52,017 bases of DNA from positions 1 through 52,017 of the forward strand of contig JAUCBJ010000952.1 of the NCBI GenBank assembly GCA_032718475.1, read 5' to 3'. The stretch is from Nemertoderma westbladi (lineage: Eukaryota > Animalia > Xenacoelomorpha). Every line of letters begins with the position of its first letter. Positions within the stretch are counted from its first letter, which is position 1. Shown in pieces: positions 1-52,017 of this stretch. A program made the translations under genes and the position numbers. The notes under the pieces are model-generated. The model worked only from the letters and a program-made list of their open reading frames with translations, had not been told where the DNA came from and did not search any database.

Positions 1-21
1 ATCAGTAATCAAAGTAATCAG

Positions 22-204
22 TTAATTAATTTATAAGTAAGTAAACACTTGTACGACTACAGTACCTTAAATTAATTTATAAGTAAGTAAATACTTGTAC
101 GGCTACAGTACCTTTAATTAATTTATATGTAAGTAAACACTTGTACGGCTACAGTACCTTAAATTAATTTATAAGTAAGTAAACACTTGTACGACTACAG
201 TACC
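22..204. repeat. 46-bp tandem satellite, left part (about 4 units)
   Basis: Unit TTAATTAATTTATAAGTAAGTAAAYACTTGTACGRCTACAGTACCT; AGTACCT recurs at 61 and 107, giving a period of 46. Confidence 0.95.
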
Positions 205-208
205 TTAA

Positions 209-1815
209 GGGGGGGGTACACCCCCCTATGGACCTTTTTTGCAAATGGCTATAATTTCTGCTTGTGTGTAATTTTGTATATTTTATACCTTTCGGGGGAT
301 TAACATATGGCCAAAGATTGGGTTCAAAAAAAAAATTTTCAAATTTGCGTCGCCCTCTAGCGGCCACCAGCGAAATTGTCAATTTCACTAAAAACACTAC
401 TAGTCTCACAATTTTGGGTGAAAATTTTCGAAATTTGGTTTTTCTGAATCAGCATCCTCGGCTCCACAAAACTTATCGGTTACATTTTTTATTTAGGTCT
501 TAAATATTTTTTAAATATTATTAACTAATATTAATTATTACTTAATAGATATTAACTAATTTCAAGAAATTAATATGGCACAATTCAAAATTCTAACCGA
601 TAACTTTTGATCAAAATCCGAAAAGAAATCAAACAAAAAAAAAATTTCGAAAATTGGTTAAGAAATGGCTGAGTAGTAGTATTTTGAATGTGAAAAATAC
701 AATTCCGAGATAAACGCATTTAAACTTTAAGAACAATATATTTCAAATGATCCCGCTATTTTCAGTACTGGTATCTCCTTTTCTTTTCCCATTGGTTATC
801 CCCAATCCATATTTTGTGATTTCTCAATGGATTTCATGAAATTTGGTTCAAAAAAACACCTACCCACTTTTAACAACCTGTTAAAATAATTTTAGTGTGC
901 TTGCCAAAAAACACTTCGCGCAGCACGTGAACAAATTACATTTTGGCGTATTGATTTAATCGCATACTATTTCGTCATTTAGTAATAAATAGTCATGGAA
1001 TAATGAGATAACCTTAAGAAACATTCAAAATTATATAAAAATTTACACATAATTTTATAATAAGCCTTTACACAGAACATTAAGCATTGCGCAGCACGTG
1101 AAACCTTCGCGCAGCACGTGAGACATTTGCGCAGCAGGTGAAGGTTTCACGTAGCACTTAAATTCTTCATAAAGCACGTTAATTAATCGAGCACCTCGGA
1201 AAGCTTTTTGATCAGAATGAGAAGCCTTCACGCGGCACATGAAAAGTTCATGCTGCACATGAAGACTTCGCGCAGCACGTGAATTATTCTCAGAGCCTGC
1301 GGAATTTAAAAAAAATAAGTTTATGGTTGTTTCCCAGAATAATTATTACTAGCTATTGTTATATGATGGTTCACATTTGTTATTACTAGTAGACAACTAG
1401 TCCATTAGGCAACTGTTCAGTATGTAATACAAAACTCACAAATATCTATTAAATATATATTAATTAAAATTTGACGGACATGTTGACAGACAGACAGACA
1501 TACAAACAGACAGACAAACTGAGATACAGACTGAGATACAGACATAGTGATTAGATAATTCCAAATATTAAAACAGACATCGACATTAAGAAAAATCCTA
1601 ACAGTAAACATTTCAGATTGCTTATTTTATGCCCTTTTTAATATTTCGATGGACAGACAGACAGACATACAGACGGAAAACCAGCCATTACTCGAGAAGT
1701 AAAAGAGATCTCGCTAAGCCGTTTCCAGATTTGAAATCCGCATTAAATTCTACTCTAGATGAAATAAAAAAACAAAAAATGAAAATTTTGACCTGAGGGG
1801 GGGTGTACCCCCCCC
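209..1815. mobile_element. Non-autonomous TTAA-specific DNA transposon (Kolobok-type MITE) inserted in the satellite
   Basis: TTAA at 205-208 and 1816-1819. TIRs GGGGGGGGTACACCCCCC / GGGGGGGTGTACCCCCCCC. The satellite resumes in register on both sides. No credible ORF. RR...YY termini with a TTAA TSD are typical of Kolobok. Internal repeats CTTCGCGCAGCACGTGA (about 910-1285) and ACAG microsatellites. Confidence 0.85.
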
Positions 1816-1819
1816 TTAA

Positions 1820-4800
1820 ATTAATTTATAAGTAAGTAAATACTTGTACGGCTACAGTACCTTTAATTAATTTATAAGTAAGTAAACACTTGTACGACTA
1901 CAGTACCTTAAATTAATTTATAAGTAAGTAAATACTTGTACGGCTACAGTACCTTTAATTAATTTATAAGTAAGTAAACACTTGTACGACTACAGTACCT
2001 TAAATTAATTTATAAGTAAGTAAATACTTGTACGGCTACAGTACCTTTAATTAATTTATAAGTAAGTAAACACATGTACGGCTACAGTACCTTTAATTAA
2101 TTTATAAGTAAGTAAACACTTGTACGACTACAGTACCTTAAATTAATTTATAAGTAAGTAAATACTTGTACGGCTACAGTACCTTTAATTAATTTATAAG
2201 TAAGTAAACACTTGTACGACTACAGTACCTTAAATTAATTTATAAGTAAGTAAATACTTGTACGGCTACAGTACCTTTAATTAATTTATAAGTAAGTAAA
2301 CACTTGTACGGCTACAGTACCTTTAATTAATTTATAAGTAAGTAAATACTTGTACGGCTACAGTACCTTTAATTAATTTATAAGTAAGTAAACACTTGTA
2401 CGGCACTCATTACCTTTAATTAATTTATAAGTAAGTAAACACTTGTACGGCTACAGTACCTTTAATTAATTTATAAGTAAGTAAACACTTGTACGGCTAC
2501 AGTACCTTTAATTAATTTATAAGTAAGTAAACACTTGTACGGCTACAGTACCTTTAATTAATTTATAAGTAAGTAAATACTTGTACGGCTACAGTACCTT
2601 TATTTAATTTATAAGTAAGTAAACACTTGTACGGCTACAGTACCTTTAATTAATTTATAAGTAAGTAAACCCTTGTACGGCTACAGTACCTTTAATTAAT
2701 TTATAAGTAAGTAAACACTTGTACGGCTACAGTACCTTTAATTAATTTATAAGTAAGTAAACACTTGTACGGCTACAGTACCTATAATTAATTTATAAGT
2801 AAGTAAATACTTGTACGGCACTCATTACCTTTAATTAATTTATAAGTAAGTAAACACTTGTACGGCTACAGTACCTTAAATTAATTTATAAGTAAGTAAA
2901 TACTTGTACGGCTACAGTACCTTTAATTAATTTATAAGTAAGTAAACACTTGTACGGCTACAGTACCTTTAATTAATTTATTAGTAAGTAAACACTTGTA
3001 CGGCACTCATTACCTATAATTAATTTATAAGTAGTAAACACTTGTACGGCTACAGTACCTTTAATTAATTTATAAGTAAGTAAACACTTGTACGGCTACA
3101 GTACCTTAAATTAATTTATAAGTAAGTAAACACTTGTACGGCTACAGTACCTTTAATTAATTTATAAGTAAGTAAACACTTGTACGGCTACAGTACCTTA
3201 AATTAATTTATAAGTAAGTAAACACTTGTACGGCTACAGTACCTTTAATTAATTTATAAGTAAGTAAACACTTGTACGGCTACAGTACCTTTAATTAATT
3301 TATAAGTAAGTAAACACTTGTACGGCTACAGTACCTTTAATTAATTTATAAGTAAGTAAACACTTGTACGGCTACAGTACCTATAATTAATTTATAAGTA
3401 AGTAAATACTTGTACGGCACTCATTACCTTTAATTAATTTATAAGTAAGTAAACACTTGTACGGCTACAGTACCTTTAATTAATTTATAAGTAAGTAAAC
3501 ACTTGTACGGCACTCATTACCTATAATTAATTTATAAGTAAGTAAACACTTGTACGGCTACAGTACCTTTAATTAATTTATAAGTAAGTAAATACTTGTA
3601 CGGCTACAGTACCTTTAATTAATTTATAAGTAAGTAAATACTTGTACGGCACTCATTACCTATAATTAATTTATAAGTAAGTAAACACTTGTACGGCTAC
3701 AGTACCTTTAATTAATTTATAAGTAAGTAAATACTTGTACGGCTACAGTACCTTTAATTAATTTATAAGTAAGTAAATACTTGTACGGCTACAGTACCTT
3801 TAATTAATTTATAAGTAAGTAAACACTTGTACGGCTACAGTACCTTTAATTAATTTATAAGTAAGTAAACACTTGTACGGCTACAGTACCTTTAATTAAT
3901 TTATAAGTAAGTAAATACTTGTACGGCACTCATTACCTATAATTAATTTATAAGTAAGTAAATACTTGTACGGCTACAGTACCTTTAATTAATTTATAAG
4001 TAAGTAAATACTTGTACGGCACTCATTACCTATAATTAATTTATAAGTAAGTAAACACTTGTACGGCTACAGTACCTTTAATTAATTTATAAGTAAGTAA
4101 ATACTTGTACGGCTACAGTACCTTTAATTAATTTATAAGTAAGTAAATACTTGTAGGGCTACAGTACCTTTAATTAATTTATAAGTAAGTAAACACTTGT
4201 ACGGCTACAGTACCTTTAATTAATTTATAAGTAAGTAAACACTTGTACGGCTACAGTACCTTTAATTAATTTATAAGTAAGTAAACACTTGTACGGCTAC
4301 AGTACCTTTAATTAATTTATAAGTAAGTAAATACTTGTACGGCTACAGTACCTTTAATTAATTTATAAGTAAGTAAATACTTGTACGGCTACAGTACCTT
4401 TAATTAATTTATAAGTAAGTAAATACTTGTAGGGCTACAGTACCTTTAATTAATTTATAAGTAAGTAAACACTTGTACGGCTACAGTACCTTTAATTAAT
4501 TTATAAGTAAGTAAACACTTGTACGGCTACAGTACCTTTAATTAATTTATAAGTAAGTAAACACTTGTACGGCTACAGTACCTTTAATTAATTTATAAGT
4601 AAGTAAATACTTGTACGGCTACAGTACCTTTAATTAATTTATAAGTAAGTAAATACTTGTACGGCACTCATTACCTATAATTAATTTATAAGTAAGTAAA
4701 CACTTGTACGGCTACAGTACCTTTAATTAATTTATAAGTAAGTAAATACTTGTACGGCTACAGTACCTTTAATTAATTTATAAGTAAGTAAATACTTGTA

Positions 4801-5986
4801 GGGCTACAGTACCTTTAATTAATTTATAAGTAAGTAAACACTTGTACGGCTACAGTACCTTTAATTAATTTATAAGTAAGTAAACACTTGTACGGCTACA
4901 GTACCTTTAATTAATTTATAAGTAAGTAAACACTTGTACGGCTACAGTACCTTTAATTAATTTATAAGTAAGTAAATACTTGTACGGCTACAGTACCTTT
5001 AATTAATTTATAAGTAAGTAAATACTTGTACGGCTACAGTACCTTTAATTAATTTATAAGTAAGTAAACACTTGTACGGCTACAGTACCTTTAATTAATT
5101 TATAAGTAAGTAAACACTTGTACGGCTACAGTACCTTTAATTAATTTATAAGTAAGTAAACACTTGTACGGCTACAGTAGTACCTTTAATTAATTTATAA
5201 GTAAGTAAACACTTGTACGGCTACAGTACCTTTAATTAATTTATAAGTAAGTAAATACTTGTACGGCTACAGTACCTTTAATTAATTTATAAGTAAGTAA
5301 ATACTTGTACGGCTACAGTACCTTTAATTAATTTATAAGTAAGTAAACACTTGTACGGCACTCATTACCTATAATTAATTTATAAGTAAGTAAATACTTG
5401 TACGGCTACAGTACCTTTAATTAATTTATAAGTAAGTAAATACTTGTAGGGCTACAGTACCTTTAATTAATTTATAAGTAAGTAAATACTTGTACGGCTA
5501 CAGTACCTTTAATTAATTTATAAGTAAGTAAATACTTGTACGGCTACAGTACCTTTAATTAATTTATAAGTAAGTAAACACTTGTACGGCACTCATTACC
5601 TATAATTAATTTATAAGTAAGTAAATACTTGTACGGCTACAGTACCTTTAATTAATTTATAAGTAAGTAAATACTTGTACGGCACTCATTACCTATAATT
5701 AATTTATAAGTAAGTAAATACTTGTACGGCACTCATTACCTATAATTAATTTATAAGTAAGTAAATACTTGTACGGCTACAGTACCTTTAATTAATTTAT
5801 AAGTAAGTAAATACTTGTACGGCTACAGTACCTTTAATTAATTTATAAGTAAGTAAATACTTGTACGGCACTCATTACCTATAATTAATTTATAAGTAAG
5901 TAAATACTTGTACGGCTACAGTACCTTTAATTAATTTATAAGTAAGTAAACACTTGTACGGCTACAGTACCTTTAATTAATTTATA
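1820..5986. repeat. 46-bp tandem satellite, main array (about 90 units)
   Basis: Near-identical units with recurring variants (AAACAC/AAATAC; GGCTACAGTACCTTT versus GGCACTCATTACCTAT). No unique spacers. Confidence 0.97.
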
Positions 5987-6235
5987 TTAATTTACCTGCA
6001 CGATTATGGGAAGACACGGGTTCGATCCCTATCTGTGGCTACTATAATTTTGCGCTGTTTATCGAAGTCCTGTTTAGATGATTACTTCATAAAAAATTCA
6101 ATTTCTAAATAATATAATTTAAACTAATGATATTTCCTAAAGAGGCCTAAGAAATAATTGAAGCTAAAAGGAAATGTTGGCATTATTATGGTATATGTTA
6201 TTTAAAAATTAATTATAATTCATTTATTATAGGAG

Positions 6236-8175
6236 ATGGCAGCGGCCCAAATATTACTAATTGGTGTATTTATCGCAAACCTTGGGCTTCTATCTGCTAG
6301 TTACATACCCCAGGGTTGAGTGAAAATTAATTTTTCCTCTCGAAATTGGTGTTTTATCCTTAATTAAATTAATTTAAAATGAACATTAACAAATTAATTA
6401 CCAAGTATTATTAACAAAATTATTGTGAAGATTAACAAGTAGGTACCAAATACTCGATTGGTGAAAAGATTCAAATTATTTTTGTTCACAATATATTCAC
6501 TCCTTTTGGAGTTATAGAATGGGATAATCTTTAAGGCTCGTTTGTCCAAGGAATGCCCTTCCACTCAGTTTCCTAAGTTAACTTTGTTCATATTTATCGA
6601 CCAGTAAGTTTAGGATAAAAGCCAGGGTTGGTCTAGGCTGCAGCATTTAAAGCCATGTGCCCAAACAGTGCTGCATCATTTAGGGATCGAACCAGGGATT
6701 CCTAATTTGAAACCCATGAATGTCAACACTAGACCAAGCTGCTGCTTTGGCGTTATTGTGGTATGAATTAGGCCAATATAACCCATAGTCATAACCCAAA
6801 TGATTAAAAGGAAAAATTTTAGTCCAAAATGGCAAATTTTGAAAACATCTATTAAAAAGAAGAAATTTCACTCAACCCGAATCCTATAGAATGTGATTAT
6901 CCAAACCATAACCCTAGACAATGCTTTATTAATCGGTATAAACGGATAGATGATAATGTAAGTAAATGATAAGGGGTTTCCTTGATAAAGTCATAATTAA
7001 TTCGCGATTAATCAAAGTTCTATGTCAGCTAGTCAATCGGGCACTAACACTGGTACACAATAACGAAACCAGAATAAGCGTTTTTATCAAAGACAAAGCA
7101 GAATTCTTAGAATTAACAGTAAATAAACGACTTTCCACTATATACAGTAAACTATATAATTAATTGAATTAAATAAAGTTATTGTATTTCTTTTCCCTTA
7201 GAATTGGACGAGTTACAGCGCCTTTTGTAAGAACAAAGCGAAAAAACAGGTAATTTGTTTTTTATAATATAAAAGTAAATGAAACTGAAGATTCTATAGG
7301 TACGATTTACAATAAACAACATTCACACATCTCCATAACTAACTTAGTGAATATCTTATATTAATTACTAAATGTAATCAACTGAATCAATTATTATTAT
7401 TGACAAAACCAAATAATTATCAAGCGAGATTGATCAATATCACTTTAGTTAATTTGTTACTTAATAATTGTTACGTTTAGTAACGCAAGATTTTATTATA
7501 ATGCAGGTGTACAATGATTGCACAAATATTGATGATAGCAAAATCATCAAAATAGAGTGGATCAACAAAGATTTAAAAAGGTGCGACACACAGACAGCGG
7601 GAGGACCATGGCTGTTGATCCAACGGAGAGTGGATAAAGATACGGATTTCTATAAGGATTGGAATGAATATTCTAAAGGTTTCGGTGATGTGAAAACCAA
7701 CTTCTGGCTCGGGTTGGAATCTATTCACAATGTATCTAAAAATGGCGGCGTGAAGTTGAGGTTCGATTTATGGTTTGTAGATGGCGATTATAAGTATGCG
7801 GAATATGGATCATTTCTAATCGATTCCGAAGCTAAAAATTATAGTATTCATTTATCTCACTACAGCGGGAATGCGACAGATGCAATGCTTATAGGCTGTA
7901 ATCCTTCTACGAGAAAACACATGCATCTGTGTCAAAACGGACAGCCTTTCTCTACCAAAGACAAGGACAATGATAAATGTGTGGTGCAATGCAAAGGGAA
8001 ATATGAAGGTAGCTGTGCTAAACGTCATCAAGGGGCCTGGTGGTACCTTCGTTGTAGTGTGGCCAACCTCAACGGGGTATATGGACCGGAATTAACATGG
8101 GGGGCAAAATACGTGTTAGGTGTGACGCATAATATGGTAGCAATAAAGAAAATGGAGATCAAAGTTAAGATCTAG
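6236..8175 (+). CDS. Secreted fibrinogen C-terminal domain protein (FReD; ficolin/angiopoietin-like). Predicted exons 6236-6314, 6890-6957, 7202-7249, 7507-8175 (287 aa)
   Basis: Exon 4 has FBG motifs (CDTQTAGGPWLLIQRR, DFYKDWNEYSKGFGD, FWLGLESIH, FSTKDKDND, GAWWYLRCSVANLNGVY). Exon 1 encodes a hydrophobic signal peptide (MAAAQILLIGVFIANLGLLSAS). GT/AG introns of phase 1, 0, 0 join into one open frame. Confidence 0.85.
6313..6878. mobile_element. Possible MITE nearly coextensive with intron 1 of the FReD gene
   Basis: Perfect 13-bp inverted repeat GGGTTGAGTGAAA (6313-6325) / TTTCACTCAACCC (6866-6878). No clean TSD. Confidence 0.5.
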
Positions 8176-8479
8176 AGAATAGAGAAACTAAAACTTTCTT
8201 TTATGGTGAAGTCGGAGATATGTTGGTGTAGGGCATACATGTAATACATTGATAAAACATTATAATATAGATACACAATTAATCGTTATAGTTAAGAATA
8301 GGGTTAAGAATATGAAATGAAGAATATCATAGATTCGATAAAGACAACAAAGTAATTGCCCTATATAAAGCGCTGACGACCCCTCTGACCCCTCTAACTA
8401 TAGACCGAAAGCTCTGCTTCCTATTTTAGGCAACATATATTAACAAATAATCAACTCGCAACTACATAGCTATTCTGTT

Positions 8480-8690
8480 CAAATATAACATCTTTACCAA
8501 TTCCCAATACGGAATTCGCCCAAAAACAACTACCTCCCATGCTATCCTGTCTATTACTGAAACAATCCACCCCATCCTAGATAACAAACAAGCACTCTGC
8601 TTGTGTCATCTATATAGTCCTTAAATAGGCCTTTGACACCATTGACCACAAAATTATGTTGAATAAATTTGAACACTATGGTGTTAGTAC
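8480..8690 (+). pseudogene. Decayed CR1/L2-group LINE reverse-transcriptase fragment
   Basis: Frameshifted remnants read NSQYGIRP, AFDTIDHK and MLNKFEHYGV, matching non-LTR RT motifs. Confidence 0.6.
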
Positions 8691-9275
8691 GGCAGATTAA
8701 TGTAAAATCATTCAAATTGTGATACAAGCATGACATTTGGTACGAACGTTCCTTTGGGGTCACTTTGCAAGAAAAAAGTGATTGACACTTGGAGTTCAAA
8801 CATGGCGGCCACAAGTACACTTTTCCGTTAACTTTGTGGAGGATTTCAGAAAATGATTTACATTTGTGCACTACATTTGGAAAAATATATGTTGAATATA
8901 TAATCTTCATATAATTTTATATTTCCATTGCAACCGATAAAAATTTAAATTTGTATTTTTCCATGGCAACCGACAAAAATTTAAATTTAACATTTTTAAG
9001 TCATCTGGACATGATAAATTAGTTAAAATAAACAGGTTTGCTTTTGTGCGTTCTTGTTTATAATTACAGTTCCAATCCAGGTGGGTGTTGTGTTTTAAAT
9101 CAATTAAAATTAATCAATTAAAGTTAATCTGCTGTAGGCTGCTATCTGGCTATGACTGTATCTGGATCTGCAAGTCTTGGTACCGGTAGCAGTACTGGTG
9201 CCGGGTTTGCAGGTTTGATAGGCCTACAGGTGGTCTAGGACTAAGTACTGGTTATAGATATGCAATACAGACAGT

Positions 9276-9760
9276 ATGTTATGTGATGATTCCGAGGTTC
9301 CCTCTCTGGTAATAATTATCAACTCCTATCTGTGGTTTTTGCATCAAGGAATGTCGATTAGTACCTTGGAAGCAACATATCGTGCTTGTCTTTGGAGGTT
9401 TATGCCAGAGGAGATATACCAAGTGAAAACTGAACTTTTCGAGAAATGTAAAGGTGATATTATAAGACGGAAGGATACTGGAGAGCATTTGGCAGCTGCA
9501 GCGAATATATAGGATATGTGGGAGAAGATACAGGACCTTGATTACTCTGGTGACTTACCACTAGTAGCGATACCCATCATGCACTATCTCTCCCTAGTAG
9601 GCTAGAAGAGCAGGACTCATATAGAACTAACGCTGCAGAGAGAGCGGCCAACTTGTGAGAATTGAAATGAGAAGTTGGATACGTTAGGCCGTTCGATGAA
9701 ATCGCAAATGAAGGAAATGGAAGGTAGATATACAGGCAAATTCAGGAGTTTGTAGGCCTA
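9276..9760 (+). pseudogene. Decayed ORF1-like N-terminus of a CR1/L2-group LINE
   Basis: IINSYLWFL...ACLWRFMPEEIYQVKTELF...RRKD...NI*DMWEKIQDLD...LPLVA resembles the N-terminal pattern of invertebrate CR1-group ORF1 proteins. In-frame stops are present. Confidence 0.45.
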
Positions 9761-10517
9761 GGTCTATCTGGAGGAGAAGTTTTGTTGCCGGAAAGTGGGA
9801 GAGGGTGTGTTGTACACGCATAAGGAGGTAGCAGAGTGCGAAGGGGTATTAAATTGTGAGCTATTACGTGTACCAAAGGATGACCGAGGATCATCGAGGG
9901 CTTTAATGCCGGTGCACATATTAAAGGGGAGGCCAGCAGAGGTGGCATGTACCAATAAAAATGACATGAAGGGCGGTATTCTACCGCCAAGCGACAAGAT
10001 GAAGGGTGGCCCTTTGCCACCAGGGGACGACCACGAGGAGATCAGTCTTATGACAGAAAGACCCGATTTAAGGATGGAAGAGAGGGGAAGGTCAGTTCCA
10101 AGAGAGTTGGAATTGACAAGGAGAGTGGGGCAAAGAATTAGAGGACCTACAGGGGGGCAGTGGGAGAGTTGCCTGCTGGAAGAATCACCCTTAGGTTGTT
10201 GAATCGTCCAAATAAGTTGGACTGAAGAGGGGGGGGGGGGGGGGGGAGATGGAAGAGTCCGGTTGGTGGATGTGAGAATAGGAGGCAAGATAGAAGCAAA
10301 GGACAGGAAGACCTACAGGAGGGCTGTAGGAAAGTGCTGCCTACTAGAAGGGGCACCTTAGAGTTTAGTCGTCCAAATGTTGGACTGAGGGGGTGGGAAT
10401 GAGGGCGAGACGCCCTTCCTACACAAAATATTAAAAAAAAATATGTAATAAAATAATAAAATTAAAAAGTGATATTAATATAAAGTTAGAAAGTAATAGT
10501 ACTGTAGATAGTACGTA

Positions 10518-10790
10518 GTTAGAAGTATAGGGAGTGTGGTATATAAACATACCACGGGAATAGGAGGGTACATAGTACCATTAGAGTTAGAAGTATAGGG
10601 AGTGTGGAATATAAACATACCACGGGAGTAGGAGGGTACATAGTACCGTTAGAGTTAGAAGTATAGGGAGTGTGGTATATGTACATACCACGGGAATAGG
10701 AGGGTACATAGTACCATTAGAGTTAGAAGTATAGGGAGTGTGGAATATAAACATACCACGGGAGTAGGAGGGTACATAGTGCCGTAGTAG
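10518..10790. repeat. 68-bp minisatellite, 4 copies
   Basis: Unit GTTAGAAGTATAGGGAGTGTGGWATATAAACATACCACGGGARTAGGAGGGTACATAGTACCATTAGA starting at 10518, 10586, about 10655 and about 10722. Confidence 0.9.
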
Positions 10791-11132
10791 AGTTAGTAGA
10801 GTTAGTGGAATTAGTAGAGTTAGTAGAGTTAGCAGTACGAGAGTAGAGAGTATGATATATAAATATATCATAAGAGTAGTAGTAGTAGGGTACGTAGTAC
10901 CGCAGAGGTTGTGGGCATAGAAAGTGCCATGAAAGTGAGAGGGGGGCACATGGGTACATCAGGATAGACCGTGTAGGCCGCACGAGACAGACTACTGTAC
11001 TGCAAAGCCCATAGGGTAAGTTAGGATGTTTGATACAGGGCCAGGAGGCTACCTGGTGCAGACTAGCACAGTAGATAATAGCTAGTCTACCCTGTACACA
11101 AACTATAGGGGTTATCTAGGTAAAAATTAAAA

Positions 11133-11516
11133 CAGTAGGGCAGGTCCGATAAGCATAGCCTATTCATTATTTAGTTGATCAAGAGTGGGTTGGTTTAACC
11201 TCGTCAACTAAATAAGTCATTGAGGGCTATAGCGCCTAGGGCACCATTGAAGGCAAAGGCTTGATACGCATCTAGATTAGATGCGTCCGGTAGGTCCATT
11301 CAGTCCAGTCAGGTCAGGTCCCCAGATCCTGCTACCACTATGGCACTAATCTGGTACTACCTGTAGCTGTCAGCCCAGTAGGGCAGGCCCGATAAGCATA
11401 GCCTATTCATTATTTAGTTGATCAAGAGTGGGTTGGTTCAGCCCCGTCAACTAAATAAGTCATTGAGGGCTATAGCGCCTAGGGCACCATTGAAGGCAAA
11501 GGCTTGATACGCATCT
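11133..11516. repeat. Pair of 141-bp direct repeats (11133-11273 and 11376-11516) with internal hairpins
   Basis: Near-identical copies. Each contains the inverted arms TTATTTAGTTGA...TCAACTAAATAA and ATAGCC...GGCTAT. Confidence 0.9.
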
Positions 11517-11792
11517 GCATTAGAGATGATACAAGCCCTACCCTGTCTTTACTGGATGCTCCTCTACCAGTGTTAGGTAACCTAACCCAGGAGGCACACT
11601 TGGTTCAGGGTGTAACAAATGGACCCCTACAGTCGGCAGCAGGGTTGTAGGCCATGGATAGGCGGAAGGTAATCAACCAACGGCTTGACATGCTGACAAG
11701 GTCGGCGGAAGGTAATCAACCAACGGCGACCTTCTGCGAAGACGCTTGTAGGAGTTGCGACCACAAGCGGTTTACCCCCGCAACTGAAAGAT

Positions 11793-13597
11793 ATGAGTAT
11801 GAGAACCTTCCAGGAGAAATACCGGCTTGGTCGTCACCTGGGTCAACAAGGACCGCGTCCCTCAGTGGTACACCAGGCTGGGTTCGATAAATTGGCTACT
11901 GGAACAGAAGACAGAGAAGAAAGAAGAACCAACCTGTTGAAATGTAAAAAGACACTAAAGATTGCTACAATGAACACACGCACGCTGAAAGCTCAGAGCA
12001 AACAGGGTGACATGGTCGCTCTGGCAATGGAATATAACATCGACATCATCTGCATCCAAAAACATCGGATTTGTCATCAAGACACTGCCATGAAGTACAA
12101 TGACATTGGAAATGGATGGACGTTAGTAACCAGCTCAGCAGTAAGAAACTTGGCCAATGCATCAATTGGTGGAGTAGGAATTCTGCTAAGCCCATTTGCA
12201 CTTAAGACCCTAAACAACATCGAATCTATAAATTCCAGGGTTAAGATCGCAACATTCGATGGGAATCCCAAGACAACAGTTATATGTTGCTACAGTCCAA
12301 CCAATGCATCAGAGCCAGAACAAGCAGTCAAGTTTTATGAAGAACTGACTGGACTTATTAAGGACATCCCGAAACACAATGTTAAAGTCATTGCTGATGA
12401 CCTGAATGCGCAAATTGGCCCAGAAGACATCAAGGGTTACACCTATAACACCAGTTCTAACAGAAATGGGTACTTACTCTTAGACCTAATGGAAGAATGT
12501 GAATTGATACCAACAAACAACACATTCGAAAAGAGTAAGGGGAAGCTATGGACCTTTCAATACCCTAATGGAACCAAAGCACAACTGGATTACATCCTTA
12601 TAAACAAAAAGTGGAGAAATAGCATGATCAACTGCGAGGCATACAGCTCGTTCAACCTAATTGGTTCGGACCACAGAATTGTGACTGCATAGATCAGACT
12701 CAGTTTGAGAGCCAGCAAACCCAGGACAAGCAAGCAAATCAACTATGACTGGGAGAAACTCAGAACTGACAATGCTGTAAAGGATGCTTATACAGTAGAA
12801 TTTCAAAACCGCTTTGAAGCACTTCAGTCAATGGATGAAGACCAATCCACCGATTCAATATACCAGAATATAATAACAGCCCACAAGGAATCAGCTAAGA
12901 GGCATGTCCCCCAGAAACCTAAACGAAAACAGTATGTGCCATGGCAAAACTCTGAGGTTACTTGTAAGAGAGAAGATCTTAAGATAGCCTACAAAGTTAA
13001 AATCGAACAACCAACAACCGAAAACATTAACAAGGTTGAGAAAGCTAAGGACGATCTTAAATTGGCCTACATCATCAGCCAGGAAAAGTACATACAGGAT
13101 AAAACTGAAGCAATTACAACTGCTCACATACAGCAACAATCAAGACTTACCTGGCAAACTGTAAATGGGGTATCTGGTCGGAAAAGTTGTGCAAAGGGGC
13201 GCCTCAAAGCCGATAGTCCTGAAGAACATGTTGGGAAGTGGAAAAATCACTTCAGCAACTTGCTTGGGCAGCCACCAAACATCGAGGTCAGCCCTACAAG
13301 GAAAATATATGACAAGACACTACCTATAGAAACAGGGGACTTTACACCTGCCGAACTCCAAAGAAGCATTAAAAGCATGTCCAATAATAAAGCGAGTGGA
13401 TTAGATAAAATCCCAGCGGAGGTATGGAAAACCGGAGTGCTAAATATACCATTATTGAATGTTTGCAACCGGATGTTAAAAGGGGAAACGCCACCACCAA
13501 TTTGGACTAAAGGTCAACTAAAGCCTCTCCCCAAGAAAGGAGACCTCGGCATACCAACAAACTATCGTGGGATCTGTCTGCTTGTGGTAGCTGCCAA
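11793..13597 (+). pseudogene. RTE-type LINE: APE endonuclease plus start of reverse transcriptase, truncated by an LTR insertion
   Basis: APE motifs IATMNTRTL, IDIICIQ, CYSPTN, DLNAQIG, QLDYIL, SDHRIV. One in-frame TAG (12690-12692). Then KASGLDKIPAE...PKKGDL...NYRGICLL. Homology stops at 13597, where the LTR TGT begins. Confidence 0.9.
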
Positions 13598-14823
13598 TGT
13601 GCGAAGAGACGTACCTAATACCCTGCAATATCCTACTGTAAAGTCTGTGAATCAAAGCATAAATCCGACCTTCTCACCAAAACAGTAAACTCTAAGTAAG
13701 CAAATCTATTGCAGTATCGGTCTCTTATAACCAGTGAGGCAGAAGACAGTCTACGAACGGACAAACTTCGATAAAACAAAATCCCGCGCAGTGAATCCTA
13801 AAATCGGGTTGACTCACTGACGGACTAAAAGTGCTCGTATACTTTGCCGCGGTGTGATTTATATGGGGTGGGTGAGAGGCGCTAGCTACAAATATAACTA
13901 GCGGGAAAGGCCGCAGTGCGAACAAATTATTTTATATATTTTGAGGTGTAAATAATTCCTAAACGCGTGTATGTCTTAATTCATAGGTCAAAATTGGTTT
14001 TATCCTTCATATAATCTCATTTACTGGGTCCGGCATTTATTTTACAAATATTCTAATATTTTGGTAACTTGTAGGTCCAATACTTACAAATGACAAGGCT
14101 CCTTCCCCTTTTGTGTATTTCCAGGACTCAAATTCAGGCATAAGGTTAATACTACGCCCAGAATTCGGCAATTTAATTACCAGGTCCCTAATACTAAGAA
14201 GAAATGTGTTAGTTTACTACTGTAGGCGTACAGTTACAAATAGCTATCCTGGCTCTTATCTAGAATTTTAGTCACCTAGGTAGGCTGGGTAACTTCCTAT
14301 CAGGACGTTGGCGGGGACACGGTAGGTGTTAATATCCCTAATAGCCTTAATTTATTGACGCCTAGTGGTAAACTTCCCTACCGCCTGAACGGTATAATCT
14401 CACTTCAGGGAAAACACAGCAACCCTCTCCTGGCCTACAAGTTCCAACGCAAGCGATAAACACCGTGTACTGCCGACAAGCCACCAACGCACCTATACCT
14501 GACAATGAGTTAGGCGTACAGTTTTGCTGCACCCTACCAATGTGCATGCCGTGTAATGGTGTGCCTGTGTCCTATCTGCGTACGGGTATCTCTCTGTCTA
14601 ACTTTCCTTTCTCCTCCCTTAGGAATATGAAGGGGTTCTGCGGGTTTTCAAAGAATTGGGACAATACAGTTCCTAAATTTAAATTTTGGCGTACAGTGTG
14701 TCGCTACTTCTACCATCGATCTTAGGTCTTACACTTAGGTAGCGAAGCATCGAACAATGTCTAACCTTTCAGGCGATGGGCGAATAACTACGAATCGATA
14801 TTGTGGGCGGTCTCCTGTCTACA
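13598..14823 (-). repeat. 3' LTR of copy A (minimal extent; may extend to about 16216)
   Basis: Begins TGTGCGAAGAGAC exactly at the LINE break and is homologous to 35939-37148. Candidate inner end ...TCTACA followed by TTCCCTCG (minus-strand PPT-like CGAGGGAA|TGT). Confidence 0.65.
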
Positions 14824-15061
14824 TTCCCTCGATGTTCCCGTTTACTGCCGTGGCCCGATGTCTAGCCGTCCATCCTGTTCTTTAGTGGTGCTCACCGTGG
14901 TGAAAACATAGTAAAAAGGGCAGATAGCGAATACTTCTAACTTTATTACAAATTTAACGATAACTTAATGAAGATAATATACACACTAAAGAACTAAGAG
15001 TGAATGAATTAGTAGTGATAACTAAGCAAGAATAATATGTAACTAATGAACTAAACCGCAC

Positions 15062-15210
15062 CTTTTATAGCAAATTTTGTGCTGCAATCAATCGAGATAA
15101 ATCTCGATTGTTCTATGAGTTCTATGGGGGTTTTAAAGATAATTATTGGTCCAGCAAACACGTATCTTACACGACATTGGTTACTATCACATAACTGCAA
15201 TTACATTGGT
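15062..15210 (-). promoter_or_regulatory. Pol II promoter-like block: three CCAAT boxes about 30 bp apart plus TATAAAAG
   Basis: Plus-strand ATTGG at about 15145, 15176 and 15205, and CTTTTATAG at 15062-15070. Conserved in copy B (37379-37515). Confidence 0.5.
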
Positions 15211-15272
15211 TAATCTACCTGCAGATGCAACTAAATCGTAGCGGTAAATTTGAATAAGTTGAAATTCAGCAC

Positions 15273-15356
15273 AAAAAACAATTTGCACCTGCTAGGATTT
15301 GAACTCGATACCTACTAAACGAATTTCCAACGCTTAACCAACTGAGCTACTGAACC
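15273..15356 (-). ncRNA. tRNA-like Pol III cassette in copy A
   Basis: Minus strand GGTTCAG-TAGCTCAGTTGG (A box)...GAGTTCAAATCC (B box)...TTTTTT (terminator). The acceptor stem does not pair, so it is not a functional tRNA. Confidence 0.6.
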
Positions 15357-16237
15357 ACTTGAATAATCGTTGTACAAATAGCTATAGTGAATGCAAATGA
15401 AGACTTAATGTAATCTTTATAACAAGTTTATTCGAACAAATAAAATTTTGAAAATCCACAGCATTTATGAGAATATAATTATATACAGCTCCATGAAAAC
15501 AGGATATTATCGTGCTTAAAATATACGGTTTTCACCAATAACAAATCAAATTATGGAATACTTGGGACGTACTTACATATTTACAAATTAAATCTCAACA
15601 ATAATACCTTTACATAATAATTCGATACAAAATAATTACAAATTCAAACTTTACGTATTTAAGGCTTTATTAAGTAAGCACAATATAAATCTAAATTAAA
15701 TTCACCAATATAAATCTATTGCATCTCAATATTGCATAAATTCAAATAATTACCAATACAAATGAAGTTATTGCATCTCAAATATTGCATAGATACAAAA
15801 TTGTTACAAATACAAATACTTTCGTGCCTAAAGATATATTGCATAAGTTCGGAATTATTACAAATATGAGTCTCTCTAAGTACGAACTTTCTAAATACAA
15901 AACTTTCTAATTACAAAATATAACGATTTACAAATGAAGTCATAAGAAAGGCTCACGAGTCTTCCGTCTACTCTTGCCTTCTATTTACTGCGAATACAAA
16001 TACTGCTTCTTTATAAAATATAAATTGCATAATATTCGAAACAATAAATTGCGTAAGTTTGGAATGACTACAAATATAGCACTTTCTAAATATAAATCTT
16101 TCTAAATATAAAACTTTCTAAATTTCATAAAATTGGAACAATACAATACATAAATTTAGAACAATATAACGCTGTATAAGTTTAATCATAAGAAAGGCTC
16201 ACGAGTCTTCCATCCACCCTTGCCCTCCCTTCCCGCT

Positions 16238-19200
16238 TTATCGCTTAGCAGATCGAGCCCTGCCATGTCCTCGAAAACTGCGCACAGGTGACTTTGCTCG
16301 CGGTATGGGATTTGTGGGGCGAGTCACTAGTTTACCTTGGACGTTGGGAGATGGTGCGACCATTTCCTCACATATTCGTATATTAGGCTTCCCAAATCCT
16401 CGTCCGATTCCTTGTGACCGATCGGTTGTGTCTACCGCTGGTAGAACGTCTGGGAACGTGCGGGAAGCGTACGACGCAGACCCAAGAGGAACTTACGCCC
16501 ATTTTTGATCAGCTGGTACATGTCCCGATCCTCCTTGCGGTTCTCTGGGAAGTGACACCGTATCTCGAGTAACTCTAATAGTCGGTTCATTCCCTTTTCT
16601 TTCTTCAATATTTATAGCTTTCTTTAATTGTTGGCCCACTTTCTGAACCCTTAGTATCCTATGCTGTCCGTCCTCCCGAGGGTGACGTGCAGACGGCGCA
16701 ACCGGAGTAGCTGGTATGTTGGTCACCTCTAGGATCTCCTCTTCCTCGAATACGCTCGCTCGTATACGCCTATGATAGAACGCGGCTCGGTACGCCCATG
16801 CGACGGTTAACCAAGCTCCCTTGTTCCGCTTTTCCGTTCGAAAACGATCGAATTCACCATATGTGATACGATTGACTACTTTCTGGAAGTTCCATGTATT
16901 CTTATTGTCGGGGTGAATCTGTAACAAATATTCGCGCACAACTCGAAATCCACTATCGTGAGGCAAAATATCAACTACCTCGATAAGTTCATCATATTGG
17001 GGCATAGCGGAGATATATCCTTCTGACATCATAGTTTAGGATTTACCACCCAAAATCCAAGATGCGCTCTCATTGGGAACCGTCTTCTTTGCGCCGATAC
17101 ATGTTCGTCAGCTAAATCTTCCCATTTGTCGAATAGTTTTCTCACTAGTTTTACAGATTCGTGTTCGTAAGTTATGTCTCGTAATTGGCATTCAGATGCT
17201 CGATGTCCCTTTATATTGCAATATGTACATTGAGCCATAAATCTCCAGCAAGTATAAAATGTATGGGACCCTTGATCTCCACACCATCCACAGATTAGTT
17301 GAGTCGTAGTAATGTGCTTTCCACTGCACTTTGTCGAATGATGTCCAGCGACGCCACATTTACCACACATAGTGTTAGCAGGGTACCACACTCGCTCATA
17401 TATAAGGTCTCCAATTGGTCGAGCGCTTCCTCCCACACTATAGTCATAGTCGTCTGGATCTACAGGTTGGTATGCTTCAGAAGGTTGTATGCAAACTACA
17501 GCATCTGTTGCTTCAAGTTGTCGAATCTCCGTCTGAGATTTCTTCAGGAGGTTCCTTTCAATCTCAAGAAGTTCCTCTAGAGGATCATCAACGGTCGTCG
17601 TTACTTCGAAATCATCACCTAAGTGACCGATAGGCGCGCGCGTCTGCCGTGATTCGTCAGTAATCTCCACGATACGTTCTCCTTCATAGGGTAACAATGT
17701 AAACATAGATGGTCTTTCAATGAGAGATCCCGCACAGCGAAGATACACGTCTCAAAATATACTAAATCCTGCTCGAGTAAAGGCATTGCACTGAGCGTCG
17801 GAATTGTAGAAGGGTTCAAGAAATCGTCTAAACACATCGGTATGAATTCTCCCTTCCGCGTAGAACGTATGATCTTCTCCGAGACAAAGTGGATGTCTTT
17901 TAAGAGTCCGAGACACAATGTCGGCGACTAGGCAAACATTCACTGATGACTCTATCGCTAAATAATATTGTAGGACCACTCTTGGAGGTGACGTAATAGC
18001 CCAATACACGCATCCTCTCCATTTGAGCTGTGATTCAAACTCGTTTATATCCGGAGTATCACCTTCTCCATAAGTTTCGATATACTTGGTTCTCTTACTT
18101 TCCTTGTAATCCCAATTAAATATTAGGTAGGAGATATATCCAGTTCCGGTTTTCTGAGTATCATACTCACGGAAAAATCCTTGTTCTATAGACCACAAGA
18201 TAAGAGGTCGAGTGTCGACGTAAGGTGTCAGTAGTCGGTCGTCACGGTCCGTCATGCCGGCGAAGCCGCTAATTAAATCCTTTCTCACTCCTGATCCAAT
18301 CTTTACAACAGTTTTATATAAAATGATATTTCTTACCATCTTCGGTAACATCCTAGCATCGATCTTGCAAGCTTGGTCCATCTTCTTTACTATATTAGTG
18401 ATGAGATGGTGTCGCTTTGTATTCGCTGTAGGTATCGGCATTCGTTTGTCGCTCCTTTGTCTACTAAAAATGTGCAAAACTCCGTCTGCCGCTCTAATTT
18501 GTATAGTCTTGGAAGTCAGACATTGTTGATGGCTGCCGCCCTCGTTATCATAAAACATGTAGCCATTCTCTTGAAACGATCTAAACGTTCTGTTCCATTC
18601 GTCCAGTAATTCTTCCAAAGGTTGCCAAATCTTCTCTATGTCTTTCTCGTCCTCGAAACGAATGACTTTATCTTGCCAGTTCGTAGCTATGTCTGTATCC
18701 GACTCGAAGGTTCCTGTTCCAATCCATAAGCGAATTGTTCTGGTCAAATATCCTTTCAGGTTACTCGGAGCTATATCAGCGCCAGCTCTATCTAGTTCCC
18801 TAAAGTCTTGAATATGAGGCGGAACATTATGCACAACCTTTTGCGTAATATGTCTACGTAAATTATATATCTTAACCATATCGCTTGGAACAACTGCAGG
18901 AAGAAACTCCAAGTTTGAAATGATTTCCGAATGGTCCACGATAGGTATTTCGTACGTCGTATCCTATCGGACTGGAATACTAATAGGGTAATTGAGTGTC
19001 GTACTCAATGGTTTCACAGTCGAAGTACTATACGGTTGCATTTCTCTTGTCCTTTCCGGGGATGCAATCTGTAGTCTCTGAATAACGTTTTGGGCAAAGT
19101 TTATACTTTCGAAAACTTCTGGTGTCATTTCCTTAGCTGAAGTTTGATCGTGTGACGTCCAATGGTAAGAAGGCACGCGAGTCTTCCGCCCCATTCTTCC

Positions 19201-21079
19201 ATCTCACCTTTTTTGAAAGCCTTGTAGGCTCTGTATAGGCTAAGAGCTTCTTTCTTTTCGCGGGTTGACTGAGTCGCCTCGTCCAGCATAAGTTCAAATG
19301 CATCGGGTTCAACAACCTTGGGTGGGTAAACGACAATTTCTCCCACCTTTGGTCCAGTCATAGCAAATGAATGATATGGATTCGATAAAGGATACCCTCC
19401 TTCCTGGTAGCGTAGTTGTTGATGGTTCGAACACATCGCCAATATCGGTTCAGGATTTTCCTTATTCAAACGCATCGGAATCGCATTTCGTTGTTCGCGC
19501 ATACAAGCACCACATTTGTAATAAAGTTTATAAACTGAAAAGGCTTCCTTCGTTTCTCTATCGTCCCCTCGAGTTCGTCTGTAAAGATGCATTCCATCAA
19601 ATTCATCGCGTACCGCAGGCATAGGTTCATGCGCCTTCAGGTATTGCATGGTATGATACAAACGACTAATTTCAGTATCAGGGTCTTCGCTAATATCTCC
19701 CGTATCACACAAATCGTCGTACGGGTAAAGTTCGATGAAGGTTTCGCGTAAACTTTCGATTCTTTCATTTAACGCGTTTTGTCTTCTCTTTATTACGATT
19801 GGGTCATATTTCGCTTTCGTCCTTCTGGGCTCCTCTCGGAGGCGCACCCACGAGGCGGACTTGTTTCCACCACCCCTGGGGCCAGTCCGACTGATGTTAT
19901 TATCACACCGGGCCGGAGGGTGGCCCGATGCTTCCCGGGTTCTGTTTTCGGTCCCCCGATCACACTGGCACAGCTCGTCGAACGTGTAGCCAGATGGGCA
20001 GCTACTGTCAACTTACTGTGGCCTGACTGTACATTGAGCCAACTCAAAGAGTCAACCGGCAGGTGGACCAGTCGATAGCGATCGAGCACCAAAGTCGCCC
20101 TTGGGCCTAACCGACGGTCTTGTCCCAAGCGGGCTTGCGCTACCCAACATTGGAATTTTGACACGTTTTCACCTGCCTCGCCGGCAGTATTGAGGGGACA
20201 CCATTCCTCAACAATACTGACTAGCTCGAAAGCTAGGAACAAGTAACCACTTACCCGTCCTGTACACGTGTACTCAACAGATGTTCACGAAATCAAGTAC
20301 ACAACGGTAAGCACAAAATCGAACACATACCATGCACACACAGATGACTTAATCGGGTAAGACAAAATCGGGGTCAAAATCGGGAAAGACAAAATCGGAG
20401 ACATAATCGACCAACCAACAAGTCGAGAGTAAACAATTGCCAGTAAACAAGTCAACTGGCAAGGGTTCCCATATTTACTCGCAGTGGCCACACATACAAT
20501 CACGTGTACTCACGTACCCACAGCAACAGAAAGCTCAAAGACCCAGACGGTTTATCCCAATGCCACCAAAGACCAATCAGCTGAACATGGAGACAATAAC
20601 ATATAGTATCAAAAAAACGGAACAGCTGATGGCCAATGGAACCATCCAAGCCCCAAGCAAACTGCCACTGATCGCCCACATACAAAACATAGTTCACGCC
20701 ACATGAGCCACAAATCACGCCATGCCACCACCCCTACTGTGTACAGGACTGGCAGTACGGCAACAGGCCGACTAGACGGTATCACGGCACCATGGCAATT
20801 CATGGTTCATTAGATACAAGGGCCTTCAGTGACTCCCTAGCACTATACTCGCAATTTAACGTGCCCCTAGACCCTCACGAGTCCACCGCCGCCTGTTAAG
20901 ACCACCCCTATAGAGACCTCACCTCTTTAGGTAGTCTTTGCGAATTTTGCTGTACTTTCTGATAATTCCTTTATACCAAATATAGTGTAGTCTTTAGCTC
21001 CAAATCGTTCGAATGGCGCTGCTGCTTCCTTTTGGATATCATATCCCCATCTCGGCTCTCCGCGTATCCCCTTCTCCAT
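16238..21079 (-). pseudogene. Extra ORF (ORF3) of copy A: Cys/His motif, DEDDy 3'-5' exonuclease, three CCHC knuckles, basic tail; disrupted
   Basis: ATG at 21079; pieces 19125-19817, 18964-19170, 17752-18939, 17029-17748 and 16238-17032. Motifs FYDNEG, TIQIRAADGVLHIF, VVKIGSGVRKDL, YVDTRPL, YYLAIES; CGKCGVAGHHSTKC, CGWCGDQGSHTFYTC, CTYCNIKGHRASEC. Confidence 0.8.
19818..20935. other. About 1.1-kb GC-richer insertion of unknown origin interrupting ORF3 of copy A
   Basis: Absent from copy B at 42065-42075. Flanked by CTTT on both sides. No recognisable domain. Confidence 0.75.
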
Positions 21080-21742
21080 TATTGGAAGTAATGGTTACAT
21101 AATCATTGCTACTAGAGGGAATACAACAGAGTTTATAGTTAGTTGTGAGGAGACGTGAGGGTTTTCGTCTGCCCTTTGGGCTTCGACAATGCTCTAACCT
21201 CCTACCCATAGCCTAAGATCTAGGGTTTCTTTAATGACACACTGTTTCTTATCTAAATTTTTGCCGAAATAAAAACGATTTTGGGCTAAACTGGCTGTGA
21301 GTCTAAAATACTCACTTTTTGATCCCAAACTATTATCAGAAAATAAGCAATCAAGAATTAGTAATAAATATAGGGAAGTCTATTATTTGACGTAACTTAT
21401 TGAAACAAGACCGTGTAAAATTTAATTAAAATTTTAAGAAAGGCTCGCGAGTCTTCCATTTTCTTGTTTCTCTAATTTTAAGATCCACCCGACTGTACCC
21501 TGAAATCTATTCACTGGAGAAATTTTTAAAGTTTTTCAAATCCAAATGGATTGTCTAAAATTTTGAAAATGTCTCAATATTGTGAGTTCCAAGTAGAATT
21601 CCATTTCTTATACCTACAAATCCCGCTCCTATGTGACACATAAGGGTACTACCCTCAATGTTCACATATAAAGACAATGGAATTCTACCGCTGTCTTTAC
21701 TACAGTGTACAGGTACGTGGAAATCTATTTGTAAACTCCTTA

Positions 21743-23287
21743 TTATTTACTAACATTAGTTGGAGATTTGTAGTCTCCAGACTCGTTACGAGTCTCTTCA
21801 AGAAGTACGAGATGTTGAGTCGGTCTATCTACTGTACGACCGTCAATTGTCCGTACTGTCACAGTTCTTGTCACTCCATCCATAGATGGATGTGTGGCTA
21901 AAATTACACCTGTTATCCAGAAGCGTCTTTTTAGATTCACTTCTGCTAACAGCACATGATCTCCCGGCTTTAATGCACTGGTATTATTGTACCAAGTAGT
22001 TCTGGCAGAAATAGAGGGCAAATAATGGTTTTGCCATATTTCCCAGAATTTGTTAGCCAGTAGTTGCGTGATTTTCCACGCTTTTCTACCGTAGCTATCG
22101 CCTTCTATTGGAATAGAAATAGGCGTCAATGTTGTCGGTGCCTGCATTAGCAGGTGTGCCGGTGTTAAAGCAAATTGGGATTGTTTGTCATCGGGTACTA
22201 ATACTATTGGTGCGTGCTCATCGCGAATCTTATTATTGTAGCAATCTATCACCTTGTTTAATTCATCGTTGTAGTCGAATTGTCCGCCATGATTGATGAG
22301 ATGGCACAGGTTTACTTGGTTTCGCCAAGTCTCATTTTCGTTGAGGAGGTTGATTGTATTTTCCTCGTTGAATAATTGGTTAATATCGTCATTATCTGAG
22401 GAGTATGGTGTTCCCTCAGTTGTGGTTTCTCCCTCACTGATTTCTTCTTCCCATTCACTCACCTGATGTACCTTTTCTCGAGGGAGTCTTTCCATCAGTG
22501 TTCGACGGGAAGGTCCAGTGAAGTACCAACCTACTTTCGTTCTTCCCGCGTATGTTTGTAATGGTTGCGGTCGAGCAGGCCGTTTTTCTAATGTCTCTAG
22601 CGCCTCATGCGCATTTTGGCCAATCAATATCTGTACCCCTGGGTAGTCGGTGTTGAATCTAGGGATATCATGCTGCTGGGTAAAATGATCTTCATCCCAG
22701 TTATAAGGTTCCACTTGGCTGGTAGCAAAGTTCTTTATCGCCACCATTTTTACCGACCTTATGCTATGTTCTCCTAGTTCATCCTGGGGAGTGGACAATG
22801 CGCCTACATAGTAATCTGTAGCTACAGTGGATTTCCAAACCTGCATAATTCCTGAAATGTTCAACTTAGTTCGGAACTTGGGTTGTCCAGCAAAGATGTC
22901 TTTGGCTAGTTCTTTGTCGATGAATGTCCCTGTACTGCCGGAGTCAAGGAGGGCGTTTACTATAAAACTCTTACCTATCCCATGGAATCTCAGCTGCACC
23001 ACTGGGAATTCCGGGATTCCGACGTTGGAAGTTGGCGCTTTCCAAGATGGTGGTTGGTCTGGAATGGTTAGTTGCGTTTCGTTATTGGTTTCAGTCTCAT
23101 ACGTAAGCGCTCGATACACTGCGGTGTTTATCATATAACAGGATTCATTTTCGTCGGAGAAATCGTCCGTGTAAAATCCTTCCATCTCAGAGCTGTGGTC
23201 AGTGTCATTCACATCACTGAATTGGACATGTAGTTTGGGCTCACTTACCTGACTCGTGTGGGTTCCTTCAAATTCTGTGTGCAGCAA
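21743..23287 (-). pseudogene. Bel/Pao aspartic protease fused in frame to the integrase C-terminal tail (RT, RNase H and IN core deleted)
   Basis: LLDSGSTGTFI, ILIGQN and VGWYFTGP, then from 22211 PIVLVPDDKQSQFALTPAHLL...FWEIWQNHYL...DGVTRTVTVRT, almost identical to the end of copy B pol. Confidence 0.85.
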
Positions 23288-26200
23288 GATATGATGTTTT
23301 GCGTTGCACTTAGCGCACCTCGTGTCTTAGTAACAGGTCCGCCGTTGGAGTCCTTGTCAGAGACAATTATAACACAACCGCTTATCCCACATGACATCAC
23401 GTCTATCCTTTAGGGATTTCTTCAAGAATTCATCACATCCACTCAAACGATGGGGCCCGTCGCACAATGCACATTTGGGTTTGATGTTGCTTACCTTAAC
23501 TTGGGTTGTGTTATGCACACTTGTTCTTTCTTTGGGCTTTCTTCCATGAATTCTCTTAGGAGACATGGTAGGAGTTACCTGTTCTCTCCTGTCACTGGTT
23601 CGAGACTTAGATTTACTTACGTCTTTCTGTGTTTTGTTGACATAATAAGATTTTCGGTGTCTTTCCCGCTGTTCTCCTCGTGGGAGGTCTGGCTTTCGCC
23701 GTCGTCTGTATAACACACTGGTGTTACCTTTCTCCTAGAAGCGGGTTTTTCACTCACCTTGTCGCCGGTGTCTTCTCTCGGGACTGCTTTAGGAGCTGCA
23801 ATCTTACCTCTCCTTTTAAGAATGACATGGGATCAGCCATGGTAGGGTCTCTTTGTTGCTGGTCCATCATATAGAGAACTTTTTTGTCCCAACGCGTACC
23901 TACTCCACCCTTTGGCAAAGTAGATGCTACGGCTCAAACAACCATGGAACTCTGATATTCATGAGACTTACCTAACCAATCTAGTTGTCTACAGATCTCC
24001 TGAATCTCATCGGAAAACTCTATAATCCCGCTGCTAAGGAACTTTCGGGGCGCTACTAATTTCGCATACAAATACCTAGCTATGTTAGTCCTATTACCAT
24101 ACCTGATGTTTAGTTTATCCCAAACTTTTCTTAATCCATCTGGATGTCCAATAAACTTTAACGCCATTAAATTGGGAGGTCCTTCCTAGCACTCGATGAG
24201 GAATCTAAGTTTCTCTCCATGGGATAGTACGGAACTCTGTATGTTATCTTTATAATATTAATTAAAAGGTAACCATTTCATCTCATCTCCGTTGAACTTG
24301 ATGATCTCTCCCACCTTTACCGCTTGACGGGCTTCGATTCTAGCCATTTGACGCGTAAAACTTTCTTGGGCCATCGTATTATTTAATATCGAGTTATCGG
24401 TATATAAATTTCTCGGATTAGGATCAGGTCTATATGGAATATCATTATTAACGGGTTTATAATTAACCTTAATAGGGTTCACTATAGGAGTTTCTACTTC
24501 ACTAGCAGTATAGATGCGTGTAGGCTCCACACCTTGCGCATGAAATACTTCAGACCTAACAGGTTGACACATTGTTACAAGGGGTGGTGGTATACCCAAT
24601 TGTATATTTACTAATTTATCGCGTTCTAACGCGATACTCTGCTGCACTTCTTGCAACTCTAACCTACCCTCTCTTACTGTTCCCTTTAACTGCTGAAAAG
24701 TCCCTTCCAACTCTCGGACCTGTTGGGAGGAACGTATTCGATATTCCTCCAGCTGCCCGAGCAGGAGATCCATCCCCTGCCGTCCCTCATCCACCCACTC
24801 TACCGCCGAAGCGGGAGCCACCAACATGGTAGCGGGTAGACGAGGGACGACGGGCGACAAATCGTTTATGTCTTGCTTGGCGTCCAGGACCGGGATTGAA
24901 TCAGGGGCTGCTCTACTGGGAACAGGTAGTTTAGTACTGTGCAAAGGGAATTTAGAGTTAGGTTCTGGAAGTACAGGGGTCTCTATCACGGAGGGAGTGG
25001 CTTCGAGAACAGGCCTAATTAATTCAGGCTCATCTACTTTAGTAGGGAGTCTTTCTACTCTAGTAATTTGGTCTGTAGGCTCAGGATTACTTAAGTCTAC
25101 ACTAGCTAGTTGCCTTCTCACAGCCGGAGGCAAGTTAGGCAACTTTTGCTGGTGTGGCGCTCTTCTACGTCCGCTGGAACGAGATTTATTTCCTCTACCT
25201 TCAGGATCCGTTGTATCGCCTTCATCAGAGGAGGTAAATCCCTGTCTTCTGGAAGTAGATCGACTCAGCATCTGCATCTGAGCAGCTGTTCTCTGTTTAT
25301 TTAATTAATCTTGCTTCACTTGAAGATTTTCCAACTCTAGTTGGGCTGTCTCTTCAGATGCCTTCCGTTCTGCTTCTACCACTGCCTCTGCCACTTTTCT
25401 TTCAGCTTCTGCCGCTGCCACTGCCGCTGCCGCTTTTCTTTCAGCTTCTGCCGCTTTTCTTTCAGCTTCTGCCGCTGCCACTGCCGCTGCCGCTTTTCTT
25501 TCAGCTTCTGCCACTGCCACTTTTCTTTCAGCTTCTGCCGCTGCCACTGCCGCTGCCGCTTTTCTTTCAGCTTCTGCCGCTGCCGCTGCTGCTGCTTTTC
25601 TGTCTTCTATTTGTTTTTTCTTTAGCTGCTCTTCTTGTTCCATAGCGATAAAGATGCTTTCATCAAATTTAGCCTGCTCCGCGGCTAATATTTCCGCATC
25701 TAATGAGTCTAACACAAATTTGTCTCCCTCACTATTAGGGTGAAGTCCAGCTAGCCATCTCCTTAATTCTTTGTCACCTATAAATCATTGATAGTCTGAC
25801 AGATAGATGTCAATAGCATCCTTCTTCTGAGGTTTCTCGGATATAGCTTCGCTTTCCACCTGAGAAAAGGTAGCGTCTGTTGACTCTCCATCGTCATGCG
25901 CTCGGTTAGCTGAACTTTCCATAGTGTCGTTCCCTGGACTTTAAGACTCACCCGTTGGAACCAAGTTTTTATAGCCACTTGCAACGACGTGTTTTGGCTT
26001 CTCTTCGAGGCTTCCTTAAAGGCTGAGAGGATTAGTCTGATCCGTAAAATTCGTTCTCGCACTTGATAAAGCAGTTCTCCCTGCTCTTGAGGTCCTTGTC
26101 GTTGTTGAAACAGGTGTTCCTCTAATCGCTCCAAAGAGCTGAAGAATCCCTGGACAAATCCTGCTGCCGACCTCTTCCACACAGCTGGATCTCGAGTGTC

Positions 26201-26773
26201 CCTTATTACTCCCATCCTGTATAAGTCCTCCCAGGCCGCTTCCGATAAGTTAAACGGGAGTCCGGGTCCGGGGAAGTTCCATTGTGTCTCGACAATAGAC
26301 TTCAGTTCCTCCATTGTGTATCCCGCATAACTGTCCTTGGTCGATCACTTACTTCTCGCCCAATCGATTTGATGTTCTTCCACCGCAATCAATACTCTCG
26401 TGAGTACGGCTCCAGGAAGAATTAGAAGTGGGTCTGGATAAACCACTTCTGTCATCCTTGCTCCAATCTCGGGTGTCAACTCTACAGTGTCTGAACTACT
26501 AGAGTTATCGGGCCGCTGAGAAATAAGTTTCTGGTTCGGGTGCTGCTGCTGTTTAACAGCTGCCTCTTGGTCCCGCTTGACTTGAGCCCTAGTGCCTATG
26601 ATAGACCTATGGTGCTTTACTAGCCTAGGGTCTGATACTACTACTGTAGGGATGACCTTTCTTACAGTAGGAGGGGACTTGGACTTCGGTCTCAGATTTT
26701 CTATACTCCTATCTGAGTCACAGACTGTTCTTTCTAGGAGACTATCTGACAGTGTTTGTTTTGTGTCAGCCAT
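23288..26773 (-). pseudogene. Bel/Pao gag of copy A (many stops and frameshifts)
   Basis: Coiled-coil AEAERK repeats; IIKFNGDEMKWLPF and VWDKLNIRYGN (DUF1759-like); Pao knuckles CALCDGPHRLSGC, CYNCL and CAKCNAKHHILLH. Confidence 0.8.
25365..25600 (-). repeat. Coding minisatellite encoding (AAAEAERK)n in copy A gag
   Basis: Repeated TTTTCTTTCAGCTTCTGCC / GCTGCCACTGCC units. Confidence 0.9.
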
Positions 26774-26906
26774 GTTTGATTTTTCAGTTGAATGCCTACT
26801 ACTATAACGACAGTTAAATAAGTCTAGTAATTCAGTATCCACTGTAAGCAAGTAATCAGTTACCGATACTGTCACTCAGTGTAACGTGATATATATAATA
26901 TATTAG

Positions 26907-27150
26907 AATACTGGTATACACTTATAGTATATATATAAGTATTATTACAGACTAGGATTAGTCACAGAATACTGGTATATAACTTCAGCATAAATTTATA
27001 TAAATATATATAATAAGCCTACCGTAAATACCAGTATACACCTATAGTATATATAAGTATTATTATAGACTAGGATTTTTTACAGAATACCGGTATATAA
27101 TTTCTGCCTAAAGTTATAGAAATAAATATAATAAGCCTATCGTAAATACC
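26907..27150. repeat. Two tandem copies of about 119 bp in the copy A leader
   Basis: AATACYRGTATACACYTATAGTATATA...GACTAGGATT...ACAGAATACYGGTATAT...AATAAGCCTAYCGTAAATACC occurs twice. Confidence 0.8.
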
Positions 27151-27247
27151 GGTAATGTCAATTATTGATAATAACTGCATTTCTGAATTTTAGGGTTACT
27201 TTCCTTTACCTTTTACTGTTATTAAGCAGTAGTCCAACTGATATTAA

Positions 27248-30200
27248 GGGGGGGGGGGGGGGGGGGGTAGCATCGTTTTTGAAAAAAAAATGATTTTCGT
27301 TTTTTTTATTGATTATATTGTCCAAAATTTTATGGGGAACCCGAATCTGCAATCCGTTTTACAAAATTTTGCTTAGTTATTGAGATAGCACTATTTATAT
27401 TACTGGAGTTTGGAAGAAGATCCGCATTTTTTAAACAATTTTCGACTTTACAAAAATTCAATATACAGTATGGAGCTCCTGGGTTGTGCACCGTTAGGTC
27501 CAAGTACTGGTAGGTTCCGTATCTTTGTTTGCTAAATTTGGGTCATTGGCGGATTCACCGCCTGGCCCGATCGATAGACATTGGCATTACAATACTAATG
27601 CCACTGGATCTAAATTTTGACCCGAAGATTCAGATATAGATCCAAAGTTAGCAAATAAAGAAATGGACCTAACTCGACTTTGACCTAACGCTACATACTA
27701 CCGTACCAGCTCTTATTCTTCATGGCGGGAAATTTGAACTACTGTAGTATTCATGGGGTTTGCTATATACAAATTGTATTCAGTTGTTCTACCGGTACCT
27801 AGTGTTGCCACATTTGAGAGCTGCAATGCCGAGATTGAAAGCTTTATCAAGGCTTACTAAGAGCCGACAGGTTGAACTACAGAAGGCGCAGTACCTGTCA
27901 CGCCATCCCGTGGAGTCCGCAAATGTCGAATTAGTGGAAGAAGTAAACAAGACGATAATAACAGCGAGTACTGACAAGTTAGGAGATAATACGAACAACT
28001 GTAATGAATTCTCGAACAGTACAACTGGATACCGTATAATGAGTATGCGGAATATCACAGACCTAGTAGGACGTGCTCATAATAGCGGCGGGTGCCCCGG
28101 AGAGTTGAAGGTCGAACAGTTGGCCCATCTTACACTCGGGATTGACTCTGTTGCTTATTTTCAGTGTTCACATTGTGAGTTTAGCGATATTTTGCAGTGT
28201 GCTGAAGGAAAGTATGGAACAGATGATACTGTTTACACTAAACAGCACTCTGCTGATTTGAATAGCCGAATGGTCTATGGCCTTTGTGAGACTGGAAACG
28301 GCATAGAAACCTTATACACTATCTGTCAGTGCTTGGAAATGCCGTGCACATTAGCAAATTCAATATGGACATTCAACATCAATAAGATCAACGCAGTTGT
28401 GTCTAATCTGGCAGAGGAGAAGATGAGTGAAGCGCGAAAGGCTTTGAAGCTCAAAGTTGGTTCAGATGTAAGTACTGTACTGTATGTAGGATAATAATAT
28501 ATTGTATACCGGTAGATCTATAATTCTCGGTTCAGCCGCCAATGTCTGCCTCTGTCCATTTGTCGGACATGGGGTACCATAGGGTGGTTAAAAATGTGTG
28601 TGTATGTGTGTTTGTCCATCTACACATCAGCGATCTATTTTCCCCCTGTCAGATTGGGCTAAAAATTCAACAGAATACATAATTGAGTACTCTGAGTGGT
28701 ATAGGCTGTGTGGCAAGTCGTCGTTGTCTGTGTGTGTGTTTGTTTGTTTATCTTTGCATACACGCACACTGTCCTAGGCTCTACGCCTACGGGTATTAAT
28801 CAGCTAGTATGAATATATAATGTATGTACCGGTAGTAATATCGTAAGTTATATATAAATAAATACAACATCACATAAATACTCATGTACTGTTCTATATA
28901 CTTCACTAAATACTCCTATTTATATACTGAATAAATACTACACACTACTTTTATCGTACTAAATAATACTTTGAATATTTTTATTGCCGAGCTACCGGTA
29001 TGTGTAGTTGTGAATTGTTGTTACTATTATTGTTATTGTTGAGAATAAATTTCACTTTCACTAATTATATTGTTTTAGGTCACTGTCTCTTTCGATGGCA
29101 CATGGGGTACCCGTGGGCATACCTCAAACAGTGGGGTGGGAGCAGTCATTGGGATGGCAACTGGAAAAATTCTAGACTACGCAATGAGAAATAAAATTTG
29201 CAATGCTTGTGAATTTGCCCCATATCCTAAAGACTCAGAGTCATATATTTCATTTATGGAAAACCATATACCGCAATGTCCAGGCAGATACTCAAGCAGT
29301 AGCGGGTCTATGGAAGCAGACATAGCCATAGAACTATTTCAGAAGTCTGTTGATGGAAAGGACTCTGATAGTCATGGACTCAGTTATACATCTGTAGTCT
29401 GTGATGGAGATTCAACGGCATACAATGCCGTTGCTGATATATACGGATCTTGTAACGATTGCGAAACTTACAGCAAGAAATCAAATAAGGAGAAACTTCT
29501 CTTCAATGAATCTGACACGGGTAAGGCGATCTGGGCGAAGCATGACACTGGGGATGTCCAGTGTAAACGCGTAAACAAGATTGACTGCGTAAACCACGTC
29601 AAGAAGAGACTTGGAAAGGCTCTACGCGATTTGAAGGACTCACACAAGGGCAAACTCGCAGATGGAAAGTTTATTGGTGGTGCGAAGCATAGACTGACTC
29701 TATCAACTATAGAAAGACTGAGCCGTTACTATGGCAACGCCATTAGATCGTCCATCGACAGGTCAGCTAGAACCCAGGTGGAAATTTCGGCGTGTGTCCA
29801 GACAATGAAGAGAAACATTCTAGCATCGTTTAGGCATGGGATACGCCATGGAACTGATGAAGATGTCCATAAATTCTGCCCAGATAATAACTGGTGTTCA
29901 TACAAAAAGGATGGGAAACACATAGACAAAGACTACCACTTGGACCCAATATTCTTATCTCTTTTGTTGCCTGTGTATAGACGGTTATCAGATATTAACC
30001 TGCTCAGGCGGTGTGTTCCCGGATATACGCAGAACGTTAGTGAATCCTTCAATAGCCTCATCTGGGCAAGAGCTCCCAAACATAAGTTTTGGGGTAGACA
30101 GCGCATATCTTTAGCAGTTGCAGCTGGAGTCCTTGCCTTCAATGAGGGTGCTACAGCTAGGAACCTTGTCCTCGGCAAGTTGTCCAAACAGACTATCGAA

Positions 30201-31465
30201 AAAACATCGGCAGCCACGGTGTTGGCTCAGAGGAGTGACAGTAGAAGGATCGCTGGCTCGATTCGAAAGTTGAAACGTGCCAAATACTCCAGGAAAGGTA
30301 GCAAGTCTAAGAAGGCTGGTCTACTAGCCGGTGATGACCAAGCATATATCCCAGGTGGCTTCGGGGATGCTATGTAAGAACACTAGTAGGTTCCTCAAGA
30401 CTATGAAATCGTGTTTGGGTTTATATATTTGGCTTAGGATTAGAGGCCTATACATTATACAGTATTTTTCAGAATGAATAAAACTGTGATTGCCAAATAG
30501 ATGGTTTATTTGCTATTTTGTTTTATACTGTATTCAGCCAAGCTGTGTATCATAATTGATCAAAATATCAGACAGACAGACAGACTGTCTGTCTGTCTGT
30601 AATGACAAAAAGACTAGAGCAGATCCACATAACTAACCCATGGATTTAAAAAACAACCTGCCATGCTTCTCTCCATTACTGAAAATCTATTCATATTTTT
30701 AGCTGAATTCATGCTAAATTGCAATGCTACTGGTCACAGTCAGTGAGACAGACAGATGGACAGACGGACACACGGACATCGGATTGAAAAAATAACCTGG
30801 CCATGTTATTCCCCGGTGTCGAAAACCCCCCTGTGCATATTTTTGTTGGAAATTCTGTTGAAATCATTTCGAAAGAAGTGATTCTTTCGAAAATATATTG
30901 AAAAATCTCTTCATTTGAACTTTGAAGGCATTTATCTCAGAATGGTTTTTTTTCTCTTCAAAACCCTACTAGTCTGTCATTTTTGAAGCTATTGATCTGA
31001 ATTTTGGATATGATGTCAGCAGCGCACTTCTCGACAAAACTTCCAGGTCAGAATTTTCAAATTATTTGAAAACAATCTTGTTTTTCCCAATAAAAGATCG
31101 GTTCAACTGATGTGCAAATTTGTAGCGCCACCTAGTGGCCATTTTTGGAAATTTTCAAAATCAGAGCTGAAAGCTTTCAATTTATACCTTATTGAAAGCA
31201 TTATTACCAAATCTTACATTCCCATGGAAAGTAGATCTAAAGCATTAGGGTTTCAATTAATTTTAATTAAAAATGTAAATAATTCGATTAAAAATTTAAT
31301 CATTTTAATTAAAAATAAATTTTTTTCCAGAAACGTGAAGAGCAACATCTGTAGGAGCCTTGGACCAAATAATGTGGTCTAGAAATCAAAATTGTCCTTG
31401 CTATAAGCAAAACCGTGGAGCAAGTCCAAAAGGATGCTACCCCCCCCCCCCCCCCCCCCCCCCCC
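27248..31465 (+). mobile_element. Autonomous Kolobok-type DNA transposon
   Basis: TTAA (27244-27247), G20-TAGCATC ... GATGCTA-C26, TTAA (31466-31469). Encloses a spliced DDE transposase. Confidence 0.85.
27826..30377 (+). CDS. Kolobok-type ('Mutator-like' domain) DDD/E transposase; exons 27826-28467 and 29079-30377, about 646 aa, intact
   Basis: A phase-0 GTAAGT...TTTTAG intron joins KVGSD to VTVSFDGTWGTRGHTS. Further motifs: TGKILDY..RNKIC..C, SSGSMEAD, VCDGDS, DCVNHVKKRLG, HKFCP..WC, TQNVSESFNSLIW. Confidence 0.88.
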
Positions 31466-31469
31466 TTAA

Positions 31470-33031
31470 CCCTATTAGTACCGGGCTATAAAATGTTGTA
31501 CAAATACCGGGGGGGGGGGGGGGGGTCATATTGACCCCCCCCCTCTAAAATCTACAAATATTTACGAAAACGTCTGATTTTTTGTTTGTACGTAGGTATC
31601 ACTTGTCTGGATTCGACCGAAATAAAAAATTTTCGAAAAAATGTACTGGGGTGGTTATATTGCAGCACCAAAATTACAAGTAGTGCACAATTTTCACCAA
31701 ATTTGAAAGTTAAATTTTCGGCTAATTATTTTTCAATACAGGTTTTCTGGGGTGCAAAATACATTGGAAAATATTAAAAAATTATATGATTACTATAAAT
31801 GGCTGTTTAGTCCTCTCTGCATAGGAAAAAAATGAAAAAAACAAGTAACCAGCACTTTTCAGTTAGAACACAAAATTTTTAATTCACTTATACGATGCTA
31901 TAAATTCACATTTGCAGGTTTTCGAGGGCGCTGATTCTAATGGAATACATTTCTAATGTGCCAGATCATTGCTACTTGTATTTTTCGGCGCAATTTGGCA
32001 AATTTTGGTGCTAGCACCAAATTTCGTACCCATCACCAAAAAGTACAAGTTTGCGATGTCCAGTGCTGTTTTTATTGATTCCATCGGATTCAGGACCCTC
32101 ATAAACCCGTATAACGCAAGAAACAAGGTGATACTATCTACTTATCAATTTGCATATTTTCCAAAATTTGGTGCTGGCACAACAATTTTCACCCACCGGC
32201 GAAAAATACAAGTTTGAGAACTCTTATGAAATTTTTACTGATTCCATTGAATTCAGAACCATCACAAACCCGTATAACGCAAGAAACAAGGTGACACAAT
32301 CAATTGATATATTTGATGGTTTTCAAAATTTGGTGCTAGCACCACATTTTGCACCCACATCCGAAAAATACAAGTTTGAGATGTCTAGTTCGATAATTAT
32401 ATTTTCCATTGAATTCAGAACAGCCTTAAACCTCTAAAACGCAAGAAATAAATTGTCACAAGCAATTTTATCTATTGAATGGATTTTCAAAATTTCGTGC
32501 TAGCACCAAAATTTGCACACAGCACCGAAAAATACAAGTTTGATATGCTTGGTGCAACTCGTATATATTTCATCGAATCCAGAAATCCAAAAAACCCCAA
32601 TTGCGTAAAAAACAAGTTTCAAACGTTCAATTTACAAAATTGACTTATTTCAAAATTTGGTGCTGGCACCAAAATTTGGTACCCGCCGAAAAATACAAGT
32701 TTGAAATTTCTAAATCAATTTATATGAATTCCATCAAATTTCTAACACCAAAAAACCGGTGTAAATCAAAAATAAAGATGTTATAATTCATATTTAATGA
32801 AATGTAATTTTCAAAAAACGTCTCAAAAAAAGTGCCAAAAGTAGGGTTAAAAAATGGTGCTATAACTCGAAAAGTACCCAATATTTTTGAAAACGGTTTT
32901 CACTACTAGGAAGAAAATAGATTTTTAGGAAAAGTCATAAAATTTCAGATTCCCAACTGCGTTTGTTTCAGAATTATAATAAAAAAACCATGGGATGGGT
33001 CATATTGACCCCCCCCCCGGGTTTAATAGGG
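31470..33031. mobile_element. Non-autonomous piggyBac-like element (MITE)
   Basis: TTAA|CCCTATTA ... TAATAGGG|TTAA (33032-33035). Subterminal GGGTCATATTGACCCCC near both ends. No transposase. Confidence 0.8.
31995..32770. repeat. Diverged tandem repeat of about 163 bp (5 units) inside the piggyBac-like MITE
   Basis: Palindromic TTGGTGCTAGCACCAA core near 32005, 32168, 32330, 32494 and 32657, each followed by AAAATACAAGTTTG. Confidence 0.8.
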
Positions 33032-34602
33032 TTAAGACCTAATTGGTGTATAACAGGCATACTATTTTATAAATCGGTTTGAGTTGATTTATAATATATT
33101 ATGTACCCGTACAAGGGTTTTTGACAATATTTGAAATAATTGTTATTATTTTTGGGTAAGGAGTCACTACACAGAAGCTGCACGCTCTCAGTGGAGTGCT
33201 ACTTGTTGGACACTAAAACGAATAATTCTACTTTACTTAGTTACTAAATCACTACAAATTACTTACAATTACAGTGGGAGATTACAATCTCTAAATAAAC
33301 ACTAAAATTTACACATACAATTTTTTAGGGTAATTTTACAAGAAATCTACGAACCAGTCTAACAAGGAGTTAGAATTTATGGTTATTACAAACTGACAGG
33401 AACTACGGTATTTGAAACAATAAAGCAGTAAGTAGTAAGTAAATTGCGTTGTCCAGATAAGAAAATACCACCGTCTGACGACTTATAGCCGTAGTGCTAT
33501 AAGTACTACGTTATGTACCCGGAGTGTCCTTACCTAGAAGTTAATTACCGCAGCCAACCAGAGCTAACGTGCCTATTAACCACTTTACAACACAAATATA
33601 CTGCCTACACACTAAATTACTTTCGGAAAGCACTGTACACTAAACCCTAAATTAGGTACAAGTACTTATACAACAAATAACCAGCAGTTAAATATACTTG
33701 TACAGCCAAAAGAACCACGGTATCTGCTGGAGTGACCGGAGCACAAAATCACCAGTCTTTACCTACGCCAAGCAGCCCTGATGTAGTACCGGAGATAATT
33801 TAACTATAACGGTATGTATAACAAGCACAATTACTGTAGGAATAAACTTGGGGGGTTGTAGGTTGCGAATACTCCCATAAACTCTGAATAATAAATATTA
33901 CGCTACCCGTGCAGACTATACAAACAAAATACAGACCAAATGCTGGCAGACTACTGTCAAGCTACAGTATATGCAGACTCCGAAATGGTTAGTTAGTAGG
34001 CCTTCTAACTGAGTAGTACGACTTATTCTTTCGGGGGGGGGGGGGGGGGGGGGGATTTACCTTACAGCACTGGATGTCTCCACCTTCCTAACTAGTACTT
34101 TATCGGACATACACTCTACACACACTGCAATCGGTTCAGACCTAACAACAGCCAGACAACAATCTAGCCTACAAATTATTTGTACAATTTGAGTGGGCTT
34201 ACACGCCTTCTGCTCAATATCACACTTACAGATAAATAAAACTGACAGAAATAAGTAAAATCCCAATAAAAAACCAGGGCTGCAGTCCCTGATTAAATAT
34301 CAAGACCTACCGGTATATAATTATCAAAATTGAATAATACTGCTGTACCTGTAAGTACCGGTTCAGGTAGTTGGGTAGTTAGGCCTACAGTTCACCGTCC
34401 GACCGGTACATATAACTTTATTGCCTACGGTGCAATAAAGAAACTAAAATCTATTATTGTTCGCGCTTTCAGACCTTTAGCAGTTTAACCTGCCAATTTT
34501 AGTTGTCCTCTTGTTTATAAATCGACTTTAGCCTATAACAATTATTTAGTGCACATGAAGTTACATTAGCCGAAGCCAGTCTATGCGCGATCATTCACCC
34601 AC

Positions 34603-35005
34603 TGTTAAGGGAGACTGGATTCGGGTTCTTTGAAAGTTATTGCGGTGTAGACCTTCTGTATTATTCGATTGATCGTTACTATATAATCTCTGACAAATAT
34701 ATTTACTTTCGGGAAAATATTAACAGTTCCTTTAGGACGTGGCGCTTTAAGTATATAAAACAGAGTTATGACTTATACTAAACACAACGAGATGGCTACT
34801 GAGTTTCGTAAATAGCGCATTTATTAGGAGATGCTTTATTATCTGTCACACTACTTTACACGACTTCACACTACTTCACACTGATCTGCCGACCGTCACT
34901 GAATTTGATCATATATAAGGAGGATAGCAACTGACACATGTAGGGATTATGAAATAGCATTTAATTCACACAAAAACCACTATAATGAAAGTTGCAATTG
35001 CTACA
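34603..35005 (-). repeat. Possible 5' LTR of the family that donated copy A's gag
   Basis: TGTTAAGG...TTGCTACA ends. The minus strand has TATATA (about 34915), Inr-like TCAGT and two AATAAA (about 34820, 34838) in LTR-like order. No partner copy exists in the window to confirm the ends. Confidence 0.35.
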
Positions 35006-35694
35006 GGTAACCAGTCCCTCTTACTTTCAGTAATCAAGAAGATTGGGGGTTTTATGATTATTTCTCGGTATTATCCAAATATATCAGCAATATATCCATA
35101 TAACAACAATTAATAACAGAAGTAAAATAATGCGGTGAACAATCAGTATGTGTTACGTAATGCAAAGACGTAATGCATTGAGTTGTGTTATTCAGTTTGT
35201 TCAGTAATGCGTTGCAGTGGATTGATAATAGATTTACGTTCTTATAATCAAAGCCATCTAATGTTTTGGCCAAAGTCTGAAACTTCCACAGAAGCACAGA
35301 AGAATTCTAAGCCGGTGTTCTGAGGCTTAGAAAGGTAAACAAAAACCGTAATGCATTGCGCGGTTTTACATAGGCCCTTGTCAGAAATAAAGTGAAAATC
35401 GCTCTGATTGGCTGACTAGGCAGAACAAAGAGGTTCCACGTTGACAGTAAATCAGCTGACAGATTTCGTCATCTGAGCTCCAGTCTTTTAGAGTATTATG
35501 CGCATTGCGGCAAAAAATGACTTGTTATGTCCGCTAAAGCACCTACACAGTACACTGCGGGAAAAATGACTTGTTATGTCCGCAAAAGCTTTTACATATA
35601 TTATTAGAACAATAAATCTGGAATAAATTTGTCAACTATAAATAACATTACAAATTACAGTAATACGAGTTTTTCAGACATGCTCCCATGGGCA

Positions 35695-35938
35695 CGACAG
35701 GTGGTCTGTCATGCTTATAATGCCCATTGGTGAGACATCAGCTACAGGGTGTGGGTTCGCAGGGGATTGGCCTCCGCTTTGCAGAAAATTGCTTTCGCCA
35801 TGAGGACCAGCCAGTGCATAATCTTGTGCTTTGGTTGCCTCATGGAGTGAATAAGCATGGTGGACAGCCCATGACTTTCTTGAGACGCATCTTAAAAGAC
35901 ACTGGCCTAGAAGATGCGGATGATCTAGCAAATGTCAT
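35695..35938 (+). pseudogene. C-terminal remnant of an RTE-type LINE ORF, interrupted by copy B
   Basis: LRFAENCFRHEDQPVHNLVLWLPHG...GGQPMTFLRRILKDTGL matches the RTE C-terminal pattern. It ends at the copy B LTR. Confidence 0.75.
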
Positions 35939-37148
35939 TATTGGAAGAGACAGCAACGTACCCTGCAATATCCTACTGTAAAGTCTGAGAATCAAACGTA
36001 ATCCAACCTTCTCACCAAAACAGTAAACTCTAAGTAAGCGAATATATTGCAGTATCGGTCTCTTATAACCGGTGAGGCAGAAAACAGTCTACGAATGGAC
36101 AAACTTCGATAAAACAAAATCCTGCGCAGCGAACCTAAATCAGGCTGACTCACTGACGGACTAAGGGCGCTCGTATACTTTGCCGCGGTGTGATTTATAT
36201 GCGGTGAGAGATAGAGAGACGCTAACTACAAATAACTAGCGGGCAAAGCGCAGTATGGACAAAATTATTTTATATATTTTGTATATTTCGAGGTATAAAT
36301 AATTTCTAACGCGTGTGTGTCTTGATTCTAACGATCAAAATCAGTTTTAATCCTTCACATATATAATTACTGGGTCCGGTGTACATTTTATTCTAATTTT
36401 GTAACTTGTAGGTCCAATACTCACGAATGATAAGGCTCCTTCCCCTTTTGTGTATTTCCAGGACTCAAATTCAGGGATAGGGTTAATACTACGCCCAGAA
36501 TTCGGCAATTTAATTTACCAGGTCCCTAGTACTAAGAAGAAATGTGTTAGTTTACTACAGTAGGCGTACAGTTACGAATAGCTGGCCTGGCGTCCTATCT
36601 AGAATTTTGGTTGCCTAGGTGGGCACGGCAACTTCCTATCAGGATGTCGGCGGGGACACGGTAGATGTTAGTATCCCTAATAGCCTTAATTTATTTGCGC
36701 CTAGCAATAAACTGCCCTACCGCCTGAACGGCACAATCTCAATTCAGGTAAAACACAGTAACCCTTCTGGCCTACAAGTTCTAACGCAAATGGACACCGT
36801 TGTACTACAAACAGCCACCGACGCACCTATACCTAGCAAGAGTTAGGCGTACAGCTTGCTGCACCCTACCAATGTGTATGCCTTGTACTGGTGTGCCTGC
36901 GTCCTATCTGTGTACTAGTATCTCTCTGCCTGCTCTCTCCTCCCCATAGGAATGTGATGGTGTACTGCGGGTTTTCTCTGAATTAAGACAGTACAGTCCC
37001 TAGATGTAATTTTTGGCATACAGCGTGTCACTACCTCTACCTTCGATCTTTGGTCTCACACTTGGGTAGCAAGGCATCGAACGCTGTCTAACCTTTCAGG
37101 CGATGGGCGAATAACTAAGAATGATATTGTGGGTTGTCTCCTCTTACA
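35939..37148 (-). repeat. 3' LTR of copy B (minimal extent; may extend to about 38563)
   Basis: The left end is fixed by identity with 51992-52017. Candidate inner end TCTTACA|TTCCCCCG is minus-strand CGGGGGAA|TGT, a typical Bel/Pao PPT junction. Confidence 0.7.
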
Positions 37149-37579
37149 TTCCCCCGATGTTCTCGTCTACCGCTGCGGTCCGCTCTCTAGCCAGCCATCT
37201 GTCCCTCAGTTGGGTTCACCGTAGTGAAGCATAGTAAAAAGGGCAGATATAACAAGTATTTCTTAACTTTATTACAAAATAACTAATATACAATAAATGT
37301 AACAAGAATATGCTAATCTAGAGTGTTGTGTAGTTAGATTGAGGTATCTAGTACTATAATTAATGAACGAAATCGCACCTTTTATAGCAAATTTGTGCTG
37401 CAAACAATCGAGAACATTCCATGAATTATATTGGATTTTAAAGATAACTATTGGTCCAGCAAACACATATCTTACACAACATTGGTTACTATCAAATAAC
37501 TGCAATTACATTGGTTAATCTACCTAAGTGCATGCAATTAAACTGTAGCGGTCAATTTAAATTAGTTGAAATTCAGCAC

Positions 37580-37663
37580 AAAAAACAATTTGCACCTGCT
37601 AGGATTTGAACTCTATACCTACTAGACAAATTTCCAGCGCATAAACGACTGAGCTACTGAACC
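37580..37663 (-). ncRNA. tRNA-like Pol III cassette in copy B
   Basis: Minus strand GGTTCAGTAGCTCAGTCG...CTGGA-AATTTG-TCTAG stem...GAGTTCAAATCC...TTTTTT; orthologous to 15273-15356. Confidence 0.55.
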
Positions 37664-38578
37664 ACTTGAATAACATTGTACAAATAGACATGGTAAATAC
37701 AAATGAGAACTTAATGTAATTCTTTTAACAAGTTTATTCCAACAAAATAAAATTTTCGAAAATCCACGGCTTTGTGAGGATATAATTCTATACCGCTCCA
37801 TGAAAACAGGATATTATCGTACATAAAATATACGGTTTTCACCAATAATCAATCAAATTATAGAATACTTAGGGCGTACCTACATATTTACAAATTAAAT
37901 TTCAAACAATACTTCCTTTCTATGTAATAATTCGATACAAAATAATTACAAATTCAAACTTTACATATTTAAGGCTTTACTAAGTAGGTACAATATAAAT
38001 CTAAATTAAATTCACCAATATAAATCTATTGCATCTCGATATTGCATAAATTCAAATAATTACAAATACAAATAAATGAAAATCATAAGAAAGGCTCGCG
38101 AGTCTTCCATCTACTATTGCATCTCAAATATTGCATAAATTCAAATAATTACAAATACTTTCGTGCCTAAATATAGATTGCATAAGTTCGGAATAATTAC
38201 AAATATGAGTCTTTCTAAGTACAAAACTTTCTAACTATAAAACTTTCTAAATACAAAATATAACGCTTTACAAATGAAACTATAAGAAAGGCCCACGAGT
38301 CTTCCGTCTACTCTTACTTTCTATTTCACTGTAAATACAATACTGCTCATAAGATATAAATTGCATAATATTCGGAACAATATAAATTGCATAAGTTCGG
38401 AATAATCACAAATATAAAATATAAATCTTGCAAAATATAACTTCCTTCTAAATATAAATCTTACTAAATATAAATTTTACTAAATATAAATCTTACAAAA
38501 TATAAAACATATAATTCAAATAAATCACAAATTCACAAGAAAGGCTCACGAGTCTTCCGTCCACTCTTGCCCTCCCTT

Positions 38579-41500
38579 TTACCGCTTTGTTGACCGAGCC
38601 CTGCCGCGTCCTCGAAAACTGCGTACAGGTGACTTTGCTTGCGATATGGAACTTGTGGGACGAGTCACTGGTTTCGCTTGGACGTTAAGAGACGGTGTTA
38701 CCATTTCCTCACAAATTCGTCTATTAGGTATCCCGAAACCTCGTCCGATTCCTCGTGACCGATCAGTTGTCACTACAGTTGGTAAAACGTCTGGGAATGC
38801 GCGAGAAGCGGACGACGCAGACCCAAGAGTAGCTTGCGCCCCCTTTTGATCAGCTGGTGTATGTCCCAATCCTCCTGTTGGTTCTCTAGGAAGCGATACT
38901 GTATCCCGAGTAATTCGAATAGTCGGCTCAACTCCCTTGCGTTCTTCTATATTAATGGCTTTCTTTAATTGTTGGCCCACTTTCTGGACCCTTATGATCC
39001 TACCCTGTCCGTCCTCCCGAGGGTGACGTGCAGACGGCGCAACCGGGGTAGCTGGTATGTCGCCTCTAGGACCTCCTCTTCCTCGAATACGCTCGCTCGT
39101 ATACGTTTATGGTAGAACGCGGCTCGGTACGCCCATGCGATTCACCATAAGTGATACGATTAACGACTTTCTGAAAATTCCATGTATTCTTATTGTCCGG
39201 GTGAATCTGTAGTAAATACTCGCATACAACTCTGAATCCACTATCGTGAGGCAAAATATCGACTACCTCGATAAGTTCGTCATATTGGGGCATAGCGGAG
39301 ATATATCCTTCCGACATCATAGTTTGAGGATTTACCGCCCAAAATCCAAGATGCGCTCTCATCGGGAACCGTCTTCTTTGCGCCGATACGTGTTCGTCAG
39401 CTAAATCTTCCCAATCGTCGAATAGTTTTCTCACAAGTTTTACAGATTCGTGTTCATAAGGTATGTCTCGTAGTTGGCATTCAGATGCTCGATGTCCCTT
39501 TATATTGCAGTAGGTGCACTGAGCCATAAATCTCCAGCAAGTATAAAAGGTATGAGACCCTTGATCTCCACACCATCCACAGATTAGTTGAGTCGTAGTA
39601 ATGTGCTTTCCACTGCACTTTGTCGAATGATGTCCAGCGACGCCACATTTACCACACATCGTATTGGCAGGGTACCATACTCGTTCATATATAAGATCTC
39701 CAATTGGTCGAGCGCTTCCTCCCACACTATAATCATAATCATCTGGATCGATAGGTTGGTATGTTTCAGAAGGTTGTATGCAAACTACAGCATCTGTTGC
39801 TTCTAATTGTAGAATCTCCGTCTGAGATTTCTTCAGGAGGTTCCTTTCAATCTCAAGAAGTTCCTCTAGAGGATCACCAATGATCGTCGTCGTTACTTCG
39901 AAATCATCACCAAGGTGATGATATAAATCATAATTCATAGAGTAACAATGTAAACATAGATGGTCTTTCGATAAGAGATCCCGCACAGCGTAGATACACG
40001 TCTCAAAATATACTAAATCCTGCTCGAGTAAAGGCATTGCACTGAGCGTCGGAATTGTAGAAGGGTTCGAGAAATCGTCTAAACACGTCGGTATGAATTC
40101 TCCCTTCCATGTAGAACGTATGATCTTCTCCAAGACAAAGTGGATGTCTTTTAAGAGTCCGAGACACAATGTCGGCGATTAAGCAAACATTCACTGACGA
40201 CTCTATCGCTAAATAATATTGTAGTACCACTCTTGGAGGTGACATAATAGCCCAATACACGCATCCTCTCCATTTGAGCTGTGATTCAAACTCGTTTATA
40301 TCCGGAGTATCACCTTCTCCATACGTTTCGATATACTTGGTTCTCTTACTTTCCTTGTAATCCCAATTAAACATTAGGTAGGAAATATATCCAGTTCCAG
40401 TTTTCTGAGTATTATACTCACGAAAATATCCTTGTTCTATAGACCACAAGATAAGAGGTCGAGTGTCGACGTAAGGTGTCGGTAGTCAGTCATCTCTGTC
40501 CGTCATGCCGGCGAAGTCGCTAATTAAGTCCTCTCGTACTCCTGATCCAATCTTTACAACAGTTTTATCTAAAATCATATTTCTTACCATCTTCGGTAGC
40601 ATTCTAGCATCGATATTACAAGCTTGGTCCATCTTCTTTACTATATCAGTGATGAGATGGTGTCGCTTTGTATTTGTTGGAGGTATCGGCATTCGTTTGT
40701 CGCTCCTTTGTCTACTGAAAATGTGCAAGACTCCGTCCGCCGCTCTAATTTGTATAGTCTTAGAAGTCAGACTCTGTTGATGACTGCCACCCGCGTTATC
40801 GTAAAACATGTAACCATTTTCCTGGAACGATCTAAACGTTCTGTTCCATTCGTCCAACAATTCTTCCGAAGGTTGCCAAATCTTCTCGATGTCCTTTTCG
40901 TCCTCGAAACGAATGACTTTACCTTGCCAATCCGCAGCGATATCTGTATCTGACTCAAAGGTTCCTGTTCCAATCCATAAGCGAATTGTTCTGGTCAAAT
41001 ATCCTTTCAGGTTACTCGGAGCTATATCAGCGCCAGCTCTATCCAGTTCCCTAAAGTCTTGAATATGAGGTGGAACGTTATACACAACCTTTTGAGTAAT
41101 ATGTCTACGTAAATCATATATCTTACCCATATCGCTAAAAACAACTGCAGGAAGAAACTCCAAGTTTGAAATGATTTCTGGATGATCCACGATGGGTATT
41201 TCGTATGACGTATCCAGTCGGACTGGTATACTAATAGGGAAATTGAGTGTCGTACTCAATGGTTTCGTAGTCGAAGTACTATACGGTTGCATTTCTCTTG
41301 TCCTCTCCGGGGATGCAATCTGTAGCCTCTGAATAACATTTTGAGCACAGTTTATACTCTCAAAAACTTCCGGTGTCATCTCCTTAGCTGAAGTCTGATC
41401 GTGTGACGTCCAATGGTAAGGTAGGCTCGCGAGTCTTCCGCCCCATTCTTCCATCTCACCTTTCTCGAAAGCCTTGTAGGCTCTGTATAGGCTAAGAGCT

Positions 41501-42210
41501 TCTTTCTTTTCGCGGGTTGACTGATTCGCCTCGTCCAGCGTAAGTTCAAATGCATCGGGTTCAACAACCTTAGGTGGGTAAACGACAATTTCTCCCGCCT
41601 TTGGTCCAGTCATAGCAAACGAATGATATGGATTTGATAAAGGATACCCTCCTTCCTGGTAGCGTAGTTGTTGGTGGTTCGAACACCTCGCCAATATCGG
41701 TTCGGGATTTTCCTTATTCAAACGCATCGGAATCGCATTTCGTTGTTCGCGCATACAAGCACCACATTGATAATAAAGTTTATAAACTGAAAATGCTTCC
41801 TTTGTTTCTCTATCGTCCCCTCGTGTTCGTCTGTAAAGATGCATTCCATCAAACTCATTGCGTACCGCAGGCATAGGTTCATGCGCCTTCAGGTATTGCA
41901 TGGTATGATACAAACGACTAATTTCAGTATCAGGGTCTTCGCTAATGTCTCCCGTGTCACATAACGCGTCGTACGGGTAAAGTTCATTGAAGGTTTTGCG
42001 CAAACTTTCGATTCTTTCATTTAACGCATTTTGCCTCCTCTTTAATACATTCGAGTCATATTTCGTTCTCGCAAGTTTTGCCGTACTTTCTGATAATTCT
42101 TTTATACCAAATATAGTATAGTCTTTAGCTCCAAATCTTTCGAATGGTGCTGCTGCTTCCTCTTGGATATCGTATCCCTATCTCGGCTCTCCATGTATCT
42201 CTTTCGCCAT
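38579..42210 (-). pseudogene. Extra ORF (ORF3) of copy B: Cys/His motif, DEDDy exonuclease, three CCHC knuckles, RG-rich tail; disrupted
   Basis: ATG at 42210 is in frame with 40486-42003 and 40003-40449 across single stops (42178-42180, 40486-40488). Knuckle region 39066-39920 and tail 38579-38980 (RGIGRG, RGRGRAR). Colinear with copy A. Confidence 0.82.
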
Positions 42211-42874
42211 AATTAGAGGTGTAGTTACATAATTATTACTACTAGAGGGAATACAACAGAGTTTATAGTTAGTTGTGAGGAGACGTGAGAGTTTTTGTCT
42301 GCCCTTTTGGCTCGACAACGCTCTAACCTCCTACCCATAGCCTAAGATCTAGGGTTTCTTTAATGACACGCTGTTTTCTTATCTAAAATTTTGTGCCGAA
42401 ATAAAAACGATTTTGGGATAAACTGGCTGTGAGTCTAAAATACTCACTTTTTGATCCCAAACTATTATCAGAAAATAAGCAATCAAGAATTAGTAATAAA
42501 TATAGGGGAGTCTATTTTGTTTGACGTAACTTATTGAAACAAGACCGTGTAAAATTTAATTAAAATTTAAGAAAGGCTCGCAAGTCTTCCCTTCTTGTTT
42601 CTCTAATTTTAAGTTCCACCCGACTGTACCCTGAAATCTATTCACTGGAGAATATTTTAAAAATTTTTCAAATCCAAATGGATTGTCTAAAATTTCGAAA
42701 ATGTCTCAATATTGTGAGTTCCAAGTAGAATTCCATTTCTTATACCTACAAATCCCGCTCCTATGTGACACATAAGGGTACTACCCTCAATGTTCACATA
42801 TAAATACAATGGAATTCTACCACTGTCTTTACTACAGTGTACAGGTACGTGGAAATCTATTTGTAAACTCCTAA

Positions 42875-45800
42875 TTATTTACTAATATTAGGTGGAGATT
42901 TGTAGTCTCCAGACTCGTTACGAGTCTCTTCAAGAAGTACGAGACGTTGAGTCGGTCTGTCTACTGTACGACCGTCAATTTTCCGTACCGTCACAGTTCT
43001 TGTCACTCCATCCATAGATGGATGTGTGGCTAAAATTACACCTGTTATCCAGAAGTGTCTTTTTAGATTCACTTCTGCCAACAGCACGTGATCTCCCGGC
43101 TTTAAAGCGCGAGTATTGTTGTACCAATTTGTTCTGGCAGAAATAGAGGGCAAATAATGGTTTTGCCATATTTCCCAGAATTTGTTAGCTAGTAGTTGCG
43201 TGATTTTCCACGCTTTTCTACCGTAGATATCGCCTTCTATTGGAATAGAAATAGGCGTCAAAGTAGTCGGTGCCTGCATTAGCAGGTGTGCCGGTGTTAA
43301 AGCAAATTGGGATTGTTTGTCATCGGGTACTAATACTATTGGTCTAGTATTTAGTATTGCCTCGATTTCAACAAACAATGTGGTCAGTTGGTCGTCTGTC
43401 AATATGTGGTTTACTGGAATGACCTTTGCCATTGCCGTTTTGATAGATCTAATCAATCTCTCCCAGACTCCGCCTCTCCATGGACTATCTGGAGGATTAA
43501 ACTTCCAAACAATCTTGTAAGGACGTAGTTCATTTGAGATTTGATCGTGATCTAATTTCTTAAAGGCTCTAGCAATTTCATTTCGAGCACCAACAAAGTT
43601 TGTACCTTGGTCTGAGTACAAGCATTTTACTAGTCCGCGTCTAGCGATAAATCGCCGCAATGCTAGTATAAACGCGTTGGTGGAAAGATCCATCACACGT
43701 TCAATATGAACTGCCCTACTGGACATACATGTGAAAATCAGTCCCCAGCGTTTTACTAGTATACGACCATGTTTCGTATGTATGGGACCAAAGCAGTCAA
43801 TTCCAGTCTCTGTAAAAGGTGGTCTGAATGCTTGAAGTCGTGCTTGTGGAAGTTCACTCATTTCTTGGGTACCTATTCTAGAGTGTACCTTTTTACAAAT
43901 AATACACGTACGCGTCACTGAACTTAACGCTTTACTGGGTCTAATTAATACAAATCTTGTACGTAAATAAGAAAGACAGTGGTGTCTTCCAGCGTGTTTC
44001 AGATGTAAATGTGCGTCCAGTATCATTGCACGTTGTAATTCGTGATGCTGCGGTATTATTATTGGGTACCTAAAGTTAGTGTTAAAGTCAATGTTTTGAA
44101 GCCGAGATTTATGACAAATTAAGCCATTATAAATTATCGGACTCCAACTCAATATTGGTGACGACTTAATTGGTTGACCTTGACTTATAGATGTGAATTC
44201 GCGTGCGAAATATCGCAATTGGTAATGGCGAATTAATTTAATTTCACATCTGTCTATCTCAGTCAATGTAAGTCGACGTGTAAAGTCGCGTTTGCCTTTA
44301 ACGTATTGTACAAAACGTACAATCCACGCTAATTTTCGGCAAGCGTTTGTCCAAGAATCTGTTAGGTTTACAATGCGGTCGACGTAAGTATTTGTGACGT
44401 CATCAGGTAAGTCAATGGAGAATTTGGAAGGTTTTGATTTACTAGAAGGGCCCACGGGTCCGCCGGTAAGTATTCCCTTGTTGACTGTTGATCCGTCCGG
44501 GTCTACAAGTAATTTGTCCTTCTTTGTCTTCTTACCTTGATTGTCGGTACTTTGTAAGTCGATCCCTAATGGTGGTTTTAACTCTACGGGATCACTGGGT
44601 TTTGGTAAACTTATTTTTCTGCCGATATTAATCCCAGGTCTCACTGTAGGTTGCAAGTTTGGTATGTCTCTTGAGCGTAAAGTAACACCTGTATTTACAT
44701 TTGCGTAGGTACTACCCACATCTGTAATACATGAGGTTTCACTGTACTTATGGTTACTCAAGGGTGTCAAGTTTGGTAGTTTGTCAATACAAGGCCGCTC
44801 CAATAGGGAAACTGCGGCTTTACTGTTTGTCAATATGTTACTAGTGTCTTGTTGATCATTTTGTGATATGTCTGGCAAAATGTTTCGCGGAACATCCGGC
44901 GAAACGTCTAGTGACATGGATGGCAAAACGTCTGGTTGACTGTCTAGTAACACGTCTGGTTGACCATCTGGTAACGCGTCTGGTTGACCGTCTGGCGATA
45001 TGTCTTGTTTTGAAAGGCTCGCAAGTCTTCCCTTCTTGACCTTTGAAGTTATATCTTTCCATTTCGCCTTCGGTTTTTTCTTAAGTTTAGCCGCCGTCCT
45101 TTTCTTTGCTTTCCCTTTCTTTGGTTTTTTAATTTCCGCATCTTTAGGGATAGTGTTAGACTTGTTGTCGTATAGTGGCGGCCAATGTAGTGTTGATCTT
45201 TGCAAGAATTGTGGTCTGTGTTGCCAAAATTCTTTGTTTTCCAGTTTACAGAATTCCTCAGGCATCATTCCTCGTGACGCAATATCAGCTGGATTTTGTG
45301 ATCCGGGACAATGTCGCCAATCTTCCTTTATTGAACGGTCCAAGATTTCCGCACGACGGTTAGCTACGAATGTCTTGAATTCAAGTGTGTCGTTGTTTAT
45401 ATAGAATAAAACTAACGTCGCGTCAGTCCAATAAAATATCTGTAAACTTGACTGTAGTTCAGTCTGTATGAGGTTTACAATGGTAGTTGACAGAGTTGCT
45501 GCTTGTAGTTCAGCGCGTGGTGTCGTCATATACTTAGTAGGCATGGTCTTAGCCTTAGAAGTAATGAGCGAAACATCAAACTCGTCTGAACCTACTTGTC
45601 TGCACAAATACACTGTCACTCCAAAGCCGTTGTCACTGGCGTCGGAAAAACAATGTAATTCTAAGTTGTCAGGAAATGTCATCTGTAATGGAAAATATAC
45701 CCGGGGTATGGAATAGTCTTCTAATGAAGACAATTGCGCCTCCCAAGTTATCCATAAGTCTACTTGTTCTGATGAGATCGGTTTGTCCCATGTGAGTCCA

Positions 45801-46720
45801 TCCTTCCAAATACTGCGCATGAATATTCTCGCTTGCAGTATTATTGGGCTGATGAAACCCAATGGATCGAACAATCGACTCAATTTTGACAAGCAGGACC
45901 TCTTTGTCAGAGTGTTTCCTTGAGTGTCCAGTCTCACCTTCACTCGAAAGTTGTCCGTGTTTGGGTCCCAAAAGAACCTCAACACCTTTGTCGTCGGTAG
46001 TGGTTCGAACTCCAGGTCAATGTCACCACCTCCACGCTCAGTCATTCCGAATGAATCTACTAATTCGGCACTGTTTGAGGCAAACTTGGTGAGGTTAAAA
46101 CCTCCGCCCGCTAAGCAGTCCCGTAATTGATGTGCTACTGTGATAGCACGTTCTACTGTGTCACAACTTTGTAACCCATCGTCTACGTAAAAGTCTTGTT
46201 CTACGATCCGAACTTCCTCTGGGTCATATATATGTTTCTGATCCCTAGCGGTTTGCTTTAGGGCATACATAGTACAATTTGGGCTGTCTCTGGCACCGAA
46301 AACGCGAACTTGCATTTGGTAAGTCGCCAGTGGTAGACTTAAGTCTCCTTCCGGGTACCAGAGGAACCTCAAACTGTCTCTGTCTCGCTCTAACGCTCGC
46401 ACTTGGTGAAACATAGCTTCGACGTCACAAGTAAAGGCTACTTGACGCTGACGGAAGCGCATAATCACCCCCATGAGATAATTATTCATGTTTGGTCCGT
46501 CCATCAACTCACTATTGAGGGACATTCCCTCAAACAGAGCCGCGCAGTCATTTACTATGCGTACTTTGTCTGGTTTATCGGGGTGTCTCACGTAGTGATG
46601 TGGCAAATAGTATGTCTGGTCTGTCACAATCTCTGGGTTAGTCATTCTGATAGCGTATCCCTTCGTTAAATACGTCTCCATCTGGGTATTATACTGCAGA
46701 TGGGCTTTCTCGTCCTTCAA
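42875..46720 (-). CDS. pol: Bel/Pao pol: reverse transcriptase, RNase H and integrase (open for 1281 codons)
   Basis: YLPHH, KVRIVND, DVEAMFHQV, FGARDSP, FYVDDG; HCFSDAS, PRAELQAA, WTDA, NPADIASRG; H-x4-H...CxxC, GIDCFGP, YSDQGTNF, GGVWERLIRS. Confidence 0.95.
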   Translation of the reverse strand: MKDEKAHLQYNTQMETYLTKGYAIRMTNPEIVTDQTYYLPHHYVRHPDKPDKVRIVNDCAALFEGMSLNSELMDGPNMNNYLMGVIMRFRQRQVAFTCDVEAMFHQVRALERDRDSLRFLWYPEGDLSLPLATYQMQVRVFGARDSPNCTMYALKQTARDQKHIYDPEEVRIVEQDFYVDDGLQSCDTVERAITVAHQLRDCLAGGGFNLTKFASNSAELVDSFGMTERGGGDIDLEFEPLPTTKVLRFFWDPNTDNFRVKVRLDTQGNTLTKRSCLSKLSRLFDPLGFISPIILQARIFMRSIWKDGLTWDKPISSEQVDLWITWEAQLSSLEDYSIPRVYFPLQMTFPDNLELHCFSDASDNGFGVTVYLCRQVGSDEFDVSLITSKAKTMPTKYMTTPRAELQAATLSTTIVNLIQTELQSSLQIFYWTDATLVLFYINNDTLEFKTFVANRRAEILDRSIKEDWRHCPGSQNPADIASRGMMPEEFCKLENKEFWQHRPQFLQRSTLHWPPLYDNKSNTIPKDAEIKKPKKGKAKKRTAAKLKKKPKAKWKDITSKVKKGRLASLSKQDISPDGQPDALPDGQPDVLLDSQPDVLPSMSLDVSPDVPRNILPDISQNDQQDTSNILTNSKAAVSLLERPCIDKLPNLTPLSNHKYSETSCITDVGSTYANVNTGVTLRSRDIPNLQPTVRPGINIGRKISLPKPSDPVELKPPLGIDLQSTDNQGKKTKKDKLLVDPDGSTVNKGILTGGPVGPSSKSKPSKFSIDLPDDVTNTYVDRIVNLTDSWTNACRKLAWIVRFVQYVKGKRDFTRRLTLTEIDRCEIKLIRHYQLRYFAREFTSISQGQPIKSSPILSWSPIIYNGLICHKSRLQNIDFNTNFRYPIIIPQHHELQRAMILDAHLHLKHAGRHHCLSYLRTRFVLIRPSKALSSVTRTCIICKKVHSRIGTQEMSELPQARLQAFRPPFTETGIDCFGPIHTKHGRILVKRWGLIFTCMSSRAVHIERVMDLSTNAFILALRRFIARRGLVKCLYSDQGTNFVGARNEIARAFKKLDHDQISNELRPYKIVWKFNPPDSPWRGGVWERLIRSIKTAMAKVIPVNHILTDDQLTTLFVEIEAILNTRPIVLVPDDKQSQFALTPAHLLMQAPTTLTPISIPIEGDIYGRKAWKITQLLANKFWEIWQNHYLPSISARTNWYNNTRALKPGDHVLLAEVNLKRHFWITGVILATHPSMDGVTRTVTVRKIDGRTVDRPTQRLVLLEETRNESGDYKSPPNISK

Positions 46721-46755
46721 TAAACGTTGTCGTATTGAGTTTAGACGTCTTAAAG

Positions 46756-49700
46756 CTAGCGGATAATTGTTTGTCTGATAGTTTCTGTTAATCTGATAGT
46801 TTTCTCCGTTAATTCTTTGTCTAGTGCAGCTTGTTCCACCTGACAGTGTCTTAAGGTTTCGTCTTCTACGGGCGTTGTTGAGGTCATTGGTTGAGGTAGA
46901 CTCTCAAGCCTTCCGGCGTCATCATCTATCGTTGATGGAACCTCTGTCTGACTCCGCTCCTTCTCAAGTTCTACGCTCCGCTGGTGGATTTGCTGCTCCT
47001 TGTGACTTATCATACTCACTACACATGTCGTACTTGTGTCCTTGTTGTGTTTTGTCACTTGTGTAGTATGGTCTTTGTCATGTGAAAAGGAATGAATTGA
47101 AGTTGTAGTTAATAAACTACATGTACTTTGTACATCATCCTCTTCGTCACTTATATCTAGTGTGCGCACAGGCGCTCGAGTAAACCAACCTATCGGCATT
47201 CTTCAGGCGTATGCATTTCCTGCTACGACTACCGATGGTCTGGTTTCCCACACTTGATGTAAATTGAATTGATCTGTCCCGATCAGCATTGCTACCGATC
47301 TATAATTGACAGGACATTCAGGTACACCAAGGTGTCTGAAATACTTACGATCCTCTAAGGATTGTTCCGGCACTGGACCCAGTAGGTTACTAAAGTCCTT
47401 GGTGGCCGCAAAAGTCAAATCCTTAAAGGGTAACAAAGACCTCTCCTTTTCGCTGTGTTGCGATTTCGGAAGAAGAGTGTCTAAGTTTAACTTAACTCGT
47501 GTCACTGGTATTGCACGTTGTCCATGCATACTACTTATGGTGTAACTGACGTTCTTACCTTGTCGGAGATCCGTCACGACATCAGCTACCTTCTCATCCA
47601 CATAGCTGTGAGATGAGGCTGAATCCAGGATAGCGTAGATCCTTTTGCTCCCTTTGGTGCCAGTAATCTTAATAGGAATTACGCTGAAACCTTTTAGTTG
47701 ATCAGTCGTCAGAAGCGCGATCGATGGTTGTTCGTCTCCGACTGAGTATGCGTCGTCGTCCTCGGTTTCTTCGTCAGAAGACCCGGACTGCTCCGGAAAA
47801 CAATCCCGAATATGCGTCACAAAAGTTGGAGTCATTCTCGATTCACGATTCTTGTAGGCTGTATTACATTTCGCTGCTGCTTCCGGGTGTTCCCTAGTGA
47901 AGCGTTTGGTCGGCGTATGGCTGTCTGTATGGAGTAAGCCGTCGTGGTTGCGTCCACAGGAAGGACATGTGTCGGTATTTGGGCAGTCCTTACGGACGTG
48001 TCCGTGTTGCGTACACCGCCAACAAGAGTCCAATGGCCGTATCTGCAGCCATCGTTCTTCCGAGTTTAACTCGCGAAATAACCGACAACCTCTTAACTTA
48101 TGAGTGGTGTGCCGCTTGCCTAGCTGCTCGCAGTATTGGCAACCGCTAAAGACTGTGCTCAGTTGCTGTCTGGTCTGTTTTATCCCAATAGGTGCGGATA
48201 CTCTATTACCGTCCGAAAATTGTCGAGTTTCCGTCGGTGTAGCGTAAGTGGTGGATGTTGTCTGGGGTTTCTGTTGGTTCGAGGATGGTAAGGTTATTCC
48301 CTCCGCTACGATATGTTGGTCAGTATAGTTGGATCGCGTCTCTACCACCGCTTCCTTGGATATTAAAAGGTATATATCTTCCAGTTTTAAGAATCCACCC
48401 CTTTCTTCGTGCTGGAATTCGATCTTCCTCCATTCCCGACGAAGTCGATGGTGGAGTCTCCCTATGATCTTTAATAGGACTGTAGGAGTGTTCGCGTAGT
48501 CAAGTTGTCCAATTGAGCGTAGTGTAGTAATGGCGTTCTTAATCTCGTCAGCTAATTTCAGTAAGTCAACGGGTTTTGTAATAGCCCCCCCCCCCCCCCC
48601 CCCTTACAGAGTTCTTCTATCACTGACTTGGCCATACTGACTGTACCTCCGTGAATCGAAGTTAAGCGATCGTACGCTAGTTCGAAGGCGTCTGGTATTC
48701 ACACAGCGATCTGGGATTCAATGTAGTCCACGAACGTGTGCCAATGTTTGGAGCTACCGGAAAACTTAGGTGGTTGTTGCACCGGTAGTCCTTGTCTAGC
48801 TGCGAATTTCGCTATTTCCTCGGCAACATTCAAAGTTTCGCGTCCTTGTTGGGCAATCGAGTTGATGTTTTCTCTTCTTGGCGCTCTTCTTTGTTACAAG
48901 GTGTTTCCTGAGGGTTGCTTTCTTTGCTGCTTCGGGTGTCTAGAGTGTTCAAATTCGATGTTTCGCGAACTATCAGTTTGAGTTTCTTCTAAACGTTCCT
49001 CTATCTGGGCCAACTTGTCTACAACTGGTCGCATTAGATCGGCGAATTGTTGCGTGCTAATCGCGTCCGTTGGTTGTGATGCTTTCTGTGTTGGTGTATT
49101 TTGTGGAGGATTGTCGATAAAGGAATTATCTGAACGCTCACGTTTACATTCGTCAGCCCCTCCTGTTCTAAATACCTCGCGTTCCGGGTAATCCGATTCA
49201 CTCGAAGTACTACTATCACCTGGATACGGTGGCTGACGTGTTCGTGTCCATTGCGTCGTTCGAATTCTAACATTCCATTTCGGAACATCGTTCGCTGGTC
49301 TCCGTTGTTCGGTAGGCTCACGAGTCTTCCTCGAAGTCGTAGATTGCGATGTAAACTGGTTAAACGGTCGCGTTTCCACTGGTCTCTGTTGTTCGGTAGG
49401 CTCACAAGTCTTCCTCGAAGTCGTAGATTGCGATGTAAACTGAAACGGTGGTCGAGTGACAGCATTTGAATCAACTGGCCGTGTAGGTTTAAACGTCCTT
49501 GGGTACGTGTAGTGCGTAACGGGTTTCGGTGTCGAAGGTGGACTCACCTGTTTAGTTGTCAGTAGTGCAGGTCCAGTCAATAAACTACTACGATCGGTAA
49601 ACGGTGGGTTACTTACCTTGACTTTCAGAATAGGCGATGACGTTGCTCTTGGCGGTATGAACTTGTCCGGAATAACAAACCTGTGTTCCGTCGCACCATA

Positions 49701-51189
49701 TAATATATTACTACTACCCGCAATCGAAACAGGTTCCTTAGTCGTAATTGGTGCAAACATAGGAGTTACTTGTGGGAATCTTTGACATAAGTCTTTAACT
49801 AATTGTCGTTCTCGCCCAGGTGCTCCTACACTTCCTTCCTTCATTCGTTCCTGAATTTGGCGGTGCCTTACCTCTATCTGGTCCAAATCGTGTCCGTCTC
49901 GAGATCTCATCGATCGATCGCGGGCTTTAAGATCCAGATCTTCCTTGGCATTTGCTAATTCTCTCGCCTTCCTTTCAAGTTCGAAATGAAGTTTAGCTTC
50001 CTTTTCTCGTTGTTCCGTCTGTTGTTGTTGTGCCTCGAACTTCGCTTGTCGTATAGCTGACTGAGCCTTTATCTGTTGTTTCCTCAACTCGGCTCGAGCT
50101 TCCGAAACTCGCTTTTGTTCTTCCAACAGATAATTCTTCCAACTCAGCTGTTGCTGCTCGTTGCGCTAACTCAGCTGCCGCTGTTCGCTGTGCTATTTCT
50201 AGCTCTAACCTTTCCATCTCAGCTGCTTCTAGTTCTGCTGCTTCTTGCAGATGAGAGATTCTCGCAACATTTGCGACGCGTAGTTTCTCTTCCTCTACAG
50301 CTGCTTGTACCGTCAGTAGTTGAGTTTGTTCCTCAATTTCAAGCTGTCTGTAGAACTGTTGCTGTTGTTGAGAAATTTCTGACGTGACAATACTCACCTC
50401 GCCAATTTCGCTGCAAATACTCACCAGTGATTGATCTAGTATTCCCGGTGCCAGTTCGATTTGTGCGAGTGAAGTTTCCCTCGTAGCCTCCGGCACGGTT
50501 TCCCAATCTCCGACGTCTTCGCCGCACATACGTAAGTGATCCGTCAGATGTTTCAATTGTCCATCCAGCCTATACATTTCCTGTTCTTCCTCGGGTTGCA
50601 ATAATTCGTCCGAAACTGACTCACCTAACAACTGGTCCACTTGTTCCTGTTGTATGTGTCTAATGGTCGACTTAAACTGAATCAGTTTCTCCCTGGCGAT
50701 CATTAATTTCTCGAGGATTCGAAATTGCGTGTCCGCATCCTGTCTTTGTCTAGCTAAATCTTGTAGACTGATTAGGTTATCTACGGACTTATGTACTCTA
50801 CTTTGTACTCTCACCTGTAGAGTGTAGAACTCGAATCGGGACATCGGAGCGGTCAACTCGTCTAATATGCGTTGGCCTTCTCCAATACTCCTGGTAATGT
50901 GCGCCATGTATCCACCGACGCTTCTAACAACGCTTTCCTGGCTTCCTACTGAACTTACCATGTCCGTTTCCCTGTATCTAGGTTGCGGAACAGTTAGAAA
51001 GTCCTCGGTCCTGCCGTCGCCTCGTACTACGGCATCCGGTACTCCCGTTGGATGTACTGGTGACGCACACGGCGTAGGTTCGGTAGGCTCACGAGTCTTC
51101 CCCTGTGGTTCTTCCGCTGCTGACCTATCCGCGTCACATGAGTCATAGTCGGTAGGTGTATTCTTCGTATAGTCTTGTTTGTCACTCAT
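46756..51189 (-). pseudogene. gag: Bel/Pao gag-protease of copy B (frameshifts and stops)
   Basis: ATG at 51189; coiled coil; knuckles CWRCTQHGHVRKDC and CPSCGRNHDGLLH; protease ILDSASSHSYV, MLIGTD. Lesions near 50126, 48350-48900 (including a poly-C run), 47203 and 46770. Confidence 0.85.
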
Positions 51190-51269
51190 TTCGGTAGTTG
51201 TAAGTCAAGTGAGTGTCAAAGTATCGAATTTACCGTATTTATATCAAAAACGGTACTAATTACAGTCAT

Positions 51270-51402
51270 ATAAAATTAGCCTACCGGCCGATTTTATAGC
51301 AAATGGATAAAATTAGCCTAAACGGCCAATTTTACAGCAAATAAATGTCACGGTATAAGTATATAATAAAATTAGCCTAACGGCCAATTTTATAACAAAT
51401 AA
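51270..51402. repeat. Three copies of about 35 bp in the copy B leader
   Basis: ATAAAATTAGCCTA..CGGCC.ATTTTA.A.CAAAT occurs three times. Confidence 0.8.
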
Positions 51403-51951
51403 ATCGGATAACGATATACGTTACCAAAATATAAATCAAACACAAATAATACGGACTAATTCAGCAATAAACAAAGAAATCGTACGGAATGCATAAATAC
51501 TTGAGACAGTGGAACCCACAATAATTTTAACTAATACGGTAATGCCTAACTGATTAATGCAACTTTTCAAACTCACCCACTCCAATAATTCTCCAGAAAA
51601 ACAGATTCCCAGATACAAACCGGACGTGAACCTTTCCGTTTCCAGCGCTGCGGACGAAGTGCGATTTTCCCAACCAAAATTGTTGAGTTATCTATCTCCC
51701 AAACTCGTGAAACACGGTCTTGCTCCCGTTACAGTCTAGAAATGAGCTCTGAATCCTGAAAAACAAAAGAGTTTGGTTTTACTTTTACGAAAATTTTGTA
51801 CCGGTACAATATGGTATTTAAACCCTTTTAAACACCGGTATTCAATTCCAAATATTTTACGCGTTTCAAATCAAATTTTATTTCAAAAAATTAGCACTTA
51901 GCTAATCAAATACAAATTTTTACCTCAAAATATAAAATTTTCAAATAACTT

Positions 51952-51991
51952 TGGTCCTACTGAACCGTAGTTCAGTAAAACACATTCCTAC
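51952..51991 (-). promoter_or_regulatory. Non-canonical primer-binding region: GTAGGAATGTG followed by a 12-bp c(UACG)g hairpin and CCA
   Basis: Directly abuts the 5' LTR end at 51992. There is no TGG-starting PBS on the sense strand. Confidence 0.55.
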
Positions 51992-52017
51992 TATTGGAAG
52001 AGACAGCAACGTACCCT
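51992..52017 (-). repeat. Inner end of the copy B 5' LTR (truncated by the window)
   Basis: 26 of 26 bases identical to 35939-35964. Confidence 0.9.

Follow-up and report, generated by a model that had tools for sequence, protein, structure and literature searches.

A 17-nucleotide motif dispersed through a BEL/Pao retrotransposon of Nemertoderma westbladi as a putative multivalent RNA contact site

Introduction

Short self-complementary sequences acting at the nucleotide level are known from the RNAs of several LTR retroelements, among them PAL1/PAL2 and CYC5/CYC3 of Ty1 and the dimer initiation sites of retroviruses. Both Ty1 RNA dimerisation and Ty1 mobility require the self-complementary PAL1 and PAL2, which we count as a precedent for the reading proposed below, and some self-complementary sequences of Ty1 lie inside coding sequence, such as PAL3 in GAG (PMC6844567). 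As far as the source's account of them extends, the Ty1 and retroviral sites are 6-7 nt long, occur one to three times per element and cluster at the 5' end. The repeat described here resembles them in being a short self-complementary sequence of an LTR retroelement, with a predicted action at the nucleotide level, but differs in its length (17-20 nt), in its dispersal over 13 kb at nine or ten sites and in a constant A x C mismatch.

Other systems share one or another of these features. Central polypurine tracts, which prime plus-strand DNA in lentiviruses, foamy viruses and Ty1 (PPT2), are exact copies of a 3' cis signal inside pol. They too are frame-independent nucleotide copies in pol, and at several of our sites a purine run meets the motif; however, theirs number one to four with the tract itself conserved, whereas here there are nine, the conserved part lies mostly downstream and the gag copies have no purine tract. 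The dispersed packaging signals of MS2-type ssRNA viruses, which bind the capsid protein multivalently, have the form of degenerate stem-loops with a short motif in the loop; many copies of one element across coding and non-coding RNA are common to both systems, but our copies have an exact sequence, and folding in context mostly fails to predict their weak local stem-loop. The gypsy Su(Hw) array comprises about a dozen same-orientation sites within a few hundred bp of leader that act as dsDNA. It is likewise one short motif present in many same-orientation copies in an LTR retroelement, whereas the sites described here are dispersed through ORFs and not clustered in the leader. The CGCG element, or BANP motif (TCTCGCGAGA), is described from the promoter CpG islands of vertebrate housekeeping genes (PMC2920758, PMC6192621). 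Compared with the motif in the form those sources present, it has the palindromic 8-nt core CTCGCGAG in common, but here the copies are intragenic in a transposon, CGCG is kept in 4/13 and the flanks are unlike.

Results

The window analysed is a 52,017-nt stretch of N. westbladi contig JAUCBJ010000952.1 (assembly GCA_032718475.1), and the motif is carried in it by two copies, both on the minus strand, of an element of ~16 kb with a long, A-rich sense strand. Copy B (35942..52017) was delimited by Pfam domains and identical 26-nt LTR ends: its 3' LTR end (...TCTTCCA) is at 35942, and its opposite limit is the final 26 nt of the 5' LTR (52017-51992), which are identical to the 3' LTR end and are all that the window holds of the 5' LTR, the remainder lying beyond it. 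Its pol matches Peptidase_A17 (6e-42), DUF5641 (4e-20) and Integrase_H2C2 (1e-4), and 239 pol homologues at E <= 1e-20 have the same domain set, the best at ~40% identity. On this domain content, with the Peptidase_A17 region, the integrase zinc-binding domain and the DUF5641 tail all present, the carrier is assigned to BEL/Pao (Belpaoviridae-type), and its family is young and very abundant. Copy A (13619..22211) is partial, consisting of the integrase end, ORF3 and the 3' region; it is homologous to copy B 35959-43343, with 84-95% identity over four blocks in a self-BLAST, and its upstream part (22211-26875) is a separate, motif-free lineage. The gag/protease-region ORF (47203..48603, minus strand) has one CX2CX4HX4C zinc knuckle (zf-CCHC E = 0.0074, short of Pfam's cut-off). 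The ORF3 region (38579..42208, minus strand) encodes an orphan protein, for which homologue searches found none, with CX2CX4HX4C knuckles (zf-CCHC E = 0.011, again short of the cut-off); in copy B it is broken by in-frame stops and two frame changes.

Allowing at most one mismatch, AGGCTCRCRAGTCTTCC has exactly 13 matches in the window, 11 of them exact and two (19171 and 38289) with one mismatch each, and none of 100 dinucleotide shuffles contained a match, so that the chance expectation is 0. Because all 13 sites read AGGCTC... on the plus strand, the sense motif GGAAGACTYGYGAGCCT lies on the minus strand. When a weight matrix derived from the nine sites of copy B was used for scoring, the distribution was sharply bimodal: the 13 sites reached 27-32 bits, the next best were 17632, present in copy A only, with 18.6 bits and 46898 with 15.6 bits, and all lower scores were noise or the motif's own reverse-strand echoes. 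Neither the parts of the window beyond both element copies nor copy A's divergent 5' half (22211-26875) gave a motif score above noise in the same scan. Save for one AT-rich 3' repeat, the motif is the sole dispersed 12-mer repeat of copy B. The 17-mer is a genuine nucleotide repeat, specific to the retrotransposon and present in a single orientation, and the original prediction of 13 copies, all in one orientation, with at most one mismatch and absent from the foreign gag of copy A and from DNA beyond the elements, was correct at every position.

All sites lie on the minus strand. The most 5' site of copy B (51085..51101, CGTG form) is read as KTREP 88 nt past the gag-region ATG (51189) and has the 3' flank ACCGAAC, and two further gag-region sites, 49398..49414 (TGTG form, KTCEP) and 49314..49330 (CGTG form, KTREP), lie within an 84-nt tandem duplication. 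The diverged motif GGAAGGCTTGAGAGTCT at 46898..46914 is read as GRLESL at the start of the RT-bearing frame (PR|RT junction). In pol, 45015..45031 (TGCG form) is read as GRLASL at aa 625, directly 3' of a Lys-coding purine-rich tract; it opens a ~225-aa family-specific insert separating RNase H from integrase, and the blocks flanking this insert adjoin each other in 8/8 homologues compared. The site at 42574..42590 (TGCG form), with a 12-nt purine run before it, lies in the pol-ORF3 spacer within the ORF3 mRNA intron, and the one at 41423..41439 (CGCG form) is read as GRLASL in ORF3. Three ~200-250-nt repeats then carry 38542..38558 (CGTG form), which starts 21 nt past the ORF3 stop and shortly 3' of the purine run AAAAGGGAGGG (38580-38570), 38289..38305 (CGTG form, one mismatch) and 38092..38108 (CGCG form). 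We considered and rejected a purine run of ~10 nt or more as a property of every copy: a 12-nt run leads into the motif at 2/9 copy-B sites, the gag sites have none, and the 11-nt run near 38542 is located 11 nt 5' of that site. Copy A has orthologues of 42574 (21441..21457, CGCG form), 41423 (19171..19187, one mismatch), 38542 (16195..16211) and 38289 (15949..15965); it is without the 36 nt carrying site 38092. The degenerate motif-like GGCAGACGCGCGCGCCT (17632..17648) lies in an ORF3 segment of copy A in place of which copy B has other sequence.

Since the motif is read in two frames and also occurs in non-coding DNA, the repeat is a nucleotide-level one. The frames that the original prediction named (KTREP/KTCEP in the gag-region ORFs, GRLASL in pol at 45015 and in ORF3 at 41423) were recovered, as were its non-coding sites, namely 42574 in the spacer and 38542, 38289 and 38092 past the ORF3 stop. 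Each of the four sites in copy A has its orthologue in copy B, which leaves nine distinct positions, and these fall into at least four flank classes. Shared flanks suggest ~4-5 independent placements (the 3' repeats; spacer and pol linker; ORF3; the gag group); they extend to 27 nt between 42574 and 45015, the identity originally noted, 24 nt in the gag group and 23 nt between the 3' repeats and the spacer. Copies A and B differ at 3/68 motif positions and 47/460 positions of the 60-nt flanks (Fisher p = 0.18). Family-wide, only 4 places with variants at >= 2% occur in a 107-nt stretch around 42574, so the flanks vary no more than the motif does. The youth of the family precludes a constraint test, and excess conservation over the flanks is not supported; a search for relatives in other species, for comparison of positional conservation, found none. 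The claim of conservation at the nucleic-acid level therefore holds as nucleotide-level identity, in two frames and non-coding DNA, in one orientation and restricted to the element, but not as excess conservation.

The motif is the core of an imperfect 20-26-nt palindrome centred on CTCGCGAG, the half-sites GGAAGACTCG|CGAGCCTTTC matching at 8/10 positions, and it aligns with its own reverse strand when shifted by 3. The 10-bp CGCG element/BANP consensus TCTCGCGAGA was tried as an identity for this palindrome and rejected, its core being intact in 4/13 copies and its outer bases, as given in the sources, being different. Recurrent variation is confined to the two central CpGs, where the sense strand has C or T (first Y: C 10, T 3; second Y: C 6, T 7; 13 sites), and both central G are unchanged in 13/13 sites. 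Because substitutions across the family are strand-symmetric (C>T 216 vs G>A 214 in X1), plain CpG decay would be expected to give CA forms too. In a motif-motif duplex each C or U faces a G, so that the variants found remain paired (C-G or U.G) while G-to-A changes would not. The C/T-only pattern amounts to ~4-5 independent changes, with p ~0.03-0.06 under symmetric CpG decay, and the A x C mismatch is present in all 13 canonical copies.

Across all 45 pairings (45/45) of the nine copy-B 24-mers, the predicted duplex energy averaged -21.3 kcal/mol (-26.3 to -11.0), compared with a mean of -6.4 and a first percentile of -15.4 kcal/mol for random 24-mer pairs from the same RNA. According to this model, the copies are self-complementary to a degree that would allow intermolecular pairing. 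The diverged site 46898 carries exactly the two changes that fill both A x C mismatches, and nothing else in the whole RNA is predicted to pair better with the canonical copies (-28.1 and -32.6 kcal/mol). The element contains ten further non-overlapping 24-mers whose self-complementarity is as great or greater, so it is the copy number that is special and not palindromy alone. A local hairpin with a YGYG loop is predicted to be weak (-2.0 to -5.2 kcal/mol) and forms at 10/14 sites; in a +/-40-nt context it persists at 1/14, with a pair probability of at most 0.18 at 13/14, and a stem-loop packaging signal therefore seems unsupported.

The original prediction had also proposed a template-switch signal producing subgenomic RNAs. 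The leader has a 5' splice site at 51571..51577 (minus strand; exon end 51577, intron beginning GTGAGT), the ORF3 mRNA has a 3' splice site at 42241..42243 (minus strand; ..ccctctAG|T), and the first ATG of the ORF3 frame is at 42208. A DNA contig joint, 42241->51577, has GT..AG ends on the sense strand, and on these sequence features the ORF3 mRNA would arise by ordinary GT-AG splicing and not at the motif, the nearest copies of which are 330-490 nt from the 51577|42241 junction. Joints were examined for motif ends and ORF3-type junctions among the 15 listed of 90; none of these 15 has an end at a motif, and the only ORF3-type joint among them is this splice; the template-switch proposal is not supported. 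A nidovirus-like transcription-regulating sequence was rejected as well, there being no copy 5' of the gag ATG and the ORF3-type joint using GT..AG. As the ORF3 mRNA intron contains 6/10 copy-B sites (46898 included), the unspliced genome is richer in copies than the spliced RNA.

Discussion

We suggest, with a probability of roughly 0.3, that the motif is a putative multivalent, self-complementary RNA contact or packaging site. It would act in the genomic RNA as a many-copy contact site whose copies may pair together, inside one RNA or across two, and/or serve as binding sites for the zinc-knuckle proteins of the element (Gag, ORF3), with the possible outcome that the unspliced genome is dimerised, condensed or selected for packaging. 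A packaging or knuckle-protein site was among the candidates of the original prediction and forms part of this reading. We count in favour of such a contact site the nine same-orientation positions in two frames and non-coding DNA where 0 are expected by chance, and the predicted pairing between copies, the C/T-only variation and the imperfect palindrome. Counted against it are the lack of excess conservation over the flanks and of relatives found in other species, the constant A x C mismatch, which is unexpected if selection were for pairing alone, the weak local hairpin, the ten equally self-complementary 24-mers and the few independent C/T changes. To our knowledge, the dimerisation sites known so far are single, leader-located and not dispersed, which also counts against it; a classical dimerisation site (single, in the 5' leader, loop-exposed) was rejected, as the sites span gag to the 3' region and none is in the leader.

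The motif might instead be a functionless by-product, a 20-27-nt patch that template switching of the reverse transcriptase or short-tract conversion would have spread within a master element, perhaps with help from the palindrome; we regard this as rather improbable. Such copying yields one orientation, and it fits the flanks of 27, 24 and 23 nt that hitch-hike with subsets of copies, the indels between copies in motif-bearing segments and the position of the pol site in a family-specific insert; the half-site asymmetry, being the same in all copies, points to common descent and not convergence, and the apparent 'conservation' of the motif would reflect no more than the youth of the family (4 places variable at >= 2% in 107 nt; motif vs flank p = 0.18). 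However, at least 4-5 separate insertions of one core into the master lineage would be required, no other sequence behaves likewise, the sharply bimodal scores leave almost no decayed copies, and the C/T-only variation is left unexplained. It is less probable still that the sites are internal copies of the polypurine tract and U3 terminus, with a purine run ending GGAAGA that survives RNase H and primes the plus strand at several places, from which a 16-kb genome would benefit. The 24 nt 5' of the motif are purine-rich at 4/10 sites (>= 96th percentile) and reach the 84-91st percentile at 2 more, and unbroken purine runs of 12 nt lead into the motif at 42574 and at 45015, the latter at the RNase H|integrase border. 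Site 38542 follows AAAAGGGAGGG after the ORF3 stop, a possible location of the 3' polypurine tract and of the LTR start (TGGAC + motif), and the LTR end ...TCTTCCA is the inverse of the motif's GGAAGA. Yet the conserved part is 3' of the purine runs and outside them, no purine tract precedes the three gag sites or 38092 (8th-73rd percentile), copy A is without 38092, and most of the element's 21 purine runs of >= 10 nt are motif-free; the LTR start was not located within the window, the runs at 36945 and 36449 being equally good candidates besides 38580, and neither the palindrome nor the C/T-only variation is explained.

The DNA-binding-protein and small-RNA sites that the original prediction also listed are weaker rivals. 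A dsDNA site for a dimeric protein of the host or the element, for example of the CGCG type like TCTCGCGAGA/BANP, serving as an intragenic enhancer, insulator or silencing target, is about as improbable as the polypurine-tract copies. It would account for the 20-bp imperfect palindrome with its CTCGCGAG core, an 8-nt core identical to that of the CGCG element in its published form (PMC2920758, PMC6192621, PMC10206803), but CGCG is intact in only 4/13 copies (2/9 in copy B), the variation is one-sided (sense C/T), whereas decay in both halves would be expected of a symmetric dimer site, and a homodimer does not require a consistent orientation of unequal halves. Moreover, the core is flanked by A and C where the 10-mer as published has T and A, the copies are spread across coding DNA and not in a promoter, and the cited descriptions present the CGCG element as vertebrate-conserved. 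It is very unlikely that the copies serve as targets or decoys of a single small RNA, whether piRNA, siRNA or miRNA, that is complementary to the 23-nt block GGAAGACTYGYGAGCCTTTCTTA. Although a block of 17-23 nt has the size of a small-RNA footprint, occurs in one orientation and has a complement beginning with T(U), and G.U tolerance would account for the C/T-only variation, the stretch expected to face the seed (TTTCTTA) is conserved least, with 41423 and the gag group lacking it and 45015 keeping it in truncated form, and an element is expected to shed silencing targets, not to multiply them. We give least credence to pseudo 5' splice sites (GYGAG) that recruit U1 snRNP against premature polyadenylation, or to nidovirus-like junction signals. 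The centre G-T/C-G-A-G offers GT and GC, the two usable donor dinucleotides, in a long, A-rich sense strand, but exon -1 and -2 and intron +6 misfit a donor, GC forms make up 6/13, and the outer 10 conserved bases are unaccounted for; the true leader donor (51577) and ORF3 acceptor (42241) lie elsewhere and are used by the only ORF3-type joint listed, and no joint among the 15 of 90 listed touches a motif.

Three further observations are counted in favour of an RNA contact site. Site 46898 is a candidate hub, the position of the intron biases the copies toward unspliced RNA, and Gag and ORF3, both with CX2CX4HX4C knuckles, are candidate binding proteins.

A dispersed motif confined to a BEL/Pao family

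With one mismatch allowed, a search for AGGCTCRCRAGTCTTCC gave exactly 13 matches in the window, in one orientation throughout, reproducing every coordinate of the original prediction as well as its single orientation, and none of 100 dinucleotide-preserving shuffles of the window gave any match. Allowing three mismatches adds just two diverged copies, at 17632 and 46898, plus reverse-strand echoes at a 3-nt offset. The window was also scanned with a weight matrix built from the nine canonical sites of copy B (35942–52017), and the scores were sharply bimodal: the 13 sites fell at 27–32 bits, followed by scores of 18.6 and 15.6 bits and then by noise. The sites are carried by copy B and the partial copy A (13619–22211), two minus-strand copies of a BEL/Pao LTR retrotransposon, and in copy B the motif is the sole dispersed 12-mer repeat besides one AT-rich repeat in the 3′ region. 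The motif is real and specific to this BEL/Pao family.

The four copy-A sites (15949, 16195, 19171 and 21441) are orthologous to four of those in copy B, leaving nine distinct positions, while the diverged copy at 17632 is confined to copy A. The sites 49314 and 49398 form a tandem duplicate pair, and the three 3′ sites sit within repeats of ~200–250 nt. The number of independent placements, judged by shared flanks, is about four or five. The reading frames were as originally described, with the motif read as KTREP/KTCEP in the gag region and as GRLASL in pol and in ORF3, the ORF downstream of pol; so too were its presence in the pol–ORF3 spacer and 3′ region and the 27 nt common to 42574 and 45015. 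The upstream half of copy A, which comes from a different lineage, lacks the motif.

On the sense strand the motif reads GGAAGACTYGYGAGCCT, usually continued 3′ by TTC(TTA) at the non-coding and pol sites and by ACC in the ORF3 and gag group. The motif makes up the central part of an imperfect palindrome, GGAAGACTCG/CGAGCCTTTC, centred on CTCGCGAG. Its half-sites match at 8 of 10 positions, and at the spacer site 42574 the symmetry reaches ~26 nt. Nearly all variation among the 13 sites falls on two central pyrimidines, with C/T counts of 10/3 at the first and 6/7 at the second. The two central G never vary, the sole remaining changes, one each at 38289 and 19171, affect the same A, and every site retains the A × C mismatch between the half-sites. 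Purine content in the upstream 24 nt is at or above the 96th percentile at 4 of 10 sites and at the 84–91st percentile at two more; the gag sites show no such enrichment.

Structure of the carrier element

The pol ORF of copy B comprises 1342 codons and carries Peptidase_A17, Integrase_H2C2 and DUF5641 domains. It has 239 homologues at E ≤ 1e-20, the best just ~40% identical, and those named include echinoderms, cnidarians, molluscs, a barnacle and fishes. Pol is preceded by a long gag region and by an ORF that contains a single CX2CX4HX4C knuckle together with a protease-like DSA motif. What the window contains of the 5′ LTR, its final 26 nt (52017–51992), is identical to the 3′ end of the element (35967–35942, ...TCTTCCA), from which it follows that the window spans the element from 5′ LTR end to 3′ LTR end, ~16 kb. 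The LTR start was sought by a terminal-inverted-repeat search, in which the inverse of the LTR end had no convincing match in the 3′ region, and from contig depth, where the bins were too noisy to place it. Three repeats of ~200–250 nt follow the ORF3 stop (37950–38580), each containing one motif and short repeats resembling TTATGCAAT; there is a TATAAAAGG box near 37385, and AATAAA occurs near 37272. The layout resembles a U3-type enhancer/promoter, and the LTR may therefore be up to 2.6 kb long. No TGG-type primer-binding site lies directly after the 5′ LTR end (51960–51985, minus strand), where a perfect 8-bp hairpin, TACTGAAC..GTTCAGTA, is found. A stretch at ~37590–37665 (minus strand; GGTTCAGTAGCTCAGT...GTTCAAATCC...) appears tRNA-like by eye; ARAGORN and Rfam made no call there, and the searches for known RNA families and tRNAs found none. 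The DNA just beyond the 3′ end of copy B (35900–35938) is a very abundant repeat, and 93 contigs of the public sequencing run X1 diverge after 35938, indicating that copy B was inserted into another repeat.

Over the stretch that starts at the end of integrase and extends to the 3′ end, copy A is 84–95% identical to copy B. It has a 1.1-kb segment at the start of ORF3 (19813–20945) that is missing in copy B, and upstream of 22211 (22211–26875) it belongs to a different BEL/Pao lineage, a switch that marks it as a recombinant element.

ORF3 (38579–42208, minus strand) has two or three CCHC knuckles, with weak zf-CCHC matches, and in copy B is broken by in-frame stops and frame changes. It is an orphan: its N-terminal 563 aa, the length that could be searched, had no homologue among 5.8 billion proteins, and none was found in the ESM Atlas. 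One DNA contig of a second run, X4, joins 42241 to 51577 (minus strand), skipping 9.3 kb that start with GT and end with AG on the sense strand; the donor, GGAGTGG/GTGAGT, sits in the leader and the acceptor, ..CCCTCTAG/T, 33 nt upstream of the earliest ATG in the ORF3 frame. This joint has the appearance of a spliced ORF3 mRNA copied back into DNA, and ORF3 thus appears to be expressed by ordinary splicing, a third ORF produced much as retroviruses produce env. The motif had also been proposed as a template-switch signal for subgenomic RNAs. This reading was rejected: the joint, the only one of the ORF3 type seen, uses a GT..AG splice 330–490 nt from the nearest motif copies.

Positions of the copies

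In copy B, all on the minus strand, the site at 51085 lies 88 nt past the gag-region ATG, and the diverged copy at 46898–46914 lies at the protease/RT junction, the RT-bearing frame opening just past a TGA inside the motif; the 150-nt frame overlap beside it contains no −1 slippery heptamer. The site at 45015 falls at pol aa 625, where a ~225-aa insert begins that separates RNase H from integrase and is missing from all eight homologues compared. This insert (44350–45070, pol aa ~612–840) is of low complexity, Lys-rich and then composed of PDGQPD-type repeats; the loose-end letters beside 45012 gave no informative match. The site at 42574 occupies the pol–ORF3 spacer, and that at 38542, closely preceded by an 11-nt purine run, starts 21 nt past the ORF3 stop. 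The 36 nt containing 38092 are absent from copy A, and the motif-like 17632 falls in a segment that differs between the two copies. From their positions, the coding copies lie in linkers or low-complexity stretches, which would tolerate foreign nucleotides.

Predicted pairing

A local hairpin, its 5+2-bp stem carrying the A × C mismatch and its loop reading YGYG, is predicted at 10 of 14 sites at −2.0 to −5.2 kcal/mol and survives ±40 nt of context at one of the 14. Weak and mostly lost in context, it was set aside as the functional unit. For any two copy-B motifs the predicted duplex is ~20 bp long, with a mean of −21.3 kcal/mol over 45 pairs, compared with −6.4 kcal/mol for random 24-mer pairs from the same RNA (first percentile, −15.4). 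In this duplex the variable pyrimidines face G, so that all observed variants remain paired; G-to-A forms would not pair and are absent among the 13 sites. Across the family, C>T and G>A changes are equal in X1 (216 vs 214), and plain CpG decay should therefore have yielded G-to-A forms, an argument that draws on just four or five independent changes. Of all positions in the RNA, 46898 is predicted to pair best with the canonical motif (−28.1 and −32.6 kcal/mol); its two extra changes fill both A × C mismatches. The element contains ten further non-overlapping 24-mers whose self-complementarity equals or exceeds that of the motif; the exceptional feature of the motif is its copy number, not its palindromy.

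Conservation and occurrence elsewhere

Contigs of public runs (four DNA-type and one guessed to be RNA) were aligned to the element. The family is extremely abundant, with 18,443 X1 contigs over its 16 kb. Within 107 nt around 42574, covered by 141, 14, 1 and 0 contigs in X1, X3, X4 and X5, four places vary at ≥2%, one being the first central pyrimidine of the motif and two lying just outside it. Between copies A and B, 3 of 68 motif positions differ, against 47 of 460 in 60-nt flanks (p = 0.18). The same 17-mer recurs in two frames and in non-coding sequence, which supports identity at the nucleic-acid level. As to the proposed conservation, no excess over the flanks was found, and the family is too uniform across these contigs for a constraint test to have power either way.

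In other collections the 17-mer has one match at each of 2 viral and at least 117 metagenome loci. None of these 119 loci has more than one copy and none is element-like by BLASTN or TBLASTN, which identifies them as chance matches. Longer motif forms and the LTR–leader junction had no match in viral and prokaryote-genome contigs. The encoded peptides are not kept among 120 listed pol homologues (GRL[AVE]SL once, KT[RC]EP once and EDSRA twice, all at unrelated positions). Literature searches brought up no account of such a motif in BEL/Pao elements, though this falls short of proof that none has been published.

Interpretation of the motif

We tentatively suggest, at a probability of roughly 0.3, that the motif is an RNA-level, multivalent site, its copies along the genomic RNA acting as self-complementary contact points or packaging sites. 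Such a role would account for the palindrome, the single orientation, the C/U-only variation and the length, since 17–20 nt matches the footprint of pairing and not that of a knuckle. It would also account for the location of 6 of 10 copies in the ORF3 intron, which makes the unspliced RNA richer in the motif. It leaves the constant A × C mismatch and the purine-rich upstream tracts unexplained. The Ty1 PAL sequences (PMC6844567) offer a precedent for a self-complementary RNA contact site. A more specific form, in which distributed identical "sticky" sites and the compensating 46898 hub would condense or dimerize the 16-kb RNA, or would instead be read by the ORF3 protein made from spliced mRNA, we regard as doubtful.

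An RNA contact has to be weighed against several other explanations. The motif may be a functionless by-product of copy-and-paste within a young family, which we consider unlikely; in that case it would still be evidence of an unusual kind of mutation in a family that is highly successful. The purine-rich upstream tracts recall a polypurine-tract/U3-end module, and runs at 38580, 36945 and 36449 are candidate 3′ polypurine tracts. That internal copies of this module serve plus-strand priming is quite unlikely, in a judgement that depends on where the LTR begins. Recognition as double-stranded DNA by a dimeric protein, for instance as a CGCG-type element, would suit a palindrome and is quite unlikely; CGCG is intact in just 4 of the 13 copies. 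A small-RNA target is very unlikely, and pseudo-splice or junction signals extremely so, the pseudo-splice-site reading having been rejected. Likewise rejected was a resemblance to a primer-binding site (tRNA 3′ end), which requires a T ahead of GG that just 3 of 13 sites have.

To our knowledge, nearly all cis signals described for LTR retroelements come from yeast Ty elements and retroviruses, where they are single and near the ends, whereas this motif is dispersed in nine or ten copies. If the more specific form with its 46898 hub is true, it would represent a multivalent packaging or organization system undescribed for LTR retroelements. A dispersed palindromic signal would suggest that very long retroelements organize their genomes differently, perhaps with many RNA–RNA or RNA–protein contacts or many plus-strand primers, and it offers a testable handle in one oligonucleotide and two zinc-knuckle proteins.

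Other features of the window

A 46-nt satellite array of several kb occupies 1–7000, and tandem repeats of 68 nt and 163 nt occur at 10450–10800 and 31990–32710. On the plus strand lie an endonuclease/reverse-transcriptase (LINE-like) fragment at 11697–13688 and a Mutator-like transposase ORF at 29079–30377 (Pfam E = 3e-33).

Follow-up and report, generated by a model that had tools for sequence, protein, structure and literature searches.

A selected accessory gene with a putative exonuclease domain and a fixed in-frame stop in a Bel/Pao retrotransposon family of Nemertoderma westbladi

The window, a 52,017-nt stretch of Nemertoderma westbladi DNA analysed at full length, contains a retrotransposon (element B) with a large third gene, ORF3. 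This gene is a real coding region kept by purifying selection, and a family-wide, fixed TGA codon divides it between a putative DEDDy-type 3'-5' exonuclease and three CCHC zinc knuckles. It is best explained as an accessory gene of a many-copy Bel/Pao family. DEDDy-type ORF3s are known from LTR elements of bdelloid rotifers; judged by its sequence, the gene described here is probably another, carried by a Bel/Pao element, where none was found reported. As the first-pass annotation had placed it, ORF3 lies on the sense strand between pol (46903-42875) and the polypurine tract and 3' LTR, the slot usual for envelope genes. Element B consists of the following parts:

35939..37148, minus strand: 3' LTR, 1,210 nt, starting TGT
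37155-37149, minus strand: polypurine tract GGGGGAA, directly before the 3' LTR
37602..37656, minus strand: A-box/B-box sequence resembling a tRNA, in the 3' untranslated region (counterpart in A at 15349-15295)
38579..42210, minus strand: ORF3, from the ATG at 42210 to the stop at 38579, same sense as pol
42875..46903, minus strand: pol, a single open frame of 1,342 aa with RT (YVDD), RNase H (DASD), integrase and DUF5641
46756..51204, minus strand: gag-protease region, split into several pieces
51992..52017, minus strand: inner end of the 5' LTR, 26/26 nt identical to 35939-35964, the remainder lying beyond the window

The assignment of B to Bel/Pao is supported by domain matches and motif order: protease is followed by RT, RNase H and then integrase, with Pao-type domains (Pfam Peptidase_A17, 6e-42; DUF5641, 4e-20; Integrase_H2C2, 1e-4), and LTRs at both ends with a polypurine tract ahead of the 3' LTR are present. 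B shares the LTRs, the polypurine tract, the PR-RT-RH-IN order and the matches to the Pao peptidase and DUF5641 with Belpaoviridae/Semotivirus, as described in PMC8742986 and PMC3118150. It is larger (about 17.3 kb versus the 4.2-10 kb described), and its third gene is not env-like. The main text of the BEL/Pao survey in these sources contains no occurrence of the word 'exonuclease'. A primer-binding site starting TGG (tRNA-Arg or tRNA-Gly), looked for by eye after 51992, was not seen. Neither ARAGORN nor Rfam called the tRNA-like sequence; Rfam gave 0 matches across 35000-52017, and ARAGORN found no tRNA gene.

A second ORF3 in the window, in element A, allows comparison:

13598..14823, minus strand: 3' LTR of A, with ends judged by eye in the A/B alignment
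16238..21079, minus strand: ORF3 region of A, broken, with the shared TGA at 17754
17752..18963, minus strand: unbroken 403-aa frame of A containing the whole putative exonuclease, the query of most searches
21743..26875, minus strand: 5' half of A, with a broken gag-protease distinct from that of B

The two elements had been taken for copies of one. This holds for the ORF3 region, common to both, but not for the 5' half of A, whose gag-protease is only 21-26% identical to that of B, in two stretches, and runs on in frame, from about 22211, into the final 155 aa of the B-family integrase. A is without RT, RNase H and most of the integrase, and no 5' LTR of A was found. Their lesions do differ for the most part. 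In A, ORF3 is broken by stops at 18966 and 16495, by frameshifts of 1 nt at 19171 and 17037, and by 1,121 nt of unrelated inserted sequence (20944-19820). The upstream frame of B is interrupted by private stops at 42180 and 40488, and its downstream part is shorter than that of A by 41, 49 and 4 nt at about 39930, 39140 and 39062. The in-frame TGA, by contrast, is common to both. Contigs cover ORF3 in 30/30 bins in 4/4 runs from 3 studies; some of them skip 40040-42083 as DNA, losing the upstream part and keeping the stop and knuckles.

Selection on ORF3 is clear. Between A and B, dN/dS is 0.15 (0.151) over 1,095 codons (Sd 156/717 sites, Nd 97/2,553; Fisher p 2e-46), far from the value near 1 that would have spoken against the gene, and compares with 0.19 at the end of pol. 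Every block gives 0.01-0.27 in the open frame and mostly 0.9-2.4 in the other frames; the upstream frame lies at 0.13-0.18, the putative exonuclease at 0.14, the knuckle block at 0.11 and the tail at 0.27. An overlapping frame open from 40178 was rejected as coding, with 1 synonymous versus 8 non-synonymous A/B differences. ORF3 contains no membrane segment or other env features such as a signal peptide or membrane anchor (highest 19-residue hydropathy 1.5), bearing out its description as non-env cargo. Four pol relatives (28-31% identity) gave no ORF3 match, three of the four being too short to tell.

The single ORF of about 1200 aa that had been reconstructed does not survive, since both copies carry the same in-frame TGA:

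40006..42210, minus strand: upstream frame in B, 735 codons from the ATG to the fixed stop, with the zinc motif and putative exonuclease
40003..40005, minus strand: in-frame TGA, common to A, B and the contigs of four runs
38579..40002, minus strand: downstream part, about 500 codons, with an acidic stretch, three CCHC knuckles and a basic RG tail

At the TGA no other letter reaches at least 1% in any run (49, 23, 48 and 11 contigs), unlike the private stop of B at 40488, which differs in 97-100% of the depth. The TGA is thus not a lesion of these two copies, and this uniformity led us to reject independent stop mutations. The downstream part is in frame with the upstream part in A. The next in-frame ATG follows 15 codons past the stop in both copies, and 3/3 A/B differences within those codons are synonymous, so that coding selection directly after the conserved stop is informed by only three differences. 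The base after the stop is G (UGA-G), with no stimulatory readthrough context, and no unusual structure was found over the 76-200 nt downstream (z -0.7 to +1.9, for folds free of pseudoknots and long-range pairs). A/B divergence is lower around the stop (14 differences/388 nt versus 88/1,100); we do not count this as evidence because divergence is patchy along the whole element. Stop bypass is known between pol and env in SIRE1 and between gag and pol in Tca2, likewise at one in-frame stop between selected coding parts, and the Tca2 UGA is bypassed without a working canonical signal (PMC2194720, PMC2829016). Unlike in those elements, the ORF3 stop interrupts an accessory gene, with an enzyme-like domain before it and an RNA-binding part after it. 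Readthrough is the likeliest route to the knuckles, its odds against a separate message being about even. With the stop between the two parts in all copies examined, the RNA-handling protein of the element likely comes in a short and a long form.

The exonuclease motifs lie where they had first been noticed:

40201..40929, minus strand: putative DEDDy-type 3'-5' exonuclease domain of B, about 243 aa with two long insertions

In B these are TIQI (40758), LPKMVRN (40599), EDL (40533), YVDT (40473), YW (40257) and YYLAIE (40218), with the ExoI Asp at 40800, the ExoII Asp at 40530 and an ExoIII YxxxE ending at 40201. FYDNE is found in A at 18555-18541 (DNE, 18549-18541); its final residue is Ala in B, a private change, as position 40793 differs in all contigs covering the site. 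A MAFFT alignment brings the leading strand, the ExoI D-x-E, Q, K, the ExoII Asp, YVD and S-K into register. The DNE of A is in register there, while other settings pick an upstream EDE instead; the ExoII Asp after the KxG strand is aligned under every setting tried. The fourth acid is Glu, not the Asp of YxxxD, and this YxxxE meets the family Asp in only 4/12 full-length MAFFT trials and in the whole-domain alignment, an unstable register.

Profile comparisons point to the branch formed by the WRN exonuclease, EXD2, Mut-7 (Nibbler) and bacterial stand-alone PF01612 proteins. With a WRN-like profile of 10 sequences, the B and A frames rank 1st and 2nd of 186 window frames (19/5,000 shuffles as good), and they keep these ranks with 52 sequences (12/5,000). 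In a whole-domain WRN/EXD2-type alignment A scores 18.0 (3/1,500 shuffles as good) and B 24.8, where distant true members score 15-95; one of the 39 natural decoys was set aside as a true second exonuclease domain. At the stiffest gap cost A drops to z 2.8 and 2 unrelated decoys score higher. Of 18,950 NCBIfam models just one matches: DnaQ epsilon, over ExoI, with E 0.06 and 0.02. ORF3 shares with this branch the ExoII block LxxxLxDxxxxKxGxGxxxDL, the leading strand and a W..YxAxD-like end; it differs in its 11-21% identity, long insertions and YxxxE, and has no PF01612 match at E up to 10. The DEDDy assignment of the first-pass annotation stands as to motif order, which best fits this branch, but no standard library recovers ORF3 at threshold.

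Other searches were blank: hhalign gave the exonuclease a probability of only 4.8%, the RNase D, PolA and mixed profiles no signal, and Pfam, PHROGs, PDB sequences, phages and viral or metagenome contigs no homolog. Word searches, confined to lengths 221-706 and 309-986, returned 0 matches, and a search of 1.84 billion proteins returned one, a C2-repeat protein rejected as spurious. Atlas features contained nothing pointing to a nuclease, and atlas matches to DUF6532, DUF6698 and NRDD (0.82-0.87) were rejected as chance level. The unseeded fold model has pLDDT 32. Seeding with an alignment picked from 24 local trials raised this only to 44 (ExoIII part <40); Foldseek then found EXD2 (1e-4, TM 0.3, rmsd 17), a hit that is not independent, the model having been seeded with exonuclease rows. 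From the motifs and profiles, the upstream frame probably has a DnaQ-like exonuclease fold; given that fold, catalytic activity is somewhat favoured. We place it as likely working like DEDDy nucleases, not as a member of them.

The zinc motifs and tail also proved to be where they had been described:

41674..41766, minus strand: CxxC..CxxH motif, a possible zinc site
39477..39656, minus strand: three CCHC knuckles, CX2CX4HX4C at 39656-39615 and 39518-39477 and CX2CX5HX4C at 39581-39537

The CxxC..CxxH motif has no family match and no meaningful library match. Pfam zf-CCHC scores 17 bits on the knuckles, below its cut-off of 20.8, and the tail frame has 25 R, 19 G and 7 RG in 175 aa. The idea that nuclease and knuckles are fused by plain translation of one ORF is not supported, the TGA lying between them, and the layout is not without precedent in cells: in Trypanosoma brucei RNase D (TbRND), a 3'-5' exonuclease is likewise followed by several CCHC knuckles, which bind RNA and raise cleavage, and the enzyme acts on small RNAs (PMC7797062). 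TbRND is cellular, with four knuckles in one continuous frame, against three past an in-frame stop in ORF3; no sequence kinship is shown, and convergence is likely.

The bdelloid elements Juno and Vesta are gypsy-like, whereas the ORF3 element is Bel/Pao. Juno, Vesta and the Athena/Terminons carry a DEDDy ORF3 that, like ours, is an exonuclease-like non-env ORF after pol that lacks a membrane segment, has Glu in place of one acid and has a putative function (PMC5408684). Its motif is DEED versus D-E-D-E here, HHpred detects it strongly whereas ours is barely detected, and the text from abstract to discussion describes no knuckles or in-frame stop; sequenced bdelloid ORF3s (env, GDSL) vary neutrally within a genome, in contrast to the clear selection on the B-family gene. 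The D-E-D-E motif does not place ORF3 in the bdelloid clade, and protein searches gave no relative of any kind. The earlier impression that such cargo is unreported in Bel/Pao agrees with the literature searched, in which none was found.

A 17-nt motif occurs in 14 copies, all in one orientation and, in the window, only inside the two elements:

38092..38558, minus strand: three copies just after ORF3, at 38092, 38289 and 38542
41423, 42574, 45015, 49314, 49398, 51085, minus strand: further copies in B

It is near-palindromic, has CpG at its core and occurs both in coding and in non-coding DNA. Of 8 possible stem pairs its variants retain 6-8, the stem being drawn from the same sequences, and the hairpin folds no better than shuffles.

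As a whole, we tentatively favour, at less than even chances, a selected accessory gene. Its upstream frame would encode a WRN/EXD2-type 3'-5' exonuclease of divergent sequence, and occasional readthrough of the fixed UGA would add the knuckles and basic tail. The long form would bind single-stranded RNA and shorten it from the 3' end; TbRND, whose knuckles grip small RNAs and raise exonuclease cleavage, serves as the working model. The likeliest substrate would be small silencing RNA of the host that encounters the transcript of the element, with the 17-nt motif, as a guess, the docking site. Among the three roles proposed (small-RNA degradation, primer processing, proofreading), proofreading is the least likely. 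The full chain, in which readthrough yields a knuckle-armed exonuclease that docks on the motif and trims host piRNAs or siRNAs, an RNA-level counterpart of plant VANC proteins, is improbable as a package.

ORF3 could instead be two genes: one would encode a 735-aa exonuclease-type protein, the other a knuckle protein translated from a message of its own, spliced or re-initiated, and the common frame would be left over from an older fusion. We consider this doubtful: no readthrough signal was found, an in-frame ATG follows the stop in both copies, and some contigs skip 40040-42083 while keeping stop and knuckles, but the differences before that ATG are all synonymous (a small number), and the AG closest to the stop stands in GAG, which is seldom a splice acceptor. 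In favour of this reading, separate, spliced units are typical of LTR-element ORF3s (PMC5408684). An inactive fold acting as an RNA-binding adaptor on the repeated motif, for transport, packaging or protection of element RNA, is unlikely. The altered fourth acid, the two long insertions and the 14 same-orientation motif copies with their retained stem pairs would suit it, as would the precedent of the exonuclease-homology domain of Egalitarian, whose putative catalytic residues are dispensable (PMC13186709); the ExoI D-x-E and ExoII Asp are, however, present in A, the ExoI change in B is private, and the stem has the weaknesses given above.

Chance likeness, with ORF3 a selected orphan of another fold, is quite unlikely. 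Such a protein might be a VANC-like DNA-binding anti-silencing factor whose zinc motifs act on the near-palindromic 17-mer, and VANC proteins do target motifs repeated in the transposons that encode them (PMC5735166). The blank threshold searches and the CpG-cored motif in coding and non-coding DNA fit this, yet several separate motifs stand in DEDDy order, p is about 0.002-0.007 against shuffles, and the DnaQ superfamily comes up in two independent libraries. That ORF3 is a functionless passenger, a recently captured host gene or nested element, is very improbable and largely refuted because dN/dS is low: selection is as strong as on the pol end, no terminal repeats surround ORF3, no intron-like gap separates the copies, no host homolog was found and the element's own 17-nt motif is embedded in the coding sequence. 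Nothing direct favours it, although the ORF3 of A does contain the unrelated insertion.

Should the fold call fail, ORF3 would still be an oddity: a large orphan gene under selection, interrupted by a fixed stop. As it stands, the family offers a nuclease-like gene under selection in a superfamily for which none was found reported, a fixed stop whose effect would be to determine how much of each protein form is made, and a repeated, element-specific 17-nt motif as candidate target. It bears on the role of captured nucleases in LTR retrotransposons and on how such elements in animals reach high copy number against small-RNA silencing.

Two related Bel/Pao LTR elements, A and B, lie on the minus strand of the window, each inserted within a LINE-like RT remnant, and both carry an extra gene, ORF3, between pol and the 3′ LTR.

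Features of the two elements (forward-strand coordinates)
11697-13597: LINE-like endonuclease/RT remnant flanking A
16238-21079, minus strand: ORF3 of A
35600-35938: LINE-like endonuclease/RT remnant flanking B, which lies directly after an ADDLA motif
38579-42210, minus strand: ORF3 of B
51992-52017, minus strand: 5′ LTR end of B

ORF3 is a genuine, selected, non-env accessory gene of this Bel/Pao family, which bears out the first-pass annotation in so far as it placed a coding ORF in the env slot. Across ungapped A/B blocks of the open frame (1,095 codons), dN/dS is 0.151 at a dS of 0.26, and the same comparison gives 0.19 for the end of pol. Selection is significant in every part of ORF3 taken singly (Fisher P of 4e-7 or lower). 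In the off-frame control, 12 of 14 block values were near or above 1 or had no synonymous change as divisor; a short 5′ block gave 0.47 in one frame. ORF3 has no membrane segment and is therefore not env. All 30 bins of 38400-43600 are covered in four runs from three studies, by 4,768, 1,939, 2,978 and 144 contigs, although contig depth is not copy number and one of the runs may be the source of the window itself. So many variant contigs suggest that the ORF3 family has many copies. None of the contigs listed in the runs spans both pol and ORF3, the linkage of which rests on A, B and the unbroken cover. Some contigs skip 40040-42083 or 39122-42268 as DNA; these are natural deletion forms without the upstream portion of ORF3 or without most of the gene.

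From its 5′ LTR end, B consists of gag-protease, pol and ORF3, then 1.4 kb of AT-rich sequence and a polypurine tract ahead of an LTR of 1,210 nt, a total of about 17.3 kb on the assumption that its two LTRs match in length; its pol is an open frame of 1,342 aa with Pfam matches to Pao peptidase and DUF5641. A and B have only the last 155 integrase codons, ORF3 and the 3′ region in common. Their gag-proteases are 21-26% identical, RT and RNase H are absent from A, and no 5′ LTR was found for it. At 21743-26875, a different Bel/Pao gag-protease in A continues in frame into the B-family integrase, of which only the last 155 aa are present, with ORF3 retained. A is possibly a non-autonomous recombinant. 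Both LTRs of B finish in TA (35939-35945, 51992-51998) rather than CA, and the 3′ LTR of A finishes in CA; by-eye inspection revealed no TGG-type primer site behind the 5′ LTR of B.

Between RNase H and integrase, the pol of B contains a low-complexity stretch of ~200-300 aa (44430-45100) that includes PDxx repeats, a run of basic residues and a single copy of a 17-nt motif. The ORF3 of A carries a 1,121-nt insertion (19820-20944), of which the window holds no second copy. In their 3′ untranslated regions, both elements have a tRNA-like sequence with an A-box and a B-box (37602-37656, 15295-15349), which is either a Pol III promoter or what remains of a SINE that became fixed. Elsewhere lie a satellite array of ~87 units of 46 nt (1670-6000), a Mutator-like transposase in two frames (27748-30377; Pfam 3e-11, 3e-33) followed by ~163-nt tandem repeats (31993-32757), and an uninterrupted 235-aa fibrinogen C-terminal domain frame (7468-8175; Pfam 3e-47) that is probably a gene of the host or one of its exons. 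Together with the element type, this frame points to a likely animal host.

The upstream part of ORF3 had been read as a DEDDy exonuclease, an identity that we consider probable. Threshold homology and domain searches of ORF3 were all blank, an Atlas comparison returned chance-level matches elsewhere than nucleases, and a single-sequence fold was unsuccessful; naturally occurring PF01612 proteins were therefore used to build profiles. With the first, whose best solved relatives are WRN, Mut-7 and EXD2, the B and A frames ranked first and second among 186 window frames, via the block of exonuclease motif ExoII. Shuffles did as well as A in 19 of 5,000 cases (12 of 5,000 with a 52-sequence profile). 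RNase D, PolA and mixed profiles gave no signal. In whole-domain alignments allowing long insertions, A scored 18.0, 17.7 and -3.1 under three gap costs, matched by 3, 6 and 11 of 1,500 shuffles, respectively; B scored higher. Under two gap costs A outscored all 38 unrelated natural decoys, and under the third it outscored 36 of them. Because the family was taken from the annotation, the P-values from the profiles and from the alignments bear on a single named hypothesis rather than on a library. The single NCBIfam match, DnaQ epsilon on ExoI (E 0.06, 0.02), is the only blind support. MAFFT pairs WQGKVIRF at 40929, a stretch outside the annotation's list, with the family strand preceding ExoI; the hhalign probability was 4.8%. 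Seeding with 12 family rows, extending to the S-K motif, gave a model (pLDDT 44, EXD2 match at 1e-4) that indicates compatibility with the fold only. A DnaQ-like fold appears likely.

Such a gene is already known in kind: DEDDy ORF3s are described for the bdelloid elements Juno, Vesta and Athena in PMC5408684, PMC6431247 and PMC6338049. The open literature searched held no Bel/Pao DEDDy ORF3 (subscription papers, Repbase, Dfam and supplements may hold one); the ICTV profile of Bel/Pao names env-like third genes only, and the main texts of PMC3118150 and PMC13524379 nowhere use the word 'exonuclease'.

The 17-nt motif is near-palindromic with a CpG core (for example, 38092-38108). Thirteen copies at ≤1 mismatch and one at three mismatches, all in one orientation, lie within A and B and nowhere else in the window.

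Positions of the 14 motif copies
B: 51085, 49398, 49314, 45015, 42574, 41423, 38542, 38289, 38092
A: 21441, 19171, 17632, 16195, 15949

Allowing three mismatches gives 18 matches (these 14, three reverse readings of the near-palindrome and one reversed copy at 46895), against 0.09 in shuffles. The sites fall in gag, pol, ORF3, spacer and 3′ region, in coding and non-coding sequence alike, and are read in two different frames, which indicates that the motif is kept as nucleic acid. It is absent from A's foreign gag. The sense RNA allows a stem capped by a four-base loop to be drawn, most of whose pairs persist in the variants, but its stability does not exceed that of shuffled sequences, and a DNA site is equally possible. 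The present data contain no tie between motif and ORF3.

The single ~1200-aa ORF of the first-pass annotation did not hold up. Private breaks differ between A and B, while the same in-frame TGA terminates both (A 17754, B 40005). Across 39960-40060 in the four runs, the sole place differing at ≥1% is 39991 and the stop is invariant at that level, which describes its common state and not the absence of others, rare variants being lost in contigs; at B's private stop (40488), 97-100% of depth has another letter. Selection acts in the identical frame on both sides of the TGA, over 735 codons upstream and, as estimated from block lengths, ~500 downstream, and in A the frame runs on into the three CCHC knuckles. 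Two separate genes are a rival reading. In the 15 codons between the TGA and the next ATG, all three A/B differences are synonymous; though only three sites, they favour translation of these codons, and hence readthrough or splicing over re-initiation. No stimulatory hairpin was found near the stop, and the following base is G. PMC2194720 and PMC2829016 describe UGA bypass without a working canonical signal in Tca2 and stop suppression yielding an env-like protein in SIRE1.

ORF3 would most likely encode two forms of an accessory protein that handles RNA. Mut-7/Nibbler, of the same enzyme class, trims small RNAs in cells, for which reason small silencing RNAs are the favoured candidate substrate, with trimming of the element's own RNA close behind. 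Proofreading seems unlikely, because the protein is separate from RT and has RNA-type knuckles. In layout the long form would resemble trypanosome RNase D, an enzyme in which CCHC knuckles bind the RNA and enhance its cleavage (PMC7797062). An inactive RNA adaptor resembling Egalitarian (PMC13186709) is a rival. Of the four putative catalytic acids, A has three and carries Glu at the fourth position; the ExoI change in B is private to that copy. The blank searches leave room for another, in which the likeness to exonucleases is due to chance and ORF3 has a VANC-like role (PMC5735166), set against the profile ranks and whole-domain alignments. The fixed stop and the repeated 17-nt motif form the most testable part of these findings.
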